From Candidatus Kerfeldbacteria bacterium (GTDB taxonomy: Bacteria > Patescibacteriota > Patescibacteriia > UBA9570 > XYC2-FULL-38-9), in the NCBI GenBank assembly GCA_016182555.1, contig JACPGJ010000007.1, forward strand, positions 192,053-256,052: a stretch of 64,000 nucleotides of DNA, given 5' to 3'. Below are positions 1 through 64,000 of this stretch, one piece after another. Within the stretch, counting starts at the first letter, position 1; every line of letters begins with the position of its first letter. The position numbers and the translations under genes were made by a program. Below the pieces are notes generated by a model. It had not been told where the DNA came from. It worked only from the letters and a program-made list of their open reading frames with translations, and made no database searches.

Positions 1-69
1 CAACCAGACACTCCAATAGCGCCACATTTATTAGAGATCGTCGCTATCATGCCGGATATAAATCGATTC

Positions 70-1248
70 TCATAACGTAATAATTTCTTGAAAAAAATCT
101 TGCCATGGAAGAATAGATATAGAATCAAGGACACGTTTATGCGGTACACGACTCACACAATATAACACTGCTTCAGGGTACTGTTTACCAAATGAGCGCA
201 AATGACGCAAATCTGTTCCATCAATATTGTCGCTTGATTTTATTTCTACAGCAATTGTTTTACCCCGAGGTGTTTCTATAATTAAATCAATCTCAACACC
301 TGTAGACGAACGATAATAGCTGAATAGATAATCTCGTTTATGATATCGGGCAAGGCGCATCGTTTCCAGAATAACAAAATGTTCAAAGGCTGAACCAAAC
401 TCTGCGGTTCCCGGCTGCAATGGAACTCGAAGTTTTTTTGTTAATGCACGAACCACTCCCGTATCAAAAAAATAAAACTTTGGATGTTTAGTTAGTCTTT
501 GTCGCTGCGATTTTAAATACGGAAACAGAAATTGACCAATCAATGTGTCTTCTAACACCTGAAAATACGATTTAATGGTTTGGTATGATATGCCCGCCTG
601 ACGAGCAATATTTGAATAATTTATTTGGTTGCCATTTTCCATTGCCGCCAATGTGAGAAAACGCATAAACGGAGCAATGCCACGAATTTGAGCTTCGCGT
701 TCTATTTCTTCTTTCAAATACGTATCTACATAGGCATGTAAACGATCAATCGCCACTTCATCATCGTTTTCTATATATATTGAAGGTATTGTTCCAAATT
801 GCAATGCACGCATAAGGGAGAATTGTGGACCAAGTTCTTCTGTGGTGAGCGGAAACAGTTGATAGGTCAGCGCTCGGCCAGCAAGCAGATTCGCCTCGGA
901 GCGTTTGAGTTTACGTGCACTGGAACCAGTTAAAATAAAAAATGGGGCGTTGGGCTGTTCAATCAACCAATGTACTTCGTTAAGCAACGCCGGAATTCTT
1001 TGCACTTCGTCGATAATAATATGAGTGACTGTCGGTTTGCGTGCTTGTACTTCCGCTCGTAGTAATTCTGGATGCTCAGAAAACCGAAGATATTCTTCTG
1101 ACTTGAGTAAATCATAAGTAATTGTGTGTGCTGGAGCAAAAAGAGAGCGTAATAATGTACTTTTCCCTGTTTGACGTGGTCCAAAGAGGAAAAAACTCTG
1201 ATTTTTTGGCAATTGTATCTTTCTAGAAATCATACTTCTATAATACAC
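70..1248 (-). CDS. AAA-family ATPase (DUF4143-type ATP-binding protein)
   Basis: Walker A motif GPRQTGKST near the N-terminus. Length of about 390 aa and layout are typical of the AAA plus DUF4143 family. A paralog lies at 20971-22134. Confidence 0.7.
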   Translation of the reverse strand: MYYRSMISRKIQLPKNQSFFLFGPRQTGKSTLLRSLFAPAHTITYDLLKSEEYLRFSEHPELLRAEVQARKPTVTHIIIDEVQRIPALLNEVHWLIEQPNAPFFILTGSSARKLKRSEANLLAGRALTYQLFPLTTEELGPQFSLMRALQFGTIPSIYIENDDEVAIDRLHAYVDTYLKEEIEREAQIRGIAPFMRFLTLAAMENGNQINYSNIARQAGISYQTIKSYFQVLEDTLIGQFLFPYLKSQRQRLTKHPKFYFFDTGVVRALTKKLRVPLQPGTAEFGSAFEHFVILETMRLARYHKRDYLFSYYRSSTGVEIDLIIETPRGKTIAVEIKSSDNIDGTDLRHLRSFGKQYPEAVLYCVSRVPHKRVLDSISILPWQDFFQEIITL

Positions 1249-1287
1249 TGTATTATAGAAGTTGTCAATCTATTCTGCAATTTTTGC

Positions 1288-4287
1288 TTATTTTAGCACA
1301 ATATTTAAAATTTTTCCGGGGATGTAGATAACTTTCACCACACTCTTCCCTTCAATATGTTTTTGTACTTTTTCGGATTGCATCGCGGCGTCGCGAGCTT
1401 GGTTTTCTGATGAATCAACAGCAAGCGTAATGGTGTCGCGCATTTTTCCGTTTATTTGTACGGCCATGTTCACGGTTGTTTCTTTCACCAATTCCTCATC
1501 GTATTCTGGCCATGGTTGCTGAGCGATTTCTCCTTCAAAGTTGCATTGCTCCCATAACTCCGCCGTGATATGTGGCGCGAATGGTGAAAGAATGGTGATA
1601 AACAACTCAAACACCGATTGCGAAATCACCGGTTGTTTTTCAAATAGATTCAACGCAATCATCATCTGCGAAATAGCCGTATTGAAATCAAAACGATCTA
1701 TATCTTCTGTGACTTTTTTGATGGTGCGATGCAGTTCTGAAACGGTCGCTTTTTCTTCCGTCACATCTTTTTGCACTTTCTCTTTCAAGCGCCAAACACG
1801 ATCCAGAAACCGGCGAATGCCTTTTATGCTTTCTGTACTCCATGGTTTCATCTCTTCGAACGGACCCATAAACATTTCATACATGCGTAGTGTGTCGGCG
1901 CCATATTCGTTCACCACATCATCTGGGTTAATCACATTTCCTCGCGACTTACTCATTTTCTGATGGTCTGGTCCCAAAATCATGCCCTGGTTGCGTAGTG
2001 CCCCGAACGGCTCACGGCCAACCTCGGCTGGAATCAAACCAAAATCTTGCAACGCTTTATGAAAAAATCGTGCATACAACAAGTGCAGTACCGCGTGTTC
2101 AGCTCCACCCACATACATATCAACTGGCATCCACTGCTTCAATTTTTCTGGTGCAGCAAACATCTCTGTGTTCTTTGGGTCGCAAAAGCGCAAAAAATAC
2201 CAAGACGAACACGCAAATCCATCCATCGTATCATTTTCAAACCTCCAACCGTTGCCATACAATTTTTCTGCTCGCTCTTTCCACTCTACTGAACGCGCAA
2301 TTGGTGAATCTCCGGTTGGCCGGAAATCCACATCATTTGGCAATAACAAAGGTAAATGTTCTTCGCGAACTGGATGTATATTCCCTTCTGGGTCATACAC
2401 CATCGGAATTGGCGCGCCCCAATAGCGCTGTCGCGAAATTAACCAATCACGCAAACGGTAGGTTATTTTCTTGCGGCCACCAACTTTTTCACAAATTTTC
2501 CATTTCGCTTCTTCAGAATCTTCCCCATCAAATTCACCAGAATTTATAAGGTTACCACCACCAGCATAAACACTCTTTCCTACTAAAATATCCTTTAGTA
2601 CTTTTTGTTCATCGACATCAAACTGTGCCGTGCCGGGTAAAGCAGTAGATTGTATAGTAAGTGTATCCGGCTCAATAACACACACAATCGGCAAATCAAA
2701 CTTCTTCGCAAATTCAAAATCCCGTTCGTCGTGCGCGGGAACAGCCATAATGGCACCGGTGCCGTAGGTACCCAATACATAATCAGCAATCCAAATAGGT
2801 ATGCGTCGTCCGCTGCTTGGGTTCACGGCGTGTGCTCCGGTAAATACTCCGCTTTTTTCTTTATTCAAATCCGTTCGCTGCAAATCGGTTTTCTTTTTAG
2901 TGGCAGCAATATACTCTTCAACTGCTAAACGCTGTTGCGCAGAAGTAATCTGCGAAACCAACGGATGTTCTGGCGCAAGCACCATATAGGTTGCGCCGTA
3001 AAGCGTATCTGGCCGCGTGGTAAACACCGTAATCATTGGCACAGCCGCTTGTAAAACACTTGGCTCTTGAACCCCAGAAAAATGAGGCGTTTGAGCTTGT
3101 ACGAGAGTATAGGGCGCTTGTAAACGATCTGCCCACAGTTGACCATCACTTTCTGGCACCACATAATCACCGCTATCAAACAATACATGCAGGCGGGATA
3201 CATTGTTTCGAATGTGTACGAAACTAAATGGATATTGTACGGCTTTCGCCACCGTCGGACGGGCTTTGCCATCCAAAAAATTTGCTGTCGCTGGAGTGCT
3301 TACCAGAATAACACTCGCTAATTTTTTTGTTTCGGCAATGCGCAAAGCGACCAACCCACCAAATGAATGCCCAACGAGTACCGTCTGCTCATCAAGAGTA
3401 CATTGTTGCAACACCGCTTGCACTTGTTCTTCTAAATCTGGTGCCTCTGTATTCGGCAACACTGGCACTTGTACTTCATAGCCACGCTTAGTCAGTTCAC
3501 TCTGCAACCACGGTAAAAAATTGCTCATCGGTGAACCACCCTTTCCATGAATCAGAATAAACCGTTTTACTGGTGGTTGTGCTAAGACAAAATCAATCTC
3601 TGCGCCCTCAGAGCGTCCAATCCAATTTCGCTGCATGGCTTTAATCGGTTCTGGCCAATCCACTGCGTCCAAATCCTCCAGCAACTGCTGCGCATAGTCC
3701 GTGATTTTGAAAAACCACTGCTCTAAATCGCGTTGCACTACCGGATTTTTGCACCGCTCGCATGCGCCGTTCACCACCTGTTCATTGGCAAGTACCGTTT
3801 GGTCATGTTCACACCAATTCACTTTTGCTTTTTTGCGATACGCCAACCCGTGTTCATAGAATTGTAAAAACAACCACTGCGTCCATTTGTAATATGCGGG
3901 CGTTGAGGTATCCACTTCACGTGACCAATCATAACTCAACCCTAAACTTTGAATTTGACGACGAAAATTCTCAATATTGTTATGCGTTGAGGTATTCGGA
4001 TCTACACCAGTTTTAATGGCAAAATTCTCCGCTGGCAACCCAAATGCATCCCAGCCCATAGGGTGTAACACCTCAAATCCACGCATCCGTTTGTAGCGAG
4101 AAATAATATCTGTGGCGGTATACCCTTCCGGGTGCCCCACATGCAATCCTGCCGCTGATGGGTACGGAAACATATCTAAACAATAGAATTTTTTCATTTT
4201 CGCATCATCTGCAGCCGCAAATTGATTACGCTTTCGCCACTGTTTTTGCCATTTTGGCTCAATTTCTTGGGGGTTGTATTCATTCAT
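1288..4287 (-). CDS. leuS: leucyl-tRNA synthetase (class I) with an inserted alpha/beta-hydrolase-fold domain
   Basis: HVGHPEGY (HIGH), [13 protein letters not shown] and TTRPDTLYG motifs are present, and the sequence is colinear with bacterial LeuS. The 999 aa length exceeds the usual ~800-860 aa because of the insertion listed below. Confidence 0.95.
3034..3588 (-). other. in-frame alpha/beta-hydrolase-like domain of about 185 aa inserted in LeuS between the RSEGAEIDF and TVFTTRPDT motifs
   Basis: Segment [12 protein letters not shown]...[13 protein letters not shown] (GHSFGG nucleophile elbow, encoded at about 3355-3372). E. coli LeuS has only about 12 residues at this position. Confidence 0.6.
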
Positions 4288-4462
4288 AGTGCATCCATTG
4301 TATCGGAGCCGGCAAAAAACCGCAAAAGTTAGCCCAGTAAAACCAATAATTTGTTTAATGTTAGCAAAATTTTTTTATATGATGCACACAAAAACGATTG
4401 ACCAAAATCACTAAAAATGGTATGCTGCTGCCTACTAACAATACACAACTATTCAACTTCAG

Positions 4463-5791
4463 TTGAAAAAATTCCTTCTTCGCCTCAGCCTGCATGCCAT
4501 TCATGGGCTGCGCAAGCTCCTCGCCCTCATCAAGCATCTGGGTATATTGTTATTGCGTCCAATTGCTTTTCTCTGGAGTGTTACCCTGCGCCCGATTGCC
4601 ATTGTGATCTATAAAATTTATATCTTACTGAATCAACGTTCCAAACTTTTTTTTCATGCACAACATAAACTGTTGGCGGTCATTACCAACCGGTATGCCA
4701 TTCATGCGTTTGTGCTCTTGCTCAGCATTGGAGTCATGTTTACCAATATTGCCCAGGCAGAATCTGTGCGTTCCGAAGAGTTTGCGCAGCATAGTTTGTT
4801 CAACACGCTTTTTGCAACGAACGATGAAACCATCGTGACCGCAGAAACCATTGCTTCATCAAATACCACCTATATCAATACCGACGCTGTTGTACGTATT
4901 ACCCCAGTCATTGAAAATGATGAAACCACAGATGATAGTATTATTGTGGCTGGCAATGGTTCGGCCTTGGTCCAATCCAGTGGATTTGATTCAACAGGAA
5001 ACAGCAGCAATAGTATTCAACAATATACCGTTGAACCTGGTGATACGGCCAGCAGCATTGCCGCAAAATTCGGTGTATCTACCAAAACCGTTCTATCAAC
5101 AAACGGCCTCAGCGATTCATCACTGATTAAACCGGGTCAAAAACTCTACATTTTACCCGTCACCGGCGTTGCGTATACCGTGCAATCAGGAGATACGGTG
5201 GATAAAATTGCAGAAAAATTTAAAGGAAAATCTGAAGAAATCATTGCCTACAACGATTTTGTATCAGCCAGCGATTTGAAAGCCGGTGAAGAAATTATTA
5301 TTCCTAATGGACAAGCACCTGCTCCTCCGCCACCGGCACCGACCACTCACCTCAGTTCCATTCGCGATGTGTTTCAAGGTGGTGGCAACGCAACCAGTGG
5401 AACACCCGGGCCCAGTGCACCTGTGGCTGGCTCTGGTATGCAGTGGCCAACCGTCACTCACCGGCTATCGCGCGGATATTTAGGTGCGTATCATAATGGT
5501 TTAGATATCGATGGTAACTTTGGTGATCCAATTTATGCCACAAATAGTGGCCGAGTCGTGCAAGCAGGTTGGGTAGGTGGATATGGATATATGATACTCA
5601 TTGACCATGGAAACGGTATACAAACACGCTATGGCCATTTACAAAAATTATTTGTCAGCAGTGGCCAAAATGTCGGCAAAGGGCAAAACATTGGGGAGAT
5701 GGGTTCTAGCGGTAACTCCACCGGCTCGCACCTCCACTTTGAAGTCATCGTAGGTGGCAGCACAACCAATCCATATAACTACGTGAGATAA
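4463..5791 (+). CDS. membrane-anchored LysM-domain M23 peptidase
   Basis: Two LysM motifs (YTVEPGDTASSIAAKFGV and YTVQSGDTVDKIAEKF). A Pro-rich linker precedes the M23 core (HNGLDIDG...GHLQ...GSHLHFEV). The N-terminal region is hydrophobic. Confidence 0.85.
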   Translation: MKKFLLRLSLHAIHGLRKLLALIKHLGILLLRPIAFLWSVTLRPIAIVIYKIYILLNQRSKLFFHAQHKLLAVITNRYAIHAFVLLLSIGVMFTNIAQAESVRSEEFAQHSLFNTLFATNDETIVTAETIASSNTTYINTDAVVRITPVIENDETTDDSIIVAGNGSALVQSSGFDSTGNSSNSIQQYTVEPGDTASSIAAKFGVSTKTVLSTNGLSDSSLIKPGQKLYILPVTGVAYTVQSGDTVDKIAEKFKGKSEEIIAYNDFVSASDLKAGEEIIIPNGQAPAPPPPAPTTHLSSIRDVFQGGGNATSGTPGPSAPVAGSGMQWPTVTHRLSRGYLGAYHNGLDIDGNFGDPIYATNSGRVVQAGWVGGYGYMILIDHGNGIQTRYGHLQKLFVSSGQNVGKGQNIGEMGSSGNSTGSHLHFEVIVGGSTTNPYNYVR

Positions 5792-5799
5792 AAAAAATA

Positions 5800-5847
5800 C
5801 CATCGCTGCAGATAAATACAAAGCGATGGTGTTTTTTAATAGGGAAT
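5800..5847. terminator. bidirectional intrinsic terminator between convergent genes
   Basis: Hairpin ACCATCGCT...AGCGATGGT (5809-5840) flanked by an A8 run upstream and GTTTTTT downstream. It sits between the stop codons of 4463-5791 (+) and 5847-6227 (-). Confidence 0.6.
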
Positions 5848-6227
5848 TAAGCGAGAGTTTTTTTGATTTTTTCGACAATTTCGGCAGTGGTGAAATTGGC
5901 TTTCACCAAGTAATCTTTTGCACCAAGGCTCAACCCCTGTTGTACCTTACTCTCTTGGCCAAAATTACTGAGAATGAGCACAGGAATATTAGCGACCGTT
6001 TGATCAGCCTGCTTCTTCAACGCTTCTAACACCTCAAAGCCACTCATGCCAGGCAGCATGATATCAAGCAAAATAATATTTGGTTTTTCGGCAATGGCTT
6101 TTTGTAAACCACTTTCTCCATCTGTTGCCAGCACAATGTTAAACCCTTCTTTGGTGAGTTTCGTTGAGATCAATTCTGATAAAAATTTGTCGTCTTCGAC
6201 AATCAATACTTTAATTGGATCGGCCAT
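5847..6227 (-). CDS. single-domain response regulator (CheY-like receiver)
   Basis: KVLIVEDD...ILLDIMLPGMSGFEVL receiver signature with no output domain. Confidence 0.8.
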   Translation of the reverse strand: MADPIKVLIVEDDKFLSELISTKLTKEGFNIVLATDGESGLQKAIAEKPNIILLDIMLPGMSGFEVLEALKKQADQTVANIPVLILSNFGQESKVQQGLSLGAKDYLVKANFTTAEIVEKIKKTLA

Positions 6228-6287
6228 AATTGAGATAATTAATTCTTAATAGTATTATACGCTATAATACGGTAAAATACAACTACT

Positions 6288-6980
6288 ATGTCTTCTGGAA
6301 TACTTTACACCGTTGCCACACCAATCGGCCACCTCGGCGATATGACTGTTCGGGCTGTGGAAACCCTGAAAAATGTTGACCTCATTGCTTGTGAAGATAC
6401 TCGGGAAACCAAGAAACTGCTTGACCACTATAGTATCTCCACACGTATGACAAGCTATCATGCACAGTCAACACAGACCAAAGAGGATGCTATTTTGGCT
6501 TTGCTGGCGGATGGTCAATCGGTCGCGTTAGTCAGTGACCGCGGAACGCCCGGTATTTCTGACCCCGGCGCTCGGCTGATTCAACGCGCTGTAGCCATGA
6601 GCATAACCGTTGTCCCCATTCCAGGGGCCACGGCGGTTATAGCGGCCTTGCAAGCCTCTGGTGCAGCCATGAGCGAATTTTGGTTTCGCGGTTTTGTCCC
6701 TCATAAAAAAGGACGGCAAACATTTTTTCAAGAAGCTATTGCTCATACCGGCACCGTGGTATTTTATGAATCGCCTCATCGCATTTTGAAATGTTTGGAA
6801 CAGCTGATTCAGCTTGGCGTTGGTGAGAGAACAATGATCGTGGCACGTGAACTCACCAAAAAACAAGAGGAGTTTTTGCGTGGACCGGCAGAACAAATAC
6901 TGAATACTATGCAAGAACGCAAAATTGATTACGGTGAATTTGTGGTAATTTTAAATGCCTATCACCATACCAAAATATGA
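6288..6980 (+). CDS. rsmI: 16S rRNA (cytidine1402-2'-O)-methyltransferase RsmI (tetrapyrrole-methylase fold)
   Basis: N-terminus LYTVATPIGHLGDMTVRAVETLKNVDLIACEDTRETKKLL matches the RsmI consensus. Confidence 0.85.
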   Translation: MSSGILYTVATPIGHLGDMTVRAVETLKNVDLIACEDTRETKKLLDHYSISTRMTSYHAQSTQTKEDAILALLADGQSVALVSDRGTPGISDPGARLIQRAVAMSITVVPIPGATAVIAALQASGAAMSEFWFRGFVPHKKGRQTFFQEAIAHTGTVVFYESPHRILKCLEQLIQLGVGERTMIVARELTKKQEEFLRGPAEQILNTMQERKIDYGEFVVILNAYHHTKI

Positions 6981-6996
6981 CGAAAAGAAAATCCGT

Positions 6997-8568
6997 TTAC
7001 CATTCAAAACCAGCAGTATAACGAATAGCTTCTGCCAAGTGCACTGACTGTAACGGCTGCCCAGCCAAATCCGCAATGGTCAACGCTACTTTCAATGTTT
7101 TATGGTACCCACGCATGGATAAACGGTATTTTTCAACCGCTTGTCGCATCAACTGTTGTGATGACTGGTCCAAACTCACCATATTCATCAACTGTTTGGA
7201 AGAAAGCGCGGCATTGGGCTGACCCTGCCGTTGATATTGCCGCGTGCGTGCCGCTTCTACTCGTTGGCGAATCGTGGAGGAACGTTCACGTTGAGCGTCT
7301 GTGGTAGATTGCTGCTGGTGGATATCTTCGGTATTGATATAGGACACGGTCATTTTTATATCCATGCGGTCAAGTAACGGGCCGGATATTTTTCGTTTAT
7401 ACATTTCTATACTATAGGGCAAGCATTCACATTCTTTGTGCTTGCTGCGCTGCCCTTGTGCACGATTTTCCAAACCATAAAACCCACACGGACACGGGTT
7501 CATTGCTGCCACCACCATGCAGCGTGCCGGATAAGTTGCTTTCCCATGAATACGATGAATGGTCACACTGCCGGTTTCCAACGGTTGGCGCAGTGCTTCC
7601 AATAAATCACGCCGAAATTCTGGTAGCTCATCTAAAAACAGTACGCCGTGATGGGCAAGCGAAATCTCTCCAGGGCGCAGATGCACACCACCGCCAATAA
7701 TGGCTGTTGGTGAAGTGGTATGATGTGGCGCACGAAAAGGACGCTGCCAAATAATCGTGTTCCCCTGGTGCTCCACCAATGAATGAATCGTGGTTGCTTC
7801 AATCATTTCTGTGCTGGTCATGCGTGGTAAAATACTCGCCAACGCTTGTGCCAGCATACTTTTTCCCACACCAGGCGCGCCAACCATTAACAAATTGTGG
7901 CCGCCCGCTGCCGCGACTTCCAGTGCCCGCTTTGCCATCGGCTGGCCAACAATATCTTGCATATCCACGGGGTAGTGCGATAGGTGTTCATGAGGCTGTT
8001 GTTGATCGATGGCAGCAGGAATCGGACGTAGTGGATCAAGTTGCGCTTCGCTACAAAACACATCCACCAATGCTTTCAAGGATGACACCGGAAAAATATG
8101 CTGGCGTTGTTCTGGTTGTACCGCTAACGATACTTCTGGCGTATTCGCCTGCGGAATATAGATAGAACAATGCAAACGATTCATCGCCGTATCCACTAAT
8201 GGTAAGGCGCCCCGCACCGGTCGCAACGTGCCGTTCAGAGCCAGCTCACCAACAAAAAATTCTTGCGGTATTTGCGGCAGCACTCCAGACGCAGCAAGGA
8301 TACCAAGCGCGATAGGCAAATCAAACAGCGAACCAATTTTGCGTGTATGCGCAGGGGCGAGGTTCACGGTGACACGCGTCCGCGGAAACGGAAAACCAGA
8401 ATTTTTAATCGCGGAACGCACACGATCGCGTGCTTCAGAAACAGCAGCGTCGGGCAAACCGACAATAATAAACTGAGGAAGGCCATTGGCGACATCAACC
8501 TCAATATCTACAGGTGTGCAATCTAGCCCTTGAATGTTTAACGAACGAATTGTTGCAGTCATAAACAA
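6997..8568 (-). CDS. YifB/ComM family Mg-chelatase-like AAA ATPase
   Basis: N-terminal Lon-like region, Walker A GAPGVGKSM and a conserved C-terminus, all colinear with E. coli YifB. Confidence 0.85.
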   Translation of the reverse strand: MFMTATIRSLNIQGLDCTPVDIEVDVANGLPQFIIVGLPDAAVSEARDRVRSAIKNSGFPFPRTRVTVNLAPAHTRKIGSLFDLPIALGILAASGVLPQIPQEFFVGELALNGTLRPVRGALPLVDTAMNRLHCSIYIPQANTPEVSLAVQPEQRQHIFPVSSLKALVDVFCSEAQLDPLRPIPAAIDQQQPHEHLSHYPVDMQDIVGQPMAKRALEVAAAGGHNLLMVGAPGVGKSMLAQALASILPRMTSTEMIEATTIHSLVEHQGNTIIWQRPFRAPHHTTSPTAIIGGGVHLRPGEISLAHHGVLFLDELPEFRRDLLEALRQPLETGSVTIHRIHGKATYPARCMVVAAMNPCPCGFYGLENRAQGQRSKHKECECLPYSIEMYKRKISGPLLDRMDIKMTVSYINTEDIHQQQSTTDAQRERSSTIRQRVEAARTRQYQRQGQPNAALSSKQLMNMVSLDQSSQQLMRQAVEKYRLSMRGYHKTLKVALTIADLAGQPLQSVHLAEAIRYTAGFEW

Positions 8569-8644
8569 AAAACTCCTGCCTGCTGATAGGGCTAAAGGAG
8601 TCCAACGCTGCTACTCTAACACGCTACTAAAAATTGAGCAACTA

Positions 8645-8965
8645 TTAACGAGATTGAATTTTTTTTATCGTGGCAATAAGCGTATCTTGCTGGTCATCTG
8701 AGTGCATTCTGTTTCTTTTTTGGTGGCCGCAGCGGCGACAGGCATGAACGAATATATATTCGCCATGTTCTAATTGAACATCGACTACATCCATGAGCCC
8801 TCCACAATCGGCTTGCCGGTCTCCAGGAAAAATATCCACGTGCTTGGACAATAAACAACGAGGGCAGTGATTACGGTATCCGTCCCCCTCTACTTGTTTG
8901 CCGCACGCTTCACAGACAAAATCCTCAACTCGTTTTTGAAATTGTTTTGTTGGCTTGTGGTGCAT
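8645..8965 (-). CDS. RNHCP domain protein (Cys-rich)
   Basis: GYRNHCPRCLLSKHVD motif plus further CxxC pairs. The start was chosen at the internal Met MHHKPTKQF, because the long ORF overlaps lspA. Confidence 0.6.
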   Translation of the reverse strand: MHHKPTKQFQKRVEDFVCEACGKQVEGDGYRNHCPRCLLSKHVDIFPGDRQADCGGLMDVVDVQLEHGEYIFVHACRRCGHQKRNRMHSDDQQDTLIATIKKIQSR

Positions 8966-9473
8966 GTTCCTCTTTCCATAATGATAACGCGAGCGCGAGT
9001 ACACCCAAAATAATATAGATATCCGCTAAGTTAAATACGGACCAAAACGGAATGCTGATAAAATCAACAACAAAACCATAACGTACACGATCGAGAATAT
9101 TTGAAAAAGCACCAATGAAAACGAAAATGAGAAAAGCGACATGATGATCGTTACCCTGACGATGTTCTTTGATCGCCATCCAAAGCAGCGATATACTCAC
9201 GAGCGCTGTAGTGAGAAACACAATACTCGTAGGCGCCTCCACATAAAAGAGAAAATTTTTGTTACCCACCACGTTCAACTGCAACAAATTTGGAATCAAC
9301 ACAATAGGCTTATGCAAATAGGACAGTGCGATATATTTACTCACCCGATCAATACCATACAAACAGATAGCAAGGAGGGTGATGCGCAGAAAAAAACGCT
9401 GGCGCTTGTTGAACTGGCCCAGTGTGGGGAAATATTTCACAAAGAAGAAAAATTTATCGGTGAGTTTTGGCAC
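8925..9473 (-). CDS. lspA: lipoprotein signal peptidase II
   Basis: Four hydrophobic segments and the FNLAD motif (FWSVFNLADIYIILG). Confidence 0.7.
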   Translation of the reverse strand: MPKLTDKFFFFVKYFPTLGQFNKRQRFFLRITLLAICLYGIDRVSKYIALSYLHKPIVLIPNLLQLNVVGNKNFLFYVEAPTSIVFLTTALVSISLLWMAIKEHRQGNDHHVAFLIFVFIGAFSNILDRVRYGFVVDFISIPFWSVFNLADIYIILGVLALALSLWKEEHAPQANKTISKTS

Positions 9474-9834
9474 AATTCATGCATTCAGTGGCTGCGGAGT
9501 TGGCGCGCAAACGATCTTCGTTCATTGGCTGACCACACTGTTCACAGACTCCGTAACTCCCCTGTTCAATTTTTTTTAATGCATGTTGTATCTGTTCGAC
9601 GCGTGTACTCAATACACCAGTTGCGTCCAAAGATTCTAAATAATCTTGTACTTCTACAGGCGATTCAGAATTACTATCTAAACGATCATCGCCATAATTC
9701 GGGAATGTGGCGACGCGCGCACCCGGTGTATGGTTATGAACATCTGGTGTAGAAACACTATTCAAATCTTCTGTTAACAATTGCTGTTCTTTTTCCAATG
9801 CTTGTTTCATTTCATTGATAAATGCTTGATCCAT
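9454..9834 (-). CDS. DksA/TraR-family C4-type zinc-finger protein
   Basis: C-terminal CEQCGQPM...CMNCAKTH four-Cys finger preceded by a coiled-coil region. Start set at MDQAFINEMKQ (9834) instead of the longer ORF. Confidence 0.7.
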   Translation of the reverse strand: MDQAFINEMKQALEKEQQLLTEDLNSVSTPDVHNHTPGARVATFPNYGDDRLDSNSESPVEVQDYLESLDATGVLSTRVEQIQHALKKIEQGSYGVCEQCGQPMNEDRLRANSAATECMNCAKTHR

Positions 9835-9917
9835 AAAAATAAATTTAATCGATTTTTCTAAAATGCGGTGTAAGTGTATCGTGGATTTTCGCTTCTGTAA
9901 ACGGCAAAATTTCCTCC

Positions 9918-9954
9918 ATAACGAAAAGAGGGCGCCCCGAAGGGCGCCACTCTC
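9918..9954 (-). terminator. intrinsic terminator on the minus strand
   Basis: Stem of 11-12 bp, AGAGGGCGCCC cgaa GGGCGCCACTCT. On the minus strand it is followed by CUUUUCGUU. It lies at the 3' end of the ORF-free segment 9960-10548. Confidence 0.5.
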
Positions 9955-9959
9955 AATAT

Positions 9960-10548
9960 ATAAAAAGAGAATATAATGCGCTCGGAACGCCCTGGGTAAC
10001 TGTGTGGACTCTATGCCCCGCCTTCTCAAAAGAGGGCAAGACGTAAAGAATTTCCTCGCAGTTACAATATTGGGCCGCGAAAGCCACTAGCCAGGGGCTT
10101 CAACGCGAAAGAACTTCCCACAAGATGGCTGTAAGCGTGCATAAATGGTGCCCAAAGGGCAAAAAACACGCAAACTAGCCGAGATTTTATTTTTGTTTTA
10201 CGCCTCAACTGCACCAAAAGCGCAGGAGGCGAGCTAGATAAAATGCAGGAAGTACATCCTATACAAAAATGCTGGTGTAGGGTCTACACGTCAATTCCTC
10301 GAGAGCTTCGTTTTGCTTCGCAAAGCCGTGCTCTCTTCGAAATTGCCGCTTCGACCATAATCCAATTTCTGTATACGGTTTACTCCCCGCAATGAAGAGT
10401 GAAAAGGAACAATTGATAAGAGAATCATATCACATTCTTGAAAGCAGGTCAACAATGTGGTGTAATTCTTTGCTGATTTCAGCAAAATTTACCCTGTTGA
10501 CGCTAGAGTTATCCACCGTAAAAGTTATCCACAGGCTCCAAAAAAACA
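9960..10548 (-). other. ORF-free, GC-enriched segment of about 590 bp; candidate structured ncRNA of unknown class
   Basis: No ORF of 60 aa or more has any recognizable protein signature. GC is clearly elevated against AT-rich neighbours. The segment lies between the gmk stop and a strong minus-strand terminator. I could not match tmRNA, RNase P or SRP motifs. Confidence 0.25.
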
Positions 10549-11106
10549 CTACGCAGGCTGAATAATATCAATCAATTCCTGGGCGGCGGCGTCTAGTTGG
10601 CCTTCATTGTTCGTAATACGATAATCCCAAAATTCTAAATGTTGCATTTCAGCTTTGGCAACTTCCAAACGATGTGCAATGACTTCTGGCGAATCTGAAG
10701 CGCGATTGACCAAGCGTTTCTCCAAAAATGCAAAGGATGGCGGTTGAATAAAGACGGTAATCACATCTGGAATCATCTCTTTGAACGTTCGCGCGCCTTG
10801 CGGATCAACACGAATAATAGTTACCGGATACTTTCTGCGCACCCGATCAACCTCGGTTTTGGTGCTGCCATACAAATTCCCATACACCTCGGCCCATTCC
10901 ACCATATCGCCCTGCTCCACCCGTTGTTCAAATTCTTCACGTGACACAAAATAATACGGTTGCCCCTCAGCTTCACCTGGGCGCATAGAACGGGTAGTGG
11001 TAGTGGTGATCATGCCAAAGTCCAGCCCCAATTCACGGGCTTTCCCAATGACTGAATCTTTTCCGGCACCAGAGGGGCCAGTAACCACCACCAACTTACC
11101 TTGCAT
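10549..11106 (-). CDS. gmk: guanylate kinase
   Basis: P-loop GPSGAGKDS and colinearity with Gmk (TTRSMRPGEAEGQPYYFVSREEF). Confidence 0.9.
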   Translation of the reverse strand: MQGKLVVVTGPSGAGKDSVIGKARELGLDFGMITTTTTRSMRPGEAEGQPYYFVSREEFEQRVEQGDMVEWAEVYGNLYGSTKTEVDRVRRKYPVTIIRVDPQGARTFKEMIPDVITVFIQPPSFAFLEKRLVNRASDSPEVIAHRLEVAKAEMQHLEFWDYRITNNEGQLDAAAQELIDIIQPA

Positions 11107-11118
11107 ATCTCAACGCCA

Positions 11119-13410
11119 TTAATCTTTTTGGAAAAAACGTGGTTTTCGGTTTCCGGAGCCACCTCGCCCAGCACCGCCGCCACCAAAATCACGACCGCCG
11201 CCATTTCCACCACGACCCGCGTGGCCACCAAAACCACCATTATCTTCTGGCGCTAAATCACAGGCTGCGTCTGGTGTACCGGGCGCCACCAACTCTTTGC
11301 GCGACAAACCAATGCGACCTTTTTCTTTATCGACTTCCATCACTTTCACTTTCAACATATCTCCTACTTTCAATACATCAGAAACAGCCTTAATACGCTT
11401 ATGGCAAACATTGGAAATATGGACCATACCATCTTTACCACCACCAAGGTCCACAATCGCCCCAATCTCTTTTCCACTATTACGGTCTTTCACAATGCTT
11501 GTCACTTCCCCTTCATACTCTTCTCCTACTTCAATTTCGCGCAGTAAATCTTGAATCATCTCTTTCGCTTTTTTCATTCCATCTTCATCGATAGCAGTAA
11601 TAAACACTGAACCGTCTTCTTCAATATCAATTTGCACGCCGGTTTCGTCAATAATGCCGTTAATGACTTTACCACCAGGACCGATCAACTCACCAATACG
11701 CGTTTCATCAATTTTGATTGTTTCAATACGCGGTGCATATTGGGACAACACAGGACGTGGTGCAGCAATCACCGCATTCATCTTCTCTAAAATACCGACA
11801 CGCGCTGTTTTTGCTTGTGCCAATGTATCGCGACAAATATCCAATGTAATTCCACCTAATTTAATATCCAGCTGAATGGCGGTAATACCATTGCGTGAAC
11901 CAGACACTTTAAAATCCATATCTCCAGAATGGTCTTCAATACCTTGAATATCGGTAATAATTTTATAACGTTTACGGTCTTGCGTGGTAATTAAGCCCAT
12001 CGCAATACCCGCAAGTGGTTGTTTCACCGGCACACCAGCAGCCATGAGCGCTAAACTCGATGCACAAATAGAAGCTTGTGAAGAAGAACCATTAGACATC
12101 AATACTTCAGAAACCACGCGAATGGTATAAGGAAAATCTTCTTTTTTTGGAATAATGGTTTCCAACGATTTTTCGGCAAGCATTCCGTGCCCAATATCTC
12201 GGCGAGATGGTCCACGCATTGGTTTTACTTCACCAACAGAAAAGGATGGAAAGTTATAATGATGCATGAATCGTTTTGTCCATTCCGGGTCAATACCATC
12301 AATAATTTGTGCGTCACCAGGAGCACCAAGGGTAATAGTGGAAAGCACTTGGGTTTCACCACGCTGGAAAATAGCGGAACCATGGGTACGAGGCAAAATA
12401 TCTACTTCTCCATATAATTCACGTACTTCATCTACAGCTCGGCCATCAACGCGCACGCCTTTTTCCAAAATAGCGGTTCGGAATTCTTGTTCATAATATT
12501 CTTCAAATACTTTTGAAGCTACTGCTTGTTCTTCCGACGTTGCAAATAACGCGAGTAACTGGCTTTTCACGGCTTCTTCTTTCTCTTTTCGCGCCTGTTT
12601 TTCACGAATACCAAACAAAGAAGCAATGTGTTCTTGCAAAAAGGACTCTGCTTTTGCCACCACTGCGTCATGCATTTGTTGTTCTTCTGCGGAGAGCACG
12701 GCTTTTGTTGGTTCAATTTTTGCGACACCAACCTCTTGTTGCACTTTGCGAATCAATTCAATCACTGGTTGTCCATTATTCAAACCAAATTCGAAACCGC
12801 CCATCGTTAATTCTTCACTTGCCTCTTGCCCTTTTGCTTCAATCATGACTATTTGGTCGTTTTTAACGGCCATGAGCAAATATAATTCGGCTTCAGCACG
12901 CTGTTCCGGGGTTGGATTAAGAATATATTCGCCTTTTACCGAGGCAACAGTAATACCAGCAATCGGTCCATCCCATGGAATATCAGAAATGCTGACTGCC
13001 GTAGAAGCAGCAATAAGCGCCACAAAAGCGGGATCAATCATTTGGTCGTAGGAAAGAACGTTCAAAACCACTTGAATATCGTTACGAATTCGATCATCAA
13101 ATAATGGACGCAGGGAACGATCGGTAATGCGGGCGTTCAAAACGGCTTCATCAGAAGGCCGGCCTTCACGTTTAATAAAGCGTGAACCTTTAATTTTGCC
13201 TGCCGCATACAAATTTTCTGCATATTCTACGCTTAATGGGAAATAATCTAACCCTTCCCGCAAGTGGCTGGACATGGTTGCGGTTGCAAGAACCACTGTG
13301 TCGCCGTAACGAACAAGCGCAGAACCATTGGCAAATGCTGCCAGTTTACCGGTTTCGATAGTGAGTGTTCTGCCTCCCCATTCAATAGAGAACTTTTTTG
13401 TATTGTGCAT
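11119..13410 (-). CDS. pnp: polynucleotide phosphorylase with C-terminal KH and S1 domains and a Gly/Arg-rich tail
   Basis: Two RNase PH domains, KH (IGELIGPGGKVI) and S1 domains. The C-terminus is an RGG-rich extension (GGFGGHAGRGGNGGGRDFGGGGAGRGGSGNRKPRFF). Start set at MHNTKKFSIEW. Confidence 0.95.
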   Translation of the reverse strand: MHNTKKFSIEWGGRTLTIETGKLAAFANGSALVRYGDTVVLATATMSSHLREGLDYFPLSVEYAENLYAAGKIKGSRFIKREGRPSDEAVLNARITDRSLRPLFDDRIRNDIQVVLNVLSYDQMIDPAFVALIAASTAVSISDIPWDGPIAGITVASVKGEYILNPTPEQRAEAELYLLMAVKNDQIVMIEAKGQEASEELTMGGFEFGLNNGQPVIELIRKVQQEVGVAKIEPTKAVLSAEEQQMHDAVVAKAESFLQEHIASLFGIREKQARKEKEEAVKSQLLALFATSEEQAVASKVFEEYYEQEFRTAILEKGVRVDGRAVDEVRELYGEVDILPRTHGSAIFQRGETQVLSTITLGAPGDAQIIDGIDPEWTKRFMHHYNFPSFSVGEVKPMRGPSRRDIGHGMLAEKSLETIIPKKEDFPYTIRVVSEVLMSNGSSSQASICASSLALMAAGVPVKQPLAGIAMGLITTQDRKRYKIITDIQGIEDHSGDMDFKVSGSRNGITAIQLDIKLGGITLDICRDTLAQAKTARVGILEKMNAVIAAPRPVLSQYAPRIETIKIDETRIGELIGPGGKVINGIIDETGVQIDIEEDGSVFITAIDEDGMKKAKEMIQDLLREIEVGEEYEGEVTSIVKDRNSGKEIGAIVDLGGGKDGMVHISNVCHKRIKAVSDVLKVGDMLKVKVMEVDKEKGRIGLSRKELVAPGTPDAACDLAPEDNGGFGGHAGRGGNGGGRDFGGGGAGRGGSGNRKPRFFQKD

Positions 13411-13488
13411 AGGTGTTGTATTCCCCCACACACCGCAGAGCGCTTAAATAGGCGTCTGAACGTGCGTGGGCGAATGATGAATAAATAA

Positions 13489-14034
13489 CTAATTAAATAT
13501 AATCTTTGTTTGGACCTCATCCAAAAATGCAGCATCTCCAAGAACAATATACAAATTGTTTGCAGTTTTCAATAATATATATTCCATTGATGAGCCATCT
13601 TTCGCTGACTTGCCTTGAATGCGTACACCTTCTCTACCATCCACAGTAAATGGCGTCTCTAATTCTGAACCATAACTTTCACGCATCATCTGTCCATACT
13701 CCAATGGAGCGATGATAACAGCATTTTCAGCAGCAAAATTGATATTTTTGAATGGTGCCACTTCTGTATATGATTGAATTCCGGGTGTTGAAGACATAGC
13801 CGGAATCCAAAAACCATACTGCTGAAGAAGGGTCCTTTTATCCGCATCTGAAAAACCATCTGGAGCGTTGGTATTTGCGTTATTTGTGGTATTATCTGAT
13901 GTTATTGGCTCTTCGTTAATCTCTTTTTTCGCTAAAAAAAGAACAATAATAATAATGACACCCACCAGACAGAACAACAGCAATCGGTGCTTGTGGTGCA
14001 TAGTCTGTGGCGCTTGCGAAGAAGGGGTAGGCAT
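13489..14034 (-). CDS. hypothetical membrane-anchored protein
   Basis: N-terminal TM helix (LLLFCLVGVIIIIVLFL) followed by a low-complexity N/T-rich linker. It sits between rpsO and pnp. Confidence 0.4.
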   Translation of the reverse strand: MPTPSSQAPQTMHHKHRLLLFCLVGVIIIIVLFLAKKEINEEPITSDNTTNNANTNAPDGFSDADKRTLLQQYGFWIPAMSSTPGIQSYTEVAPFKNINFAAENAVIIAPLEYGQMMRESYGSELETPFTVDGREGVRIQGKSAKDGSSMEYILLKTANNLYIVLGDAAFLDEVQTKIIFN

Positions 14035-14037
14035 GAA

Positions 14038-14310
14038 TTAAATATTGTCTTTGAGTTTGAGCGTCGTGATCAACTTTTCGTACAGTTTTGGGCTGTCTTT
14101 CTTTAAATAACGCATTAAGCGGCGACGTTGTCCCACTTTTTTCAGCAACCCCAGGCGAGAAGAAAAGTCTTTTTTGTGCATTTTCAGGTGACCCGTAAGA
14201 TCCGCAATTTCGGCGGTGAGAATAGCAATTTGGACTTGTGGCGACCCTGTATCGTTTTTATGAGTCGCAAATTTGCTAATAATAGCGTTTTTCTGTTTCT
14301 TGGAAAGCAT
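14038..14310 (-). CDS. rpsO: 30S ribosomal protein S15
   Basis: GSPQVQIAILTAEIADLTGHLKMHKKDFSSRLGLLKKVGQRRRLMRYL matches S15. Start set at the internal MLSKKQK. Classic rpsO-pnp linkage. Confidence 0.9.
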   Translation of the reverse strand: MLSKKQKNAIISKFATHKNDTGSPQVQIAILTAEIADLTGHLKMHKKDFSSRLGLLKKVGQRRRLMRYLKKDSPKLYEKLITTLKLKDNI

Positions 14311-14514
14311 AGGTTCATTTTTCACGATATCCGAGCACCTGTTCCTTAAGTCAACCCGGAGCCAAGATATCGTCATTATTAATTATAGAACGATTGTAAA
14401 ATATTTCACTCCCCTTGTCAATCTGAGCCAAAAAAACTACGTCTAAATCAAAAGAAGACGGTCCGTGAGGTACCCGCCTTCTTTTTTTTAGGTATTCCGT
14501 ATTTCAACGCTTAT

Positions 14515-17500
14515 TTATGATGCTGAAGTACGAAATGCACGCTTTTTCGATACATGAGAAGTATTATTTTTATTGAATCGCGCCTTCACAGTGAAATAAT
14601 ATGGGGTATTAGCATCTAACCCTTCTACGGTTAACTGATGCTTTTTAACAATATATTTCTGTACTAAGTCGCCATTCTTTGTATACACATTCACCACGTA
14701 TGAACTAATCACGCCAACCGGCTTACTCCAGCGCAATTTTGCTGTTTCCGCAGTGAGTTGACTTGCCTTCAGCCCAATGGGTGGAGTTGGCAGTGTACGC
14801 GTATTGAGCAGATCAGAGAATTCTGATTGAGAGCCGGTCGAACCAATCGAGCGAATTTTGAAACTATATTTCTTGTTCGCTTTCAATTTCTTAATCTTTT
14901 TGGTGAGCTTGTCGGTTGTCACCGTTTTCACCAACTTCCCGCTCTTACGGTTAATCACTTTAATCTGATATGAAGTCGCATCTCCTTCTTCATTCCATGA
15001 CAATGTGATTGCTTTTGCAAATTGAGTATCGACCGCGAAACCTGTGGGAGCTTCCAACACACCATCCGGTGTTGAGTTATCATCGTTATCTTGACCACCA
15101 TCGTTTGAATTATCATCTGCAGCAATAATGCTGCCTACAGAGGTAATAGAAAACGCAGAGAAATGATCCACACTGACAGTATAGGTATTATTCTCTGTAT
15201 CCACAACCGTACTGGGAACATCAACCCATGTGCCACCAGCTTCGTCATAATAACTCATATCCAATTCTTCTTCCGTCACGCCGGCCGCTTCCAAATTCGC
15301 TTCGTCATAAGGAAGAGTAAGTGTGGCCGTTCCGGCTAATTCGGTCACTGGAGCATTATTATCATCCGTCACACTCACCTCAATACCATAACTGAGCGTT
15401 TTATCCTCTGGTTCTTGAGCGAGTTCCAATGTTGGCTCAAGCACTACGGTCACTTGATCAATATTTTCCGATGTAATGGAATTTGCCGGCAAACTTAATT
15501 CTGTGCCATCCTCCAACGTCATCACCGCAGCATTTTGAGGATCAAATTGCGCTGTTTGCGCTTCTGGCAACTCCAAAAATTGCGTCAACAACACACTAAC
15601 GGTTTCTGTTGCAGAATCAACCACCACTTCAGACTGTTCGCTGTAATAGGAATTCTGACCAATTTGTTGCACCGCCGTGATATAGACCGTATCACCAATG
15701 ACTGCGGGAATTTCAAAATTACCATTCTCATCTGTTGTCGTTGTATAGGAATATCCATAGAGTGAATAGCTCGACACATACGCATTGGCTACACCATCGC
15801 CCTCTGCTAAGGTTCGACGATTGTTCACCGTAATGCCATACCCATCAACGATGGTACCGCTAATCGTTGCATCAGAATTTCCAAATTGGAGTGTGAGACC
15901 AGTTGCGCTCCCTGCGGTATCCGCGGTGACAGTAACCGTTTGCGGATCAATATAGTAGGTTGGTGAAGATGCGCTGACATAATACGTTCCACTTGGCACA
16001 TTCATACTGAAATTGCCATCAACATCGGAATATACATACAATTCAATATGGCCATACAGATCTTCGGTGTCACTGGTATTCTCTCCGTAACTCGTTGAGG
16101 CCTGTACATATCCTCCTTGAACGGCGTTTCCATCGGCATCAAGTAACGTACCAGAAATGGTCGCATCCGCATTTAATACATAGAGATTGAGAGATACTGT
16201 TTCATCTGCTGCTGGAGTGATTGTTTGTGAAGTATTGCCATAAGACATGTAATTATCATACGTCCAATAGCTCACATTCCACGTACCGGCAGAGAGTTTT
16301 AATGTATAATCAGATGTTCCAGCAACATACGCGTAGGTCCACCCACCATTTTCGCTACTGGCATAGACATACCCATACACATCCACCGGATTACTCTCTT
16401 GGTCAAGGAATTGACCAGTCACCGTGACATCATTTTCCAACATTTCAAGGGTCACATCTTTTGTTTCCGCTATTTCGGTAGTCACACTGGATGCGGCGAC
16501 ACCATCAATTTTCATACCGCTATAACTATACGTCGTTGTATCTGCAGTATAGTAGTATCCACTATACGAATAATACGACACGGCATAAGCTGTTTCAGAA
16601 GGAACATCCACGGTACAGGAACCAGAGTAGACATAGCAACCAAGCGACCACCACCCGCCTTCAGCATTTGGGTCATACACCGACACCCAACCATATTCGT
16701 TGGACAGTGCATTGCCGCTGTTATCTTTTGCAGTGAAACTGAGTGTTGAATCAGCGACTTGCAATAAGAAATTAATATCGCCAACGGTTTCACCATCGCC
16801 AACGGATACCACCTGACAACCGCCGGTGTACACTAAACTTCGGCCTAAATCATCAGTTAATCCCCAAGACGAAATACAAACTTGCCACTCACCATCAGTC
16901 ACTTGTAATTGATAAGAACCATCATTACTCGTGGTACCTGACGCCCATGCCCAGGTGCTATTTTCGTATGCATAGAGATAAATATTACCTACACCACCAG
17001 TGTTGGAAGTGGAAACAGTTCCTGTAATACGACTATTACGTGCTTTCAACGTAATGGTGCCCAAATCCACCGTTTCATTCTCTGCCACTTCTAACGGATC
17101 AATGGATGGGAAGGTATATCCGCTTCCCCAATCAGAGAAATAGCCATACACCGTAAATGTCCCTTCAGTGACCGGCATGGTGAATTGTCCATTGGCATCA
17201 GTATATCCATAGGTATACACGCTATTATTTTCCCCACCAGACGCATACAGATAAACCGCATACTCTCCAACCGGTAGACCGGTCTCTGGGTAGACAATCG
17301 TTCCCGTAATGTTAGATGTGTATCCCTCCACTTCAATGGCTAATGTTTCTGTTTCTACAGTACTGTCATTGGCAAATTCAACATACACGCTTCCGCCGGT
17401 GTAACTCCACGTGGAAGGGTAGGTGGTTGGATAAAGATACAAGCTCCATCCACCGCCAGTCACACTAAAAGAAAATGCACCCGTTGAATCTGTATTGGCA

Positions 17501-18927
17501 TACGCCCATGCCCAGTTGGAGGTATTATACGCATAAATATAAGCGTCCGTTACCGCCGTACCACCATTGCTGACCGTGCCTGAAATGGTTTTTGCTGCCG
17601 TAACTAATTCCAATGATAATGGAGTAATCGCCACACCCGCAGTAACAGAAATTTGTTGCGATTCTGGAGCAAAATATCCTTCTGGTAAACCATAATTACC
17701 TACATACAACGTGTAGGTATCTGTCACACCAAGCGCAAAGGAAAAATTACCCGAAGCATCGGTACAGGAATACCGATACACTGTCCAGTTCGTATTATAA
17801 ATCGACAAACAGACGTTACTGGCAACAACACCACCGGCCGTTACTGTTCCGGAAACTTCAGAAGGCGGAATGGAGATGGGATCAGCTAAACCCGATTCTA
17901 TTCCACTACTCACCGTAAAGGTATAAGAAAAATAATTATAATTGGTCGCAGATTGCGCAACATATAATGTATAGGTGCCGTCGGCAGCAAAACCACTAAT
18001 TTTTCCATCCGAATCTGTGGTACCTGATACCCAATTGGACCAATTTGCATCATACCAATACCAATATGAACCACTCACTGGATCTCCATTTTCATCTTCA
18101 AAATGTGTGACCACATTTGGTGCGGTGAACGAATATTCCACTGGCCCCATCGCCGTACCATCATACGTGAGCGTGGTTGCGCTTGGAACACTATTGGTGG
18201 TGGCTGCGCCATAATAGGAGAAGGAAACGCTATAGGTTCTATTCGTCGTTAAACCGGAAAAATAGGCCTGACCTTCGCTATCTGTTGTACCGGAAAAATA
18301 TTCGTACGTGCCGTCAGCGCCATAATAATTGACATACACATACACATCAGCAATAGGAGTCGTACCGTCAGCATCAGTGAGTAATGCAGTAAAATCAATT
18401 TGACCATAAGTCACCGTATCAGAAGCTGAAAAATAGATATAGGAATCTACACCGGACTCAGAACCATACAAACTAAAGGCTCCACTTGCTTCTACATTTG
18501 CTGGATTTTCTACACCCACAAGCGTAACAGAAACTGTTGCACCAGCAGCGAGATCGGCTGTGGGATAAAAACTCACCGATGTTTCTGATTGATATGACAC
18601 AGTTAATTCATTTGATGTAATCACCGCATTTGCCATATTCACCGATTCGGATGTATACACCGAATCAACGTAGCCATAGAGCAACGGCGAGGATAAAGAG
18701 ATATACCCTGCTGTGGTCATGGCCGTGGGCATGGTGAACGTGACGGTCAATGTGTCTGAAGCACCGGAACTCGTGTCAGTGGTAGCCACAGAGAAGTCAG
18801 TGACTTCATAGGAAAGATAATCGTAGGCATCGGCGCGTTGCGAAGGAATCAGCACGCCGAGCAGAAGAACAGCAGACATCAAAACCACTGTTTTGACGTG
18901 TGCAATGATACGTGAAGTAAAGTTCAT
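14515..18927 (-). CDS. giant secreted Ser/Thr/Tyr/Gly-rich surface protein with tandem Cna-B/prealbumin-like repeats and two C-terminal fibronectin-III domains
   Basis: Signal peptide after MNFTSRIIAHV...ADA. Repeated GTVS.GG.AV.DAYIYAY.-type beta-sandwich repeats. C-terminal FN3-like modules (APTGFAVD...YQIKV and PPIGLKASQL...YVVNV). Confidence 0.8.
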   Translation of the reverse strand: MNFTSRIIAHVKTVVLMSAVLLLGVLIPSQRADAYDYLSYEVTDFSVATTDTSSGASDTLTVTFTMPTAMTTAGYISLSSPLLYGYVDSVYTSESVNMANAVITSNELTVSYQSETSVSFYPTADLAAGATVSVTLVGVENPANVEASGAFSLYGSESGVDSYIYFSASDTVTYGQIDFTALLTDADGTTPIADVYVYVNYYGADGTYEYFSGTTDSEGQAYFSGLTTNRTYSVSFSYYGAATTNSVPSATTLTYDGTAMGPVEYSFTAPNVVTHFEDENGDPVSGSYWYWYDANWSNWVSGTTDSDGKISGFAADGTYTLYVAQSATNYNYFSYTFTVSSGIESGLADPISIPPSEVSGTVTAGGVVASNVCLSIYNTNWTVYRYSCTDASGNFSFALGVTDTYTLYVGNYGLPEGYFAPESQQISVTAGVAITPLSLELVTAAKTISGTVSNGGTAVTDAYIYAYNTSNWAWAYANTDSTGAFSFSVTGGGWSLYLYPTTYPSTWSYTGGSVYVEFANDSTVETETLAIEVEGYTSNITGTIVYPETGLPVGEYAVYLYASGGENNSVYTYGYTDANGQFTMPVTEGTFTVYGYFSDWGSGYTFPSIDPLEVAENETVDLGTITLKARNSRITGTVSTSNTGGVGNIYLYAYENSTWAWASGTTSNDGSYQLQVTDGEWQVCISSWGLTDDLGRSLVYTGGCQVVSVGDGETVGDINFLLQVADSTLSFTAKDNSGNALSNEYGWVSVYDPNAEGGWWSLGCYVYSGSCTVDVPSETAYAVSYYSYSGYYYTADTTTYSYSGMKIDGVAASSVTTEIAETKDVTLEMLENDVTVTGQFLDQESNPVDVYGYVYASSENGGWTYAYVAGTSDYTLKLSAGTWNVSYWTYDNYMSYGNTSQTITPAADETVSLNLYVLNADATISGTLLDADGNAVQGGYVQASTSYGENTSDTEDLYGHIELYVYSDVDGNFSMNVPSGTYYVSASSPTYYIDPQTVTVTADTAGSATGLTLQFGNSDATISGTIVDGYGITVNNRRTLAEGDGVANAYVSSYSLYGYSYTTTTDENGNFEIPAVIGDTVYITAVQQIGQNSYYSEQSEVVVDSATETVSVLLTQFLELPEAQTAQFDPQNAAVMTLEDGTELSLPANSITSENIDQVTVVLEPTLELAQEPEDKTLSYGIEVSVTDDNNAPVTELAGTATLTLPYDEANLEAAGVTEEELDMSYYDEAGGTWVDVPSTVVDTENNTYTVSVDHFSAFSITSVGSIIAADDNSNDGGQDNDDNSTPDGVLEAPTGFAVDTQFAKAITLSWNEEGDATSYQIKVINRKSGKLVKTVTTDKLTKKIKKLKANKKYSFKIRSIGSTGSQSEFSDLLNTRTLPTPPIGLKASQLTAETAKLRWSKPVGVISSYVVNVYTKNGDLVQKYIVKKHQLTVEGLDANTPYYFTVKARFNKNNTSHVSKKRAFRTSAS

Positions 18928-19163
18928 ACGTTGACTGCAGTTATGAATAAAATTGATTATAAAAAAACCGCTCTTATGTGCGGCGTAATACAAAAAAACG
19001 ATCGTGAATAATTCTTCTGGTTTTGTTTTGTGATCCTCCTCATCCTCCGCAATTTTTTTTAACGGCTGTACTTTTTATAGTATACCAAATTTTTTCGCAA
19101 ACGTACAGAGCTCAATAATACAGTTATTCACAGGTCTCTCTTGCGGTGTGCGACCACTGGTTA

Positions 19164-19757
19164 TTATTCCGCGGTTCGTTGAACGCGTGGTCTTGCATAA
19201 GATGATCGCGAAGAGGAACGTGATGCTGTGCGCGGAGCTAGAGGTGTGCGTGCATTGCGTTTTTTGGGAATAAGAAAACGGCTGGTATCTTGGGATAAAT
19301 CATATACCGCATCAGCTTCAGCGCGAAGTTGAGAAGAGGCCGAAGAACCGAAAGCCATCACCTCTGCACGGCACCCTTGAGCTTTCACATAACGGAGTAA
19401 TTCGGCAAAATCGCCATCACCAGAGACCAAAACAATACCATCTACTTTTTGCGCCATGCGAACCACGTCCATGGCGAGACCAACATCCCAATCACCCTTT
19501 TTTGCGCCACCATAAAAACTGAGGAGTTCTTTGCTGCGTAGCTCGTATCCACGTTCTTGTAATGCATCAAAAAAAGTATTTTCTTCTTCTTTATCGGCTT
19601 GAATGACATACGCAAAAGCGCGAATTAATTGGCGTACACCGACAGCTTCTTTAAGAATTTCTCCAAAATCGACACGCTGATCGTAGAGCGCGCGAGCTGA
19701 ATAATACATATTTTGAACGTCGACGAATACAGCAACGCGTTGAGCAGGATTTTGCAT
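19164..19757 (-). CDS. NYN-domain (LabA/DUF88-like) protein with an Arg/Ser-rich C-terminal tail
   Basis: VAVFVDVQNMYY...GIVLVSGDGDF is an NYN/PIN-like signature. The tail is RTPLAPRTASRSSSRSSYARPR. Confidence 0.7.
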   Translation of the reverse strand: MQNPAQRVAVFVDVQNMYYSARALYDQRVDFGEILKEAVGVRQLIRAFAYVIQADKEEENTFFDALQERGYELRSKELLSFYGGAKKGDWDVGLAMDVVRMAQKVDGIVLVSGDGDFAELLRYVKAQGCRAEVMAFGSSASSQLRAEADAVYDLSQDTSRFLIPKKRNARTPLAPRTASRSSSRSSYARPRVQRTAE

Positions 19758-19856
19758 AATTGTTTATTTTTGACTACTAAAAAACTGATAATTATATACA
19801 TAATACCAAAAAATATTGTGTTTGTCAATATATTAATTGTGTCGTAAAATAACAAT

Positions 19857-20828
19857 ATGAGTAATAAAAGCCAAATTCATCGATTAAAAATAGAATTTTT
19901 AGAATACCTAGAAGTAGAAAAAAACCGATCAAGCAAGACGGTACAAAATTATGATTTTTATTTAACGCGCTTTATTTCCGAAACTGGAGTACGAAGTGCG
20001 GCAGATATCACATTGCCGAAAGTGAAACGATTTCGTGTCTGGTTGAACCGTATGGCAAATGAGCGGAACCTCACCGGTACCCTGTCGAAGAGAACACAAA
20101 ATTACCATATAATCGCGCTGCGTAGTTTTTTGAAATATTTAGCGAAGATGGATGTATTGTCTTTAGCACCTGAAAAAATTGAACTCGCCAAAGAAGGTCA
20201 ACGGCAAGTAGAATTCTTGGAAGAAGATGAATTAGAGCGCATTGTGGCCGCACCGTTATTCGACAAACAGGGTGAAGCAGTAACAAAGCCAGGGCTGATT
20301 CAAATTCGCGACAAAGCACTAATGGAATTATTATTTTCTACAGGCTTGCGTGTATCTGAAGCCGCGGGTTTGCGCCGTGAACAAATACACGTAAAACGTG
20401 ATGAGTTTACCGTGCGCGGAAAAGGATCGAAATTGCGTGTCGTATTTTTGAATGATAGAGCGCGCAATTGGTTGAAGCGCTATTTGGATGCGCGTGGCGA
20501 TACATCAATGTATGTATTTGTCAGCCACGACCGCGCTAAAGCAAAAGGTCGCCGCAAAGAAGAAGATAAACCATTAAGTCCACGCTCTATTGAGCGACTC
20601 GTGGAAAAATATGCGCGACAAGCGGGCATTGTAAAAAAAGTGGGACCTCACACGATTCGCCACAGTTTTGCGACCGATTTATTACGCAATGGAGCTGATA
20701 TTCGTTCAGTGCAAGCCATGCTGGGGCATGCTTCTATTACTACCACGCAAGTATACACTCACGTGACCGATAAAGGCCTACGCGAGGCACACAAAAAATT
20801 TCACGGGAAAGGACGAAAAAATCAATAA
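19857..20828 (+). CDS. tyrosine site-specific recombinase (XerC/XerD family)
   Basis: N-terminal SAM-like core-binding domain. Catalytic region includes HTIRHSFATDLLRNGADIRSVQAMLGHASITTTQVYTHV (R, H-R, Y). Confidence 0.85.
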   Translation: MSNKSQIHRLKIEFLEYLEVEKNRSSKTVQNYDFYLTRFISETGVRSAADITLPKVKRFRVWLNRMANERNLTGTLSKRTQNYHIIALRSFLKYLAKMDVLSLAPEKIELAKEGQRQVEFLEEDELERIVAAPLFDKQGEAVTKPGLIQIRDKALMELLFSTGLRVSEAAGLRREQIHVKRDEFTVRGKGSKLRVVFLNDRARNWLKRYLDARGDTSMYVFVSHDRAKAKGRRKEEDKPLSPRSIERLVEKYARQAGIVKKVGPHTIRHSFATDLLRNGADIRSVQAMLGHASITTTQVYTHVTDKGLREAHKKFHGKGRKNQ

Positions 20829-20970
20829 ATTCAAAGTGTAAAAATGGCTAAATTTAGCCATAAAATACAATGAACTTGAATTTTAACGGTTTAACATAAA
20901 AATTAACGTGATTTTTTACTTTTTTATGTAAAAATTTGCGTTATTCAATGTAATCCTCTATAATACAGCT

Positions 20971-22134
20971 ATGATTATTCCTCGACATATTACAACTGAG
21001 CTGCTTGAAAAAATAACCAATTTCCATAAAGTGGTAGTGTTATATGGTCCCAGACAGGTCGGAAAAACCACGCTCTGTCATGAAATTATCGAAAAACTCC
21101 ACCTGCCCACACTGTCTATTTCTGCAGACGAATCACGATATATTCATGTACTTTCTAGTCGAAATAGCCAAAGAATGCGACAATTGATTGGTGAGAACAA
21201 ATTATTGTTTATTGATGAAGCGCAACGTATTCCAGATATTGGTATTAATTTAAAAATTTTGATTGATCAATTTGTCGATCTCAAAATTATTGCCACGGGC
21301 TCTTCTTCTTTTGAGTTAGCCAATTCCATATCTGAACCGCTGACTGGACGCAAATGGACATTTCATCTCTATCCAATCAGCCAACAAGAATTGCTACCGC
21401 TCATGACTCCGTTTGAAATAAAAGAACAATTAGAAGAGCGTTTAATTTGGGGATCCTACCCTGGTATTTTTGAATTCAGTAGTGCAGCTCTCAAAGAAAA
21501 ATATCTGTATGAATTAGAAGCAGACTATCTGTATAAAGATTTACTGAGTTTCCTTGATATACGAGGGGCGCAACGCATCAAAGATTTACTCAGCTTGTTA
21601 GCATTCCAAATCGGCAAAGAGGTGTCCATACATGAATTGGGAACACAACTTGGTATGCACAACGATATGGTACTGCGTTATCTTGATTTACTCGAAAAAA
21701 CATTTTTAATTTTTCATTTAGGTGGCTTCAGCCGTAATTTACGAAAAGAAATCAGCAAGAAAAAAAAATATTACTTTTATGACCTCGGCATTCGTAATCT
21801 CGTTATTGGCCGATTTGCTCCATTGTCACAACGTGAAGACCACGGTGATCTGTGGGAAAATTTTTGTATTGTCGAACGCATGAAATACCTTGCCTATAAC
21901 CAACAATATGCAACATCTTATTTTTGGCGTTTATATAGTGGTGCAGAAATTGATTACGTCGAAGAGCGAAACGGTGCACTGTATGGTTATGAATTCAAAT
22001 GGTCACAAAGAAAAAAACCAAAAACTCCGCGCACTTGGAAAGCAGAATATCCAACAGCCACTTATACTGTTGTGAATCCGGATAATTACTTATCTTTTGT
22101 CACTGATAGTGATGTAGATGCGGATATTTCTTGA
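20971..22134 (+). CDS. AAA-family ATPase (DUF4143-type), paralog of 70-1248
   Basis: Walker A GPRQVGKTT. Same architecture and length as the ORF at 70-1248. Confidence 0.7.
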   Translation: MIIPRHITTELLEKITNFHKVVVLYGPRQVGKTTLCHEIIEKLHLPTLSISADESRYIHVLSSRNSQRMRQLIGENKLLFIDEAQRIPDIGINLKILIDQFVDLKIIATGSSSFELANSISEPLTGRKWTFHLYPISQQELLPLMTPFEIKEQLEERLIWGSYPGIFEFSSAALKEKYLYELEADYLYKDLLSFLDIRGAQRIKDLLSLLAFQIGKEVSIHELGTQLGMHNDMVLRYLDLLEKTFLIFHLGGFSRNLRKEISKKKKYYFYDLGIRNLVIGRFAPLSQREDHGDLWENFCIVERMKYLAYNQQYATSYFWRLYSGAEIDYVEERNGALYGYEFKWSQRKKPKTPRTWKAEYPTATYTVVNPDNYLSFVTDSDVDADIS

Positions 22135-23456
22135 GCGCGTTTCGTCAAATATTCTTCCGTATTCAGTGATGGGTCTTCGAGAACGTCTTCGAGCAGCGCT
22201 TTCATTATTTCACCCACGCCGCGACCAGGGGTGAGACCCGTAATACGCATAATATCATTACCATCAATTTTGAGCATAGTGGTATCCATAGGGTCTTTTT
22301 CAACCATACGAATACGACGTTCCAATTCAATGAGTTTATAAGGTTTTTCTTTTTGTGTGCCAGAACCCATGCGGTCGCCGATGCGAATGGCCATGAGATC
22401 GTCGAGGTTTTCACGGCCGATGCGTTTAATAAGGCGACGTACTCCGGCATCGGTAATTTCACCAGTGTTATAGTAAAACATGTGCTGGCTCACCAAATGC
22501 GCAATGCGGTCACAGTCTTTGCGAGAAAATTTCAAGCGCTCCATCATTTTACGCACCATGCGACCACCAACATGTTCATGAGCGTGGAAACTGCTGTTTG
22601 GCCCATCGCCTTCTTTCACACGCGGCTTGCCAACATCGTGTAGCAGCGCAGCGAAAAGCACCAGTGGGTCATCAGACGGACAGAATTGCATAGAAAACAA
22701 ATTATGCGTGAGCACAGTATAGATATGGTGTTTATTTTGTCCGACACCAGAACCTTCTTCAAGCTCCGGAAGAATGTGTTGCAGCAAACCGCTGGTGTGC
22801 ATTAACCAAAAACCACGGTACGGGTCCTCTGCGTTGAGCGTCTTCAGTAATTCATCTCGAATACGTTCACCTGAAACACGCAAAATATTTTTACCAAGAT
22901 GTTGAATCGCGGTAAATGTTTCGTCTTCAATATGAAAATCGAGTTGTGCAGCAAAACGCGTGGCCCGCAACATACGCAGAGCATCTTCATTGAAGCGTTC
23001 TTCTGGTTTGCCAACCGTACGAATCAATTTACGCTGACAATCTTCTTGTCCACCGAACAAATCAACAATTTTGTTGCCATTGAATGCCATGGCGTTGATG
23101 GTGAAATCACGGCGCTTGAGGTCTTCTTCCAGCGACACACCAAATTTCACGCTGTCAGGGTGACGTTGATCGCTGTACTCCGCTTCCGCACGGTACGGGG
23201 TAATTTCTATTTCATGCCGCATGCCTTGCTCCCCTGGCATGCGCACAACCACTGTGCCGAAATTATTATTGTACAGTGTATCGGCAAATGTTTTTTGAAT
23301 CTGTTCAGGTGTCGCATTCGTGGTCATATCAAAATCGGTGGGCGTACGGCCAAGAACGAGGTCGCGCACCGAACCACCAACAACGTATGCGTCAAAACCA
23401 GCATCATGCAGTTGCGTGAGTGCCTGTTCAACATATTGGGGCAATAAAAATTTCAT
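22086..23456 (-). CDS. cca: CCA tRNA nucleotidyltransferase / poly(A) polymerase family enzyme with HD domain
   Basis: PolA head GGSVRDLVLGR...DFDMTT, followed by an HD domain (HDVGK) and a C-terminal extension. Confidence 0.85.
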   Translation of the reverse strand: MKFLLPQYVEQALTQLHDAGFDAYVVGGSVRDLVLGRTPTDFDMTTNATPEQIQKTFADTLYNNNFGTVVVRMPGEQGMRHEIEITPYRAEAEYSDQRHPDSVKFGVSLEEDLKRRDFTINAMAFNGNKIVDLFGGQEDCQRKLIRTVGKPEERFNEDALRMLRATRFAAQLDFHIEDETFTAIQHLGKNILRVSGERIRDELLKTLNAEDPYRGFWLMHTSGLLQHILPELEEGSGVGQNKHHIYTVLTHNLFSMQFCPSDDPLVLFAALLHDVGKPRVKEGDGPNSSFHAHEHVGGRMVRKMMERLKFSRKDCDRIAHLVSQHMFYYNTGEITDAGVRRLIKRIGRENLDDLMAIRIGDRMGSGTQKEKPYKLIELERRIRMVEKDPMDTTMLKIDGNDIMRITGLTPGRGVGEIMKALLEDVLEDPSLNTEEYLTKRAQEISASTSLSVTKDK

Positions 23457-23471
23457 AGCGTTGTGGTTATA

Positions 23472-23548
23472 TGGTGTCCTCGGCAGGAGTCGAACCTGCG
23501 GCCTTCGGTTCCGGAAACCGACGCTCTATCCAACTGAGCTACGGGGAC
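23472..23548 (-). tRNA. tRNA-Arg (anticodon CCG), CCA encoded
   Basis: Cloverleaf folded by hand: D arm GCTC/GAGC, anticodon stem TCGGT/ACCGA with loop TTCCGGA, T arm GCAGG-TTCGACT-CCTGC. One C-A mismatch in the acceptor stem. Confidence 0.85.
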
Positions 23549-23576
23549 AAATACAGTATGGTTAAGTGATGAACGG

Positions 23577-23648
23577 TGTCCCCGGCAGGAATCGAACCTA
23601 CATCTTCGGCTTAGAAGGCAGAAGCTCTATCCGTTGAGCTACGGGGAC
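23577..23648 (-). tRNA. tRNA-Arg (anticodon TCT), 3' A of CCA not encoded
   Basis: Perfect acceptor stem GTCCCCG/CGGGGAC. Anticodon loop CTTCTAA. T arm GTAGG-TTCGATT-CCTGC. One mismatch in the anticodon stem. Confidence 0.8.
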
Positions 23649-23765
23649 AAATGCATGAAGAAGAGTACCTTTTTTCCCTGCCTGCGTCAATGATCATAAC
23701 ACCGAATATTTGGCTCCTTGATTTTTCTTTTTCAATGTGATATACTCATTTTTGCAATTTATATG

Positions 23766-23810
23766 GTGGCTGTAGTTCAGTTGGTTAGAGCACTGGTTTG
23801 TGTAATTCAG
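23766..23810 (+). pseudogene. tRNA-like 5' fragment (acceptor 5' strand, D arm and His-like anticodon region) with no T arm
   Basis: GTGGCTG-TA-GTTC-AGTTGGTTA-GAGC-A-CTGGTTTGTGTAATTCAG resembles the 5' two-thirds of a tRNA with a GTG anticodon-like loop. No 3' half lies downstream. Confidence 0.45.
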
Positions 23811-23855
23811 ATACAGCACTTTGACAAATACTTCTGTGTAGAATAATCTACTGTA

Positions 23856-24332
23856 ATGCCGCAACGAAAATGTCGCGTATGTCATAAGGAGATTTATGTA
23901 AAACCAAGTCACCTCGAACGGGGATGGGGGAAATTCTGTTCAAAAAAATGTCAGGGTGAAAAACAACGCATCGGAAAAAACATTCGCTGTACTGTCTGTG
24001 GAAATCTTGCTTATCGCTCTCCAAAAGAACTAAGGAAATCGGCAAGCAAAAAATATTTTTGCAGTAAAAGCTGCCACTGTATCTGGGAAAACTCCCAAAA
24101 AAGGACTCGCGAGAATCACTATAATTGGCAAGGTGGTAAAGCATCCTATCGAAAATTTGCCTTACGCAGCACAGAACAACACTACTGCCGCCATTGTGGT
24201 ATAGAAGATTCTCGAGTACTGATTATTCATCACAAAGATAGAAACAGAAATAATAATGCATTCAGTAACCTGCTCATATTATGCATTAATTGCCATTATA
24301 TAGAACATCAGTATAATGGTAAAAGAAAATAA
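23856..24332 (+). CDS. HNH endonuclease with N-terminal CxxC zinc-finger repeats
   Basis: C-terminal HNH motif VLIIHHKDRNRNNNAFSNLLILCINCHYIEH. Several CxxC pairs upstream. Confidence 0.8.
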   Translation: MPQRKCRVCHKEIYVKPSHLERGWGKFCSKKCQGEKQRIGKNIRCTVCGNLAYRSPKELRKSASKKYFCSKSCHCIWENSQKRTRENHYNWQGGKASYRKFALRSTEQHYCRHCGIEDSRVLIIHHKDRNRNNNAFSNLLILCINCHYIEHQYNGKRK

Positions 24333-24336
24333 TTAT

Positions 24337-24412
24337 GGTGGCCATGGTGAAACGGTTATCACGACAGTTTGTGGTACTGTCATTACGGGTTCAATTCCCG
24401 TTGGCCACCCCA
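24337..24412 (+). tRNA. tRNA-His (anticodon GTG) with encoded G-1 and CCA
   Basis: G-1 is opposite discriminator C73. Perfect acceptor GTGGCCA/TGGCCAC, D arm GTGA/TCAC, anticodon stem ACAGT/ACTGT with loop TTGTGGT, T arm ACGGG-TTCAATT-CCCGT. Confidence 0.9.
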
Positions 24413-24684
24413 AGCGGAATGATTATGTGCGATGAAGATGGAATCGAAAGGTTTTTGCAAGGAATACTGCACCTTTTGACCATCAAATGACAAGTTCTGA
24501 AATACCAATTTGATAATTTCTCTTTTTTGGTCTAGTTCAGAACCGATAAACAATTCTTTACTACGGGAAGCGATGTTTAGTATTGCTATAGCGTCGATAT
24601 AGTAACTTTCATCGGCTTTTTGTAGTTGCTCTAGCTTACTACGGTATTCGGTCTGCTTGGCAGTATTCGGTCTGCTTGGCACGA
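24407..24684. repeat. direct repeat copy 1 (278 bp), starting in the last 6 nt of tRNA-His; has a 19-nt internal tandem duplication
   Basis: Aligns with 40779-41037. The right ~150 nt look identical by eye; the left ~110 nt are about 85% identical. It encodes a minus-strand ORF fragment (...ELFIGSELDQKREIIKLVFQNLSFDGQKVQYSLQKPFDSIF...) nearly identical to the fragment in copy 2. Confidence 0.85.
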
Positions 24685-25216
24685 AACTGACTGCTTAATT
24701 TGTCGTACTGCTCCTGAGTAATCCACATGGCTTATCAAAACTGATAAATCAGTGACGGGTGTTCGAGATGAACTACAATCAGTTGTCGACAAAAACGACG
24801 CATTATACGTAGTTGACGTCACAAGTGAACCTTCAGCGTGGGTTGGTCTCGATAGCAATGTGAGCGCTTGGATTAAAAACAATTCCTAAGTTCAAATCGG
24901 GGGAAGGTTTCAAACCTTCCCCCACTCCAAGCACAACAATCATAAATATATAGCAAAAAGCATTCATTCAACGCCTTATGACGGAAAGTGGGCCGTCAAG
25001 CAAGCAAATAAAGCAAAACCACTATCAACTCATCGTACACAAGCTGCTGCAATTGCAGCTGGACGTGCAGAAACGAAACGACAACACGCTGAACATGTTA
25101 TACATGGTCGAAATGGTCAAATACGTAAGAAAAATAGCTATGGAAATGATCCTAAAAGAATAAAAGGCTAGGTAGAAAATTCATGGTTTAGGTAGTCCGT
25201 CACAACACTGCCTTTT

Positions 25217-25957
25217 TTATTTTACTTCTATCGTTTGCGCTCCCAACCAAGAAAGATAATATGCCTGCCGCATAGCATCTGCAATTGCTTTACTTTCAAT
25301 AATAACTGACATATTTTCAGCATAGTTCATGAAGGCCACTTTATTGTTATAGATATTTACTTCAATCTCTGGCCAAAACACATTACGAGGAACAATGAGT
25401 GTTTCCGCCAATTCTGATTGATCATACTTCTTATGTTTTGTATGCCACACTGATCCACTCCCAGCAATGCGCTTAGCATGTATGTTTAACTTCATGCGTT
25501 CCGAAATATAAGCGTGGTCTTTTGGAAATTGGTCAAAATAGGCATTCGTATTCCATTCTAAGATTTCATCTGGCCGCTCCCGCAAGGTATCATCATACAC
25601 ATTCTGAATCGCATGTTTTCCTTCATAAAAAACTATTTTCGGTTTGGTTTCACTTTTGTTATAGATCGCTTCTAACTCAGGAAGTGCGTGAGCAATTTTT
25701 TTCTGTAGCTCTGTAGCGAAGGATAGAAGTTTACTTGGGGATTCAGCAATATAGCGATATTTACCACGTACTTTAGATTTACCAACGATACCTTTTTTCA
25801 CCAACATCTCTAATATCGAATATGTGGTTGTACGTTGTAAATTGGCCTTTTTTGCAATATCTTGAGCAGAAGATAAGCCCATTTCTAAACTGGCAATATA
25901 GACTTTGGCTTCATTCTGAGAGAAACCCAACTGTTTAAGTAATGGTTCAAATTTCAT
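25217..25957 (-). CDS. TrmB-like transcriptional regulator (winged HTH plus C-terminal TrmB-type domain), island paralog 1
   Basis: N-terminal LKQLGFSQNEAKVYIASLEMGLSSAQDIAKKANLQRTTTYSILEMLVKKGIV matches the TrmB HTH. C-terminal block KPKIVFYEG...NIYNNKVAFMNY...IIESKAIADAM is shared with all paralogs. Start set at MKFEPLL. Confidence 0.7.
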   Translation of the reverse strand: MKFEPLLKQLGFSQNEAKVYIASLEMGLSSAQDIAKKANLQRTTTYSILEMLVKKGIVGKSKVRGKYRYIAESPSKLLSFATELQKKIAHALPELEAIYNKSETKPKIVFYEGKHAIQNVYDDTLRERPDEILEWNTNAYFDQFPKDHAYISERMKLNIHAKRIAGSGSVWHTKHKKYDQSELAETLIVPRNVFWPEIEVNIYNNKVAFMNYAENMSVIIESKAIADAMRQAYYLSWLGAQTIEVK

Positions 25958-26147
25958 ATTGTAAATTGATAAAATGACGAAACACATTTAGTCATTTTAA
26001 TACTATATAATACTTAATTTATAGTCAAATTTAGATATTTATTTGTTATTTTCGTCATTTTTGACGAAAAATTTATACATTATTTTTTCTATTATATACT
26101 TGTACGTTCCTCGGAATGAATTTGAGGAACAAGGAGGTAAATCAAAA

Positions 26148-26402
26148 ATGAAAAAGCACCTTTTATTCCTTCTGTTGTTGGTGCTCACTGCCTGTCCTAC
26201 CAAAACTTCTGATTTCAATAGGAGCAAGGAGGTAAAACCACCCACAACAGCAGGAGAATCAAGTCAATGGGTGAGGGAGCTATCCTATTCGTCTGCTCCG
26301 CTCATTGGCGATGCCTCTCGTTTAAAAACAGATACCAATAAATGCTACCTCGTAGTGAGAGGTGGACATGGAATCGCACTTGTAGAGACGCCTTGTCCTT
26401 AA
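26148..26402 (+). CDS. small lipoprotein (cargo gene of module 1)
   Basis: GGAGG RBS 8 nt upstream. MKKHLLFLLLLVLTAC lipobox signal peptide. Confidence 0.55.
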   Translation: MKKHLLFLLLLVLTACPTKTSDFNRSKEVKPPTTAGESSQWVRELSYSSAPLIGDASRLKTDTNKCYLVVRGGHGIALVETPCP

Positions 26403-26411
26403 TTAAAGGAA

Positions 26412-26480
26412 AACGGTTCGGCAGTACCAGCTGCGTCGAGAGCTTGGAGGAGCTTTCCGCACAAAACTGCTATTTTTTAT
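26412..26480 (+). repeat. conserved ~70-nt palindromic terminator-like element, copy 1
   Basis: AACGGTTCGGCAGTACCAGCTGCGTCGAGAGCTTGGAGGAGCTTTCCGCACAAAACTGCTATTTTTTATTT. A long imperfect hairpin (GGCAGT...ACTGCY) followed by a T-run, directly 3' of the + gene. Confidence 0.8.
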
Positions 26481-27280
26481 TTCAAATCTTTTTGAGTAAT
26501 TTCTTCTGAAACACTATCCCACATCATTTCAAACCACGCAAGGAATGTTCTATAAATAGTTGGGTTGTCAATCACCACAGTATTCAGATGTTGCGTGTAA
26601 TCAATAATAGCTACATGCCCTTCCCAAATGAGGGTATCAGTGTCCAGCTTCATATTTTCTGGCAACCATTTCACATGATGATATTCATGCAAACCCGCAT
26701 TTCGAAGATACTGCTTCCCCGCAGCATTGGGAATCATCATTCCTTTACGTAATACTTTCTGTATTTTTAACTCAGCAAAATTATCTTCAACAGCGGCATG
26801 CGGAAATGTTTTCGTCACTACTGCTAAATCACCAATTAAGTAAAGTGTTTTTTGTGCGTTGATAATTTCCCGATGCACTGCCAGAATTCCTTTTTTGCCT
26901 TCGAAAAAACGCACACCTGCTTTGTAGGCTGTACCAAATTTCATTTGATTAAACACATCCGCAACAGAACGAAATGCATTTTGTTGTTCCGTGAGTGCTC
27001 GTTTCTCTTCTTCCAAAATATCAATGACATGTTCAATCTGCTCTACTTGAAAATAGAGTTTATCATTTTCTGTAATTGAACTCACAAATCCTCGATGTTG
27101 TAATGATTGCAACAAATCATAAATTGATGAACGTGGAATATCACTTGCCTGTTTTGTTATTTCAGATGCTGTAGCTTTATTGAGCTGAATCAATACAAAC
27201 AGCACGGCAATCTCCCGTTGATCAAGCCCATACGCTTCAAGAATACGTTGTATTTCTTTTTGTCGAATATCCGTCGACAT
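26477..27280 (-). CDS. TrmB-like transcriptional regulator, island paralog 2
   Basis: HTH LDQREIAVLFVLIQLNKATASEITKQASDIPRSSIYDLLQSLQHRGFV. C-terminal block conserved with the paralogs. Confidence 0.7.
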   Translation of the reverse strand: MSTDIRQKEIQRILEAYGLDQREIAVLFVLIQLNKATASEITKQASDIPRSSIYDLLQSLQHRGFVSSITENDKLYFQVEQIEHVIDILEEEKRALTEQQNAFRSVADVFNQMKFGTAYKAGVRFFEGKKGILAVHREIINAQKTLYLIGDLAVVTKTFPHAAVEDNFAELKIQKVLRKGMMIPNAAGKQYLRNAGLHEYHHVKWLPENMKLDTDTLIWEGHVAIIDYTQHLNTVVIDNPTIYRTFLAWFEMMWDSVSEEITQKDLK

Positions 27281-27377
27281 ATATATTGATTATTATTTAA
27301 ATTCATTTTATATTTATTTGTTCTTTTTGTCAAAATAGTGCGACAAAAAGAATAGACTTTAACTCATGAGGTTTGTT

Positions 27378-28001
27378 ATGCGGATTTTGGTAATCGACGA
27401 TAACCAACATCATCTCAACTCAGCTAAAGAATTGTTAAAAGAGCACAAAGTCACTCTCTGTTCTACTGCAGACGAAGCAATTGAACTGCTTGAACCGCAG
27501 TATGATGATGTCATCTTTCATCGGCTTTGGTCAGAGAAAGGATGGGAAGAAGCTTCACAAGTGGCTCGCCTTCCCTACTGGGATGTAGTGCTCAGTGATC
27601 TCCTCATGCCTGCCCCAAAACGAAACCTGAGTTACTTTGGTGAAAAATTCATTGGGCAGGAGATGCCAGTAGGTTGGGCATTCGTGTTACGAGCTACACT
27701 CGAGGGTGCAAAATTTGCAGCCGTTGTGACAGCAACAAACCATCACAACCATCCAGCCTCAGCACTGCTCGATCCTCTTGGATCGGCATATTGGGAAGAT
27801 AATAGGGAAAATGCACCGAAGTTTACAATTAACGGTGCCACAGTTGGTTTCTATCATGCACCAATGATAGGTGTAGACACCGTTCCCTGTTCACACTGTA
27901 ATGTAACAGGGCGCACAGATAAAATCTGTTCTTTTTGTGAGGGCACAAAAAAGGAACAAGGAAAAAATTGGGCTCTGGTGCTTAAGGCGCTAACCTCTTG
28001 A
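27378..28001 (+). CDS. receiver-like domain protein with C-terminal DnaJ-type CxxCxGxG zinc finger (cargo, family member 1)
   Basis: MRILVIDDN...DVVLSDLLMP receiver-like N-terminus. Conserved HHNHPAS motif. C-terminal CSHCNVTG...CSFCEGTK. GAGG RBS before the second ATG. Confidence 0.6.
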   Translation: MRILVIDDNQHHLNSAKELLKEHKVTLCSTADEAIELLEPQYDDVIFHRLWSEKGWEEASQVARLPYWDVVLSDLLMPAPKRNLSYFGEKFIGQEMPVGWAFVLRATLEGAKFAAVVTATNHHNHPASALLDPLGSAYWEDNRENAPKFTINGATVGFYHAPMIGVDTVPCSHCNVTGRTDKICSFCEGTKKEQGKNWALVLKALTS

Positions 28002-28011
28002 AAAATATACA

Positions 28012-28080
28012 AACGGTTTGGCAGTACCTGCTGCGTTGAGAGCTTGGGAGAAGCTTTCCGCACAAAACTGTCTTTTTTAT
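28012..28080 (+). repeat. conserved ~70-nt palindromic terminator-like element, copy 2
   Basis: AAACGGTTTGGCAGTACCTGCTGCGTTGAGAGCTTGGGAGAAGCTTTCCGCACAAAACTGTCTTTTTTATTT. Confidence 0.8.
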
Positions 28081-28835
28081 TTCTCCCACATGTTCTTGAA
28101 CAACTCCCGCAAATTTCGTGCAAGAACAGCATCATGAATTTCCACCATATAATGCGGACGATCACGTGTTTTTACCATAATAATATAATCACCAATTACC
28201 CACAGACTCGCATCAAATTCACCTTTTCGTGTTGGTTTAACTAAGCGTTGCACATACTTCTCTCGCATAGCTCGCTCAATGTTTTTGTCGTTCGTTAAAA
28301 AACGGACTTTCAAATCTTTTGGCCCTTGCTGCCAAGTCCAGTCTATCCATCGGCCATAGTGCTCGGTAAATGAACTATCATGAAACCCCCACCATGTATT
28401 ATCTATTGCTTCTCCGCTCTCTTTCCAATGTTCATATTGTTTATGCAAATAGGTCGTCAGATCAGATTCTTCAATAACCTTGATTTTTGGTACTGAATAT
28501 TCTACCGCAGACATGATTGTTGTAATATTGCGGGAGAGAATTTGAGCTGCCTCTTTTTTCTTTTTGATTTGCTGCTCTTCTTTTGTTACCAAATCCAGTA
28601 ATGCTTTTGGATTACCCGCTACCAGATAGCGCACTTTGTTCCCAATATCTTCAGTAATCAAACCAAGTTGAATAAGCTTTTTCCCAATACTATACACCGT
28701 TGTTCTATTGATTCCCGTGAGCTTGGCCACCCGTGCTGGCGATATTTTTCCTGTCTGTTGCACAGCCAAAAAAACAGCTTGTTCTTGCTCATTAAAACCT
28801 AATGTACTAAAGAGTTCTTTTTCCATATATGGCAT
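28077..28835 (-). CDS. TrmB-like transcriptional regulator, island paralog 3
   Basis: HTH LGFNEQEQAVFLAVQQTGKISPARVAKLTGINRTTVYSIGKKLIQLGLI. C-terminal block conserved. Confidence 0.7.
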   Translation of the reverse strand: MPYMEKELFSTLGFNEQEQAVFLAVQQTGKISPARVAKLTGINRTTVYSIGKKLIQLGLITEDIGNKVRYLVAGNPKALLDLVTKEEQQIKKKKEAAQILSRNITTIMSAVEYSVPKIKVIEESDLTTYLHKQYEHWKESGEAIDNTWWGFHDSSFTEHYGRWIDWTWQQGPKDLKVRFLTNDKNIERAMREKYVQRLVKPTRKGEFDASLWVIGDYIIMVKTRDRPHYMVEIHDAVLARNLRELFKNMWEK

Positions 28836-29002
28836 ATTGCTACAAAATTAACATGTTGTTGGTATATCGTCAACGAATTTTATATTATTAGCTAAAATTA
28901 GCATAGAATAATGATTTATTATCTTTGACACTATAGCTTCTTTATTTTACGCTGTATAGTTCTGTTCTGGATAGCAAGCTTGAAAACTGTATGGGAGGAG
29001 AT

Positions 29003-29392
29003 ATGAAAATTGGTATTCTGACGTGCAATCACAATTGGTGGAGCAGTGATACCGCTAGCCTATTAAGCGGAATGCTGCCCTATTTAGCACCTCGAGAATT
29101 AGGAGGAGTTGAGAGCTATATTGAACTTCCTTGGAATGAAGTAATTCCAAAAGACGTCGATCTTGTCTTTTGTACTCTGTGCGAAACCTGCACAGAAGAG
29201 CCAGAGAATCTCAAAGCTCTAAAGCAACGAGGAGGGTATATAGCTATTTTTCATGAGTACAACGATTTACGTGCTCAGGTGATAGTAGAGCTGCATGACT
29301 ATCACACCTTCCGCATGCTGAAAGAAAAGTATGGTGTTACTAATCTCGAATTCCTTTATAGCGAATGGAGATTTTTAACAGCCAGAAAATAA
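29003..29392 (+). CDS. hypothetical protein (cargo of module 3)
   Basis: GGGAGGAG RBS before MKIGILTCNHNWW. No recognizable domain. Confidence 0.4.
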   Translation: MKIGILTCNHNWWSSDTASLLSGMLPYLAPRELGGVESYIELPWNEVIPKDVDLVFCTLCETCTEEPENLKALKQRGGYIAIFHEYNDLRAQVIVELHDYHTFRMLKEKYGVTNLEFLYSEWRFLTARK

Positions 29393-29423
29393 GGAGGAAT
29401 AATGTTCTATATCCGAGCAGGAC

Positions 29424-29470
29424 CAACGGTTTGGCAGCACCGATCAAAAGCTGCCTTTTTGTTTATTTTT
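29424..29470 (+). repeat. short variant of the conserved element (same 5' box CAACGGTTTGGCAG, simple hairpin plus T-run)
   Basis: CAACGGTTTGGCAGCACCGATCAAAAGCTGCCTTTTTGTTTATTTTTT. Confidence 0.65.
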
Positions 29471-30224
29471 TAAGTGTTTTCCAAAGAAGCGTATATATCA
29501 ACTTCTGCAATTGGACAAACTCCCGTGATTCTATCAGGACAGCCATTTTTTCTTTCCATGAAGCAATGAGCACTTTATCATTATAGATATTCACTTCTGG
29601 CGAGAATGTATGCTCTGGATCATCTAAAATAACCGATTCACGAAGTTCTGATTTATCATGCTTTGCGCGTTCAACTGATTTTTTATTTTTTGGCATAATA
29701 GCCCGAATTGATACCTTTGCTGCTGTACGACGCTTGTAATAGTCTGGGAAAAAATGTGGTAGTCCCTCGTGCATAGTTTCCACATTGGCATAGGCTAAAA
29801 TCGTTTCTTTAGCAGTAAGTGTATCTTCATATGCTTCTCGCATTCCTTTTTCTCCTTCATAAAATGTTACTTTTGGTTTTGTACTTTGCGGATGAATCAA
29901 CGAGGAAAGTTCTGGCAGAATTTGTTTTACCAGCTCCTGTTGCGTATTGATTTGCTTATTCATTTCCTCCCTTTCTCGTTCCAGATACTGAACTAAACGT
30001 TTAGGATCACCCGCATGAAAATAGATTTTCCCTTTCTTTTTGAATTTACTAATGAGTCCTTTCTTCATCAGACCTTCTAACACATCATAACAACTCGTAC
30101 GGTTAATATTCGACTTTTTACTAATATCGGTAGGAGTCGCTGAATCCAGCTCTAATAACGCTAAATAGACTGCTGTTTCTTTATCAGAGAACCCTAATTG
30201 CTCAAAAATGGTTGTGGATATCAT
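29463..30224 (-). CDS. TrmB-like transcriptional regulator, island paralog 4
   Basis: HTH LGFSDKETAVYLALLELDSATPTDISKKSNINRTSCYDVLEGLMKKGLI. C-terminal KPKVTFYEG...NIYNDKVLIASW...LIESREFVQL. Confidence 0.7.
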   Translation of the reverse strand: MISTTIFEQLGFSDKETAVYLALLELDSATPTDISKKSNINRTSCYDVLEGLMKKGLISKFKKKGKIYFHAGDPKRLVQYLEREREEMNKQINTQQELVKQILPELSSLIHPQSTKPKVTFYEGEKGMREAYEDTLTAKETILAYANVETMHEGLPHFFPDYYKRRTAAKVSIRAIMPKNKKSVERAKHDKSELRESVILDDPEHTFSPEVNIYNDKVLIASWKEKMAVLIESREFVQLQKLIYTLLWKTLKK

Positions 30225-30360
30225 ATATTTTGTGGAAAATATTTCGACAATATTAGTATATCAAATAAAGGATAAAATAGCAATATTTTTATACTTTGTC
30301 GGTTATAGTGTGTAAGTATTTTTTATTCTATGAGATACTACTGTGTTCTCGAAAGAGAGC

Positions 30361-30906
30361 ATGCACATTGAAACCATATCCATTCAGTTAAGGCACGGCT
30401 TCGCGATGTTGCGGAGTGGTCGTGAGCTACACTGGCTGAATGGGTATTACAAAAAACGTTGGGGTAGTATGCGGCCAACAGTAGCGCTTGAGTTTAATGG
30501 TACCAACAAGTGGGTGGGGACATTTAGTTGGCATCATAGTTTAGATAAGGTTGAAGCGAGTTTTAAAGTGGTTGTGACAGACTGGGGCAGTGAGTCTACC
30601 TGTTATAGTTTTGAGATAGGGTCTCAAAAGTGGGACTTATCACCTAAAGAACTGTGGCAGTATGGCAATGTTGGTAAGGATGATTATCAACAAGCACAGC
30701 AGAGGATGCTATACTTGATGTATAGTCAAACCAGGACTGCACTTCAGGCAGCAACATCTATGCCTGATTTTGACCTACAAGACCAGATCAAAAGAGGAGA
30801 TGCTAACCTGGAGGTGTTTAACAACAAAGTTTCCCTGAGGATGTTTGATAACGTTTGGGAAAGTGCGGTGCATTATACTATTCGTAAGCTGTATATCCCC
30901 TCCTAG
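30361..30906 (+). CDS. hypothetical protein (cargo of module 4), possibly frameshifted into 30845-31120
   Basis: No domain recognized. A second overlapping ORF (30845-31120) ends exactly at the downstream terminator hairpin. Confidence 0.3.
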   Translation: MHIETISIQLRHGFAMLRSGRELHWLNGYYKKRWGSMRPTVALEFNGTNKWVGTFSWHHSLDKVEASFKVVVTDWGSESTCYSFEIGSQKWDLSPKELWQYGNVGKDDYQQAQQRMLYLMYSQTRTALQAATSMPDFDLQDQIKRGDANLEVFNNKVSLRMFDNVWESAVHYTIRKLYIPS

Positions 30907-31130
30907 AAATTCGTGCCGCCTGTCACGTTCCCTCCTACAGGCATATCCCAGTGCCTACCTTTTAAAAGATGGATACTGGAATATCTATAGTGCTAAAGCT
31001 GGTTCTACTATCAACTGCTTTATCAAATTCATATTCACCTTCCAGTCAGTTTGGAGGTTCCTGAATACGTCCACTAAGGGACCCATGATGGGAAGAAGCG
31101 AGGCGAAAGCCTCGTTTTGATTTGTATTTA

Positions 31131-31167
31131 GAGAAGCTTTGCAAACAAAACTGCTTTTTTGTTATTT
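31131..31167 (+). repeat. partial copy (3' half) of the conserved element, preceded by an independent hairpin at 31100-31119
   Basis: GAGAAGCTTTGCAAACAAAACTGCTTTTTTGTTATTT matches the 3' half AGCTTTCCGCACAAAACTGC-Tn. Confidence 0.55.
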
Positions 31168-31906
31168 ACACATTCCATGCTACATAAAACAAACTTTTTA
31201 ACATTTCATGTATTCCTTTGCTTTCAATAATCACTCCAAAAAAATCTTCTTGGTATGAGAGAAAAGCTACTTTATGTGCAAATATTTTCACATCTCCGCT
31301 ATATAATGCGTGTTGATTTTTGATAATTTTGATTTCTCTGAGTTCATTTTTTGCAGAACTTGCCCACTCACCTGCTGTCTGATCATCATGTGTAATAATT
31401 TTGTTGACCACTTTTTTCCGTATACGTTCTTTAACATATTTGTCGAGGATTTCTTTTGGAATGTATTCATAAAAATTTTGCACTCCGATATACGTCAGAA
31501 TAGTATCGCCTGGAGAAACGGATGCAATAATATCATGATAAAACTTTTTCATCCCTATTGCTCCTTCATATAACAGAATGTTTGGTTTTGAACGTAAAAA
31601 ATTTTGATATTTTGCTAACTCTGGAATCATCTGGCGTACCGCTTCTATTTTTTCTTCTATCGCTTGCTCAAGATTACGAACATCATCAACAAAGTAATAT
31701 TTTCTCCCCTTCTGCTTTGTCACCGAAATAAATCCATTTCGCTGCATCTCAGGCAGAATATTATATAACGTTGTTCTTTTCAGATTACAGCGCTTTGCTA
31801 AATCAGTTGCCGTTATTTCTCCTGCCTCTAACAACGTGAGGTAAATGAGCGCTTCTTTATCAGAGAAACCCATATTCTCTATTAAGTGTTGCTTCTGTAC
31901 TCGCAT
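31166..31906 (-). CDS. TrmB-like transcriptional regulator, island paralog 5
   Basis: HTH MGFSDKEALIYLTLLEAGEITATDLAKRCNLKRTTLYNILPEMQRNGFI. C-terminal KPNILLYEG...VKIFAHKVAFLSY...IIESKGIHEM. Confidence 0.7.
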   Translation of the reverse strand: MRVQKQHLIENMGFSDKEALIYLTLLEAGEITATDLAKRCNLKRTTLYNILPEMQRNGFISVTKQKGRKYYFVDDVRNLEQAIEEKIEAVRQMIPELAKYQNFLRSKPNILLYEGAIGMKKFYHDIIASVSPGDTILTYIGVQNFYEYIPKEILDKYVKERIRKKVVNKIITHDDQTAGEWASSAKNELREIKIIKNQHALYSGDVKIFAHKVAFLSYQEDFFGVIIESKGIHEMLKSLFYVAWNV

Positions 31907-32099
31907 ATATTTATACTGTGTCTACATTTTTAGACAATATTCTAGTTACTATTTTTTACAAAAAATGCCTTAATTTACAGCCATAATAGTTATTCTTTCC
32001 ACTAGCATAATATAGAATAACAAAAAAATCAAACGCTATTTTTATTTTCATATAACGTGTAAATCGGCAATCACGCCTAGCCCATATCTGGAGGACATC

Positions 32100-32324
32100 A
32101 TGGACGGTCTGCTTTGGCTTATTGCTAATTTATTCCAAGCTCATCAGAAGGTTTCGGAAAGAACCGCGCGCATTGCTTCACTAGAAACTGCTTTATTGAC
32201 TGCTTCATCTGACGAAGAGAAAGAAGCAATCACAAAGCGAATTAATGAAATTCGTGCCGAGACCATGCACCTGGATGCTGGTCGCAAAGCAGTGCTCAGA
32301 GCAAATGGAAACCCTGAGAAGTGA
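32100..32324 (+). CDS. small coiled-coil protein (cargo of module 5)
   Basis: 74-aa helical ORF correctly placed between the divergent promoter and a copy of the element. Confidence 0.35.
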   Translation: MDGLLWLIANLFQAHQKVSERTARIASLETALLTASSDEEKEAITKRINEIRAETMHLDAGRKAVLRANGNPEK

Positions 32325-32366
32325 TTACCTGCTGAGGTACTTGCGTTCAATGTACCTAGACAGTAT

Positions 32367-32438
32367 CAATGGTTTGGCAGTACCAGTTGCGTTGAGAGCT
32401 TGGAGGAGCTTTCCGCACAAAACTGCCTTTTTTTATTT
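32367..32438 (+). repeat. conserved ~70-nt palindromic terminator-like element, copy 5
   Basis: CAATGGTTTGGCAGTACCAGTTGCGTTGAGAGCTTGGAGGAGCTTTCCGCACAAAACTGCCTTTTTTTATTT. Confidence 0.8.
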
Positions 32439-33225
32439 ACTGCCACCCACCTTCAACAGGTTTGGCAAAATGATGAATAGACTCAAACAGCGCACGTAGA
32501 ATGCCAACAATACCCGCATGCTCCAACGTAAAAAGTAGTTTAACTTCTGGAATAAAAAACGCAGCTTTGTTTCCATATATCATCACAAGGTGCTCAAGTG
32601 GCAATGCGGCTTCTGGCAATGTGCGTAAATCCCACAAGCGTGCTCGCATCAAGCGTTTATTTTCTTCGGCAAGGCCTTTTCCTGGCAGAGCCATAGATTC
32701 TGTGGTGAACACTGCACGCGTTAAAATGCGCCTGTCCACCATGCGTCCGAAAAATACCGCCCACTCTTTACTGGAGAGCAATTTCAATTCTCCCTTCACA
32801 GCTGTTTTTCCTTCCAGCACAAGAAATTCAGACCCCCGTGGCATTGTACTCATTTCGTCGTAAATACGTTTCATGCCAGCCGCTGATTCAATAACCTCAA
32901 TAAGCGGCTTTTGTGTTTCAGCGCGTTGCAACGATTCCAATTCGGGCACAACGGATTTAAAATCAACCGTCCAGCGTTCAAACAAATCGGCTAAATCTTT
33001 TGGCGGTAGAGCAACATATTCCGTTCTGCGCCCAACTCGTGTTTCCTTCACCAGCCCGCGTTCAATCAAATGGGTGAGATGGAAAGAAACTGCGGCTCTA
33101 TTTTTCTTTTGTGCATACGCTAATTCTGTAATTTTGCTTGAACCCTGCTTTAACAACAGTACATACAACTCTGCCTGTTGTGGCGTAAGAGAGAAGTTTT
33201 CGAGCAGTTCGATGGGTTTTGCCAT
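32437..33225 (-). CDS. TrmB-like transcriptional regulator, island paralog 6
   Basis: HTH FSLTPQQAELYVLLLKQGSSKITELAYAQKKNRAAVSFHLTHLIERGLV. More divergent C-terminal domain. Confidence 0.6.
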   Translation of the reverse strand: MAKPIELLENFSLTPQQAELYVLLLKQGSSKITELAYAQKKNRAAVSFHLTHLIERGLVKETRVGRRTEYVALPPKDLADLFERWTVDFKSVVPELESLQRAETQKPLIEVIESAAGMKRIYDEMSTMPRGSEFLVLEGKTAVKGELKLLSSKEWAVFFGRMVDRRILTRAVFTTESMALPGKGLAEENKRLMRARLWDLRTLPEAALPLEHLVMIYGNKAAFFIPEVKLLFTLEHAGIVGILRALFESIHHFAKPVEGGWQ

Positions 33226-33413
33226 ATATTTTTCTATAAATGTCTACGATTATTTACATCCAATTATACGCTATTTTATTAGTATAGTCAAACATTTTGT
33301 ATGTTTAACGTCTATAACCGTTGACGTTGAGCGGTTTTTCAGGTATTCTGTTCTGTTGATTGAGAATAGTTCTCATGAAACACGCACCTTTACAACCGAT
33401 AAAGGAAAAGATC

Positions 33414-34031
33414 ATGAAAGTTTTAGTAATCGACGACAACGAAATCAACCGAAAATCTGCGCGGGATACTCTTGAGGGGCACGACCTCACGATCGCTGAT
33501 TCAATGAGTGCTGGTGGACTTGCAATGTTCCACGCGAAAAAAAATTTGCCATTCGAAGCGGTTCTGACGGATATGAATATGCCGAGGGAGGAGGAGGGAG
33601 AGCTTGCCGCGTATGGATTCATCATTGCTCTGATGGCAGTGCAATACGGGGCAAAGTACATTGCCATGGTTACAAGGAAAGGCGGCCACGATGATAAGAA
33701 AGATGCAATGGCGGAAGCTCTTTCCTCTCTTGGTCCGTGGCACTACACAAACAAACAGCGTTTAAATATTAACGGAGCAAGGGTTATGTTTGTGTACGCA
33801 CCTACAACCAGTGAAGCGACTGGAGAGGGGTCGTGTCCTTCCTGCAGTGGCTCTGGAACCTGCAAGTATTGCGATGGCACGGGAATTTTTGTGGATGAGG
33901 ACAGGAGGCAGGACAACTGCCATGTGTGTCACAATAGTCAAGGCGGTTGCCACCGTTGCAAAGGAGAAGGCAAGGTGAAAATATATGGGAAGGACTGGGG
34001 TAGGGTTCTGTCCGACCTTATTGCTCCATAA
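33414..34031 (+). CDS. receiver-like domain protein with a fourfold DnaJ-type CxxCxGxG zinc finger (cargo, family member 2)
   Basis: AAAGGAAAAG RBS. MKVLVIDDNEINR...AVLTDMNMP receiver-like region. C-terminal CPSCSGSGTCKYCDGTG...CHVCHNSQGGCHRCKGEG. Confidence 0.6.
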   Translation: MKVLVIDDNEINRKSARDTLEGHDLTIADSMSAGGLAMFHAKKNLPFEAVLTDMNMPREEEGELAAYGFIIALMAVQYGAKYIAMVTRKGGHDDKKDAMAEALSSLGPWHYTNKQRLNINGARVMFVYAPTTSEATGEGSCPSCSGSGTCKYCDGTGIFVDEDRRQDNCHVCHNSQGGCHRCKGEGKVKIYGKDWGRVLSDLIAP

Positions 34032-34045
34032 GTAAAAAGGAGAAC

Positions 34046-34120
34046 CAACGGTTTGGCAGTATCCGTGCGTCGAGAGTTGTAGCACACAACTTTCCGCATA
34101 AAAACTGCCTCTTTTATTTT
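34046..34120 (+). repeat. conserved palindromic element, copy 6 (divergent stem sequence, same boxes)
   Basis: CAACGGTTTGGCAGTATCCGTGCGTCGAGAGTTGTAGCACACAACTTTCCGCATAAAAACTGCCTCTTTTATTTT. Confidence 0.7.
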
Positions 34121-34878
34121 CTCGCACTATTCCAAGCTAATTTCCAAATCATTTTCATGGTATTAGCAATGAGTTGGCTTTCAATGGTGACTGCAAACAC
34201 TTCATGGGTGTGATATGAAATCATAGACACAACATTGTCATAGCACATAATTTCACATTCAAAATTGTAGGTTGATGCTGGGAGTAATCGCGATTCACGA
34301 AATTCTTGTTTATCTCTACTATGAAAATCTACTGCTAATTCATCATCAGGAATCACAAGCTTGGCTAGTTTATTATTTTTTTTACGAGCAGGAATATACT
34401 CTTTCTGCCAAAAATGAATCAATGCTTTATCACGTACTTGTAATGATTCTATTCCTACAAATGCTTTCAGTTCATTTTCTTTCGCATTCAGTGAAGCACG
34501 ATATACCTCTTTTACTCCTTCAATTCCTTCATAATATTTCAACACTGGTTTTATCGCATCATGATTCATTCGTGTGACTAACTCTGGGAGCAGTGTATCA
34601 AACTGCTTCAATTTTTCTTTGAAGAGCTGCTTGAGCGTTGAAGGATGTTCCGCAACATACACTGTCTGCTTTCCTTTTTTTGATTGCGTGACAAATCGTT
34701 TTTCAATGAGATTATCGATCGTGTGATAGAGAGTTGTACGATTGATTTTTGTTTTACTGGAAAGCTGTAAAATAGACGATGAGCCAAGTTCAAGCAAGGC
34801 AAGATACAGTGCCGCTTCTTTATCTGTTAATCCATATTGTTGCAATGCTTCTTGAATCATGTTGACTATTTTCGACAA
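34114..34878 (-). CDS. TrmB-like transcriptional regulator, island paralog 7
   Basis: HTH YGLTDKEAALYLALLELGSSSILQLSSKTKINRTTLYHTIDNLIEKRFV. C-terminal block conserved. Confidence 0.7.
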   Translation of the reverse strand: MSKIVNMIQEALQQYGLTDKEAALYLALLELGSSSILQLSSKTKINRTTLYHTIDNLIEKRFVTQSKKGKQTVYVAEHPSTLKQLFKEKLKQFDTLLPELVTRMNHDAIKPVLKYYEGIEGVKEVYRASLNAKENELKAFVGIESLQVRDKALIHFWQKEYIPARKKNNKLAKLVIPDDELAVDFHSRDKQEFRESRLLPASTYNFECEIMCYDNVVSMISYHTHEVFAVTIESQLIANTMKMIWKLAWNSARK

Positions 34879-35032
34879 ATATTAAAACTAAATTTAAGCT
34901 AATATAAATAACTTTATCCATAAATAAGAGTAAAATATATTATATCTTGTTTATAAAAATAGTCAAATATTTGTATGAATGGTAGTGTTGTTTGTTCCTC
35001 AATAACGAGGGGCACAACAGGAAGGATCTTTT

Positions 35033-35488
35033 ATGCTTAGGCTTGTCGAAATGTTCAAAATTGAAGTTGATTCCACTATCAATTTTGAACGGGCACATTT
35101 TTTTCACAATCAAAAAGCGTTTCTTCAGTGCCTACCAGACGTGGAGAAAAGATTTCCACTCAACGACGACCGGGGAAAGGTGGAAATATTCATCTATGAG
35201 GTAACGGCTGAAGAGATGACGAATGATCAACTCAACGAGGAATTGTTTCGAAACCACTGGCGGATGGCTGGAAGCAGAATCGGCCTTTCGCTTATGTCTG
35301 ATCAACAGATCAGATGGCGAATGCGAGAAAAATACCCCACGGTATTTTTTACTGAAACATGGCATGACGGAAATGTGCCAAGACGGCTCGCTTTTTGTGA
35401 AGGGATGCATAAGTTTGGCACCATGCTGGGAATAATCCCAATGGCGCCAATCAGCAAAGGAGACAAATTTCTTGTTGTAAAGGTGTAG
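35033..35488 (+). CDS. hypothetical protein (cargo of module 7)
   Basis: 151-aa ORF followed immediately by a copy of the element. No recognizable domain. Confidence 0.4.
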   Translation: MLRLVEMFKIEVDSTINFERAHFFHNQKAFLQCLPDVEKRFPLNDDRGKVEIFIYEVTAEEMTNDQLNEELFRNHWRMAGSRIGLSLMSDQQIRWRMREKYPTVFFTETWHDGNVPRRLAFCEGMHKFGTMLGIIPMAPISKGDKFLVVKV

Positions 35489-35494
35489 GATCAT

Positions 35495-35562
35495 CAATTT
35501 AGCAGTACCTGTTACGTTGAAAGCTTGGAGGAGCTTTCTGCAACGGTACTGCTTTTTTTATT
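35495..35562 (+). repeat. conserved palindromic element, copy 7 (compensatory changes keep the long stem)
   Basis: CAATTTAGCAGTACCTGTTACGTTGAAAGCTTGGAGGAGCTTTCTGCAACGGTACTGCTTTTTTTATTA. Confidence 0.75.
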
Positions 35563-35743
35563 ACTTAAAAAATAGTAATAGCTTATAATTGCTCCTAATT
35601 TAGGTTGAACTATACATTAAAAGTTTGGTTCATAAAACACATTCATCGATTCAACTCTTGATTTTCTCGCTTCAAAAAAAACAGGCTCGTCAGATATAAT
35701 ATCCTCGGAGCCTTTATTGGATCGGCTATTTGAGCATATCCGA

Positions 35744-36193
35744 TCATACGTATGCGCGTAACAGAATTCCAACTTCCTTCTCTATCTTTTCCTTGAAAGT
35801 AGTATCAAGGTGAAGGTACTGTTGCCGACAAGCTCGTATCGTACCCTTGATATCACCAAGTACGTACACTGTAATCGTTTCATCTGTGGGAGGAGCACAA
35901 CCAATAAGGGAAGATACTCTGCTCAGATTTTCGATACCAATTTCAATTTGGTTTTGAGCACAGATACCAAATATACTGATGATAAGCTCGATAGCCTTAC
36001 GAAATGACTTGGGCTTATGATGATGGTGAGCCAAAAAGGCTGCATCAACCAAGTTTTCCCACTGCACAATAGTAGGAGGATGTTTGTCATATTTCTTTGC
36101 ATGCTCATCAACCATGTGAATAAGCTCTCGCAAAGTGGTCTCTGGATCGATCCCTTTGAAACTCAGTAGCTCTTGGTCGATATTCAGGCTCAT
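35744..36193 (-). CDS. hypothetical protein (partner of the plus-strand TrmB paralog 8)
   Basis: 149-aa ORF divergent from 36369-37133. No domain recognized. Confidence 0.4.
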   Translation of the reverse strand: MSLNIDQELLSFKGIDPETTLRELIHMVDEHAKKYDKHPPTIVQWENLVDAAFLAHHHHKPKSFRKAIELIISIFGICAQNQIEIGIENLSRVSSLIGCAPPTDETITVYVLGDIKGTIRACRQQYLHLDTTFKEKIEKEVGILLRAYV

Positions 36194-36368
36194 CTTTCTC
36201 TCCTTCTAACTACGTTACACTGTTTGATTACTCAAGGCACATGCTTATCCTTCCATTTTTCTATATGTATTTAAATATACTAAAAATATATTTTGCCTAT
36301 ACTTAGTGTAAAAATTGACATAATTAAATTCTGTTGACAAAAATAATGACAGTAGATAGTGTAATAAT

Positions 36369-37133
36369 ATGTCTATAGAAAAAATGTTAGAACAATTGGG
36401 ATTAGAGCAAAAGCAAGCACTCGTCTACCTTACATGCCTCCAACTTGGTAAAGATAGTGCGTTTCATATTGCTGAAAAATGTGGCCTGAAACGTTCAACC
36501 GTATACATCAAACTAAATGAACTCAATATAAAAGGATTAGTACAGATTACAAAAACATCAAAGGCAAAATTGTATCAGGCTGTTTCTCCAAAACGATTAT
36601 TACAACAAATAGACTTTAGAAAAAAACAGATTGAAGAATCACTCCCCCTGTTGCTTTCTCTGTATAAAGATGAGAGTCAAAAACCGAATATTGAAATATT
36701 TGAAGGGAAAAATGCACTTGAGCAGATGAATAAAGAAATATTCCATTATATCCAGCAGAATCCCACCGAAGAAATCCTTTCGTTTGGAAGAATTGATTAT
36801 CTTGAACGTTATTATGAAAAAACATTTAGCAAATGGGTAAAGCAAGTACAATACAAACAATTTCGAACTCGCCAGATATTTAATAAAGGTGCTACTGAAA
36901 CAGCTCTTGTTAAAACATTACAAAAAAATGCTTCCGCTCAACACGATGTACGATTTGTTGATGAAGAATTATTTTCCAATGACAATGTTATTTGTGGAGA
37001 TACCATGTATATTTTCTCTATTGTAGAAAATAACCTATTTGTAATTGTGATCCATAATCAAGAAATTATACAGACCTATAAAGCTTTCTTTGATTTAGCG
37101 TGGAAAGGTATTAAAAAAACCCCACTCTCCTAA
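36369..37133 (+). CDS. TrmB-like transcriptional regulator, island paralog 8 (inverted orientation)
   Basis: HTH LGLEQKQALVYLTCLQLGKDSAFHIAEKCGLKRSTVYIKLNELNIKGLV. C-terminal KPNIEIFEG...FVIVIHNQEI. Confidence 0.65.
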   Translation: MSIEKMLEQLGLEQKQALVYLTCLQLGKDSAFHIAEKCGLKRSTVYIKLNELNIKGLVQITKTSKAKLYQAVSPKRLLQQIDFRKKQIEESLPLLLSLYKDESQKPNIEIFEGKNALEQMNKEIFHYIQQNPTEEILSFGRIDYLERYYEKTFSKWVKQVQYKQFRTRQIFNKGATETALVKTLQKNASAQHDVRFVDEELFSNDNVICGDTMYIFSIVENNLFVIVIHNQEIIQTYKAFFDLAWKGIKKTPLS

Positions 37134-37180
37134 AAGGAATAGCTATGTATATCGTCTTAACTTGGGTAAAACCAAAATTT

Positions 37181-37954
37181 TTACTTTACTTTATTCGGTA
37201 ATGCATTCCAGACAAGGTTAAATAACGACGTCATTGAATCTGCTAACGCACTATCTTGAATAATAATGCCTGTCGGATGTTGGGTATTCCAGCTAATCAA
37301 GGCAATTTTATTTTTATAGACGTCAATTTCAATTTTGAAGGGATACTTCTGCGCATTAAATAATTTCATCGTGCGATACTCTTCTTTCTTTTTTGCGTAC
37401 TGTTTAGAAATCGCATTATCTGGAGCAATCCAGCGAATAGGAATGTGCTCTTTCATGCGTTTTGCAATAAATTGCTTTTCATGATGAGGAAGAATAGCCA
37501 GCATATCTTCTCCTGAGGAGATAGTAAGAATTTCTTTATCTGGATTTTTATCGAGCTTCATCGTTAGTAAAATATCACGAAATATATTTTCTACTCCCTC
37601 TTTTCCCTCAAAGAATTGCATACGCGTTTGTTGATCACCTGTCATAGCCATATTGAGTAATGGCAGAATTTGACGAAGATCAGTGAGTAAATCTTCAAAT
37701 CGAAATACAATAGACTCTGGTGATTCGGCAGTATACACTTTTCGCTTGCCTTCCAGATGATGAGTAATGAATCCTTTTTTTTCTAACTGCTCTACCAAAA
37801 TATTGACCGTACTGCGCTTTATTTTCGTACTCTCAGTAATTTGAGAAATGAATAAACCGTACTTGCTTTGAAGCAATGCAAAATAGATGCTCACTTCAAC
37901 ATCTTTTAGGCCTAATTGTCGTAATAATGAAGCAACGTCAGGAATGAGTACCAT
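37181..37954 (-). CDS. TrmB-like transcriptional regulator, island paralog 9
   Basis: HTH LGLKDVEVSIYFALLQSKYGLFISQITESTKIKRSTVNILVEQLEKKGFI. C-terminal KIEIDVYKNKIALISW...IIQDSALADSM. Confidence 0.7.
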   Translation of the reverse strand: MVLIPDVASLLRQLGLKDVEVSIYFALLQSKYGLFISQITESTKIKRSTVNILVEQLEKKGFITHHLEGKRKVYTAESPESIVFRFEDLLTDLRQILPLLNMAMTGDQQTRMQFFEGKEGVENIFRDILLTMKLDKNPDKEILTISSGEDMLAILPHHEKQFIAKRMKEHIPIRWIAPDNAISKQYAKKKEEYRTMKLFNAQKYPFKIEIDVYKNKIALISWNTQHPTGIIIQDSALADSMTSLFNLVWNALPNKVK

Positions 37955-38058
37955 AGAAATTTAACAAAAAAATTAACATTTTGATACTATTTTAACAATA
38001 ATCTATTATTTTGTCTAGCACCTTGAAAACAATCTTAGCAAAAGAAAAGGAGGACACT

Positions 38059-38457
38059 ATGAATATCAAGCATGTTCTTGTTCTTGAGGATGATAAGGAC
38101 TTAATCGATCTCTACAAGAAATCTCTATGGGAAATGCTCCTTTCCGATAGTATTGTTCCTACTATGGCCTGTACCGTACATTCAGCCATATCTTGTGCCC
38201 AAGTGAGGGTCGATGTTGAACAACCATTTCATCTTGCCATTCTTGATTATTCCATTCGGAATGATCCGCAGAATGGAAACGATGCCGCCAGAATCATCAA
38301 GGAAATATCACCTACAACACGCATTGTTGGTAATACGGGTGGTAACCCACTGGTTTTCGATCGACGCTTCGTTGATAAGGTGATGCGAAAAAAAATCCGC
38401 AACTGGATGGAAATGATGCTTGCTATCGATGACCATAACCTTGGAGGAATACCATGA
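38059..38457 (+). CDS. receiver-like single-domain protein (cargo of module 9, first gene)
   Basis: GGAGG RBS. MNIKHVLVLEDDKDLIDLYKK...LAILDYSIR. Translationally coupled (ATGA overlap) to the next gene. Confidence 0.5.
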   Translation: MNIKHVLVLEDDKDLIDLYKKSLWEMLLSDSIVPTMACTVHSAISCAQVRVDVEQPFHLAILDYSIRNDPQNGNDAARIIKEISPTTRIVGNTGGNPLVFDRRFVDKVMRKKIRNWMEMMLAIDDHNLGGIP

Positions 38458-38999
38458 AGATTTTGATTATGGATGACAATCCACTTCACCGTGCTGCTGC
38501 ACAAGCTCAATTGAATGATCATGAGCTGACTGTAGTGAGTACATACGACGATGCTCAGGCATTGATTGGGAAAAAGCACGACTTCGATGTTGTGCTTGTC
38601 GACCTGCTCATGCCACCAAGCAAAAAAAATCTCAATTCCCAAGGAAAGAGGTTCACAAGAAAGGAGATGCCAGTTGGGATCTTTCTGGCATTGTTGGCCG
38701 CACGATTCGGTGCCAAGTATGTTGCCGTGGTGACAGATGCTGGACATCATGACCATCCAGCCTCAACCTGTTTCGATGCATTCAACCCTTTTGATCGGCA
38801 CAACGTGCATAATCCAAATGCACCACAACCGTTCAAGCTCAATGATGCAAAGGTCATTCTGTGCAACAACTGCATCGACTACTTCTACGGTGATGATCTC
38901 TCTCGGCAAATGGCATATGGCCAGTACAACACTGAAAAGGGAAAAGTTATTGCGGTAAAAAACTGGCGTTTGGTTCTGGAGGCACTTTTGCAAAGTTGA
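38454..38999 (+). CDS. receiver-like domain protein of the HHDHPAS family with a C-terminal CxxC (family member 3)
   Basis: MKILIMDDNPLHR...DVVLVDLLMPPSKKNL...GHHDHPAS...CNNC. Clear homology to 27378-28001 across the receiver-like region. Confidence 0.6.
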   Translation: MKILIMDDNPLHRAAAQAQLNDHELTVVSTYDDAQALIGKKHDFDVVLVDLLMPPSKKNLNSQGKRFTRKEMPVGIFLALLAARFGAKYVAVVTDAGHHDHPASTCFDAFNPFDRHNVHNPNAPQPFKLNDAKVILCNNCIDYFYGDDLSRQMAYGQYNTEKGKVIAVKNWRLVLEALLQS

Positions 39000-39011
39000 A
39001 TAAGCAGGATG

Positions 39012-39082
39012 CTTGGTTTGGCAGTACCAGTTGCGTTGAGAGCTAGAGGAAGCTTTCCGCACAAAACTGCTTTTTTTATTTT
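39012..39082 (+). repeat. conserved ~70-nt palindromic terminator-like element, copy 8
   Basis: CTTGGTTTGGCAGTACCAGTTGCGTTGAGAGCTAGAGGAAGCTTTCCGCACAAAACTGCTTTTTTTATTTT. Confidence 0.8.
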
Positions 39083-39195
39083 GTGTAAACCCTATCAATT
39101 ATCTTATAACAACTATTATCTAAATTAAGGGCTAAAATAAGCTAATATTAGTAACTTTTACTCCTTTCTTATAATTTCTTATAACTTTAATACTC

Positions 39196-40623
39196 CTAAA
39201 AATTTGCTTCGTATGAAGCACCTCGTGTTTCTCCTAGCTGATGAATTAAGCCCATCTTTTGCATCTTGGCTAAATCATAATTAATGGTTGGACGTGGAGT
39301 ATCGGTGAGAATCTGTTCACATTCCTTTGCAGTGATTCTTTTATTTTCAATCAAATAATTCCAAATAGCTACTTGTCGCTCATTTAAACTACTCAGTTTC
39401 TCACCCATCAATATCACCTTAAAACTATTTACGGTATTTTTAAATATTGGAGGGATAAGATTCCACTGTTTCATTGTATTAAACACAATATCAATTCCTC
39501 TACCATATTCTTCCAGATAATCCAATTCTTTCAGCCGTGCAGCAATCATCTCATTTCTACTTGCTTGGGCATCTTTGATATTCTCTACGGTCACTCCAGG
39601 TGGCAAAGAGCCTGGATTAAACACTTCGATACGATCTTCAAATATATTTACCTGGGTATAGGTTTCAGTAATTCTGTAATCACGATGAATAATAGCATTT
39701 GCAACGATTTCACGAATAGCTTTTTCAGGATATTCATATTTTTCTACTCTCTTTGTGCCAATAATTTCAGCACTCCGTTTAATATTCCGTAATACAAACT
39801 TCTGTATTGCATCAATTTGTGTATCAAGCGTGCCATCAATATCCATTTTATCAATGATATCTGTTGCTACATTCGATCCTTTGTAGCGAACACATCGCAC
39901 AATATACCGACTAAAGTTTTGTTTGTTTTGTGGACGGTCTTTAGCAAAAATAAGAAATCCTCCAACAGTAGGCAATTGCTCACCATCAAATGTATCTACA
40001 ATTCCCAAATTCTTCATGAGTTCAAAATTCACATCTTCAATAACAATGTCACGATGAGTACGTTCACTGCTGCGTTGCACTAATCCAAGTATTTTTTCTT
40101 TCGACAAACCATCTAGTGTTGTGTCTTCTGCTTTTGTAGTATCGAATTTTAATTTTTTTGAGTTATCGATCAAGTGTCGCATCTCCTCTTCTGTCATTGT
40201 TCGATCCGTATTTCCATCTCGAATACAGGCACCTGAAGGCAATCCTTTTGGCTTGTAATAGCATGGCTTAAATTGATCAGGGCATTCGGGAATATAGACT
40301 GCTAATAATGTTTTTCCATCTCGTTCAATAATGTGATATGCAGGGCGAATAGTAAAACTCATTTCATTATTCACAAGGTCACCAATCTTTTCTTGTAGCT
40401 GGGCAATATCTGTTATTCCAACAACTTCCATTATCTTATCCTCTTTATTATCAACCACACCAAAAACCATCAACCCACCACCTGGCTTATGCGAAAAAGA
40501 AGAAACAGTTCTCCACGTCGTTGATGGACGACCTCCTCGTGCATCTTTAAATTCAACACTGATCGTTTCTGAAGAACGATTGAACGCTTCATCTATTAAT
40601 TTTTCTATCTCTGATATAGTCAT
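39196..40623 (-). CDS. putative ATP-dependent DNA-binding regulator (AlbA_2/Schlafen-like N-terminal domain, HATPase_c_4-like domain, C-terminal wHTH; RecG-C-terminal-like family)
   Basis: The architecture matches this family. N-terminal part: SEIEKLIDEAFNRSSETISVEFKDARG. Middle: REIVANAIIHRDY. C-terminal HTH: ERQVAIWNYLIENKRITAKECEQIL. Start set at MTISEIEKL. Confidence 0.6.
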   Translation of the reverse strand: MTISEIEKLIDEAFNRSSETISVEFKDARGGRPSTTWRTVSSFSHKPGGGLMVFGVVDNKEDKIMEVVGITDIAQLQEKIGDLVNNEMSFTIRPAYHIIERDGKTLLAVYIPECPDQFKPCYYKPKGLPSGACIRDGNTDRTMTEEEMRHLIDNSKKLKFDTTKAEDTTLDGLSKEKILGLVQRSSERTHRDIVIEDVNFELMKNLGIVDTFDGEQLPTVGGFLIFAKDRPQNKQNFSRYIVRCVRYKGSNVATDIIDKMDIDGTLDTQIDAIQKFVLRNIKRSAEIIGTKRVEKYEYPEKAIREIVANAIIHRDYRITETYTQVNIFEDRIEVFNPGSLPPGVTVENIKDAQASRNEMIAARLKELDYLEEYGRGIDIVFNTMKQWNLIPPIFKNTVNSFKVILMGEKLSSLNERQVAIWNYLIENKRITAKECEQILTDTPRPTINYDLAKMQKMGLIHQLGETRGASYEANF

Positions 40624-40778
40624 AAAATCTTTTCTATTTGGCTGCAGTATACAAAAATAACCCCTTCTCCACAAGGGTAAGAAATAGTGAGCTGGAGGGT
40701 GGACTACTATATATCAAGTGATAGGCCGTATAAGTTATTCGCTTGCTGTAATCCAGTTCTAACTTCGTCTACTATGCG

Positions 40779-41037
40779 ACCCCAAGCGGAATGATTATGT
40801 GCTAAGAAGATGGAATCGAAAGGTTTTTGCAAAGAAAACTGCACCTTTTGACCATCGAAGGACAGGTTCTGAAGTACCAGTTGGATAATTTCCCTTTTTT
40901 GGTCTAGTTCAGAACCGATAAACAATTCTTTACTACGGGAAGCGATGTTTAGTATTGCTATAGCGTCGATATAGTAACTTTCATCGGCTTTTTGTAGTTG
41001 CTCTAGCTTACTACGGTATTCGGTCTGCTTGGCACGA
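40779..41037. repeat. direct repeat copy 2 (259 bp)
   Basis: Aligns with 24407-24684. Begins ACCCCAAGCGGAATGATTATGTGC, as copy 1 does at the tRNA-His 3' end. Contains a 72-aa ORF fragment (40707-40925, minus) that is paralogous to the fragment in copy 1. Confidence 0.85.
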
Positions 41038-42145
41038 CCATCTCTTCTACAGCAACTATTTGATACGGCCGTAATGTATACGTACTGGAAAATTCTACTG
41101 CATCACAACGATGTCGTTTATCTTCAATAACATACGAAATCAAATGTTCTTCACAAAATTGTTTCAGTGCTGATAAAAAACCACGTGGTATACGAACAAT
41201 TCCGTTTTCTTTTTCAATTAAATGAAAATATTTCTCTACCCCATATACACTTGCATGCATCTTTTTCTTTACCAAGTATTCTGCATTAATAAAATTCAAC
41301 TGTTCGGTTAAAAATTGTTTCAACGAAGCAGGAATTTGTACGGCAGAAATAGAAAGGTGAGTTCCAAGAGCAATATGAAGTTTTTTATCTTTGTGTTTTG
41401 GTTTCGACTCCTGTTTTACGGTCTCTATTCTTTCGAGTATTTGTTCAATCTGTTGCGGTTCAATGGTTTGAATAGTTTGCAAAAATTTCCACTGATCAGA
41501 ATATGCCTCAAAATTATTGTTTGGATCAACAAATACGGAGTTATTCTGTTGCCTGGCTTGCCACTGGAGCGGTAACGCAACCAAATTTCCAATGGCTTCT
41601 TTGCGTAAATAATCTTGATTGGGAATAAATCGATCAAAACTATCTAGCGGAACAAAATCTTCTGCGAGTCCTGCCAGCTGCAATAACTGAAACCCTAATT
41701 CGCGACTCAATGCTGCTGTACATGGTGTACTAAAAAACCACCAGACATGTGCTCCATTTCCAGACCTGGAACGTTCAACATACGCCGGAATATCATAGTG
41801 TACGCATTGCTCAAAAAATGCCACTGCGTCTTTTCGCCAAGTTGCTTCATCAAAATCTGCAACCAAAAAATACGACTTGTTATCTGGCAGCAACGGATAA
41901 ACACCCAACACCATTTTGCCTTCCAAATGTTTGCGAATATAGCCCTCGTTCAATTTCGGATACACACAATTGGTACATTTTTTCTTTTGTGTTTTTACAC
42001 AAACGCCCTCTTTCCATTCGTTTACACAAACTGGTGAATATCCTGAACGTGAACCATCTGCTTTTTCCCATCGTTTTGCAAATACATCATCACGCCCGTG
42101 AAACAGTGAAGAAAATAATTGAATTTTTTCTTCGGGAGTAAGCAT
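41003..42145 (-). pseudogene. truncated gene: AEP-type primase-polymerase domain plus the start of an SF2 helicase; reading frame ends inside repeat copy 2
   Basis: LVADFD (AEP motif I) and SRSGNGAHVWWFF (motif II, sGxGxH). The C-terminus is ...YTLRPYQIVAVEEM (helicase motif Q/I region) followed by VPSRPNTVVS-stop, which is encoded by the repeat. No Walker A or later helicase motifs follow. Confidence 0.5.
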
Positions 42146-42154
42146 ATATTCAAC

Positions 42155-42851
42155 TTAGTGTTTTACTATTTCTTCAAACTGTAATTGTTGAAGCTGCTCA
42201 GTAATCTCATCGTCCTCTAATGGCTCTGAATAATGAATAGCAAATATTTCGTTTTGCTTATCTTGGGTGGCAAGCTTCCAGTTACTCATGATGTTTTTGG
42301 GGCTGATTGGTTTGCGCACTTCTTTCTGTTTTACAAGTTCAATCACTTCATCAAAATCAATATTTAACTTCAAACAGATCATAGTGAAATCATAAAAATC
42401 ACGATAGCGTACTCGGTCATTCATTGCTCGAATTTTTTCTGCAGCAATCTCTCGCAGATCCATCACTCGCACCAGTGTATCTACTCCATACGCATTCTGG
42501 TATTTCATTTCTTGTGGTAAGAGTATCACATTCTGCAAAAATAGCTTTCACTTCCTCTACATCAAGCGGTGTACAATTTGTTGAAAAATCTAAATCTTCA
42601 GAAAAACGAAATTGTGGTAAATAGGTATGATGCAATGCCGTTCCACCTTTGAAAATGAGCTTATTGCGTAAAGGCGAATCATAAATAATTTTTGATACCA
42701 ACGTTAAAAAATAATCCTTTTCAGCAGCTGCCAAGGGATATTTTAATCCTTTACGGTTAATGATTTCTAATTCTTTTCTGGATAATAACGGTATTTTTCT
42801 CATATTGCTATTTTCTGAAATGTGAATGGTAATATAAACGCCATTTTGCAT
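42155..42851 (-). pseudogene. AbiEii/AbiGii-family nucleotidyltransferase toxin (type IV TA), split by a frameshift into ORFs 42417-42851 and 42155-42538
   Basis: The N-terminal ORF has KGGTALHHTYLPQFRFSEDLDF (NTase signature). The C-terminal ORF continues in another frame with a 120-nt overlap. Confidence 0.55.
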
Positions 42852-43587
42852 TAAATTCTGTGCTGTCTGTTGTCATTTTGCTGTACCCTTTTTTGTGTGA
42901 AACGAATGCATGAATCTCTTGGAAGTCTATCCCCTGCTGATCAAAGAGAAAACCCATCATGCGCTGCACCAGTGTCTGTTCCTTTTCTAAAAATACAATC
43001 AACTGCGAAATATTCAAATTATGATAATGTTCTTGTAATTTTTCCTTTACGATATCAACAGAGCGGAATGTTCGATCAAAATGCAATAAATCAAGCAATG
43101 CCTTTTCGGGTGTTGCAATATTCACATAATTATTTTCTACCACTTCTTGTGTAAAACCAAAATAGTATTTTGCCTGTGTACGGATAAATTGATAGTATAT
43201 TCCCTGAATTGTTCTAGATTGTTGTTTTTCAGTTGTCACAGATCGAACTGTCTGCAGTAATTGGTCAAACATGCCATGATATTGCAATGCCGCCTCACAG
43301 GAAACATATGATTGAGGTTCAAGGTTTTGAGCTATCACCATGGGCGACACAGTCACGCTGCCTAATGATTCCATACTCGTAATGAAATAGAGTTTCCGCT
43401 TAAGCCGAACAAGCCATCCTTTTTTGATGAGCGAATCAATCCATTTATGAATATACTGCTCACTTTGTGTAAATTTCTGAGCTTCTTTCTGCAGCTGTTC
43501 AAAGGTAACCACTACACCATACGAAATAATAGCATTTTCTAGTAATAGAAGGTCTTTCTTATTCAAGATTGTACTTTTTGAATCCAT
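42808..43587 (-). CDS. AbiEi-family antitoxin / transcriptional regulator (type IV TA)
   Basis: Length and position immediately upstream of the AbiEii toxin, overlapping it. N-terminal wHTH-like region. Confidence 0.5.
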   Translation of the reverse strand: MDSKSTILNKKDLLLLENAIISYGVVVTFEQLQKEAQKFTQSEQYIHKWIDSLIKKGWLVRLKRKLYFITSMESLGSVTVSPMVIAQNLEPQSYVSCEAALQYHGMFDQLLQTVRSVTTEKQQSRTIQGIYYQFIRTQAKYYFGFTQEVVENNYVNIATPEKALLDLLHFDRTFRSVDIVKEKLQEHYHNLNISQLIVFLEKEQTLVQRMMGFLFDQQGIDFQEIHAFVSHKKGYSKMTTDSTEFNAKWRLYYHSHFRK

Positions 43588-43718
43588 TTAATAACCAATT
43601 ATGGTATATATCTATGTTTAGTATATACTATTGTCTTATTTTATGCAATACCCACTCAACATTGAGCTAAAAAACAACAAACTGCTATAATCAGAATATA
43701 AACAAATTTTTACACAGT

Positions 43719-44300
43719 ATGAGCAAGCCATCAATGACTGCAGCCAAAAAAAAGTTGTCACCGGAACAACGTAAAAAACTCCTGGAAATCTTGAAAACCC
43801 GTTTTGAGAAAAACATGAACCGTCACAAAAGTATAAAGTGGGCCAGCGTACAAACCAAGCTTACAGCGAAACAGGCAAAACTGTGGTCACTCAACGAAAT
43901 GGAAAAAACCTCCGGTGAACCGGATGTTGTTGGGTTTGATAAAAAAACTGGCGAATACATTTTTGTTGATTGCTGCGCGGAAAGCCCCACAGGACGCAGA
44001 AGTTTGTGTTACGACCGTAAAGCCCTTGAATCGAGAAAAGAACACAAACCAAAAAATACTGCTGTTGAGATGGCAAACAGCATGGGCATTGAACTATTAA
44101 CAGAAGACCAATACCGGCAGTTGCAGCAACTGGGAGAATTCGATACGAAAACATCAAGTTGGGTAAAAACACCCGCCGGTATTAGAACACTCGGCGGCGC
44201 GCTGTTTTGTGACCGCCGCTACGACACAGTCTTTGTGTATCACAACGGTGCCGAATCGTACTATGCCGCCAGGGGGTTCCGTGGCGAGCTGCGGGTCTAA
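43719..44300 (+). CDS. DUF4256-like protein
   Basis: Size of about 190 aa and C-terminal FCDRRYDTVFVYHNGAESYYAARGFRG recalled as DUF4256-like. Family assignment from memory only. Confidence 0.4.
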   Translation: MSKPSMTAAKKKLSPEQRKKLLEILKTRFEKNMNRHKSIKWASVQTKLTAKQAKLWSLNEMEKTSGEPDVVGFDKKTGEYIFVDCCAESPTGRRSLCYDRKALESRKEHKPKNTAVEMANSMGIELLTEDQYRQLQQLGEFDTKTSSWVKTPAGIRTLGGALFCDRRYDTVFVYHNGAESYYAARGFRGELRV

Positions 44301-44352
44301 TGGTTTTTTAATGAAGTGTAGTATATACTAACACTAATCATTTATTAGCATT

Positions 44353-44907
44353 ATGAATACACATTCTAGCCAACACATCCCAAATGAATCTGATAACAAC
44401 CGAACGCACACCAGCCGCCATATTATTAAAAGTTTCAAAGCGAAAGCTGATGCGAAACGCACAACAACAGAAAAAGCAGCTGATTGGTTAACAGAAAAAT
44501 CTGGCACCGTAGCGTTTCTGATCATCAATATCTTATTTTTTCTTGGTTGGATCCTGTTAAATACAGGCGTCATTCCAGGAATCACTCCATTTGATCCATT
44601 TCCTTTTGGTTTCATGACCACAGCCGTATCGTTGGAAGCGATCATTTTAGCGGTTGTCGTACTGATTTCTCAAAACCGAGAAGCCACGATTGCGGATATT
44701 CGTGAAGAGATTGATTTACAAGTGAATGTGATTACCGAAAATGAAATCACCAAATTGCTGGAAATGGTCACACTCCTCTTACAAAAACAAGAGATCGATA
44801 TCACTCTCGACAAAGAACTCAAAGAGATGTTGAAACCGATTAACGTGGCAAAAATTGAGAAATCTCTTGAACGACAAATCAATACCCATCAACGGCTGAC
44901 CGAATAA
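44353..44907 (+). CDS. DUF1003-like membrane protein
   Basis: Two TM helices around DPFPFGF...LISQNREA. C-terminal coiled coil. Confidence 0.5.
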   Translation: MNTHSSQHIPNESDNNRTHTSRHIIKSFKAKADAKRTTTEKAADWLTEKSGTVAFLIINILFFLGWILLNTGVIPGITPFDPFPFGFMTTAVSLEAIILAVVVLISQNREATIADIREEIDLQVNVITENEITKLLEMVTLLLQKQEIDITLDKELKEMLKPINVAKIEKSLERQINTHQRLTE

Positions 44908-44911
44908 CGCT

Positions 44912-46165
44912 ATGAACATAGCGATTATTGGCGGCGGCGCAGCAGGCATGATGGCCGCAGCCACGATTCAAGAACAGTTTCCGGACATGCACGAAATTTT
45001 TTTAGTGGAAAAAAATCCGGGGCTTGGACGGAAAGTGATTATCTCCGGTGGTGGCAGATGCAATGTCACCACGGGTCTGCAACAGGTGCGCGAGTTGCTC
45101 ACCAAATACCCGCGTGGTTCAAAATTTTTGAATGCGGCGATGCACCAATTCCCACCAGCGCACGTATACGCCTGGTTTGAAGTTCATGGTGTGCCCCTCA
45201 AAATAGAAAAAGACTTGCGGGTGTTCCCCCGCTCCAATGACGGCAAAGATATTGTGGGTGTGTTTGAACGTTTGTTTCGAACAAGCAAAACGACATTACT
45301 GCTCCATCACCATGTTCAAGAAATAAAAAAAATCAATAACCAATTTGCACTGGTCTATAAAGATGGCAGCACGCTCACTGTTGATCGGCTTATTCTGACC
45401 ACCGGCGGGCAAGCGCGGCGCTACACAGGCTCCTCAGGCGATGGATACACCTTTGCCGAATCACTTGGGCATACCATCACCCCACTTGCGCCCAGTTTGA
45501 ATGCCTTTCTCATCAAAGAAGCATGGCCCAAGACTATTAGCGGTGTGTCATTTGAACGCGTGACGATCTCCGCGTACACCCCCAAAAAAATATATACATT
45601 CACCGGTCCATTGTTGTTCACGCATCGCGGTATCAGCGGCCCCGCGGTATTCGCGCTGTCTTCTTTGGTCGCCTTTGAACACTACGACCAGCACACACCG
45701 CTGCCTGTACAAATTGATTTTTTTCCTGGCGAATCATTTGCCGCACTGGAAAAACGTGTGTGCGCGGCAATGGCTACCTCGCAAAAAACATTTTTCAAAA
45801 ATACTCTACGCCTATTTTTACCAAAATCGGTTGCAGAAATTTGCTGCGATCAAATACACATTCCCCTAGAGCGAAAAAATATCGAAACGAGTAAAGCGCA
45901 CGTTCATGGCGCCGTCACGTGGATGAAAGGTGCGCGCCTTCATGCTATTGGCCGTGGCTCTGGAGATGAATTTGTGACTGCCGGTGGTGTGAATCTGCAG
46001 GAAGTGAACCCGAGCACCATGCAATCTCGCATCACTCCTGGGTTGTTCTTCGCTGGAGAACTGCTCGACATTGATGGATTCACCGGCGGCTTTAATTTAC
46101 AAGCATCGTGGGCTACTGGACGACTCGCCGGAATGCACGCCGGAAAACCAATAGCGCGAGTTTAA
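44912..46165 (+). CDS. NAD(P)/FAD-dependent oxidoreductase (HI0933/BaiN-like flavoprotein)
   Basis: N-terminal IAIIGGGAAGMMAA Rossmann motif...GGGRCNVT. C-terminal GELLDIDGFTGGFNLQ. Confidence 0.75.
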   Translation: MNIAIIGGGAAGMMAAATIQEQFPDMHEIFLVEKNPGLGRKVIISGGGRCNVTTGLQQVRELLTKYPRGSKFLNAAMHQFPPAHVYAWFEVHGVPLKIEKDLRVFPRSNDGKDIVGVFERLFRTSKTTLLLHHHVQEIKKINNQFALVYKDGSTLTVDRLILTTGGQARRYTGSSGDGYTFAESLGHTITPLAPSLNAFLIKEAWPKTISGVSFERVTISAYTPKKIYTFTGPLLFTHRGISGPAVFALSSLVAFEHYDQHTPLPVQIDFFPGESFAALEKRVCAAMATSQKTFFKNTLRLFLPKSVAEICCDQIHIPLERKNIETSKAHVHGAVTWMKGARLHAIGRGSGDEFVTAGGVNLQEVNPSTMQSRITPGLFFAGELLDIDGFTGGFNLQASWATGRLAGMHAGKPIARV

Positions 46166-47055
46166 GATTCAATCAACACCAACCCAACAATCACGAGTAT
46201 TGCCGCAAAAAATAATTGCCGCGGATCTTTCTCTGTTTTTTTGAATAACAATAACTCAAGCAGAATAATAAAAATAGATTGTGTTCCTTCAGCCGTTTTC
46301 ACCAATATCAATGGCCCAATGCTGATCGCGAAACTCCGTGAAACTTGGGCACCCACATCGAGGAGCTCATTCAACGTCATCAGTTTCCAGACAGATCCAC
46401 TCATGTGCGCCTGAAAGGCACGACGACCATGCGTAGAAAATACCACGAAACACAAAGCGGTGAGCAACAAGCCAAATGAGCAGATCGCCAAACCTGTTTG
46501 AAAACCGGTCCGTTCAAACACCATTTTTTGCAACAATATTTCTACGGCAGACATGGTTGCGGCAAGGACCATTAAATGCCACGCTTTACTCAGGCCACGG
46601 TGCGCTCCTTTCGTATAACCGGCAACAATGGAACTGATAATGAGCAACACCACAGCCATATACTGGCCAATACTCAATCGATCACCAAGAAAAATGAGCG
46701 CAAAAGCAGTCACCAATACCGGAGTCAAATTCCACATCAATACATCCGAAGCTGGACCAGAAAATTTTAATGCATAAAAATAAGGCAGATACACAAGAAG
46801 ACCGATAATCCCCGAAGCCAGCCCTAGCGCGAGCGTCAACCACCCAGGCCATTGCGCGTGACCAAATAACAAAATCGCCATACAGGGGATTCCGCCAAAC
46901 AAACCGGTAATAATCATCAGCGTCAGTGGAGTACTGTGCTGCTTGTTCACCAGCCGGTCATCGATAATATTCGTTACTGCCCATAATGCTGGAGCAAGTA
47001 ACGCAAAAAAAAGCCAAATCATTGCACAGCACAGTATAGCAGAATTATTGACCAC
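46162..47055 (-). CDS. EamA/DMT-superfamily transporter
   Basis: Ten predicted TM helices of about 297 aa. Two EamA-like halves. Confidence 0.7.
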   Translation of the reverse strand: MVNNSAILCCAMIWLFFALLAPALWAVTNIIDDRLVNKQHSTPLTLMIITGLFGGIPCMAILLFGHAQWPGWLTLALGLASGIIGLLVYLPYFYALKFSGPASDVLMWNLTPVLVTAFALIFLGDRLSIGQYMAVVLLIISSIVAGYTKGAHRGLSKAWHLMVLAATMSAVEILLQKMVFERTGFQTGLAICSFGLLLTALCFVVFSTHGRRAFQAHMSGSVWKLMTLNELLDVGAQVSRSFAISIGPLILVKTAEGTQSIFIILLELLLFKKTEKDPRQLFFAAILVIVGLVLIES

Positions 47056-47066
47056 CGTTCAACATT

Positions 47067-47936
47067 ATGATATTCTCGCGGCATATGAAAAATATGAGTA
47101 ACCGAGAACGAGAAGTACTCGAATGGTATCAAGAACAACCTCGCAAGTTGAACAAAGATTTTGTCAGCAATATTGAATGGAATGCAGTTCCAAAATATGA
47201 AATTGACCCAAAATTTTTGCCCGTCTTGCTCTATATGCGTGATGTCGAGGCCTTTACTGATGTGTATTACCGACAACTTCAACGCACGCCCACCGGAAAA
47301 GACCCTGTCATTCGCCAGTTCATGGACCAATGGCAACACGAAGAAGCGCAACATGCCTATTTGCTCGATCGATTTTTGAATGAAGCCGGTTTACCAACAG
47401 ACGCAAAGTGGTTTGAAAAAGCAAAAGCAAAAATTCCTCGCAGCTATAGCGTAAAGTCCTATATCAATACGTCTATTACGAACCTCTTTGGAAAAAAATT
47501 CAGCGCCGTGCACATGACCTGGGGCGCGATTAACGAACTCTCTACACTGCAGGGGTACAAACGGTTGTGGGAATTGGCGAAGCATCCGGTACTCGAACAT
47601 ATTTTGCGTGGCATTGCCTCTGAAGAATCGATTCATATTTTTTTCTACCGTAATGTGGCTCGCGTAAAACTAGAAGAATCAAAATTTTCCCGTAAATTAG
47701 CACGATTTGTGATTGAAAAATTCTGGACACCCGTTGGGCAAGGCACCAAACCAGAGCCAGAAACAAACTATGTGATTAAAACCTTGTTTAGCGGTACAGG
47801 TGGTTTAGAAACAGCAGATACGAATATCAATCGTTCCATTGCCTTACTCCCTGGCTTTGAAACAACAAAAAAAATTACCAATCGTATTGCGGAAGCAGTG
47901 CGTGCTGGTGAGCGCGCTGAATCTTCTGCCGCATAA
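47067..47936 (+). CDS. ferritin-like di-iron carboxylate protein (desaturase/oxidase-like)
   Basis: Two ExxH motifs (EEAQHAYL and EESIHIFFY) spaced as in ferritin-like di-iron enzymes. Confidence 0.4.
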   Translation: MIFSRHMKNMSNREREVLEWYQEQPRKLNKDFVSNIEWNAVPKYEIDPKFLPVLLYMRDVEAFTDVYYRQLQRTPTGKDPVIRQFMDQWQHEEAQHAYLLDRFLNEAGLPTDAKWFEKAKAKIPRSYSVKSYINTSITNLFGKKFSAVHMTWGAINELSTLQGYKRLWELAKHPVLEHILRGIASEESIHIFFYRNVARVKLEESKFSRKLARFVIEKFWTPVGQGTKPEPETNYVIKTLFSGTGGLETADTNINRSIALLPGFETTKKITNRIAEAVRAGERAESSAA

Positions 47937-47945
47937 TACTTCCGC

Positions 47946-49703
47946 TTATTGTGGCATAAGAAACGCCATTGTTTGATTTGCACGCAGAGTGAGAACACCA
48001 TTCTGCGTTGTTTTGTGTATACGTGATTGCCCAAAACGCGCAATGCTCCATTGTTGAACACCGGGAAAGGTTAACTCCTGTTTGATTGACGAATCAGAAC
48101 TCCAATAGGCGTAAAAAGATTTTTTTGAGCCGTGAAACTGATATAGATATTCATTGCTTGCCGTGCTGCTGAGCAGCTCATCGATGGTCACCTCTCCATT
48201 TGCATGGCTACCATCTTTGTCATCTATAATCAGCGAATCAAACCGTAATGGTTGGTCTGGTACGCCGTTGCCATTCCCTCCCCAGAACGCTTGCACGTTG
48301 TTCAGCTCAAGGGTATACCGCGCCATAGTATTTGGCATCGTTCCAAGCGTATATTGGAACGTTTCATTATTTGCATCGATAATGCGAAGACGCAATACGG
48401 TATCATCATTACTCCCACGCAGCTGCAATTGGAGCATCTGTGTATTCATTGGCAACTGGGTGGAATGAGAAACCACGGCATAACAATTCGTGTCTGCGGT
48501 AAACGCATACGCAATGGTGATGCGCCCAGCCGTGGGTTGTGTCGTATTTGTTTGTGTGCACACGGAATCTGCGGTACTCCACTGGTCACGAGTATCAAAT
48601 TGGTCAACGCTCTGCTCATTTGGTAGACGCTCACCAACAAGTCGTTTTCGATTCAAGTGCTTTTTTGCAAATTGATACGCGGCAACACTCAATTTTTCTG
48701 CATAGTGATGTTCTTGGTCTTGAAACAACCCAAAATGTCCATTCACATCTGTGGCGTTGGTATCACTATCCGTTAGCGTATACCAAAACACTTTTCGAAT
48801 GTGCGGCTCCGACAAGGCAATGGTATAGATACGCAGAAGATAGCATGCTTGCTGCTGCTGGTTCATACCTGGTTCGTTAGCATCTGGCCCATTCGCCGCA
48901 CCAATCTCCGTCAGCCATACCGGCATCTGAGATAACCCATGTTTGCGTAAAACAGCAGAAATCCCGTGCAGATCTGTTTCAAGCGTTGCTAATCCGTTAC
49001 GGGCATCTTCTGGCATATACATTGTCGTGCTGCCATCAAGAAAGCGATATGGGTGAATGGCAACGACATCAATGAGGTTCGTGTCCGCAAGCTGACTGAG
49101 CACGGCATCTAAAAACACGCTATCCGCTCCAGACAAACCACCCAATACCACTTTCGCATCCGGGTCTTGTGCATGAATCGCCTTTGCCGCAGTGGTCACT
49201 AATTGTACATAGTCATCCACCGTCCCCTTCCAAAAACCGGAGTGGTTGGGTTCATTCCAAATTTCCCAAGCCGGTACACGTCCAGCATAGTGCTCGGCCA
49301 CGCGGCCAACATACTCCTTCCACGCGTCGTTATCTGGTGGATAAAATTCCGCGTCACTGTTTCCCGGCTCGGTCGAAGCCCACGCCGCACTGTAGGTCAA
49401 CAATCCCAGCATCTGGATATCATTCTGCTCATACCGATTCACAATGTCATCGTAATCATCAAAAACATATACTCCGTCTACTGGTTCAATGTCATTCCAG
49501 CGAAATTCTTCTCGTCCCCATTGTACACCCGTTTTTTTCGCTTTTAATAACACCGCATCTTGGTCTTCTACCGGCACACGTTGGTGTAGGTGAATATTTA
49601 CTCCAAATGCGTGCTTGATCATGGGGGCAGCGGCCGTGACTTGAGGGATAAAAAAAACACCGAGCACCACCCCGAGAGTGAACACCCGGGCGAAAAATTT
49701 CAT
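47946..49703 (-). CDS. secreted glycoside hydrolase, clan GH-A (GH5/GH39-like) with a C-terminal beta-sandwich region
   Basis: Signal peptide. Catalytic WEIWNEPN (NEP acid/base). Downstream nucleophile region LTEIG. Confidence 0.6.
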   Translation of the reverse strand: MKFFARVFTLGVVLGVFFIPQVTAAAPMIKHAFGVNIHLHQRVPVEDQDAVLLKAKKTGVQWGREEFRWNDIEPVDGVYVFDDYDDIVNRYEQNDIQMLGLLTYSAAWASTEPGNSDAEFYPPDNDAWKEYVGRVAEHYAGRVPAWEIWNEPNHSGFWKGTVDDYVQLVTTAAKAIHAQDPDAKVVLGGLSGADSVFLDAVLSQLADTNLIDVVAIHPYRFLDGSTTMYMPEDARNGLATLETDLHGISAVLRKHGLSQMPVWLTEIGAANGPDANEPGMNQQQQACYLLRIYTIALSEPHIRKVFWYTLTDSDTNATDVNGHFGLFQDQEHHYAEKLSVAAYQFAKKHLNRKRLVGERLPNEQSVDQFDTRDQWSTADSVCTQTNTTQPTAGRITIAYAFTADTNCYAVVSHSTQLPMNTQMLQLQLRGSNDDTVLRLRIIDANNETFQYTLGTMPNTMARYTLELNNVQAFWGGNGNGVPDQPLRFDSLIIDDKDGSHANGEVTIDELLSSTASNEYLYQFHGSKKSFYAYWSSDSSIKQELTFPGVQQWSIARFGQSRIHKTTQNGVLTLRANQTMAFLMPQ

Positions 49704-51988
49704 ACCCGTACGCGAGATAAATAAGAATATTCAATCGGTATCGTAATCGTGACCGTGGTTCCTTGTTCTTCAATACTCGTAAATGCAATATGACCACGCA
49801 ACAATTCGGTATATTCTTTTGCTAAGTACAACCCCAACCCATTGCCATCCGGCACCACGCGTTGCGCATTTCGAAAACGAATAAAGCGTTGAAATAATTT
49901 TTCCTGGTCATCTTTGCGAATGCCAATGCCGGTATCCACAATACGAATAACAAAATGTTGTTCATGTATATTTACAGAAAAAGTCACCTCTCCAGTGAGT
50001 GTATACAAAATCGCATTTGATAATAAATTATCTAACACCATGCTCATTTTTTTCTCATCGCTCACAAAATGCGCCGGCAAATTGGGCTGCAGTTCCACGT
50101 GGAACCCAACAGTGTCATCTGGTTTTGCTTTGAATAGCCGACGGGCACGACGAACACGCGTATCAAAAAAATCTTTTGTGTCAATTTGGGTAATATTCAC
50201 ACTGGGGTTTGACCCAATCATTTCAGAAACAGCCAAAATATTGTCCGCGGTACTGCGTAAATTTTCACTAGCCAGGAAAGCGTTATTAAGCAAATGTATG
50301 ACATGCTCCAATTGGTCTGTGGTGAGCATGGCGTTTGTTTCTTCTATTGCTCGCTTCCCTGGTTCGGTTTGTGGAAGATAATCTTCCAAAATGAGCAGCA
50401 GACTATTGCGAATGACGCTAATCGGCGTGCGTAATTGGTGAGAGGTCACATCAATAAATTGAGAACGTACACGTGATAGTTCTTCATTTTCTTGAGATTT
50501 TTGCTTCCACGCCGTTACCGCTTTATCTACTTCTGTTTGCAACAATTTTGTCATGTTCACCTTATCCTGGTGCATTTTAGAATTGATAAGCGCAATCGCT
50601 AATTCTTTGGAAATATCTTCCAGCAAATCAATATCTTCCGTCGTATACGGTTTTCCCTTTGGTTTTTCTCCAAGAATAATAAATCCCATAATCGATTGAC
50701 GTGAACGCAAAGCAATAATGAGGTTTGCTTTCGCCTGTTGTAATACTCGTTGTACTTCAAGGAGTTGCTGCCGTTCTTTGAGAGTAATATCGCCATGCAG
50801 CGTGTATTCAATTTCATCACACACATACGAAATGTGCCCATCACTGAATGCGTCAATGAGGAGCGTTGATGGTTGCAAAAACGCATGGAGTTGTTCGGCG
50901 GTATAATTGGATGATTGCAACAGTTCAAATGTGTGGTTTTTCGGTGCAATGTTCATGAGAATCGCCACATTATCTATTCGCATTTCATCCACTAATGACG
51001 CCAGAATTCTTTTGGTCAGTGTGTCGAGGTCGAGGATCGATGGCGCATCTTGTGCCAATTGTTTAAGTGACTTTTGATATTTATGTGTCCGTTGAAACAA
51101 CACGTAGCTGAAACGCGTCTCTGATACTCTGGCACGAAAAAATTCGTATAAGAAAATATTGCCTACAAGAGCAAAAATCCCAATGATAATCGGATTGATG
51201 TTTGTATTGTGCAATACAATAATGGTGAGTAATGCAAAAATGATTGTCGACGTTATCAATGGGAAAAAAATATTGACGAAACGTTGAATTTGAATATTGA
51301 TATCAAACAAACGATGTTTCAAGATGGCATAGGCGGTGGAGGTAATCATGATCAGTGTAAAATCTGGACCTAACCATACATAAGAATAATTTCCGATCAA
51401 CGGTAATATTAAATTAAAAAATACACCGAAAATCATTGTCGCTGTAAATCCTAAAATAATAAAACCCAATTGTTTTTTTTGTACGCTGCGTGAGCTACGA
51501 TAACGTTGAATAAAATTGTAATAGAGTAAAATAAGAGAAATAAGAATATATAACGCATAAAAAGATAATAATGGCGTGGTTATCAATTTCCGGGGTGTTT
51601 CTGTAATATCCACACTTTTTAAAACTGATCCGGGGATGCTCACCAAAATGATAAGGATTATCGCCGGAAGAAAAATATATTTTTTATAATACCGTAAAAG
51701 TACACTCTTAGTTTCTTGATAGGGGAAAACAAAAGAAAAATAACACATGCTACTGACCAAAATAATGCCCGAGATATAACTCAAAATAGCTAACCAATAG
51801 GCCCAATCGACTGAAGTTGTTATTTGAAAATGCGCATTAGTATAAGCCCATAACGCAACGGCTAATGCCCACACAGCATAAGAAATGTGTATTTCATTTC
51901 TATTTTTTTGAAATAAAACAATTATCGCAAGAAACGTGTTCACAAAAATAACAACGATAAGCAATATAATAATCCAAAGAAAAGACAT
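49700..51988 (-). CDS. sensor histidine kinase with multi-TM N-terminal sensor, GAF-like linker, HisKA and HATPase_c domains
   Basis: About 8 TM helices. H-box SHQLRTPISVIRNS. N/G boxes NLLSNAILYT...DTGIGI...GNGLGLYLAKE. Confidence 0.8.
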   Translation of the reverse strand: MSFLWIIILLIVVIFVNTFLAIIVLFQKNRNEIHISYAVWALAVALWAYTNAHFQITTSVDWAYWLAILSYISGIILVSSMCYFSFVFPYQETKSVLLRYYKKYIFLPAIILIILVSIPGSVLKSVDITETPRKLITTPLLSFYALYILISLILLYYNFIQRYRSSRSVQKKQLGFIILGFTATMIFGVFFNLILPLIGNYSYVWLGPDFTLIMITSTAYAILKHRLFDINIQIQRFVNIFFPLITSTIIFALLTIIVLHNTNINPIIIGIFALVGNIFLYEFFRARVSETRFSYVLFQRTHKYQKSLKQLAQDAPSILDLDTLTKRILASLVDEMRIDNVAILMNIAPKNHTFELLQSSNYTAEQLHAFLQPSTLLIDAFSDGHISYVCDEIEYTLHGDITLKERQQLLEVQRVLQQAKANLIIALRSRQSIMGFIILGEKPKGKPYTTEDIDLLEDISKELAIALINSKMHQDKVNMTKLLQTEVDKAVTAWKQKSQENEELSRVRSQFIDVTSHQLRTPISVIRNSLLLILEDYLPQTEPGKRAIEETNAMLTTDQLEHVIHLLNNAFLASENLRSTADNILAVSEMIGSNPSVNITQIDTKDFFDTRVRRARRLFKAKPDDTVGFHVELQPNLPAHFVSDEKKMSMVLDNLLSNAILYTLTGEVTFSVNIHEQHFVIRIVDTGIGIRKDDQEKLFQRFIRFRNAQRVVPDGNGLGLYLAKEYTELLRGHIAFTSIEEQGTTVTITIPIEYSYLSRVRV

Positions 51989-52072
51989 ATTTTAATTATA
52001 CACTATAAGTAAAAAAAGTGTTGATGGGAGGACGCTTGTTGCCAAACGCCCTCCCATCGATCCTTGCTTCAT

Positions 52073-52702
52073 CTATGGATGCAGCTTGGGGATTGTTACC
52101 CTAAGGTCAAGGATAGCAAACCACCCCTGATCCCCATACTGCACCTTAACAATGAAACAGGAGTCGTCCACTCCCCGCTTTGCTAGAGCAGAGAGAAGAT
52201 CTGCTGTCACAATCATCATCAGCCATCGTTTTCGGTGGCTGACGCACCACTCTGCGATTTCGAATACAAGCCGGTTCGCAACCTCCGGCTTAGCCCGAAA
52301 ACCAGCCCGTATCGCAAATCGCGACACCTCAACGCAGGCGTAGTGATTCTGCGCGAGGATTTCGAGAACCACACCGCGCTGGTCGCGGAGAAATCGTTGG
52401 AAAAATGAGTCACCGAACATGAAATCGCCAATTTCTCGACCCTCCACGATTCGGCTATAACCCACCACCCTGCCACCCTCGTGGATGACCAGGTGATTGG
52501 TCGTTTTTTTATTGTCCCAACGATCAGTTTCCCGACCATTGAGACCACTGGCGACCCAGTGTAGTTCGGTATCGAAAACCGAGCTCCTGAATCGCCAGGC
52601 CTTGTCGAGCAAAATAAACGAGGTTAGGCGCGGGCCCAATCTCATATTGTGATGCGCCTGGCACCACACAGCATGTAAGCTCATACTATCCCCTCCATTC
52701 AT
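52073..52702 (-). CDS. GNAT-fold N-acyltransferase resembling LuxI-type autoinducer synthases / N-acyl amino-acid synthases
   Basis: EVSRFAI and the preceding ...HEGGRVVGYSRI... align with the LuxI-family core ELSRFAV. GC content about 50-55% against ~35% in flanking genes. Confidence 0.4.
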   Translation of the reverse strand: MNGGDSMSLHAVWCQAHHNMRLGPRLTSFILLDKAWRFRSSVFDTELHWVASGLNGRETDRWDNKKTTNHLVIHEGGRVVGYSRIVEGREIGDFMFGDSFFQRFLRDQRGVVLEILAQNHYACVEVSRFAIRAGFRAKPEVANRLVFEIAEWCVSHRKRWLMMIVTADLLSALAKRGVDDSCFIVKVQYGDQGWFAILDLRVTIPKLHP

Positions 52703-52811
52703 GAGCTGATTGCTGCTAGCACCACAACGGCACCATAAACTAGCCTATAGCAAAAAAAATATAATGCAAACTTATAATATACACATTCATGGTAAATACT
52801 TTATAACTAAC

Positions 52812-54299
52812 TCAAATATTACTATATGCATCTTCCTTTAACTTCAACTTCATCCCTTCCAATGTCTCTTGCCAATGAATGCAGTTGGATAATTGAAAAC
52901 CAGCTATTTTGCTCAATTTTTCTATCGCTTCAATTTCTTCTTCTGTATACGTTTCACCAGTCTTTTTTGCAGAAAGCATGCCAATTCCGACCACTTTTTC
53001 TGTATTTCTCAATATCACTAGCACTGCTGCATTTTGTTTTTCCATAAAACGACAAATCTGTTTTGTTCCAGTTTGATCAGATAATGCTTCCCACAATATT
53101 ACTTGCGTAGATTTCGCATAACCGTTGAGTAATGGCAGAACGGGATCATCAAATGAAATGCTCTCCTTGTTGCGCAAAGGAAAATAGGAAACGAATCGAT
53201 GATGCCGGCGCTCTTCAATAAACAAATTTATGACGTCTATTTTCGCAATCCGTTGTATGCCCGCAACATATTCCAATATAGCTGTTTCTAATTCATGCGT
53301 CGATTGCAATTTTTCGATATCTTCAGCAACATTTTTCGATAAATCTAACTCATCGAGAAAAAAAATTTTATTGAAAAATAGACGTATTTTCCGCTGGTAA
53401 GTAGATGCGCACAGTGCCAAAAGAATCAATGCAATAATCCAAACAAAAATTGAATGTAGGTTATCGTACACCAGTGTGGTGATAAAAATGAATACAATAA
53501 GGCTCATGAGCAATGATGCACCATAGACAATTGATTTTTTTAATAACACCTGAATGCTCATCAAGCGATAGCGAGTAATAGTATAAACCGTAGATAGGGT
53601 AAATATACTAGCAGCAATACCTGCCACTACTTGTAATAATACTGCAAATGTCGTACCCCATTCTTCTCTACCGTTCATGACACTCAACACTGTCGGCATC
53701 AAACAAGCAACCAATAAACAAATACACATTGCAATGAGTAAACTAAATCCCACATAGGCAATCCGAATTCTTTGAATACCCTGCGAACGCCGATATCCTT
53801 GTATAACAAGGAAAAAAAGAACAAAAAATACTGGTATAAACGATGCATAATACCAAAAAAATAATGGGCCTTGTGTCAGATAATAATTGTAGGTTGTATT
53901 ATCAATATAAACACGCGAACCAATGACCACCCCCGGAATGCTGACCGCAATAATAAAAAAAATAGCAATTGCAGCGAGACCAATAATCATAAAACGCTGA
54001 AGAACAGACCGATTGAGTAAACGCCAAATAAAATATGTGACGAGAAAAACAAGTAATACAGAAGAAGCGAGAGCAATTTGATCGATCAATAAGGAAAGTC
54101 GTGCAGGAGTTTTAATAAAAAAACTTATCCACGCACTGCTTTCCCAAAGCAACAGAACCACAAATACTCCATAAAAAATTTTGACGATTGGATCTTTTTT
54201 CTTATTGAATATTAAAACCCACAAAAATACTCCTGCATCAAAAACAATAGTTGAAGCAAAAAGTACTTCTAAAAATTTAATTGTGCCAACTTGTTCCAT
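52812..54299 (-). CDS. polytopic membrane protein (7TM-receptor-like sensor plus GAF-like domain, no kinase), paralog of the HK N-terminus
   Basis: About 10 TM helices, then FFLDELDLSKNV...THELETAILE...VGIGML...EEIEAIEKL. This region is homologous to 54312-56096 and to the HK sensor part. Confidence 0.55.
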   Translation of the reverse strand: MEQVGTIKFLEVLFASTIVFDAGVFLWVLIFNKKKDPIVKIFYGVFVVLLLWESSAWISFFIKTPARLSLLIDQIALASSVLLVFLVTYFIWRLLNRSVLQRFMIIGLAAIAIFFIIAVSIPGVVIGSRVYIDNTTYNYYLTQGPLFFWYYASFIPVFFVLFFLVIQGYRRSQGIQRIRIAYVGFSLLIAMCICLLVACLMPTVLSVMNGREEWGTTFAVLLQVVAGIAASIFTLSTVYTITRYRLMSIQVLLKKSIVYGASLLMSLIVFIFITTLVYDNLHSIFVWIIALILLALCASTYQRKIRLFFNKIFFLDELDLSKNVAEDIEKLQSTHELETAILEYVAGIQRIAKIDVINLFIEERRHHRFVSYFPLRNKESISFDDPVLPLLNGYAKSTQVILWEALSDQTGTKQICRFMEKQNAAVLVILRNTEKVVGIGMLSAKKTGETYTEEEIEAIEKLSKIAGFQLSNCIHWQETLEGMKLKLKEDAYSNI

Positions 54300-54311
54300 A
54301 AATCAACATTT

Positions 54312-56096
54312 TTAAAATGTTTGTTCATACTCTTGCTCCTTCAGGCGTATTTTTACACCTTCAATCGTTTCATGCCAATAAATGATACTACCCAGACTAT
54401 ACTGTGATAGATGGATCAATTTTTTTATTGCTTCAATCTCTTCTACCAAATACGGTTCTTTTGTCTTCTTATAACCCAACGTAACAATACCGATAATTTT
54501 TGATTCAGCATTTTTCAATATCATCAACCCAGCAGCTTTGTGTTTTTGTAAAAAACCAAAAATCTCTTGTACATATTTCTTTTTGCTTTTCGCTAATTCA
54601 TCAAAAAATATAACCCCGTCAATATTTTTTCTATCCATAATAAGCCCACTAAATGAATCATCAAATGCAAGAGCTATTTTACTGCGTTTGGAATAATAAG
54701 AAGCAAAACGATGATGTTGGCGCTGCGAAATCCACACATCCAATACATCAGCTTTCACAATTTCTTGAATACTGGCAACCAATTGAAATACAAAAGTTTC
54801 TAATTCGTGAGTAGAATTCAATTTTTGCGCGTTGAGAGATAAATTTTTTGATAAATCTAATTGATCCAAGAAAAAAATATGATCAAGAAAACATCGCATT
54901 TTACGTTTGAGCACTCTGAGTACAATCAATATTACACCCATGATTGCAACCGCAATAAGAAAAGATTCAGTACGAATATATACAAATGAACCGATAGCAA
55001 TAATAAATGCTATACAACTAACTATCGTACCACCATAGACCACAGATTTTCGCAACACAACATGAATATTCATAAATCTATACCTAGTAATGGCATAGCT
55101 TGTTGCAACAACGAAAAAAATAGTAGATGCAGAACCAAGCATCATATATCGGCCATCAAAAAATAATGGCAAAATACCATTTAACGCAACACCAATAATA
55201 CCGCTGATAATAACACTGGGTAAAATATATGTTAGCTGATAGCGTTTGATGCGATCTTCTGTTGTTTTATAGAAATGAAATAGGTAAAACTTGGCAAGAC
55301 CCATAAATATAAAAAAATAGATCGTGTAAATAATATAGAGCGGCCCAGGAATAAAATAAGCCGCATTAACGACACCATGATAACCGCGAATATTCCATGA
55401 CGTAAATATGGCTGGCAACATCAATAAAGGAATAGTAAATATGAGTATACCTCTGAATAAAGAAACGTGCTGACCAATAAATACTTTACTAAATAGTAAA
55501 TAGGTACTGGGGATGGCAGATACACTCAGAAATGCAAGAGATAGAAAAAAATGTATCTCTTCTGGCTTGTGCATAGCAAAAGCAAGAAAAATAGAAGCAT
55601 TCCACGATGCGGCTTGTAAACAAACCAATCCAAAAATGTAACTCAGCGTATTACGGTTTTTATGAACAAGCAAATAGATGCCATTGGTAATATTACCCAC
55701 CAGTGCAACGAGCAAAATAATGAACTGTGCGGTAGCAAACATAACGATCATGAAAAATAAACTTTTACTTCTAATGTTATACTCCTCTCTGAAAAATGGG
55801 TCAACCGTAGAAAAACCGAAAAAATAGCTGGGAATATAGCCGTCTAATTTACGCCAACTATTTTTATGCGAATGATAGCCAAAAAAAGTTTTCCACAGAC
55901 GGCTCTCCGCTAAACGGAATATATAATCCAGTAAATAAAACCCGGTTTGAGCGATACCTGTTTCGCTATGGATGTCGAAAACAGGGTAAATCAAACCGGG
56001 GATGGCTGATGACGCCCAAAAGCCATCATTTGTTGTGGTTGCATTGAGGGGTGGTAGTGAAAGGCTTCTACTGAGCCAGGTGAACCCAGAGTTCAT
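54312..56096 (-). CDS. polytopic membrane protein (7TM-receptor-like sensor plus GAF-like domain, no kinase), tandem paralog
   Basis: C-terminal FFLDQLDLSKNL...THELETFVFQ...IGIVTLG...EEIEAIKKL is clearly homologous to 52812-54299. Confidence 0.55.
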   Translation of the reverse strand: MNSGFTWLSRSLSLPPLNATTTNDGFWASSAIPGLIYPVFDIHSETGIAQTGFYLLDYIFRLAESRLWKTFFGYHSHKNSWRKLDGYIPSYFFGFSTVDPFFREEYNIRSKSLFFMIVMFATAQFIILLVALVGNITNGIYLLVHKNRNTLSYIFGLVCLQAASWNASIFLAFAMHKPEEIHFFLSLAFLSVSAIPSTYLLFSKVFIGQHVSLFRGILIFTIPLLMLPAIFTSWNIRGYHGVVNAAYFIPGPLYIIYTIYFFIFMGLAKFYLFHFYKTTEDRIKRYQLTYILPSVIISGIIGVALNGILPLFFDGRYMMLGSASTIFFVVATSYAITRYRFMNIHVVLRKSVVYGGTIVSCIAFIIAIGSFVYIRTESFLIAVAIMGVILIVLRVLKRKMRCFLDHIFFLDQLDLSKNLSLNAQKLNSTHELETFVFQLVASIQEIVKADVLDVWISQRQHHRFASYYSKRSKIALAFDDSFSGLIMDRKNIDGVIFFDELAKSKKKYVQEIFGFLQKHKAAGLMILKNAESKIIGIVTLGYKKTKEPYLVEEIEAIKKLIHLSQYSLGSIIYWHETIEGVKIRLKEQEYEQTF

Positions 56097-56108
56097 CTAC
56101 CATAGAGG

Positions 56109-57794
56109 TTACTGGCAGACAGTGTTCTCTTCTTCGCCGACCTTCAAATAGATGTCGCCGAACTTGCCGAAGAGAAAATCTCCGCTTGTTTCCCTGTCGT
56201 AGCCGCTGAGAATCGTATACGTAGAACCAAACGAGGTACCTGATGAGTTCGCTGCGGAAATCACGTCACTACTGTCGTCTTTGTACGCCAGCACGTCGTA
56301 TTTCCCGTCCGAATTCACGTCGTAGGTGTAGTAACTGTGGCTGGAAGAACCAAAACCGCTCTTCCACTGGCTTTGGGAAGTGGATGTGGTTCCACTCGAC
56401 TTCGCCACATAAATCTTCGTGCCAGAAGAATCAAACCGAACCTGCACCAAATCGAACTTCTTGTCGCCCGTGGCGTCCCCTGCCAAGTAACGGCTAGATT
56501 TGCATCCCCAGTTGCTGAGCCAAGCATATTCACTGGTGGAACCACCTTTCAGAAGCCGCCACTTCAGCTTGTATCCCCCCGTTTCACAAGCTTGAGTCGT
56601 ATCGCTGGTGTTGTAACCACGAAGCACGTCCACAGCTGAATCGCCCGTGAAGTCGCCAACAACGAAAATGTCGGTGGAAAGATCAGAACCAAAATCACTC
56701 GCCCACACAGCACACGAACCAAAACCACCCGAGCCATTGGAATCGCAATGCTGCCACTCAATGACACCATTGCCGCGATCAAACACACGGATGAGGTCAA
56801 GCTTGGAATCCACAATCCCATCGCTTGACTTCCAACGCCCCAAGTAATATTTCTTGGCCTTTTCCGTGGTTTCCATCCAAATTGTCTGGTCTTCCCACGT
56901 GCCATTACCTCCTGCTACCCACACCTTGGCGCGCATGGTGCCGTCATCTTGATGGGTGATCAGCACGATATCCATGAAACCGTCGCCAGTGACATCACCA
57001 CTCAGCCACTGGTAATAATACTGTGTGCTGCCCTGATTGTTGATAACCGGATCGGTATAATCCTCACCCATATCCGACCGATTCAAGAGCTTGAGTGCAC
57101 TGCTTTCGTAATAGTACGCGTGGAAATCAAACGCATCTCCATCCGGATCCGTGAGCATCATCATCTCTTTCACCGGAGTGGTTGAATAGATTGGCGTAAC
57201 GGTCGTCGTGCATTCGTCATGCGCCTGAATGAACGCCACCGGGTCGGTGTAGTTGCCGGTCGAACTGGCGTAGCCAGCCGTGTAGCAGTACCCTGGACCA
57301 TCGCAGTAGATTTCTGAAAATGGCCCGTCGTAGATGCCGAAGTGGATATGATCCGGTGAGCAAGAGGAATCGAGATCGGCAATATCACCGATATACTGCC
57401 CCTTGGCAACGCTCATCCCTTCGTAAATACCTGCTGCCGGTGCGACGTGGCCGTAAATGGAACAGACTTTGCTGCCATCGGACATGGTGTGCTCGATGAC
57501 GATCAGATACTCCCAATCTGGACACGGCGTGTAGGCGCCAGCGTACATGACGACACCATCGGCAACCGCGTAGTTGTCGGTACCGGCCGAAACACAGGCA
57601 TCGTCACCCAGGTGATATTCGTAATCACCATCGCCATCACGATCCACGTAGACGGCCCAACCGTAGCACCCATCATTGATAGGGTAGTTGGCGAACGGCA
57701 GTTGAAACGACTCAGCCACGTCCTGCGCATTGGCGGTGAAACACGCACCCAGACAGAACAACAGCCACCACAGAACGAACTTGCTGGTACTCAT
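56109..57794 (-). CDS. secreted M23 peptidase fused to FG-GAP/VCBS repeats
   Basis: Signal peptide. M23 core HLGDD...GHV...DHIHFGIY. Repeated D.TGDG..D motifs (DVTGDGFMDIVL, GDFTGDSAVDVL, GDATGDKKFDLV). Confidence 0.7.
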   Translation of the reverse strand: MSTSKFVLWWLLFCLGACFTANAQDVAESFQLPFANYPINDGCYGWAVYVDRDGDGDYEYHLGDDACVSAGTDNYAVADGVVMYAGAYTPCPDWEYLIVIEHTMSDGSKVCSIYGHVAPAAGIYEGMSVAKGQYIGDIADLDSSCSPDHIHFGIYDGPFSEIYCDGPGYCYTAGYASSTGNYTDPVAFIQAHDECTTTVTPIYSTTPVKEMMMLTDPDGDAFDFHAYYYESSALKLLNRSDMGEDYTDPVINNQGSTQYYYQWLSGDVTGDGFMDIVLITHQDDGTMRAKVWVAGGNGTWEDQTIWMETTEKAKKYYLGRWKSSDGIVDSKLDLIRVFDRGNGVIEWQHCDSNGSGGFGSCAVWASDFGSDLSTDIFVVGDFTGDSAVDVLRGYNTSDTTQACETGGYKLKWRLLKGGSTSEYAWLSNWGCKSSRYLAGDATGDKKFDLVQVRFDSSGTKIYVAKSSGTTSTSQSQWKSGFGSSSHSYYTYDVNSDGKYDVLAYKDDSSDVISAANSSGTSFGSTYTILSGYDRETSGDFLFGKFGDIYLKVGEEENTVCQ

Positions 57795-57906
57795 GACACA
57801 TCCTCCTGCAAAAGAATACTCAGCCTAGGCCAGAATACATTCCTGGTCTAGCGCGACCCATCATCAAATAATGAATCAGCGTTACACCATGAATGGCAAA
57901 AAATGA

Positions 57907-59871
57907 TTATTCTAGCTCTCCATGTGAGGAAACCATATATTCTTCAAATGTTGCTCCATTGAATTGTAGTTTGATTTGAGCATTTTCTATTTCGATGGAA
58001 AATGTATCCGAAATATCATATACCTGTTGAATACGCTTACGACTTTGCAAGTGTAATTTGTGATAACCATCAATCGTATACAAACGTGTCATAAAATGTT
58101 GCTCTGGTTGTGGACTGAATGTCGACACAACGACCGCTGTAGTGGAAGTTCCGGGGATCATAAATGACTTCATGACAATATCATTCCCAAATTCTGTATA
58201 ATTTTTTTTAAACTCTTTTGCATCTAATCGTTTACCAGAATAACCGTCAAGCAAACGAAGGTGTCTACCAGAAGAATCGACCACCAAAATGTGTGTGCGG
58301 TCAGGTGTGATAATCGTAGAGGCTAAAGTTCCTGTCCCTTTTTGGAATGGATCAAGTGACTGCACACTACCATCTTCGTACCAAACCTTCATTCTTGATC
58401 CCCATTTCGTTTTCTGTATTTTTTGAATCAATCCATCCTGCTCAATTGAAAAATCATAATCTTCATCAAGAAGACCATTACAATCATTATCAATGCCATT
58501 ATTTTCTGTTTCTTTTGCGCCAGGATGAATTCCTGATTTTGCATCGTTGCAATCCCCCTGTATCGCAGAATATCCATCTTGATCACCATCACCGGAAGTG
58601 AATAAATAATGATCAAAGAGAATATCATCTTTGCCATCACCATTCATATCACCAGCATTTACAGCGCCGGGTGACCTCATCCAATCATTGGCGTTATTTG
58701 CCGCATAACCATTGAATGTGATATCGACAGCATCAACAAAATCTGGTGAATACTCAAGATCTTCTCCATAAATCACATACATAGCTCCGGATTCAGGAAT
58801 ACGATTTGGGCTGGCTATTTGATCAAATAGAATGATATCATCATACGCATCGCCATTAATATTTGCCGAGGTAGTCATTGCATCAACAATATATCCGTTC
58901 ATCTCAAGAACTGCTCCATCAGTTACAGTCAATGTTGTTGGCCAGGTCAACTGACCATACAGAATATATTGATTATTCTTTGTACTAATCAGTAAATCAG
59001 AAATTGTGTCACCATTTATATCTACACTACGCACCGTACTGCTATTATTCGTAATCGATTCAATATTTTGTCCACTAATTTCAACGTCAACTAATTCATC
59101 TTCACTCATAGGCTCTTTCCATTGGTCTGTTGGGCGTCCAAAGGCAATCTTAGCCACACCTTCGTAATTAAAAGAAAAAAAGAGATCGTCATATCCATCT
59201 GCGTTCACGTCACCAATATGTACGTCACGTCCATCAAAAAGAGAAGAAAGGGTGGCATCAGGCGAGTCAATCGACTTAATTCCTGTAGGCGAGCCAAAAA
59301 ATAGCTTATACGATTGACTATCATTTTCTTTCACCAAAACATCATCGTAGACATCTCCATTCACGTCCCCCGCGGGATAGAGGTCACCTTCAATAATGGT
59401 GATACGACTATCTGAAAGATCATCAATATCAATTACATCTGGCGCGAGATAGATTAAATAATTACGTTCATCTTGAACTTGATCATGTAAAAGAATATCC
59501 TGTAATCCATCACCATTGAGGTCACCAAGCACCGTCATAGACTGTTTATAATCACTTCCCAAGGGGCGAAGAAACTCTACAAGTGTTGTTGTGGCTAAAT
59601 CTGCTGCTGTATGCAAAGATGATCCACCTTCCTTCATTCGAACAGCAATACGACAATTTTCTTCTATTTTACAATTGCCACTATAAATTAAATCATCGTA
59701 ACCATCACTATTAAAATCACCAACCGTTACTGGGGAATCCTGCATGGTAAAATGAATGGAAGACAAATCTTGATTCTTCACCAATGTCCGCTCAGTTGCT
59801 GCGTATGTGGATCCCGGAATCGTGATAATGATTATTGTCAGTAATAAAGAAGAAACAATGGGGAATCGCAT
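57907..59871 (-). CDS. secreted FG-GAP repeat protein with a Cys-rich putative metal-binding motif
   Basis: Signal peptide. Seven or more repeats (GDFNSDGYDDLI, GDLNGDGLQDIL, GDVNADGYDDLF...). CNDAKSG...DNDCNGLLDED motif. Confidence 0.7.
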   Translation of the reverse strand: MRFPIVSSLLLTIIIITIPGSTYAATERTLVKNQDLSSIHFTMQDSPVTVGDFNSDGYDDLIYSGNCKIEENCRIAVRMKEGGSSLHTAADLATTTLVEFLRPLGSDYKQSMTVLGDLNGDGLQDILLHDQVQDERNYLIYLAPDVIDIDDLSDSRITIIEGDLYPAGDVNGDVYDDVLVKENDSQSYKLFFGSPTGIKSIDSPDATLSSLFDGRDVHIGDVNADGYDDLFFSFNYEGVAKIAFGRPTDQWKEPMSEDELVDVEISGQNIESITNNSSTVRSVDINGDTISDLLISTKNNQYILYGQLTWPTTLTVTDGAVLEMNGYIVDAMTTSANINGDAYDDIILFDQIASPNRIPESGAMYVIYGEDLEYSPDFVDAVDITFNGYAANNANDWMRSPGAVNAGDMNGDGKDDILFDHYLFTSGDGDQDGYSAIQGDCNDAKSGIHPGAKETENNGIDNDCNGLLDEDYDFSIEQDGLIQKIQKTKWGSRMKVWYEDGSVQSLDPFQKGTGTLASTIITPDRTHILVVDSSGRHLRLLDGYSGKRLDAKEFKKNYTEFGNDIVMKSFMIPGTSTTAVVVSTFSPQPEQHFMTRLYTIDGYHKLHLQSRKRIQQVYDISDTFSIEIENAQIKLQFNGATFEEYMVSSHGELE

Positions 59872-60130
59872 AATGAAAATGTAAAAATAAACGTAACTTC
59901 TACATGCAGTATAAATCGAACGTAAAAAAACGCAATGGTGATTTTTATCCGTTTTTCATACGAGACGGCTATGCTTTTTCTAACTTCGCTATCTTTGGCG
60001 TTAAAAATGTTGGCGGAAATAGAGCCGTCTGTGGATAACTCATTTTTCGAACAGATCTATAAACAAAAAACCAGCGCGCGGCCGATTTTCTGTTTTCATA
60101 TACTATTTCTCACAACACTATATCCCTCGT

Positions 60131-60204
60131 GTGACAGGAGAGAGATTCGAACTCTCGACCCCGGGCTTATGAGTCCCGTGCTCTAACCAACTGAGCTACC
60201 CTGT
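60131..60204 (-). tRNA. tRNA with CAT anticodon (Met elongator, or Ile2 if lysidinylated)
   Basis: Acceptor GACAGGG/TCCTGTC (one G-U pair). D arm GCTC-AGTTGGTTA-GAGC. Anticodon loop CTCATAA. T arm GGGTC/GAGAG-TTCGAAT-CTCTC. Confidence 0.8.
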
Positions 60205-60280
60205 CATAAATTTTTTCGCACTGTCTAGTATTCCGGGTACACCCCCGCCCCGTAAACGCCTCACACACCAACCACCACGG

Positions 60281-61219
60281 CTACAGCACTGGCGGCAACG
60301 CCGTCACTCGGGTACTGTTTTTAAATACCGGAATGGTCTTGCGCTGCGTATTCCCCACCTTGTCTGTGGCAATAATGCGAATATACCAGCGTCCGTTCTT
60401 TTTTTCAAGCATATCATAGGAAATTGGAATATCTGGTGTTTCTACAGGGTTTATGGCTTGAATCACTTGTGAGTGGTGTTTGTGTTTATTCAGTAACTTC
60501 ACCACAACACTCGCCACACCACTTGTTTTGTCCTTCACCCGAACATCCATATTCATAACATCATGCACCACCATACTGCGGCGCAAATGTTTCAACCGAA
60601 TTTTGGGGCCACGATCATCCACCACTGCATGCTCGGGAATAAACACCGCTGGATCATACCAGTCATCAATCAGCGCCAGATCAGACACATGGCCATAATA
60701 GACCCACACCCCAGTATACGCCGATTTATGAATACCAAAGTGAATATGTGGCCGCGCACTACCCGCTTCTGTGGTATTCCCCAGCACACCAATCTGCTGT
60801 CCAACGCTCACCTCTTGGCCTGGTGAAACCATATTGTTGCCCACACTCAAATGCCCATACACCGACACAATAGTATTTCCGCCTGCGGACTCCGGAAGGG
60901 TGTGCTCAATAAGCACCACCAAACCAAACCCAGAACGCTCCTGAGATTCTTTCACCACGCCATTGGCCACCGCATACACCGGTGTACCCTCTGGCTGGCC
61001 AAAACCAGCATCTGTGCCCACATGGTACAAACCCGCGGAAAATTCTTCACCATGCTGAATAGTATTTCCAACCCACGGATTCAGGGGAAAAACAAAATGG
61101 TCGGCAATACCTGCCGCAAAGGCGAATTTTGGCAGCAATGCACCAATGAATACAGCGAATGCCAGAAAAACACCGGAAAACAATGCTTTATTGATACGCA
61201 CAAGCAATAGATGACCCAT
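60281..61219 (-). CDS. membrane-anchored M23 family peptidase
   Basis: N-terminal TM helix. M23 core HVGTDAG...GHLS...HIHFGIH. Confidence 0.75.
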   Translation of the reverse strand: MGHLLLVRINKALFSGVFLAFAVFIGALLPKFAFAAGIADHFVFPLNPWVGNTIQHGEEFSAGLYHVGTDAGFGQPEGTPVYAVANGVVKESQERSGFGLVVLIEHTLPESAGGNTIVSVYGHLSVGNNMVSPGQEVSVGQQIGVLGNTTEAGSARPHIHFGIHKSAYTGVWVYYGHVSDLALIDDWYDPAVFIPEHAVVDDRGPKIRLKHLRRSMVVHDVMNMDVRVKDKTSGVASVVVKLLNKHKHHSQVIQAINPVETPDIPISYDMLEKKNGRWYIRIIATDKVGNTQRKTIPVFKNSTRVTALPPVL

Positions 61220-61243
61220 AGAGCGGTCATCGTATTCTAGCGC

Positions 61244-61798
61244 TTATTGAGGAATATGTCCAATGCTACCTAATAATGCATCGACAATGACAATCCCTTT
61301 TGTGGAAAGCGACGCCATCAATTCATGATGAATTTTTTGTTCAATTTCGGCACGGCGGCTGGAGAAAAAATCGTTAGCCGTATATTGTGCGGCAATAGTT
61401 CGCACACGTGAACGTACGGTTGGGCGAATAATTTTTTCAATATAATTATCGCCAATGTGTTGCCAGAGTTGCGTGGCATTTTCTGAATCGATATGAAACA
61501 AAATCGTCATTTCGATAATCACATTTTGCAAATCGGTGGTGGCAGCAATAATTTCCGCATCGCCTAATTCGCTGGTGGCAATATCAAAACCATTACGAAT
61601 TTGGTATTCCTGTACTTGGGTATTAAACAACTTCGCTTTGTGCCAAAACGGCAGTTTCAAATGCAGACCCGGGCGCAATACTTTCAGCAATACACCTTTG
61701 CTATGACTATAAATGCAGCCTACATACCCTGGCGGCACGGAAACGAACATGCCGAACATAACATCTTCAATCGCAATCGAAATGATTAACTTGTCCAT
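61244..61798 (-). CDS. SPFH/band-7 (prohibitin-like) domain protein
   Basis: N-terminal hydrophobic segment. Overall resemblance to the SPFH fold. Weak, by recall. Confidence 0.5.
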   Translation of the reverse strand: MDKLIISIAIEDVMFGMFVSVPPGYVGCIYSHSKGVLLKVLRPGLHLKLPFWHKAKLFNTQVQEYQIRNGFDIATSELGDAEIIAATTDLQNVIIEMTILFHIDSENATQLWQHIGDNYIEKIIRPTVRSRVRTIAAQYTANDFFSSRRAEIEQKIHHELMASLSTKGIVIVDALLGSIGHIPQ

Positions 61799-62541
61799 AA
61801 ATCTTTAATATTTTCTTTTAACTTCTCATCTTTCACAACATACTTCAGCACAATACCGCGAATCAGCCGCATCCACAAGGAGAATATCACGGAAGTGGTA
61901 ATAAACAAGGCTTTAGATGCCGGCAACACAATCGTTGCAAAATAGATTCCCAGCGGAAGACCGAATAACAACACCTTATCAATCACGCTCGCTTCCGAAA
62001 TATGCTTCACACGGCGAATAGCCTGCTGGAAGAATATCACGAAAGCGGCAACGAGAGAAGCTGCTTGGCTTGGAACAATTAAATTCAACTTACCCAAGAA
62101 ATACGGATCAATAATTTTTGGCCGTGGGGTGATTGGGTAGAATGTATTATGCCCACCAGGTTGCAAACCGGATGAGAAAATTTTATACAGCACGACGAAA
62201 AATAAAATTTGAAACAACAGTGAAAAAAGGTTTGAAAAAATACCAATGTTATTTTGGCGCAATAATTGACGCGTTGCGATGCGTTGGCGTTCCAAGTTAT
62301 AGCGGTACTTTGATTTAATTTCATCAAACACCGGCTGAAGCCGCTCTAAGCGATGTTCACTGCGAGCCGAACGAATAGAAAATGGCAATAACACAATACG
62401 AATGAGAATAGTGAGAAAAATGACCGCTAAACCCATATCTCCTCCGCCAATTTCTTTGTATGGCGGTGAGATGACATACATCGTAATCAGTAAATTGTAG
62501 AGCGGTTTATAGAGAATTTCGTACCAGATGAAATTAAACAT
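61786..62541 (-). CDS. yidC: YidC/Oxa1 family membrane protein insertase (short form)
   Basis: LAVIFLTILIRIVLLPFSIRS TM1 signature. Amphipathic RLQPVFDEIKSKYR helix. Five TM segments. Confidence 0.7.
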   Translation of the reverse strand: MFNFIWYEILYKPLYNLLITMYVISPPYKEIGGGDMGLAVIFLTILIRIVLLPFSIRSARSEHRLERLQPVFDEIKSKYRYNLERQRIATRQLLRQNNIGIFSNLFSLLFQILFFVVLYKIFSSGLQPGGHNTFYPITPRPKIIDPYFLGKLNLIVPSQAASLVAAFVIFFQQAIRRVKHISEASVIDKVLLFGLPLGIYFATIVLPASKALFITTSVIFSLWMRLIRGIVLKYVVKDEKLKENIKDLWTS

Positions 62542-62737
62542 ACTTAATATATAGTATACTTAAAATTCAAAAAAATGTCAAACTTCAATATTTGACATAC
62601 AACCGGAAAATAACCCTATTTTACTTATCTTGACAACCCGTTGTTGCTTCGATATGATAGTTTGTCAACCTGTCTACGCGCTTGTTTGGCACCCTAATAA
62701 ACAGTATACGTTTTCAGAGATACCGTAGAAATGATGT

Positions 62738-63892
62738 ATGATAGAAAAAAAGAGTAAAGAAGAACAAATTTTTAACCTTCTACAACACAGCACCTCTGTG
62801 TTGATTTGCCTTCCGCAGCAACCATCGACAGATGCGATTGCTTCAGGCTTGGCTATGCTTTCGATTGTTGAAAAACTGCAAAAACGCGGGCGTGTGGTCA
62901 GCTCGGGCTTTCAACTTCCCTCAAACCACAGTTTCCTTCCAAAAAGTGAAGAAATTGTTGCTGATGTGACTGCGCTCAAAAAATTCATTATCAACCTAGA
63001 TATTTCGCGAACGAGCGTGGAAGAAGTGGCCTATACCATAGAAGGCAAACGCCTACGACTGTACGTTACCCCAAAAGGCGATGGATTTAGCGCAGCTGAT
63101 GTCACTGCGGAAGAAGACAACTATGCCTATGACTTGATTATTGCCATCGATGCCCATGATTTTGAATCACTCGGGCGCATATACGAAATGAATACCGAAT
63201 TTTTTTACCGCACACCCGTGATTACCATTGACCACAGCCCGGAAAACCGACACTTTGGCCAAGTTAACTTAGTACAAATTACGGCGACCTCTGTATCTGA
63301 AGTCATTTTTGAGCTACTCCAAAGCTGGCAATCTACACCACATGCCTTGCTCGATGAATATATCGCGACCAACCTGCTCACAGGCATGATTTCTAAAACA
63401 AAAAGTTTTCAAGCGGGTTCTGTGACCCCACGGTCGCTGGCCATTGCATCTCATCTCATTTCCCAAGGGGCACGCCGGGAAGATATTGTGAAAAATTTAT
63501 ACCAATCGAAACAGTTGTCTACTCTGAAACTGTGGGGGCGGGCGCTATCGAAACTGGAATCTGATCAAGCATATAAAATTGTGTGGTCAAAACTCGTGCC
63601 AGAAGATTTCCTGCAAACAGGTGCACCAGAAAGCGAACTCCCAGATGTAATTGATGAGCTCATTATCAACACTCCAGAAGCCCGCAACGTTTTTATTTTG
63701 TATCAAAAAGCAAATGGCGAAATTGATGGAGTAGTGAGTACGGCGCCATATATCAATGCGCTGGAATTGTTTGCCTCATTACAACCACACGGCAGTGAGC
63801 ACTTTATCTTTTTTAATGTAGCGCGCCAACCGATGGCTGAATTAGAGCAAACTATTCTTGAACGACTCCGCTCTGCATCCCCGACTGTTTAG
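62738..63892 (+). CDS. DHH-family phosphoesterase (NrnA-like nanoRNase/pAp phosphatase) with DHHA1 domain
   Basis: VLICLPQQPSTDAIASGLAM...DLIIAIDAH...VITIDHSPEN motifs in DHH order. C-terminal DHHA1-like region with GG.....A. Confidence 0.65.
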   Translation: MIEKKSKEEQIFNLLQHSTSVLICLPQQPSTDAIASGLAMLSIVEKLQKRGRVVSSGFQLPSNHSFLPKSEEIVADVTALKKFIINLDISRTSVEEVAYTIEGKRLRLYVTPKGDGFSAADVTAEEDNYAYDLIIAIDAHDFESLGRIYEMNTEFFYRTPVITIDHSPENRHFGQVNLVQITATSVSEVIFELLQSWQSTPHALLDEYIATNLLTGMISKTKSFQAGSVTPRSLAIASHLISQGARREDIVKNLYQSKQLSTLKLWGRALSKLESDQAYKIVWSKLVPEDFLQTGAPESELPDVIDELIINTPEARNVFILYQKANGEIDGVVSTAPYINALELFASLQPHGSEHFIFFNVARQPMAELEQTILERLRSASPTV

Positions 63893-63907
63893 CGCGGGGT
63901 TTTTTTG
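63879..63907 (+). terminator. intrinsic terminator after the DHH gene
   Basis: CCCCG...CGGGG stem overlapping the stop codon, followed by T8. Confidence 0.55.
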
Positions 63908-64000
63908 ATATACTACCCAAGGTATGAATAATTTTGGATATGGATCGATTGACGATCTGCTAAAAAAACGACCAGCGCGTCTGTCTACCAACTCGACAAC

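What the first reader, a model, noticed from the sequence alone, without database searches (positions are those of the whole stretch)
3034..3588. Alpha/beta-hydrolase-fold domain inserted into leucyl-tRNA synthetase
Between the universally adjacent LeuS motifs [11 protein letters not shown] and TV.TTRPDT, where E. coli has about 12 residues, this LeuS carries about 185 in-frame residues. They show an alpha/beta-hydrolase signature: a HGKGGSP oxyanion region, a GHSFGG nucleophile elbow, and later D and H candidates. The site is at the entry to the CP1 editing domain. A hydrolase there could be a novel editing or deacylating accessory, or a neutral domain insertion. Inteins are excluded by the motifs. 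I am not aware of a described LeuS with an esterase-like insert.
Basis: partly seen in the sequence, partly recalled or inferred. Interest (0 to 1): 0.65.

Follow-up and report, generated by a model that had tools for sequence, protein, structure and literature searches.

The report
Serine hydrolase nested inside leucyl-tRNA synthetase
The leucyl-tRNA synthetase of this uncultivated CPR (Candidate Phyla Radiation) bacterium carries a complete, apparently active small serine hydrolase inside its proofreading domain, and this hydrolase type is found almost only inside or next to leuS genes, which points to an undescribed helper activity for this enzyme.

Summary
leuS (window 1288-4287, minus strand, 999 aa) carries 185 in-frame residues (aa 234-418, window 3034-3588). 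They replace the ~8-residue tip of the first beta-hairpin of the CP1 editing domain.

The insert is a complete YdeN/RBBP9-family serine hydrolase (Pfam Ser_hydrolase). Its model has pLDDT 97 and TM 0.84 to PDB 1uxo and 7oex. The triad is Ser308-Asp374-His402. The host LeuRS keeps HIGH, KMSKS and all CP1 editing residues. It is neither a chimera nor an intein.

The insert is not a one-off:
- 55 of the 120 closest LeuRS clusters, all named ones from CPR/Patescibacteria, carry it at the same site. Others carry it at three other LeuRS sites.
- A scan using hydrolase-only peptide patterns found 59 of 71 loci with the hydrolase inside leuS.
- Of seven informative free-standing close homologues, six abut leuS. 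One sits in an operon with a YbaK-like deacylase, a Ham1-like NTPase and an archaeal-type leuS.
- The triad is conserved in about 95% of family members.
- The insert has been lost repeatedly, and the window's nearest LeuRS relatives lack it.

Best reading: a selected, LeuRS-dedicated accessory hydrolase, probably a second hydrolytic quality-control activity. The substrate is unknown. I found no publication describing it.

The parts
1288..4287 (-). leuS coding sequence (999 aa plus stop), bacterial-type leucyl-tRNA synthetase. It is identical to the NCBI entry 'MAG: leucine--tRNA ligase [Candidatus Kerfeldbacteria bacterium]'.
   Evidence: ORF. TIGR00396 scores 1032.5 bits. Identity to P0158. 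AF2 model has pLDDT 90.2 and pTM 0.79. Foldseek gives TM 0.85-0.86 to E. coli LeuRS 4aq7.
3589..4287 (-). N-terminal part of LeuRS (aa 1-233). It comprises the Rossmann-fold first half with HVGH (aa 49-52, window 4132-4143), the ZN-1 region, and the first CP1 hairpin strand [13 protein letters not shown] (aa 221-233, window 3589-3627).
   Evidence: Pfam tRNA-synt_1 matches aa 12-223. Motif positions. Strand E225-235 appears in the model.
3034..3588 (-). Inserted YdeN/RBBP9-family serine hydrolase domain (aa 234-418). It replaces the ~8-residue tip of the first CP1 beta-hairpin.
   Evidence: Pfam PF06821 E=5e-9. PDB 1uxo E=7e-10. Insert-only AF2 model has pLDDT 97.2 and pTM 0.93. Foldseek best matches are 1uxo, 7oex and 2qs9 at TM 0.83-0.85 and rmsd 2.3 A. 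Insert-free relatives at this site are shown.
3529..3549 (-). HGKGGSP (aa 247-253): the HG oxyanion-hole motif that follows the first strand of the hydrolase domain.
   Evidence: His and Gly are 95% and 91-94% conserved in the family alignment. The strand just before the motif is E242-246.
3355..3372 (-). GHSFGG nucleophile elbow (aa 306-311). The catalytic Ser308 codon TCA lies at 3364-3366.
   Evidence: It aligns with RBBP9 Ser75. Ser is present in 144 of 146 family members. It sits between strand E302-307 and helix H309-320.
3166..3168 (-). Catalytic Asp374 (GAT), within DSGDYVVP.
   Evidence: It aligns with RBBP9 Asp138. This column is Asp in 123 and Glu in 11 of 146 members. Codon confirmed.
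3082..3084 (-). Catalytic His402 (CAT), within PHFSG.
   Evidence: It aligns with RBBP9 His165. His is present in 139 of 146 members, and the rest are mostly truncated sequences. Codon confirmed.
3004..3030 (-). TVFTTRPDT (aa 420-428): the threonine-rich peptide of the CP1 editing site. It starts two residues after the hydrolase domain ends.
   Evidence: Thr423 and Thr428 are invariant in 58 LeuRS with and without the insert. Motif comparison.
2719..2763 (-). [15 protein letters not shown] (aa 509-523): the CP1 editing-site motif. Its two Asp residues correspond, from my memory of E. coli numbering, to D342 and D345.
   Evidence: G509, G511, H519, D520, R522 and D523 are invariant. The motif is the same in insert-bearing and insert-free relatives.
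1291..2718 (-). Remainder of LeuRS (aa 524-999): the C-terminal part of CP1, the RQRYWG region (aa 619-624), KMSKS (aa 777-781, window 1945-1959), the anticodon-binding domain and the C-terminal domain.
   Evidence: Pfam tRNA-synt_1_2 matches aa 418-601 and Anticodon_1 matches aa 847-959. Motif positions.

Best explanation
The segment is a complete, catalytically competent YdeN/RBBP9-family serine hydrolase with triad Ser308-Asp374-His402 and a lid-less alpha/beta fold of about 180 aa. It is nested in the tip of the first beta-hairpin of the CP1 editing domain. The host is an otherwise canonical, editing-competent bacterial-type LeuRS from a Kerfeldbacteria (CPR/Patescibacteria) genome.

It belongs to a hydrolase subfamily that is essentially dedicated to LeuRS. 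The subfamily is found in cis at four or more different LeuRS sites and in trans as a gene abutting leuS. It is therefore a selected accessory enzyme that works with LeuRS, not a neutral passenger.

Most likely mechanism (inferred, not shown): Ser308, tethered a few residues from the CP1 editing pocket, attacks the carbonyl of an ester, thioester or anhydride. The substrate would be a mis-product or by-product of leucylation. Candidates are the 3' end of mischarged tRNA-Leu, a released non-cognate aminoacyl-adenylate, or homocysteine thiolactone. This would add a second hydrolytic quality-control activity to the intact CP1 site.

Graded confidence: domain identity and intactness about 0.97; a selected function linked to LeuRS about 0.8; hydrolysis of an aminoacyl derivative as quality control about 0.4. 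The overall figure of 0.55 is for the statement as a whole.
For: Identity and fold:
- Pfam, PDB sequence and structure searches agree.
- The elbow lies between strand E302-307 and helix H309-320.

Selection on catalysis:
- Ser is present in 144/146, Asp or Glu in 134/146 and His in 139/146 homologues that are only 30-50% identical.
- The insert nevertheless evolves about 2.2 times faster than the LeuRS core.

Link to LeuRS:
- 55 of the 120 nearest LeuRS clusters carry it at the same site. Others carry it at site 2 (ZN-2), site 3 (inside CP1) or site 4 (before the CP1 linker).
- A metagenome scan seeded only with hydrolase peptides returned 71 loci, and 59 have the hydrolase inside a LeuS ORF.
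- Free-standing close homologues abut leuS on the same strand in 6 of 7 informative cases. These are P0009, P0014, P0025, P0033, P0041 and P0028.
- A more distant classical-type member (P0001) does not abut leuS.
- In L089 the operon is hydrolase, hydrolase, YbaK-like tRNA_edit, Ham1-like, then archaeal-type leuS.

The host enzyme is intact:
- HIGH, KMSKS and the CP1 T-rich and Asp motifs are invariant with or without the insert.

Chemistry lead:
- RBBP9 forms acyl-enzymes with single hydrophobic amino acids (Leu/Ile, Met, Phe, Tyr, Trp) and needs a free alpha-amine. Its authors state it may cleave amide, ester or thioester bonds (PMC8866121).
Against: No activity or substrate has been tested.

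The RBBP9 residue that anchors the alpha-amine (Glu108) aligns with Pro in the window and in most LeuRS-type members. The aminoacyl specificity therefore cannot simply be transferred from RBBP9.

The insert is dispensable. The window's closest LeuRS relatives (65-70% core identity) lack it, and parsimony needs at least 9 gains or losses among 120 LeuRS.

Four different insertion sites argue against a precise geometry relative to the tRNA CCA end.

The same LeuRS sites also host Nudix, Ham1-like, HAD and even transposase-like domains. The hydrolase also occurs in ValRS, IleRS, AlaRS, SecA, Adk and TsaD. This fits a general tolerance for insertions.

The insert domains are near neutral (median pI about 6.7) and not basic, so they give no sign of RNA binding on their own.

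The distance between Ser308 and the editing or synthetic sites could not be measured, because the tools return no coordinates.
Confidence: 0.55

Rival explanations
1. Autonomous housekeeping hydrolase riding on leuS. The domain would be an independent small 'house-cleaning' esterase or peptidase. It would be embedded in, or placed next to, an essential and constitutively expressed gene only to secure expression in a streamlined genome. It would have no mechanistic link to leucylation.
For: - The same hydrolase family is also inserted in SecA, adenylate kinase, TsaD, AlaRS, ValRS and IleRS.
- CPR LeuRS also host Nudix, Ham1-like and HAD domains, all classic house-cleaning folds, at the same sites.
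- The insert has been lost repeatedly with no visible change in LeuRS motifs.
- Close free-standing forms exist.
Against: - The association is strongly biased to LeuRS: 59 of 71 loci in a scan that used no LeuRS information.
- There are at least four independent insertion sites in LeuRS.
- Six of seven informative free-standing copies abut leuS, upstream or downstream.
- One of these operons has an archaeal-type LeuRS and a bona fide aa-tRNA deacylase family gene.
- Random piggybacking would spread the domain over many essential genes.
Confidence: 0.25
2. Amino-acid supply. The domain would be an RBBP9-like aminopeptidase. It would release N-terminal leucine or other hydrophobic residues from imported peptides beside the synthetase. 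That would feed an amino-acid-auxotrophic CPR cell.
For: - RBBP9 is an aminopeptidase that traps Leu/Ile, Met, Phe, Tyr and Trp (PMC8866121).
- The hosts include LeuRS, IleRS, ValRS and AlaRS.
- From my own knowledge, CPR bacteria generally lack amino-acid biosynthesis.
Against: - The operon partners YbaK-like deacylase, Ham1-like NTPase and Nudix do not fit a supply role.
- RBBP9's amine-binding Glu108 and its aromatic cage are not conserved.
- Channelling free leucine to one synthetase brings little obvious benefit.
Confidence: 0.08
3. Non-catalytic use of the fold. The hydrolase domain would serve as a structural, regulatory or binding module, for example docking another protein or the tRNA body. 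The triad would be retained for stability or ligand sensing.
For: - RBBP9 was first described as a binding protein.
- The domain is rigidly modelled on an extended two-stranded stalk, with junction pLDDT of 81-88 and pTM of 0.79.
- A few members have altered elbow residues such as GISFG, GRSLG or GASLG.
Against: - All three triad residues and the HG oxyanion motif are conserved in about 95% of roughly 200 diverged members, including the window.
- The variants keep the Ser.
- Near-neutral charge gives no hint of RNA binding.
Confidence: 0.07
4. Artefact or selfish element. The segment would be an assembly chimera, a frameshifted gene fusion, or an intein-like or mobile insertion.
For: - The distribution among LeuRS is patchy.
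- One LeuRS carries a transposase-like domain at the same site (P0095).
Against: - The segment is in frame with uniform G+C content.
- The identical protein occurs on two independent assemblies.
- Homologous inserts sit at the same residue-level position in dozens of LeuRS that are 50-58% identical.
- There are no Hint, intein or endonuclease Pfam hits.
- The junctions F233|V234 and M418|I419 lack intein splice residues.
- The full-length model is confident across both junctions.
Confidence: 0.01

Closest known systems
B. subtilis YdeN (PDB 1uxo) and human RBBP9 (PDB 2qs9, 7oex): Pfam Ser_hydrolase PF06821 / DUF1234
   Same: Both share the lid-less alpha/beta-hydrolase fold of about 180 aa (TM 0.83-0.85, rmsd 2.3 A). 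The Ser-Asp-His order, the GHSxG elbow and the HG motif match. Sequence E-values are 7e-10 and 9e-9.
   Different: YdeN and RBBP9 are free-standing proteins. Here the domain is nested inside another enzyme. The LeuRS-type subfamily has its own signature: E-Q in place of the classical Trp, F-x-D...R-P, FDF, and a C-terminal E-P. It lacks RBBP9's alpha-amine anchor Glu108. Sequence identity is only 20-29%.
Canonical bacterial LeuRS with a CP1 editing domain (E. coli 4aq7/4arc, T. thermophilus 2bte)
   Same: All defining motifs and the overall fold are present (TM 0.80-0.86). The CP1 editing residues are intact.
   Different: The solved LeuRS (762-876 modelled residues) and the insert-free relatives (~8-residue loop) have no extra domain at this hairpin. 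This protein has a 185-residue enzyme there. No solved LeuRS in the Foldseek list carries an extra hydrolase domain.
Free-standing aa-tRNA trans-editing factors (YbaK/ProXp, Pfam tRNA_edit PF04073; also AlaX and DTD, from my own knowledge)
   Same: These are small hydrolytic proteins genetically associated with a synthetase. In L089 a YbaK-like gene sits in the same operon as two of these hydrolases and leuS.
   Different: The fold and catalytic mechanism are unrelated. The insert matches no known editing-domain family. No alpha/beta-hydrolase aa-tRNA deacylase of this kind has been described, as far as I know.
Synthetases carrying an extra enzymatic domain, such as isoleucine--tRNA ligase with an N-acetyltransferase domain (NCBIfam NF040702)
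   Same: A class Ia synthetase is fused to an unrelated small enzyme. The case is recognised as a curated 'exception' family (listed).
   Different: The domain is different (GNAT) and so is the host. I did not check where the GNAT domain sits. No curated model exists for LeuRS with a Ser_hydrolase. NCBI even names one such 1032-aa LeuRS 'alpha/beta fold hydrolase'.
BPHL (valacyclovir hydrolase), an alpha/beta-hydrolase acting on alpha-amino-acid esters and on homocysteine thiolactone (PMC4198189, PMC10261862; abstracts)
   Same: It is a serine alpha/beta-hydrolase whose substrates are aminoacyl esters of nucleoside analogues, plus the thiolactone. From my own knowledge, that thiolactone is produced when synthetases edit homocysteine. 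BPHL therefore shows such chemistry is feasible for this fold.
   Different: It belongs to a different alpha/beta-hydrolase family with a lid. No sequence relationship was tested here. It serves only as an analogy for possible substrates.

Membership tests
YdeN/RBBP9 serine hydrolases (Pfam PF06821 Ser_hydrolase) | The profile match is above the curated gathering score. | tested here: met
   The insert alone scores 36.7 bits against a cut-off of 22, E=5e-9.
YdeN/RBBP9 serine hydrolases (Pfam PF06821 Ser_hydrolase) | The domain has a minimal lid-less alpha/beta-hydrolase fold of about 180 residues. | tested here: met
   The AF2 model has pLDDT 97.2. Best PDB matches are 1uxo, 7oex and 2qs9 at TM 0.83-0.85 and rmsd 2.3 A. 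The next hydrolases reach TM 0.75 or less with E of 4e-8 or worse.
YdeN/RBBP9 serine hydrolases (Pfam PF06821 Ser_hydrolase) | A Ser-Asp-His triad is present, with Ser in a G-x-S-x-G elbow between a strand and a helix. | tested here: met
   Ser308, Asp374 and His402 align with RBBP9 S75, D138 and H165. The elbow lies between E302-307 and H309-320. It is consistent with the residue numbers in PMC8866121 and with the alignment.
YdeN/RBBP9 serine hydrolases (Pfam PF06821 Ser_hydrolase) | The RBBP9-type substrate pocket is present (alpha-amine anchor Glu108; cage of Tyr99, Leu103, Phe140 and Leu141). | tested here: not met
   The aligned residues are Pro, Pro, Phe, Val and Val. The Glu108 column is Pro in 54 and Glu in only 21 of 146 sequences. 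Fold membership holds, but RBBP9's specificity cannot be assumed.
YdeN/RBBP9 serine hydrolases (Pfam PF06821 Ser_hydrolase) | The protein has hydrolytic activity. | not testable with these tools
   This needs an enzyme assay or activity-based probe labelling.
Bacterial-type leucyl-tRNA synthetase (NCBIfam TIGR00396 leuS_bact) | The equivalog model scores above its cut-off. | tested here: met
   The score is 1032.5 bits against a cut-off of 548.4. The match is split into two stretches by the insert.
Bacterial-type leucyl-tRNA synthetase (NCBIfam TIGR00396 leuS_bact) | The class I signature motifs HIGH and KMSKS are present. | tested here: met
   HVGH is at aa 49-52 and KMSKS at aa 777-781.
Bacterial-type leucyl-tRNA synthetase (NCBIfam TIGR00396 leuS_bact) | The CP1 editing domain has the Thr-rich peptide and the conserved Asp motif. 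| tested here: met
   Pfam tRNA-synt_1_2 gives E=2.7e-60. TTRPDT and [15 protein letters not shown] are present and invariant across 58 relatives.
Known aa-tRNA editing/deacylase domains (CP1, INS/YbaK tRNA_edit, tRNA_SAD/AlaX, DTD) | The insert itself matches one of these families. | tested here: not met
   At E up to 1, the insert matched only alpha/beta-hydrolase-clan families, apart from one marginal hit (M60-like_N, E=0.12). None was an editing domain. If it does deacylate tRNA, it would be a new class.
Inteins / homing elements | A Hint or endonuclease domain and splice-junction residues are present. | tested here: not met
   There are no such Pfam hits. The junctions are F233|V234 and M418|I419. 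The whole segment is accounted for by the hydrolase fold.

The most novel reading that the evidence does not exclude
The LeuRS-type YdeN/RBBP9-like hydrolase would be a previously unrecognised class of proofreading factor for leucylation: an alpha/beta-hydrolase that deacylates mischarged tRNA-Leu, or destroys released non-cognate aminoacyl-adenylate or homocysteine thiolactone. It would act in cis when nested in LeuRS and in trans when encoded next to leuS. Together with the YbaK-like, Ham1-like and Nudix modules, it would form a LeuRS quality-control toolkit specific to ultrasmall CPR bacteria, and possibly also to organisms with an archaeal-type LeuRS.
Probability: 0.3. Interest if true: 0.85.

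Novelty: new variant of a known kind. Interest (0 to 1): 0.68.

Why it matters
Editing by synthetases is thought to rest on a small, closed set of folds: CP1, INS/YbaK, the AlaX/ThrRS N2 domain, and DTD. This hydrolase subfamily lives almost only inside or beside leuS and keeps its catalytic triad. It co-occurs with a YbaK-like deacylase and nucleotide pyrophosphatases. That makes it a concrete, testable candidate for an additional quality-control activity.

It would also give the first physiological context for the poorly understood YdeN/RBBP9 family.

More broadly, CPR LeuRS appears to be a hotspot where small hydrolases (alpha/beta, Nudix, Ham1, HAD) are nested into an essential enzyme. This bears on how streamlined genomes organise metabolite and translation housekeeping.

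On the practical side, automated annotation mislabels at least one such LeuRS as 'alpha/beta fold hydrolase'.

Tried and rejected
1. The word-indexed protein search with the insert alone returned only 7 free-standing hydrolases. This wrongly suggested the insert was unique. The index-free search and the full-length search corrected that impression.

2. I asked whether the free-standing homologue P0009 was a gene-calling fragment of a split or recoded leuS. I rejected this. A complete leuS with its own ATG and normal N-terminus starts 2 nt after the hydrolase stop codon.

3. I asked whether the hydrolase replaces a degenerate CP1 editing site. I rejected this for the window and for nearly all hydrolase-bearing LeuRS, because the motifs are intact. 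Only two hydrolase-adjacent LeuRS (L082, L095) have a degenerate Thr-rich motif.

4. I looked for a basic surface that might suggest tRNA binding. The median pI of the inserts is about 6.7, which is uninformative or slightly negative.

5. The phylogenetic tests gave no clean result. An NJ tree without support values needs at least 9 gains or losses. Core and insert distances correlate only weakly (Mantel r=0.22, 4 of 2000 permutations). This is compatible with mostly vertical descent plus many losses, and it does not exclude transfer.

A narrower alignment worked.

7. The spatial relation of Ser308 to the editing and synthetic sites could not be measured, because the structure tool returns no coordinates.

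8. Six literature searches found no description of a hydrolase-bearing LeuRS (one search concerned RBBP9). The term 'YdeN' mostly matched the surname Ydenberg.

9. No second leuS and no free-standing hydrolase homologue occur in the 64-kb window.
Full report
**What is in the sequence**

The minus-strand ORF at window 1288-4287 encodes a 999-aa protein. It is unambiguously a bacterial-type leucyl-tRNA synthetase: NCBIfam TIGR00396 scores 1032.5 bits against a cut-off of 548.4, with the match split into two stretches. [13 protein letters not shown] occupies aa 221-233 and TVFTTRPDT occupies aa 420-428. The 185 residues between them (aa 234-418) map exactly to the reported coordinates 3034-3588.

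The closest insert-free relatives have only about eight residues at this point, for example [22 protein letters not shown]. G+C content across the segment (0.44-0.48) matches that of the rest of the gene. The identical protein is recorded on two independent assemblies. One is a 32-kb Logan contig. The other is a 293-kb NCBI contig annotated 'MAG: leucine--tRNA ligase [Candidatus Kerfeldbacteria bacterium]'.

**What the insert is**

On its own, the segment matches Pfam Ser_hydrolase (PF06821) at E=5e-9 and 36.7 bits (cut-off 22), along with generic alpha/beta-hydrolase families. Among solved structures it matches B. subtilis YdeN (1uxo, E=7e-10) and human RBBP9 (E=9e-9).

An AlphaFold model of the insert, built with a 50-sequence alignment, has pLDDT 97.2 and pTM 0.93. 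Its best PDB neighbours are 1uxo and the RBBP9 structures 7oex, 2qs9 and 9fcr at TM 0.82-0.85 and rmsd 2.3-3.1 A. There is then a clear gap to other alpha/beta-hydrolases, which reach TM 0.75 or less with E of 4e-8 or worse.

In the full-length model (pLDDT 90.2, pTM 0.79), the insert scores 89-98 per ten-residue block. The nucleophile elbow GHSFG lies between strand 302-307 and helix 309-320. The domain sits on an extended two-stranded ribbon formed by strand 225-235 going out and strand 418-423 coming back. That returning strand runs straight into the Thr-rich editing peptide.

Alignment with RBBP9 identifies Ser308, Asp374 and His402 as equivalents of S75, D138 and H165. It agrees with the residue numbers given in PMC8866121 and with the alignment.

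There are no intein, Hint or endonuclease matches, and the junction residues are not splice residues.

**The host enzyme is intact**

HVGH (aa 49-52), KMSKS (aa 777-781), the CP1 Thr-rich peptide and the [15 protein letters not shown] motif are all present. The key CP1 residues are invariant in an alignment of 58 LeuRS with and without the insert. The same holds for almost all hydrolase-bearing LeuRS that I examined. The full-length model superposes on E. coli LeuRS-tRNA complexes at target-normalised TM 0.85-0.86. The hydrolase therefore adds to CP1 editing and does not replace it.

**How widespread it is**

The word-indexed search with the insert alone found only seven free-standing proteins, which was misleading. 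The index-free search of 1.84 billion representatives gave 1603 hits at E of 1e-3 or better and 292 at 1e-10 or better.

Among the top 150 hits:
- About 34 clusters are LeuRS with the hydrolase at the same site (site 1).
- Ten are LeuRS with it just after RQRYWGxPIP...CxxC, in the ZN-2 region (site 2).
- One is a LeuRS with it inside CP1 (site 3).
- Other hosts are ValRS, IleRS (together with a histidine phosphatase domain), AlaRS, SecA, adenylate kinase and TsaD.
- About 85 are free-standing proteins of roughly 180 aa.

Host identities were confirmed by Pfam. A fourth LeuRS site, before the LDWPE helix, occurs in L002 and P0209.

Among the 120 nearest LeuRS clusters to the window protein:
- 55 carry the site-1 hydrolase. 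Sixteen of these also have a Nudix domain inside CP1, and one has a second hydrolase at site 3.
- Seven others carry the hydrolase at another site: four at site 3, two at site 2 and one at site 4.
- One has a Ham1-like domain at site 1.
- Four have Nudix only.
- 53 have no insert.

Names supplied by the sources place these proteins in Kerfeld-, Sung-, Doudna-, Uhr- and Komeilibacteria, Paceibacterota, Saccharibacteria/Saccharimonadales, Lipton- and Levybacteria, and 'Patescibacteria group'. All of these are CPR lineages.

**Selection and history**

In a 146-sequence alignment of the domain, at 30-50% identity, the Ser is present in 144, Asp or Glu in 134, and His in 139. The HG motif is 91-95% conserved. 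This holds even though the insert evolves about 2.2 times faster than the LeuRS core.

The LeuRS-associated forms and their closest free-standing relatives share a distinct signature. It has E-Q where classical members have Trp, plus F-x-D...R-P, FDF, and a C-terminal E-P.

On a neighbour-joining tree of the LeuRS core, without support values, the window protein is the only insert-bearer. It branches at the base of a large insert-free clade whose members are its nearest relatives at 65-70% core identity. Parsimony needs at least nine gains or losses across the tree. Core and insert distances correlate weakly (Mantel r=0.22, 4 of 2000 permutations). The window insert's nearest relatives are other site-1 inserts at about 50% identity. 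The module is therefore old, mostly inherited, and repeatedly lost. It is dispensable for aminoacylation as such.

**The link to LeuRS is specific**

I looked up the genomic context of nine free-standing LeuRS-type homologues. Six abut leuS on the same strand:
- P0009 ends 2 nt before a leuS start.
- P0014 ends 6 nt before an 809-aa LeuS.
- P0025 ends 36 nt before an 801-aa LeuS.
- P0033 ends 24 nt before a 957-aa LeuS that carries a Nudix insert.
- P0041 starts 2 nt after an 806-aa LeuS and is followed by a Sua5 gene.
- P0028 opens a tight operon of hydrolase, second hydrolase, YbaK-like tRNA_edit, Ham1-like, then an archaeal-type LeuRS. The last gene scores 657 bits against NF008957 over a 606-aa truncated product.

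One homologue is not adjacent to leuS (P0032). Two are uninformative (P0013 and P0036). A classical-type control, P0001, is not adjacent either.

The Ham1-like protein of the P0028 operon is the same subfamily that is inserted at LeuRS site 1 in L004 and L055 (E=6e-40 and 2e-36).

As a less biased test, I scanned metagenome contigs with two peptide patterns taken only from the hydrolase. This returned 71 confirmed loci:
- In 59 the hydrolase lies inside a LeuS-like ORF. Of these, 47 are at site 1, two more are truncated, nine are at site 2 and one is at site 4. Eighteen also have a Nudix box.
- One free-standing copy is adjacent to a leuS-like ORF.
- One free-standing copy lies 977 nt upstream of a leuS that already bears the insert.
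- Eleven free-standing copies show no leuS in their flanks. All eleven are the most distant matches, at 33% identity or less.

**Interpretation**

Three things are shown:
- The domain is a complete YdeN/RBBP9-family hydrolase with an intact triad.
- It is nested in the CP1 hairpin of an intact LeuRS.
- It belongs to a subfamily overwhelmingly associated with leuS, in cis and in trans.

From this I infer a selected accessory enzyme that functions with LeuRS.

The chemistry is a lead only. RBBP9 forms acyl-enzyme adducts with single hydrophobic amino acids (Leu/Ile, Met, Phe, Tyr, Trp) and requires a free alpha-amine. Its authors note it may cleave amide, ester or thioester bonds (PMC8866121). 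BPHL shows that alpha/beta-hydrolases can hydrolyse aminoacyl esters of nucleoside analogues and homocysteine thiolactone (abstracts). The YbaK-like operon partner points to aminoacyl-tRNA quality control.

I therefore favour a second hydrolytic quality-control activity acting on a mis-product or by-product of leucylation. I put this specific mechanism at about 0.4.

Several observations count against over-reading:
- RBBP9's amine anchor Glu108 is not conserved here.
- Four different insertion sites argue against a strict geometry.
- The same sites accept Nudix, Ham1-like, HAD and even transposase-like domains.
- The hydrolase also occurs in SecA, Adk and TsaD.
- The insert domains are not basic.
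- The insert has been lost many times.

The main rival is an autonomous house-cleaning enzyme riding on leuS, which I put at 0.25. An aminopeptidase that feeds leucine (0.08) and a non-catalytic role (0.07) are less likely. An artefact or intein is effectively excluded.

**Comparison with what is known, and novelty**

The fold family and the host enzyme are both well known. The nested architecture and the dedicated leuS association are not described in any paper I could find in six full-text searches. A 2026 survey of domain insertions lists the LeuRS editing domain only as an insert, never as a host (PMC13114784).

The proteins themselves are public and auto-annotated. One of them is mislabelled 'alpha/beta fold hydrolase'. 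I rate this a new variant of a known kind, namely a synthetase with an accessory enzymatic domain. It would be upgraded if the hydrolase proves to be a new class of editing factor.

**Limits**

No enzymology was possible. No coordinates were available to measure the distance from Ser308 to the editing or synthetic sites. Taxonomy rests on the names given by the sources. The tree is neighbour-joining without support values. The context look-ups number only nine, and the organism carrying the archaeal-type operon is unidentified.

Noticed in passing
window 25220-37960 (plus 39199-40713): Nine paralogous genes of about 255 aa from the TrmB family (PF01978 winged-helix N-terminus) lie in an array within 13 kb. 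A tenth, more distant relative sits at 39199-40713. This is a striking local expansion of a regulator-like family in a small genome.
   Followed up: partly
window 70-1248 (-), 20971-22134 (+); L001 6055-7218 and 7488-8741: Several AAA_14/DUF4143 ATPase genes lie near leuS. L001 is the same locus on the second assembly, oriented with leuS on the plus strand. There, two such genes follow leuS directly, and a Sua5/TsaE fusion gene comes after them.
   Followed up: no
window 14515-18993 (-): A 1492-aa protein with CarboxypepD_reg, transthyretin-like and fibronectin type III repeats. It is probably a large surface protein.
   Followed up: no
window 19857-20828 (+) and tRNAs at 23475-23548, 23577-23648, 24338-24409, 60132-60205: A tyrosine recombinase (Phage_integrase) gene lies a few kb from a cluster of three tRNA genes. 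A CCA-adding/poly(A) polymerase-family gene at 22086-23456 lies between them.
   Followed up: no
related proteins P0161, P0166, P0175, P0195 and others; L091 4062-6935: Many CPR LeuRS carry a Nudix domain inside CP1: 20 of the 120 nearest clusters and 18 of 59 metagenome LeuS loci. It often occurs together with the site-1 hydrolase.
   Followed up: partly
L004 2-2644, L055 2950-6219, P0232, P0019; L089 5112-5729: A divergent Ham1/ITPase-like domain is inserted at exactly the same LeuRS hairpin (site 1) in other CPR genomes. P0019 has the hydrolase and the Ham1-like domain in tandem. The same subfamily is a free-standing gene directly upstream of an archaeal-type leuS in L089 (E=6e-40).
   Followed up: partly
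P0065 (aa 428-583) and P0095 (aa ~250-400): One LeuRS carries a HAD_2 phosphatase-like domain in the ZN-2 region in addition to the hydrolase. Another carries a transposase-like segment (VMPEHVHLLV motif, judged by eye only) at site 1 and the hydrolase at site 2.
   Followed up: partly
L082 2831-4558 and L095 1078-3498: Two LeuRS that sit next to a free-standing hydrolase have a degenerate Thr-rich editing peptide (YDSVPQT in place of FTTRPDT). They keep the HDERD motif. This could be a variant or weakened CP1 site.
   Followed up: partly
P0276 (NCBI MGB4799994.1): A 1032-aa Saccharimonadales LeuRS with the insert is named 'alpha/beta fold hydrolase' in NCBI. This is an annotation error caused by the nested domain.
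   Followed up: no
L064 1696-2400 and L079 2154-2912: In two Chloroflexota genomes a different, larger alpha/beta-hydrolase (Abhydrolase_1/Hydrolase_4) is encoded directly upstream of leuS on the same strand. This may be coincidence or a wider hydrolase-leuS association.
   Followed up: partly
P0074; L095 4046-4654; L001 8713-9000: The hydrolase is also nested in TsaD. In addition, Sua5/TsaC-family genes lie next to the leuS-hydrolase pair in L095 and close to the window's own leuS (L001). This is a recurring proximity to the t6A pathway, which, from my own knowledge, uses an acyl-adenylate (threonylcarbamoyl-AMP).
   Followed up: no

Follow-up and report, generated by a model that had tools for sequence, protein, structure and literature searches.

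Remnants of two large serine recombinase genes beside a tRNA-His gene point to successive integration of two related elements in a Patescibacteria genome

In the window, a 64,000-nucleotide stretch of a Candidatus Kerfeldbacteria contig, two related elements of the large serine recombinase (LSR) type have probably been stacked one after the other at the 3' end of a tRNA-His gene, and both are now degenerate. Stacking on the tRNA side has precedents; the integrase type that would have been at work here is, however, rarely tied to tRNA genes. An initial annotation had proposed an accessory island integrated at tRNA-His and bounded by direct repeats. The core of this idea stands, whereas the nature of the repeats, the recombinase, the outer edge of the island and a supposed tRNA fragment had to be revised.

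Direct repeats and tRNA junction

The direct repeat, originally put at about 260 bp, comprises 259 nt with 95% identity (24404-24662 and 40776-41034). Counted from the A of ACCCCA, with a 19-nt duplication in copy 1 taken out, the common sequence likewise amounts to 259 nt. Copy 1 as a whole spans 24404..24686 on the plus strand: the ungapped part 24404-24662 is followed by the duplication, by which GTATTCGGTCTGCTTGGCA is present twice in tandem (24644-24681, with 24644-24662 again at 24663-24681), and by five more common nucleotides. Copy 2, delimited by repeat search and alignment, lies at 40776..41039 on the same strand. As described before, copy 1 starts within the last 6 nt of the intact tRNA-His gene and both copies open with ACCCCAAGCGGAATG. 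Exact alignment places all 11 mismatches inside the first 115 nt and leaves the last 144 nt without any difference. The right part of about 150 nt is thus identical as claimed, but the left part is 90.4% rather than about 85% identical. Mismatches cluster to one side in this way by chance with a probability of about 1e-4, and the 144-nt identical tract points to gene conversion or homologous recombination.

Each copy, read on the minus strand, contains the final ~85 codons of an LSR gene (translation and tblastn). A profile derived from the repeat matched 2615 proteins. Full-length relatives (485-540 aa) carry Resolvase, Recombinase and Zn_ribbon_recom domains, and the repeat peptide matches approximately residues 390-515, at their extreme C-terminus. 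The proximal pseudogene fragment (24407..24722, minus strand), delimited by translation, tblastn with full-length LSRs and a profile search, retains the last ~105 codons; the 19-nt duplication causes a frameshift, and the frame extends into sequence antisense to the tRNA. The distal fragment (40779-41039, minus strand) retains the last ~87 codons and is fused at ~41035-41039 to a truncated TOTE gene. Searching the window by tblastn with full-length LSRs revealed no Resolvase, Recombinase or zinc-ribbon domain of an LSR, but only the C-terminal fragments, twice. The earlier statement that no integrase lies inside the repeats is misleading, since the repeats themselves are integrase remnants. 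With just ~105 and ~87 LSR codons left and no functional integrase near the tRNA, the islands are relics. Judged by its translation, the 259-nt repeat is coding DNA, namely the 3' ends of LSR pseudogenes, and readings of the copies as att duplications or anonymous flanks are ruled out; the repeat length is the amount of each integrase gene left after deletion.

Among the 11 differences between the copies, 6 are synonymous and 4 are conservative replacements, which indicates that the two were still functional alleles when they diverged. Such differences look like purifying selection, unlike pseudogene drift, and argue against a single island whose LSR 3' end was duplicated in place by segmental duplication or unequal crossing-over. 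Although 95% identity with 144 identical nucleotides would be compatible with a recent duplication, both copies have their left edge precisely at the att core, next to copy 2 there is a family-typical non-tRNA tail in place of duplicated tRNA or random sequence, and the two-LSR layout recurs elsewhere with unrelated LSR pairs. We therefore regard duplication in place as very improbable.

The intact tRNA-His gene (GTG, with encoded CCA) lies at 24338..24412 on the plus strand (ARAGORN; 60 bits with Rfam). Its last 6 nt, ACCCCA (24407-24412), are the common core with copy 2, extending to 8 of 9 nt with GCnACCCCA. The recombination core appears to be only the 6-9 nt common to the tRNA 3' end, as a serine recombinase predicts, and together with the recurring TGGGGT junction this would be consistent with a 2-nt crossover between an attP and an attB that have little sequence in common. 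A tRNA fragment had been reported on the near side, but neither Rfam (E<=10) nor ARAGORN detected one there or on the far side. Nor did Rfam at E<=10 find a displaced tRNA 3' fragment as a far-end direct repeat, the mark of a tyrosine-type integration; its absence is expected because the recombinase is of the serine type. No significant dyad symmetry was found in the att arms. Adjoining copy 2 is a non-tRNA 'P-arm' (40710..40778, minus strand), in which the LSR frame encodes WGRIVDEVRTGL... This tail fits W[GR]xxx[DE]x[FIV]R[TN], the motif found in relatives without a tRNA junction. The native tail motif is conserved, fits the tail of copy 2 and occurs too on a full-length protein (P0085). At the sequence level, the P-arm and copy 2 read as an attP-like junction.

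Island boundaries and older cargo

As noted initially, the interior between the repeats is AT-rich, with a GC content of 0.386 versus 0.435 in the left and 0.428 in the right flank. Copy 2 had been taken for the outer edge, but the atypical GC and tetranucleotide signal runs past it to ~43.7 kb, and the tetranucleotide distance is approximately doubled across 24.4-43.7 kb. Copy 2 is probably instead the junction of a younger island (24413-40778, ~16.4 kb, GC 0.386) and an older, decayed island (40779 to ~43.7 kb, GC 0.363). The outer limit of the latter is taken from composition, and a similarity search found no outer end. In the younger island no intact LSR, recombination directionality factor, replication or transfer module was seen, so that mobility can be attributed to it only historically. 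The tyrosine recombinase described near the island (19857-20828) is present but not linked to it: it is a XerC/D-like housekeeping gene that scores best with XerD/XerC (232 and 231 bits) versus 137 bits for integron integrase, and it adjoins the gene of the CCA-adding enzyme in synteny in relatives. The HNH endonuclease on the near side is represented by a weak match only (Pfam E=0.006, NCBIfam 9e-4).

The truncated primase-helicase and the AbiE pair on the far side are both present as described (Pfam), with AbiEii frameshifted. The AEP-TOTE primase-helicase gene (41003..42145, minus strand; translation; Pfam PF22548, E=9e-86) retains the primase domain and the helicase start (RPYQ), and then its frame enters the LSR fragment. 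The AbiE module (42155..43587, minus strand; Pfam and NCBIfam) consists of AbiEi (42808-43587, minus strand; Pfam and NCBIfam) and of AbiEii in two overlapping minus-strand frames (42155-42538 and 42417-42851; profile positions 6-58 and 129-222), so that AbiEii is a pseudogene. Of an AbiE type IV toxin-antitoxin system, AbiEi is there and an intact AbiEii is not. Decay shows in the truncated TOTE gene, in the frameshift of AbiEii and in copy 1 with its 19-nt duplication.

Related loci in other genomes

The same LSR 3' end was found at nine GTDB loci in Patescibacteria genomes. At five of them it meets tRNA-His convergently at the TGGGGT core, two of these LSRs being full length, and at one it abuts tRNA-Gly. 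At the other three, a distal LSR fragment with a non-tRNA tail lies 2-9.4 kb from tRNA-His. Two of these three loci (L001 and L007) carry a second LSR type beside the tRNA, with proximal and distal LSR ~25% identical, while none was seen there at the third (L008). The two-LSR architecture of the window recurs in other assemblies and in a complete genome (L007, CP129477.1). This recurrence, together with a contig that crosses both copies and has distinct flanks, makes it extremely improbable that DNA of different loci or strains was misjoined via the 144-nt exact repeat, even though the genome was assembled from short metagenome reads and the exact repeat is about as long as a read. Other islands of the same LSR family hold defence cargo, which fits the TOTE and AbiE genes found here.

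Two further loci (L014 and L066) have a tRNA-His gene without array or LSR fragments; their CCA-adding enzymes are ~70-73% identical, too distant for the loci to serve as empty-site alleles. Xer is in synteny in both, and NYN likewise in L066. In the nearest relatives compared, at ~70% protein identity, a terminator and unrelated genes follow tRNA-His.

Proposed order of integration and known systems

In this LSR family, the gene is terminal in the element and is transcribed toward the attachment site, and the crossover core lies inside the reading frame, where the codons W-G (TGG GGT) are complementary to ACCCCA at the tRNA terminus. With the core inside the LSR frame, integration brings the 3' end of the LSR gene up to the tRNA, which stays intact. 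We infer the following order of events. The older element with the TOTE primase-helicase and AbiE would have entered first. A related element of ~16.4 kb would then have come to lie between it and the tRNA, through LSR catalysis or else through homologous recombination in the common LSR 3' sequence, and the attP-like junction at 40710-40790 would combine the P-arm of the new element with the LSR 3' end of the old one. Later deletions of ~1.2-1.3 kb per LSR gene left both islands immobile.

Since attL is not normally targeted by LSRs, site-specific entry of another element would need relaxed specificity or homologous recombination. It is nevertheless unlikely that the second element entered by a RecA-dependent (Campbell-type) crossover between its LSR gene and the resident LSR remnant within the 144-nt tract, without serine recombinase catalysis at the core and with otherwise the same topology. 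Established LSR biochemistry makes attL an abnormal substrate, the perfect 144-nt tract adjoins a 115-nt tract at 90% identity, and the repeat ends on the right just where the resident fragment is truncated and fused to TOTE, as such a crossover predicts. However, gene conversion after a site-specific tandem entry would yield an identical final sequence, and the LSR pairs of L001 and L007, at ~25% identity, cannot stem from homology-driven entry, so that site-specific stacking does occur in this LSR family.

Tandem arrays beside tRNA genes in which remnants of integrases persist have been documented (PMC7192596; bioRxiv 10.1101/2020.12.28.424599). S-Int at t(m)RNA genes made up 14/297 cases and were termed previously unreported (PMC7192596), and 27 of 937 tycheposons rely on an LSR (bioRxiv 10.1101/2020.12.28.424599). 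The proposed stacking of two LSR elements in the window shares with Islander/TIGER-type islands (PMC7192596) the intact tRNA with foreign DNA 3' of it, the tRNA-proximal integrase gene, older elements pushed outward, integrase remnants and deviant composition; the lack of LSR fragments and array at tRNA-His in L014 and L066 may be a further likeness. It differs in that the integrase is of the serine rather than the tyrosine type, and in that the core is confined to 6-9 nt at the very 3' end and is crossed by the recombinase frame; a core at this position leaves no displaced tRNA fragment. Prochlorococcus tycheposons likewise show stacking at tRNA genes, fragmented integrases, primase/helicase genes and niche or defence cargo (bioRxiv 10.1101/2020.12.28.424599). 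Here, in contrast, the host belongs to another phylum, both integrases are dead and the younger cargo is a regulator array.

In SCC/SCCmec of staphylococci, large serine recombinases insert at the 3' end of a gene that is conserved and stays active, and repeated insertions give composite islands bordered by short direct repeats. The likeness is one of architecture; SCC/SCCmec targets rlmH (orfX) and uses paired ccrAB or ccrC, whereas the target in the window is a tRNA. An attP inside the element's own integration or control gene is also found in the SSV1-type split integrase and in the integration-dependent immunity of mycobacteriophages BPs and Brujita. With the crossover inside a reading frame, integrated and free forms encode different C-termini; unlike in these systems, only ~20 residues at the C-terminus of a serine recombinase are swapped here. 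The conserved tail of the LSR may reflect a DNA-level constraint on the att arm.

Regulator array and other cargo of the younger island

An array of regulator/cargo modules had been reported as confined to the island, and in the window the TrmB-like modules indeed occur solely at 25.2-38.0 kb. The array (25217..38999, both strands) comprises nine TrmB/TrmBL2-like wHTH regulators and small genes. The regulators, delimited by ORFs, Pfam and paralogy, lie on the minus strand (25217-25987, 26477-27280, 28077-28835, 29463-30224, 31166-31906, 32437-33225, 34114-34878 and 37181-37954) except for 36369-37133 on the plus strand. The small genes lie on the plus strand (26043-26402, 27366-28001, 28991-29392, 30343-30906, 32100-32324, 33360-34031, 35033-35488 and 38011-38457/38454-38999) except for 35744-36193 on the minus strand. 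Every regulator is divergent from a small gene with an intergenic gap of 55-190 nt, and each TrmBL2-like repressor would control its divergent small gene. PF01978 was found in the three regulators tested (Pfam, E = 2e-15, 2.5e-14 and 1.3e-8) and as a precomputed match in a fourth; the other members were assigned through paralogy, with identities of 20-35% among the array regulators. A full-length alignment was obtained with the PDB entry of TrmBL2, 5bqt (E=1.4e-4). The regulators tested showed no C-terminal sugar-binding domain of TrmB proper and no Pfam match past the HTH. Like TrmBL2 of Thermococcales (PDB 5bqt, 5box), the array regulators have ~250-265 aa, an N-terminal TrmB wHTH and no sugar-binding domain; unlike it, they are bacterial (Patescibacteria), and nine deeply diverged paralogs are clustered, each with a divergent small gene. 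Small genes 27366, 33360 and 38454 encode paralogous atypical receiver-like proteins, and an AlphaFold model of such a protein (pLDDT 90.7) has a fold that matches receiver domains. The product of 38011-38457 is receiver-like as judged by eye only.

A further reading takes the array for native Patescibacteria chromosome that unrelated LSR relics flank by chance. TrmB-like/receiver-like pairs do occur in core-like settings in other phyla-level lineages (L096: NYN...Xer-TrmB-REC), and one array member has orthologs 60-82% identical in many lineages. The array lies, however, exactly between attL-type and attP-type junctions, its GC and tetranucleotide composition is deviant and the nearest relatives lack it downstream of tRNA-His. 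In addition, orthologs of member 29463-30224 are single at other loci and stand in a mobile/defence context at one of two loci examined (L011). We consider a native origin of the array as a whole quite improbable. Still, array-family regulators lie near receiver-like genes in apparently core settings of other Patescibacteria, and one relative has a single TrmB-like regulator of this family 2.7 kb past its tRNA-His, so that part of the array could be native.

Five plus-strand copies of a 78-nt hairpin with T-run (26405..26482, 28005-28082, 32361-32438, 35486-35563 and 39005-39082) sit 3' of a small gene or between convergent genes. The five matches compare with 0 expected, the boundaries are sharp and the element folds into a terminator-like hairpin; it matched no Rfam family. 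An integron cassette array was considered and rejected: the sole tyrosine recombinase is XerC/D-like, so there is no IntI with adjoining attI, and in place of one attC per cassette the ~14-kb array of nine modules has merely five copies of this terminator-like element, which was compared with the attC R''/R' consensus by eye only.

At the tRNA-proximal end of the younger island, a DUF2188-like frame (24977..25171, plus strand), which matches positions 8-62 of the 62-position Pfam profile PF09954 (E=1.8e-18), has no ATG, GTG or TTG start codon and is probably a 5'-truncated remnant. The last gene of this island (39196..40674, minus strand) encodes a putative regulator with AlbA_2 (Schlafen-like) and HATPase_c_4 domains (Pfam), for which PADLOC gives partial matches to pAgo-associated models.

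The direct repeat and its recombinase origin

Beside tRNA-His lie two serine-integrase (S-Int) islands, stacked and both dead. The initial annotation, which had read it as an integrated or recombination-generated accessory island, stands in outline and needs revision in important details. The direct repeat is real and was located correctly: a repeat search, with a concordant MAFFT alignment, gave two copies of 259 nt at 24404-24662 (copy 1) and 40776-41034 (copy 2) that are 95% identical. Copy 1 includes a 19-nt tandem duplication (24644-24662, again at 24663-24681); once this is taken out, the two share 259 nt counted from the A of ACCCCA. All 11 mismatches fall within the first 115 nt, which are 90.4% identical rather than the ~85% estimated by eye, and the right part comprises 144 nt without any difference (~150 had been noted). 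Since the intact tRNA-His occupies 24338-24412 (ARAGORN, Rfam), copy 1 does open within its last 6 nt. Ahead of copy 2 stands GCGACCCCA, where the tRNA has GCCACCCCA; the tRNA fragment reported earlier has no Rfam match near either junction. The interior is AT-rich as described (GC 0.386 vs 0.435 in the left flank), but copy 2 is not the limit of the deviant DNA: the GC and tetranucleotide signal runs past it to ~43.7 kb.

Both copies are open on the minus strand and encode the peptide ...AKQTEYRSKLEQLQKADESYYIDAIAILNIASRSKELFIGSELDQKREII(K/Q)LV(F/L)QNLSFDGQKVQ(Y/F)SLQKPFDSIF(I/L)AHNHSAWG, past which the frame of copy 1 enters the antisense strand of the tRNA and that of copy 2 enters 23 non-tRNA codons. 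In a word-index search, an identical ORF proved to be annotated as HYV32_03460 on a 293-kb contig of a 'Candidatus Kerfeldbacteria bacterium' MAG; the search also gave eight short relatives, and several of these continue into tRNA antisense sequence in the same way. An exhaustive profile search with the repeat peptide yielded 2615 relatives. Full-length relatives have 485-540 aa, the match being restricted to ~residues 390-515, and are large serine recombinases (LSRs) because they contain Resolvase, Recombinase and Zn_ribbon_recom domains. A tblastn search with full-length members found none of the rest of an LSR gene in the window. Because the relatives match at their C-terminus and no more of the gene was found, each repeat copy is the 3' end of an LSR pseudogene. 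In copy 1 the proximal fragment keeps ~105 codons, its frame broken by the 19-nt duplication, and the distal one in copy 2 keeps ~87 codons and is joined at ~41035-41039 to a truncated gene. An apparent extension of the LSR homology of copy 2 to 41075 was discarded as chance, this stretch being the in-frame RPYQ helicase motif of a primase-helicase gene. Six of the 11 differences are synonymous and four are conservative replacements (K/Q, F/L, Y/F, I/L), so the two LSR alleles diverged under selection; the identical 144-nt tract indicates later gene conversion or recombination. Searching PDB sequences with the profile of the LSR tail gave no match.

Short LSR fragments make up most of the best 150 of the 2615 profile matches. 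LSR genes beside tRNA-His have decayed with retention of the 3' end elsewhere too, as seen in two loci from other genomes: in L005 (9759-10348) an internal deletion joins residues ~1-86 to ~398-513, and in L004 (9980-10357) the LSR is reduced to its last 125 codons.

The LSR family in other genomes

With one genome scanned per GTDB species, the LSR 3' end turned up at nine loci, whose annotation is Saccharibacteria, Dojkabacteria or unclassified bacteria. In five of them the LSR 3' end convergently overlaps the 3' end of tRNA-His, and two of these five encode full-length LSRs, of 515 aa (L003) and 504 aa. The LSR 3' end of a sixth locus abuts tRNA-Gly. Every tRNA junction reads ...TGGGGT, which complements the tRNA terminus and codes for W-G. 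Loci L001, L007 and L008 have their LSR fragment 2-9.4 kb off tRNA-His, followed by a non-tRNA tail. A second, full-length LSR that is ~25% identical lies against the tRNA in L001, and a remnant of this second type occupies the same position in L007. The window has this same layout: two recombinase genes point the same way, the first against the tRNA and the second farther out. Stacking at tRNA-His is thus recurrent in the LSR family.

The non-tRNA tails have a common motif, W[GR]xxx[DE]x[FIV]R[TN], which is also found on P0085, a full-length LSR protein from the profile search without a tRNA within 3 kb. Since the tail of copy 2 (WGRIVDEVRT) matches this motif, its junction is attP-like; such a junction is expected if an element that arrived later ends against the recombinase end of one already in place.

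Related islands carry defence-type cargo: Dcm, EcoRII, Vsr and a DUF4143 ATPase in L003, an MmeI-like type IIG enzyme in L001, DUF262 plus a type IIG enzyme in L007, and GmrSD in L098. Viral contigs contained neither a relative of the LSR tail nor the 78-nt element described below, so there is no evidence that these elements are phages.

Contents of the two islands

The older island (40779 to ~43.7 kb) contains the distal LSR fragment, an AEP-TOTE primase-helicase severed just past its RPYQ helicase motif, and AbiEi together with a frameshifted AbiEii. A DUF4256 gene lies at 43719. A similarity search with the P-arm, the non-tRNA stretch beside copy 2 (40710-40778), gave no match above shuffles for the outer end of this island; a resemblance seen by eye at ~43640 (TATGCAATACCCA) was dropped. 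Dyad symmetry in the att arms was likewise not above shuffles.

In the younger island (24413-40778), the LSR remnant is followed by a DUF2188-like frame without a start codon and then by nine proteins of ~250 aa whose N-terminal domain is a TrmB winged helix-turn-helix. These are only 20-35% identical to each other; for one, many Patescibacteria have orthologs at 60-82% identity. The regulator gene is single in both ortholog loci examined, one of which is a mobile/defence context. From these identities and the single occurrence, the array is a collection of old paralogs rather than the product of recent amplification in place. Among solved structures, archaeal TrmBL2 is the best relative of the regulators (full-length alignment, E=1.4e-4).

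Regulators and small genes form divergent pairs with 55-190 nt between them. Three small genes encode paralogous receiver-like proteins and a fourth (38011-38457) is receiver-like by eye only. The model of one of these proteins (pLDDT 90.7) weakly matches receiver domains (TM ~0.35, best E 8e-4); apart from such weak receiver matches, the small cargo genes had no Pfam or PADLOC match. Receiver-like homologs in other Patescibacteria are also found near TrmB-like genes. Co-inheritance as fixed regulator/receiver pairs was rejected, as the partners elsewhere are no more similar to the paired regulators of the window than to the remaining paralogs. An exact-protein look-up of a 492-aa gene returned no record, and the last gene of the island encodes an AlbA_2/HATPase_c_4 protein.

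Five copies of a 78-nt element with sharp boundaries lie on the plus strand after small genes (26405-26482, 28005-28082, 32361-32438, 35486-35563 and 39005-39082). Each consists of a ~62-nt conserved hairpin and a T-run, and they look like intrinsic terminators. The copies are 68-86% conserved, far above the genes around them, whose proteins are 20-35% identical; selection, conversion or spread are candidate causes. The element has no Rfam family, occurs nowhere else in the window and is absent from the 97 related loci searched. An integron was considered and rejected, given the lack of IntI, only five copies in a nine-module array and the terminator-like form.

Probable acquisition at tRNA-His

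Metagenome loci L012, L014 and L066 encode a CCA-adding enzyme that is 70-73% identical to that of the window and are syntenic with its left flank: all three have a Xer gene beside the CCA-adding enzyme gene, and L012 and L066 also share NYN and further genes. The tyrosine recombinase at 19857-20828, singled out earlier as the nearest one, is XerC/D-like, lies in this conserved synteny and has no connection with the island. On the right side, the tRNA-His of L014, which ends in CACCCCA like that of the window, has a terminator after it and then a gene with a Fic motif (HPFREGNGRT, by eye); in L066 a terminator and a 497-aa gene come next, with a single TrmB-like gene 2.7 kb on. Neither locus has an LSR fragment or the array at tRNA-His, both being too distant to represent true empty-site alleles. 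As other genes are found there, the DNA right of tRNA-His is lineage-specific.

Two related LSR elements were probably acquired one after the other at tRNA-His and both then decayed. Entry of the second may have been site-specific by an LSR, as implied by the LSR pairs of L001 and L007, which are too different for homologous recombination. Site-specific action of an LSR on attL is unusual, and the second entry may instead have been a Campbell-type crossover inside the identical 144-nt tract; the two routes would leave indistinguishable sequence. Duplication of an LSR 3' end in place, a native array beside coincidental LSR relics, and misassembly are less likely than successive acquisition, because the repeat edge coincides exactly with the att core, the tail is typical of the family, the composition is deviant and the same architecture exists in a complete genome. 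The 144-nt identical direct repeats could still expose the 16.4 kb to RecA-mediated loss.

CACCCCA is always present at the junction in elements of this LSR family. The CCA of tRNA-His is encoded in L014 (928-935, CACCCCA) as in the window, and not in L066 (5012-5020, CACCCAG). Given the constant junction, the LSR elements may supply or require the encoded CCA.

Comparison with known systems

Genomic islands linked to tRNA genes are textbook knowledge for tyrosine integrases. Islands arrayed in tandem at tRNA genes, with remains of integrases among them, are well documented (PMC7192596; bioRxiv 10.1101/2020.12.28.424599); the present case differs from these in its recombinase class. Use of t(m)RNA genes by S-Int was found in 14/297 cases in the survey of Mageeney et al. 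2020 and termed previously unreported and in need of experimental proof (PMC7192596); LSRs occurred in 27/937 tycheposons and related cryptic elements (bioRxiv 10.1101/2020.12.28.424599). Tandem tRNA islands being already known, what is new is a Patescibacteria LSR family consistently at the tRNA-His terminus with its reading frame running through the core. SSV1 and elements with integration-dependent immunity have their attP inside a gene, and exchange of the LSR C-terminal tail on integration would resemble them. Conservation of the LSR tail may reflect a DNA-level constraint on the att arm.

Together, the window and the nine loci point to a sizeable S-Int family in Patescibacteria that joins its own 3' end to tRNA-His and stacks its islands, and they provide a concrete candidate attB/attP pair. 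Tentatively, this family could be specific to the 3' terminus of tRNA-His (occasionally other tRNAs), with a frame that crosses its own attP core, so that the last ~20 residues are swapped for tRNA-antisense-encoded ones as a candidate sensor of the integrated or free state; it might ferry defence genes and, in the window, a bank of TrmBL2-like repressors and orphan receivers between episymbionts. To our knowledge, very few other mobile elements are known from the episymbiotic bacteria concerned. In these reduced genomes, which are poorly understood, an LSR tail fragment beside tRNA-His is a marker for mobile DNA and defence islands. What the window itself shows is a dead relic whose added value lies mainly in the unusual regulator/receiver cargo; the integrase family and this cargo matter more than the relic as such.

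Neighbouring genes

Between the Xer and CCA-adding enzyme genes, the window has an AAA_14/DUF4143 ATPase gene (20971-22134). This looks like a separate insertion, because the two genes are directly adjacent in L012, L013 and L014. Homologs of the ATPase accompany the LSR island of L003 and a TrmB-like gene in locus L010. A 1492-aa putative surface protein with CarboxypepD_reg and fn3 repeats (14515-18993) has no counterpart in L012, where its two flanking genes lie close together. The stretch from tRNA-Arg(TCT) to tRNA-His holds 4-5 kb of different genes in relatives; in the window, a Cys-rich protein with a weak HNH motif (23856-24332) ends 5 nt before tRNA-His, and an additional tRNA-Arg(CCG) is present.

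A second low-GC stretch (51-56 kb, GC 0.32-0.36) harbors two 7TM-receptor proteins (49700-51988 and 54312-56096), both with HisKA_7TM and one with a histidine-kinase ATPase domain, and between them a protein with an autoinducer-synthase domain (52073-52702; LuxI-like, PF00765, E=5e-12). As far as we know, a LuxI-like gene is unusual for a Kerfeldbacteria genome. The orphan receiver-like proteins of the island could have these 7TM kinases as partners.

Follow-up and report, generated by a model that had tools for sequence, protein, structure and literature searches.

A genomic island of nine TrmB-family regulators, each divergent from its own small gene, in a Candidatus Kerfeldbacteria genome

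A ~16 kb island in a Candidatus Kerfeldbacteria MAG (Patescibacteria) carries nine TrmB-family regulator genes, R1–R9, each placed back-to-back with its own small gene (C1–C9b, Table 1). The analysis covered a 64,000-nucleotide stretch of DNA, referred to below as the window. With a probability of about 0.55, this genomic island is made up of nine regulator-target pairs that work locally and independently and are insulated by terminators. Each regulator would bind the spacer between its own gene and the divergent neighbour, and would control, most likely repress, both that neighbour and its own promoter. Repression would be released by a signal sensed by the C-terminal domain or by an oligomeric change there. 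Each plus-strand partner gene is predicted to end in an intrinsic terminator, formed by a strong hairpin and a T-run, which would halt the partner transcript before it continued in antisense into the convergent regulator gene that follows. By blocking this read-through, the terminators would insulate the nine switches from one another.

Table 1 Features of the island and its bounds, with positions in the window.
Feature	Position	Strand	Basis
tRNA-His(GTG)	24338-24412	+	ARAGORN, Rfam, alignment
Left copy, 259-nt direct repeat bounding island	24404-24662	.	repeat comparison
E0, short form, abuts R1 stop codon	25181-25223	+	CM 24.3 bits, E = 7e-4
R1, TrmB-family regulator, 256 aa	25217-25987	-	PF01978 56.8 bits
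C1, predicted lipoprotein, 84 aa	26148-26402	+	lipobox LTAC
E1, full element	26410-26482	+	CM 92.2 bits, fold
R2, TrmB-family regulator, 267 aa	26477-27280	-	PF01978 53.3 bits
C2, receiver-like with zinc-ribbon insertion (REC-Zn family), 211 aa	27366-28001	+	alignments, AF2 model
E2, full element	28010-28083	+	CM 91.2 bits
R3, TrmB-family regulator, 252 aa	28077-28835	-	PF01978 32.9 bits
C3, hypothetical protein HYV32_03490, 133 aa	28991-29392	+	ORF, annotation
E3, short form with T-run	29423-29466	+	CM 34.5 bits, fold
R4, TrmB-family regulator, 253 aa	29463-30224	-	PF01978; AF2 model pLDDT 92.2
C4, hypothetical protein, ORF 187 aa	30343-30906	+	ORF list
Other hairpin terminator, unrelated to element, downstream of C4	31095-31118	+	fold
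E4, 3' half only, after C4	31128-31160	+	repeat family D4
R5, TrmB-family regulator, 246 aa	31166-31906	-	PF01978 51.6 bits
C5, helical peptide, hypothetical HYV32_03510, 74 aa	32100-32324	+	ORF, annotation
E5, full element	32366-32438	+	CM 98.9 bits
R6, TrmB-family regulator, 262 aa	32437-33225	-	PF01978 match
C6, REC-Zn protein	33417-34031	+	four CxxCxGxG motifs
E6, full element	34045-34120	+	CM match, fold
R7, TrmB-family regulator, 254 aa	34114-34878	-	PF01978 48.7 bits
C7, orphan, 151 aa	35033-35488	+	cluster search
E7, full element, outer stem extended	35491-35564	+	CM match, fold
C8, hypothetical protein, 149 aa	35744-36193	-	ORF, annotation
R8, TrmB-family regulator, 254 aa	36369-37133	+	PF01978 47.6 bits
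R9, TrmB-family regulator, 257 aa	37181-37954	-	PF01978 43.2 bits
C9a, short receiver-like protein	38056-38457	+	Response_reg E = 0.051, weak match only
C9b, REC-Zn member, degenerate zinc finger, 181 aa	38454-38999	+	Response_reg 30.8 bits (cut-off 30.2)
E9, full element	39010-39082	+	CM 92.3 bits
Protein with SLFN/AlbA_2 and HATPase_c_4 domains, last gene within repeat-bounded island	39196-40674	-
Right copy, 259-nt direct repeat	40776-41034	.	95% identical to left copy

Family, fold and age of the regulators

An earlier, sequence-only reading of this DNA had described nine genes of about 250 aa with a TrmB-type winged helix-turn-helix (wHTH), and HMM search bore this out. All nine regulators (246–267 aa) scored above the PF01978 gathering score of 25.6 bits, at 32.9–65.3 bits, and could be aligned over their full length, with the C-terminal blocks named earlier present in each. 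NCBIfam scores were far under the equivalog cut-offs, and no further TrmB-like ORF was found in the other 50 kb of the window. The assignment of the C-terminal half to TrmB was only partly upheld: the Pfam TrmB C-terminal model did not match this domain in any of R1–R9, but TrmBL2 was matched by both profile and fold. Comparison of the family profile with TrmBL2 chains (TK0471 of Thermococcus kodakarensis and PF0496 of Pyrococcus furiosus; PDB 5BOX, 5BPD, 5BPI and 5BQT) covered residues 5–253 of about 263 (E = 1.6e-10). With PDB 3QPH, the match spanned residues 3–100 (E = 2.7e-12), comprising the N-terminal TrmB wHTH and dimerisation helix. The eight best PDB fold matches to the R4 AF2 model were all TrmBL2 (E down to 4e-14), and the next were PLD-fold proteins, matching its C-terminal half. 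R1–R9 consist of a wHTH, then a long coiled-coil helix and, at the C-terminus, a PLD-like domain devoid of catalytic HKD residues; neither the His nor the Lys of that motif was among the conserved columns of the regulator alignment. The sugar-binding subdomain of TrmB is absent, and archaeal TrmBL2 is matched end to end by profile and predicted fold.

The nine regulators fall into nine old subfamilies. Pairwise identity within the array is 16–35%, and every member is closer to a relative in another genome (40–82%; 55% for the best outside relative of R1) than to any of its neighbours. These values indicate old subfamilies brought or kept together rather than recent in-place copies, and do not support the earlier proposal of a system diversifying by iteration of one unit. 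The island would have been put together or kept from pre-existing pairs, with recent duplication not the source. The R4 subfamily is kept across many Patescibacteria lineages at 54–82% identity, and the TrmB-like family as a whole runs to 4,651 clusters (50% identity, E ≤ 1e-30), a very large number.

Divergent pairing and the partner genes

As had been claimed, each regulator has a divergently transcribed partner gene of its own, across spacers of 85–193 nt; R8/C8 is the one inverted module. Spacer GC is 0.19–0.31, and the regulator genes are likewise AT-rich, with an unusually high GC of 0.455 for the R6 gene. Regulator-cargo units of this kind are not restricted to the array. Among 88 loci sampled from other Patescibacteria, a divergent upstream neighbour was present for 90 of 110 TrmB-like genes, compared to 484 of 1,368 other genes (35%; odds ratio 8.2, p = 1.6e-21), with a median divergent spacer of 188 nt. 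These 90 neighbours formed 63 clusters and included radical SAM enzymes (21), periplasmic binding proteins (8), receiver-zinc-finger proteins and orphans. Members of this family in Patescibacteria are therefore habitually paired with a divergent gene that varies from case to case, and the radical SAM and binding-protein neighbours resemble targets of local regulators. Within the array, good -35/-10 matches were located in the spacers of R1, R2, R6, R7, R8 and R9; promoter-like sites were not enriched relative to shuffled sequence (61 vs 51.6 ± 8.9). No operator was found in the array spacers, where inverted repeats largely overlap -35-like hexamers, and three R6-type spacers had nothing in common besides the cargo promoter.

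Four partner genes considered unrelated hypotheticals, C3, C4, C7 and C8, indeed showed no detectable kinship to one another or in Pfam, PADLOC and PHROGs searches, and no C7 homologue was present in 5.8 billion clusters. The C4 product called by Logan is 145 aa, as opposed to the 187-aa ORF. C1 bears a lipoprotein-type signal peptide, MKKHLLFLLLLVLTAC, consistent with its earlier description, and had no family match in Pfam, PADLOC or PHROGs. The three genes previously grouped as receiver-like with DnaJ-type zinc fingers, C2, C6 and C9b, are homologous to one another (33–42% identity), but clear CxxCxGxG motifs are confined to C6, which has four; C2 contains two CxxC motifs and C9b one. The C2 AF2 model (pLDDT 93.7) gave weak fold matches to receiver domains. 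Counting C9a, about 4–5 of the ten partner genes are receiver-like (named: C2, C6, C9a and C9b).

A toxin-antitoxin-like or conflict function had also been suggested, in which the TrmB-like protein would repress or counteract an effector encoded by the small variable gene. The partner genes are small and variable, some being orphans, and the island is neighboured by an AEP-TOTE primase, AbiEi/AbiEii, SLFN/AlbA_2, AAA_14/DUF4143 and an HNH protein. R4 orthologues elsewhere adjoin AbiEii, Fic, HEPN/NTase and AAA_14/DUF4143 genes, and the surroundings of REC-Zn homologues include SMEK/CTD12/MC6, DUF2326 and Fic genes as well as a prophage-like region. However, no toxin or defence model in PADLOC, PHROGs or Pfam matched any partner gene, the regulators matched PADLOC weakly and only via the generic wHTH, and radical SAM enzymes and solute-binding proteins are the partners met most often family-wide. 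The AbiE pair in Kerfeldbacteria loci appears to have been inserted between the regulator and its radical-SAM-like partner rather than to be linked to the regulator in function. A conflict role is accordingly considered unlikely.

The partner might instead be a co-regulator, with REC-Zn receiving a phosphoryl or other signal and modulating the adjacent TrmB-like factor as a two-protein unit. The receiver pocket (D11, D12, D78, T122 and K200) is invariant or nearly so in 44 REC-Zn family members, making phosphorylation plausible as judged from sequence. The AF2 model and fold matches revealed no DNA-binding output domain in REC-Zn proteins, and histidine kinases lie 11–17 kb away. REC-Zn genes recur beside TrmB-like genes of several subfamilies, with about six more divergent modules elsewhere (L029, L090, L094 twice, L095, L096 and L114), two of which have an R6-subfamily regulator. 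Most partners, in the array and family-wide, are nevertheless not receiver-like, and REC-Zn genes often lack a TrmB neighbour: none was present at three checked loci, and among 14 metagenome loci whose flanks were long enough, only ~4 had one. We regard this arrangement as rather improbable for the array.

The hairpin element and the island boundaries

The sequence-only reading had every module closed by the same ~70-nt element. A structured element does lie between modules, but not in every case and not always complete. The 73-nt hairpin and T-run is present in eight copies, in the array only, with six full-length (after C1, C2, C5, C6, C7 and C9b) and two short forms retaining only the outer stem (after C3 and before R1); some modules lack one, C4 is followed by a 3' half (E4), and neither the R8/R9 junction nor the downstream side of C8 has any copy. 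The element pattern matched five times in the window versus 0.00 expected by chance. Every copy folded into a hairpin with a U-rich stretch behind it. In the alignment, 98.3% of cells were paired and four pairs had changed on both sides, values reached by 0 of 500 shuffles. Compensatory changes were observed in the E3 outer stem (GGCAGC/GCTGCC) and had rewritten the E6 inner stem. Element identity is 68–95%, compared to 16–35% protein identity for the genes they separate, and insulation alone does not account for this near-identity.

The left 259-nt direct repeat begins in the last bases of the tRNA-His(GTG) gene, as determined by alignment. This copy is what is left of the 3' part of an ORF, and at its inner edge 19 nt are duplicated in tandem (24644-24684); the right copy is fused to a truncated AEP-TOTE primase ORF (41003-42145, minus strand). 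The region around the island is rich in defence and mobile genes.

The discordance between element and gene conservation could reflect cassette capture, in which recombination at the hairpin, as at attC or dif sites, would insert, excise or shuffle regulator-cargo cassettes. Integron cassette arrays and Xer-dependent dif modules similarly comprise small genes of mixed kinds in tandem, with a conserved, imperfect hairpin of ~70 nt behind each one and a tyrosine recombinase gene close by. Roughly one element per module is present, all in direct orientation and confined to the array; conservation continues 5' of the stem into a flank, AACGGTTTGG, and E4 retains only its 3' half, as if the loop had been broken. 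Old paralogs fit accretion, direct repeats at a tRNA bound the whole island, and contig L094 from another CPR genome likewise has near-identical terminators between diverged genes. In contrast to integron and dif systems, the array has neither an integron integrase nor attC R boxes, its modules are two-gene units with their own promoters, and there is no evidence of mobility. No intact dedicated recombinase is present in the window, whose only tyrosine recombinase scores as Xer (232 bits; integron integrase model 137 bits vs a cut-off of 265), and paired R''/R' boxes were not apparent upon inspection. Other CPR loci totalling 1.3 Mb yielded no copy of the element, and its exact pattern was absent from two large collections. 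In other CPR loci, too, terminator hairpins resembling one another recur across the locus, so gene conversion or common terminator origin may suffice. Gene order is the same in two independent assemblies, L001 and L118, which gives no indication of the phase variation proposed earlier and also counts against shuffling. Cassette capture is thus judged very improbable.

Comparison with known regulators

TrmB and TrmBL1 are sugar-sensing regulators of Thermococcales (PMC4158304; PDB 3QPH). They share with R1–R9 the N-terminal TrmB wHTH and dimerisation helix and regulate adjacent operons locally. The array proteins differ in lacking the C-terminal sugar-binding barrel (about 250 aa vs about 340 aa), and their partners are not sugar transporters. 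TrmBL2 is closer in length (about 250–265 aa) and has the same wHTH, coiled-coil and PLD-like build with no sugar-binding subdomain. Sequence identity is nonetheless ~20%, the array proteins are bacterial rather than archaeal, and their family is present in each genome as numerous diverged paralogs, every one with its own divergent neighbour, whereas TrmBL2 is one abundant protein, reported to act both as a chromatin protein of low specificity and as a global repressor (PMC3031468, PMC4877046). Homology to such a protein does not guarantee specific local control. It is highly improbable that the nine proteins are nucleoid-associated silencers coating AT-rich acquired DNA, as their closest solved relative and the AT-rich genes and spacers might suggest, since nine highly diverged paralogs with differing recognition-helix residues (alignment) would be unexpected for a generic coating protein and consistent divergent pairing points to local, specific control.

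MarR, IclR and LysR-type divergent pairs similarly place a wHTH regulator and the gene it controls on either side of a short bidirectional promoter region; the array regulators belong to another family with another effector domain. To our knowledge, nine regulator pairs head to tail with one common terminator sequence is not a described arrangement. The dense array and its common terminator are unusual, while the pairing of a regulator with a neighbouring gene is ordinary for the TrmB-like family.

TrmB-family regulators with TrmBL2 architecture

The window belongs to a Candidatus Kerfeldbacteria (Patescibacteria) metagenome-assembled genome (MAG), in which a protein encoded on a 293-kb contig is 100% identical to R4. 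The regulators of the array (R1–R9) are nine ORFs of 246–267 aa, eight on the minus strand and R8 alone on the plus strand; no further TrmB-like ORF was found in the other 50 kb of the window. The winged helix-turn-helix (wHTH) of Pfam TrmB (PF01978) was matched by all nine at 32.9–65.3 bits, against a gathering cut-off of 25.6. The proteins are alignable end to end, and the loosely conserved C-terminal blocks that the sequence-only reading had described are common to all of them. The C-terminal half is without a Pfam match, as nothing beyond the wHTH was recognized. A profile that combined R4 and its orthologues with the other eight paralogs matched the TrmBL2 chains 5BOX/5BPD over residues 5–253 (E = 1.6e-10), and also the wHTH and helix of TrmB 3QPH. 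The AlphaFold (AF2) model of R4 (pLDDT 92.2) has a helix at residues 76–108 followed by an alpha/beta domain. The eight best PDB matches to this model in Foldseek were TrmBL2 (E down to 4e-14), and proteins with the PLD fold (Zucchini, PLD3, F13) ranked after TrmBL2 for the C-terminal domain. No His or Lys of the HKD catalytic type is conserved among the regulators; the HxK(x)4D string of R1 is not kept in the other paralogs and was judged a chance match. From the profile and fold matches and the lack of a conserved HKD motif, R1–R9 are TrmB-family members with the TrmBL2 architecture: a long dimerisation helix, a PLD-like alpha/beta domain without HKD and no further domain. The sugar-sensing TrmB/TrmBL1 type was ruled out, with NCBIfam equivalog scores of 20–43 bits against cut-offs of 600–650; those proteins of ~340 aa carry a C-terminal sugar-binding subdomain, whereas R1–R9 are shorter and show no Pfam match past the wHTH. 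TrmBL2 has been described as a chromatin protein of Archaea with a global repressor function, conserved in some bacteria too (PMC3031468; see also PMC4877046, PMC4158304). In a representative search, four longer proteins, P0241 (1061 aa), P0243 (787 aa), P0251 (664 aa) and P0247 (510 aa), combined one N-terminal TrmB wHTH with two to seven tandem copies of a ~135-aa PLD-like domain, so this C-domain is a modular, repeatable unit.

Identity among R1–R9 is at most 35%, and each regulator is closer to a relative elsewhere (R1 55%, R2 47%, R3 41%, R4 82%, R5 41%, R6 40%, R7 62%, R8 44%, R9 41%), which contradicts recent iteration of one unit. The closest relative of R7 sits on a 1-kb contig. The R4 subfamily occurs at 54–82% identity in at least 170 species genomes from Uhrbacteria, Magasanikbacteria, Falkowbacteria, Moranbacteria, Peregrinibacteria, Campbellbacteria and other lineages. 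The whole family is very large: clustering at 50% identity gave 22,809 representatives at E ≤ 1e-3 and 4,651 at E ≤ 1e-30. Two to six TrmB-like genes lie within ±10 kb in 19 of 80 R4-centred loci, and the nine genes in 14 kb described here form the densest such cluster among the loci examined. Two additional TrmB paralogs lie on a second contig of this MAG. A second R4 copy, 74% identical, is present in locus L006 of this MAG; there and in loci L007 and L008, an AbiEi-like/AbiEii pair lies between the R4-type gene and a ~434-aa radical-SAM-like divergent gene.

Divergent partners and cargo proteins

Each regulator and its divergent partner, a different gene in every case, are separated by 85–193 nt of AT-rich spacer. 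Among 88 loci from other genomes, a divergent upstream neighbour was found for 90 of 110 TrmB-like genes but for only 484 of the 1,368 others (odds ratio 8.2, p = 1.6e-21; median spacer 188 nt), and the pairing of regulator and neighbour is not special to this locus. Divergent partners elsewhere fall into 63 clusters among 100 sequences and include radical SAM enzymes (21/90, and the commonest partner of R4 orthologues), periplasmic binding proteins (8/90), PEP-utilising enzymes, RNA polymerase alpha CTD-like proteins and many unknowns. The best-supported reading of the array is that of nine independent regulator–neighbour pairs, in which each TrmBL2-type protein would bind its spacer, respond to a sensed signal and repress its own divergent neighbour, probably together with itself. 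For the most part, the inverted repeats found in the spacers fall on −35-like hexamers, and no operator was definable from them; three R6-type spacers had only the cargo promoter in common. GC content alternates along the array, with 0.33–0.39 in regulator genes (GC3 0.26–0.36) except R6, 0.41–0.49 in cargo genes and 0.44–0.47 in housekeeping genes. The R6/C6 module is the richest in GC (0.455 and 0.494).

The cargo genes (C1–C8, C9a and C9b, numbered as their regulators) are annotated in the source MAG as hypothetical proteins HYV32_03490 to HYV32_03555. C2, C6 and C9b form one family, 33–42% identical and here termed REC-Zn, with 357 detectable relatives, nearly all from Patescibacteria. Receiver domains were recognized by a flavodoxin-like fold, an acidic pocket (DD, D) and a Thr/Ser plus Lys at strand ends. 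Across 44 REC-Zn sequences D11, D12, D78, T122 and K200 vary little or not at all, and they lie at strand ends in the AF2 model (pLDDT 93.7); C2, C6 and C9b are receiver-like by this definition, although the fold match to receiver domains is weak (E = 2.6e-4, TM 0.35). Only C9b of the three passed the Pfam receiver cut-off (30.8 vs 30.2). The CxxC motifs form an insertion ahead of the last strand. Three receiver-like proteins with DnaJ-type zinc fingers had been proposed at this locus; the receiver-like character holds for all three, but true CxxCxGxG repeats occur in C6 only (four), C2 having two CxxC motifs and C9b one, and the family profile matched the DnaJ A3 zinc finger 2CTT weakly (E = 0.17).

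Among the remaining cargo genes, C1 carries a lipoprotein signal, C5 encodes a 74-aa helical peptide and C9a a short, weakly receiver-like protein. C3, C4, C7 and C8 have no relatives detectable in Pfam, PADLOC or PHROGs, and C7 had zero homologues in 5.8 billion clusters. Comparison with the REC-Zn profile by hhalign showed no relationship for C3, C4, C7, C8 or C9a.

Four other readings, one of them the cassette-capture platform considered below with the hairpin, have some support, less than that of independent local pairs. The modules could be conflict or toxin–antitoxin-like systems. AbiEi/AbiEii genes lie nearby, and no cargo gene gave a significant toxin or defence match in PADLOC, PHROGs or Pfam, the regulators matching such models only weakly through their wHTH. 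A known toxin–antitoxin or anti-phage system, which needs at least one component from a described family, was rejected, as no such component matched. Neither the regulator profile nor the REC-Zn profile matched anything in the viral contigs scanned. The REC-Zn proteins could instead act as co-regulators. REC-Zn genes are divergent TrmB partners in six further loci (L029, L090, L094 twice, L095, L096 and L114), with an R6-subfamily regulator in L090 and L094; they also occur in three other contexts without a TrmB neighbour, so the pairing is not obligate. The regulators could also be nucleoid-type proteins; a chromatin-protein role like that of TrmBL2 would mean abundant, low-specificity coating of DNA.

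A shared hairpin between diverged modules

No intergenic repeat family other than the element between modules occurs in the window. With a covariance model made from six full copies, eight copies were located there, all inside the array and all on the plus strand; each directly follows a plus-strand gene and adjoins the stop codon of the minus-strand regulator that comes next. Downstream of C4 a 3' half is left, and neither the R8/R9 junction nor the sequence behind C8 has a copy. All eight copies fold as a two-tier hairpin followed by T5–T7 on the cargo strand. Paired positions amount to 98.3%, and at four pairs both partners have changed; these include a rewritten inner stem in the copy after C6 (E6) and an altered outer stem in that after C3 (E3). 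None of 500 shuffles reached these values. An intrinsic (Rho-independent) terminator consists of a stable G+C-containing hairpin with a T-run directly after it on the transcribed strand. With its T-run on the cargo strand and no U-tract after the hairpin on the opposite strand, the element looks like a one-way intrinsic terminator, as predicted from sequence, for the cargo genes. Strong terminators of this kind would insulate the modules by ending cargo transcripts before they extend antisense into the following regulator.

The covariance model found nothing significant in the MAG's second contig or in 1.3 Mb of other Patescibacteria loci, an exact pattern was not found in GTDB species genomes or JGI metagenomes, and Rfam gave no match, whether the gathering threshold or E ≤ 1 was applied.

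The element is 68–95% identical between modules whose genes diverged anciently. L094, another CPR contig, holds two tandem modules of a minus-strand TrmB-like and a plus-strand receiver-like gene. Its regulators are 20% and its cargo proteins 35% identical, the cargo promoter block is 75% identical, and a structured element after the cargo genes, with no T-run after it, is 96% identical over 45 nt. Loci L046 (a Moranbacteria array) and L035 each contain several TrmB-like genes and their own family of near-identical hairpin terminators.

The simplest explanation for such near-identity would be gene conversion among closely spaced direct repeats. A more novel but improbable candidate is recombination-mediated cassette capture. 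The hairpin would then mark where cassettes, each a self-contained unit of regulator plus cargo, were captured and exchanged, which would explain a near-identical element between anciently diverged modules both here and in L094; we nevertheless regard such a platform as very unlikely. Its integron-like form, with accretion driven by a non-integron recombinase such as a Xer-type enzyme or one acting in trans, is equally doubtful. An integron itself, defined by an array-adjacent integron integrase plus attC sites whose R''/R' core sites are complementary, was ruled out: the only tyrosine recombinase in the window scored 232 bits as XerD and 137 as integron integrase (cut-off 265), and inspection of the element's two ends revealed no paired RYYYAAC/GTTRRRY boxes.

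Island-like setting and significance

The array region is variable and island-like. The hallmarks sought for a tRNA-associated genomic island were a tRNA-adjacent insertion, direct repeats including the tRNA 3' end, and an integrase. Direct repeats of 259 nt, 95% identical and 16.4 kb apart, flank the array, the left one beginning in the last bases of tRNA-His; no intact integrase was found inside the region they bound. The repeated sequence is what remains of an ORF at its 3' end, and its right copy is fused to an AEP-TOTE primase gene (PF22548, E = 9e-86). This ORF stops just past an RPYQ helicase-like motif, where the repeat starts, and is therefore truncated. The remnant was considered as a recombinase C-terminus and dropped, having no Pfam match. 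Nearby genes encode SLFN/AlbA_2-HATPase_c_4, AbiEi/AbiEii, an AAA_14/DUF4143 ATPase, an HNH protein and the Xer-type tyrosine recombinase. Gene order was the same in two independent Logan assemblies. No decayed TrmB-like or REC-Zn remnants were found in the larger gaps. A 61-aa ORF left of R1, with a short element copy (E0) directly after it, may once have been the cargo gene of a tenth module now lost; the sequence beside it showed no trace of a regulator. Two HisKA_7TM proteins and the ORF between them are possible signalling partners of the receiver-like cargo.

Coordinates of features in the window and, where named, in comparison loci
Feature	Position	Strand	Remark
Tyrosine recombinase	19857-20828		
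Left 259-nt repeat	24404-24662		
Left repeat with inner edge	24404-24684		19-nt tandem duplication GTATTCGGTCTGCTTGGCA at inner edge
61-aa ORF	24978-25163	+	
Regulator array	25217-38999		R1–R9
Right 259-nt repeat	40776-41034		
AEP-TOTE primase ORF	41003-42145	-	
AbiEii toxin gene, first ORF	42155-42851	-	overlapping ORFs, apparently frameshifted; AbiEi antitoxin gene adjoins
AbiEii toxin gene, second ORF	42808-43587	-	
HisKA_7TM protein, first	49700-51988	-	sensor region and kinase ATPase domain
ORF between HisKA_7TM genes	52073-52702	-	weak acyl-homoserine-lactone synthase similarity, E = 4e-11, far below cut-off
HisKA_7TM protein, second	54312-56096	-	sensor region
654-aa ORF	57907-59871	-	FG-GAP repeats, MopE-type metal-binding motif
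46-nt repeat, five copies	58609-59722		within 654-aa ORF; repeat protein, not a non-coding element
L006, region of second R4 copy	5034-8680		
L094, cargo promoter block	1723-1770, 3524-3571		
L094, structured element	2377-2421, 4696-4740		
L046, five-copy hairpin family	5269-5347, 7711-7747, 9254-9290, 12466-12502		convergent junctions
L035, hairpins	1650-1698, 6348-6396, 8479-8527		convergent junctions

The observation made from sequence largely stands, with nine TrmB-like regulators, divergent cargo and a shared element, and the specific interpretation placed on it only in part. Local regulators of the TrmB family are known; the dense array with a shared terminator is new. Were it merely a cluster of ordinary regulators, its value would be mainly descriptive. 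A near-identical terminator between ancient genes calls for an explanation, whether concerted evolution or cassette capture.

In Patescibacteria, whose genomes are small, gene regulation is little known; a full-text literature search found no paper joining TrmB with Patescibacteria or "candidate phyla radiation". The TrmBL2-like family comprises thousands of subfamilies, usually with a divergent target, and some members have several tandem sensor-like domains, which suggests that it is a major local-regulator family of the Patescibacteria radiation. The nine-pair island offers a compact set of regulator–promoter–terminator units for heterologous reporters, from which first operator and ligand assignments could be made.
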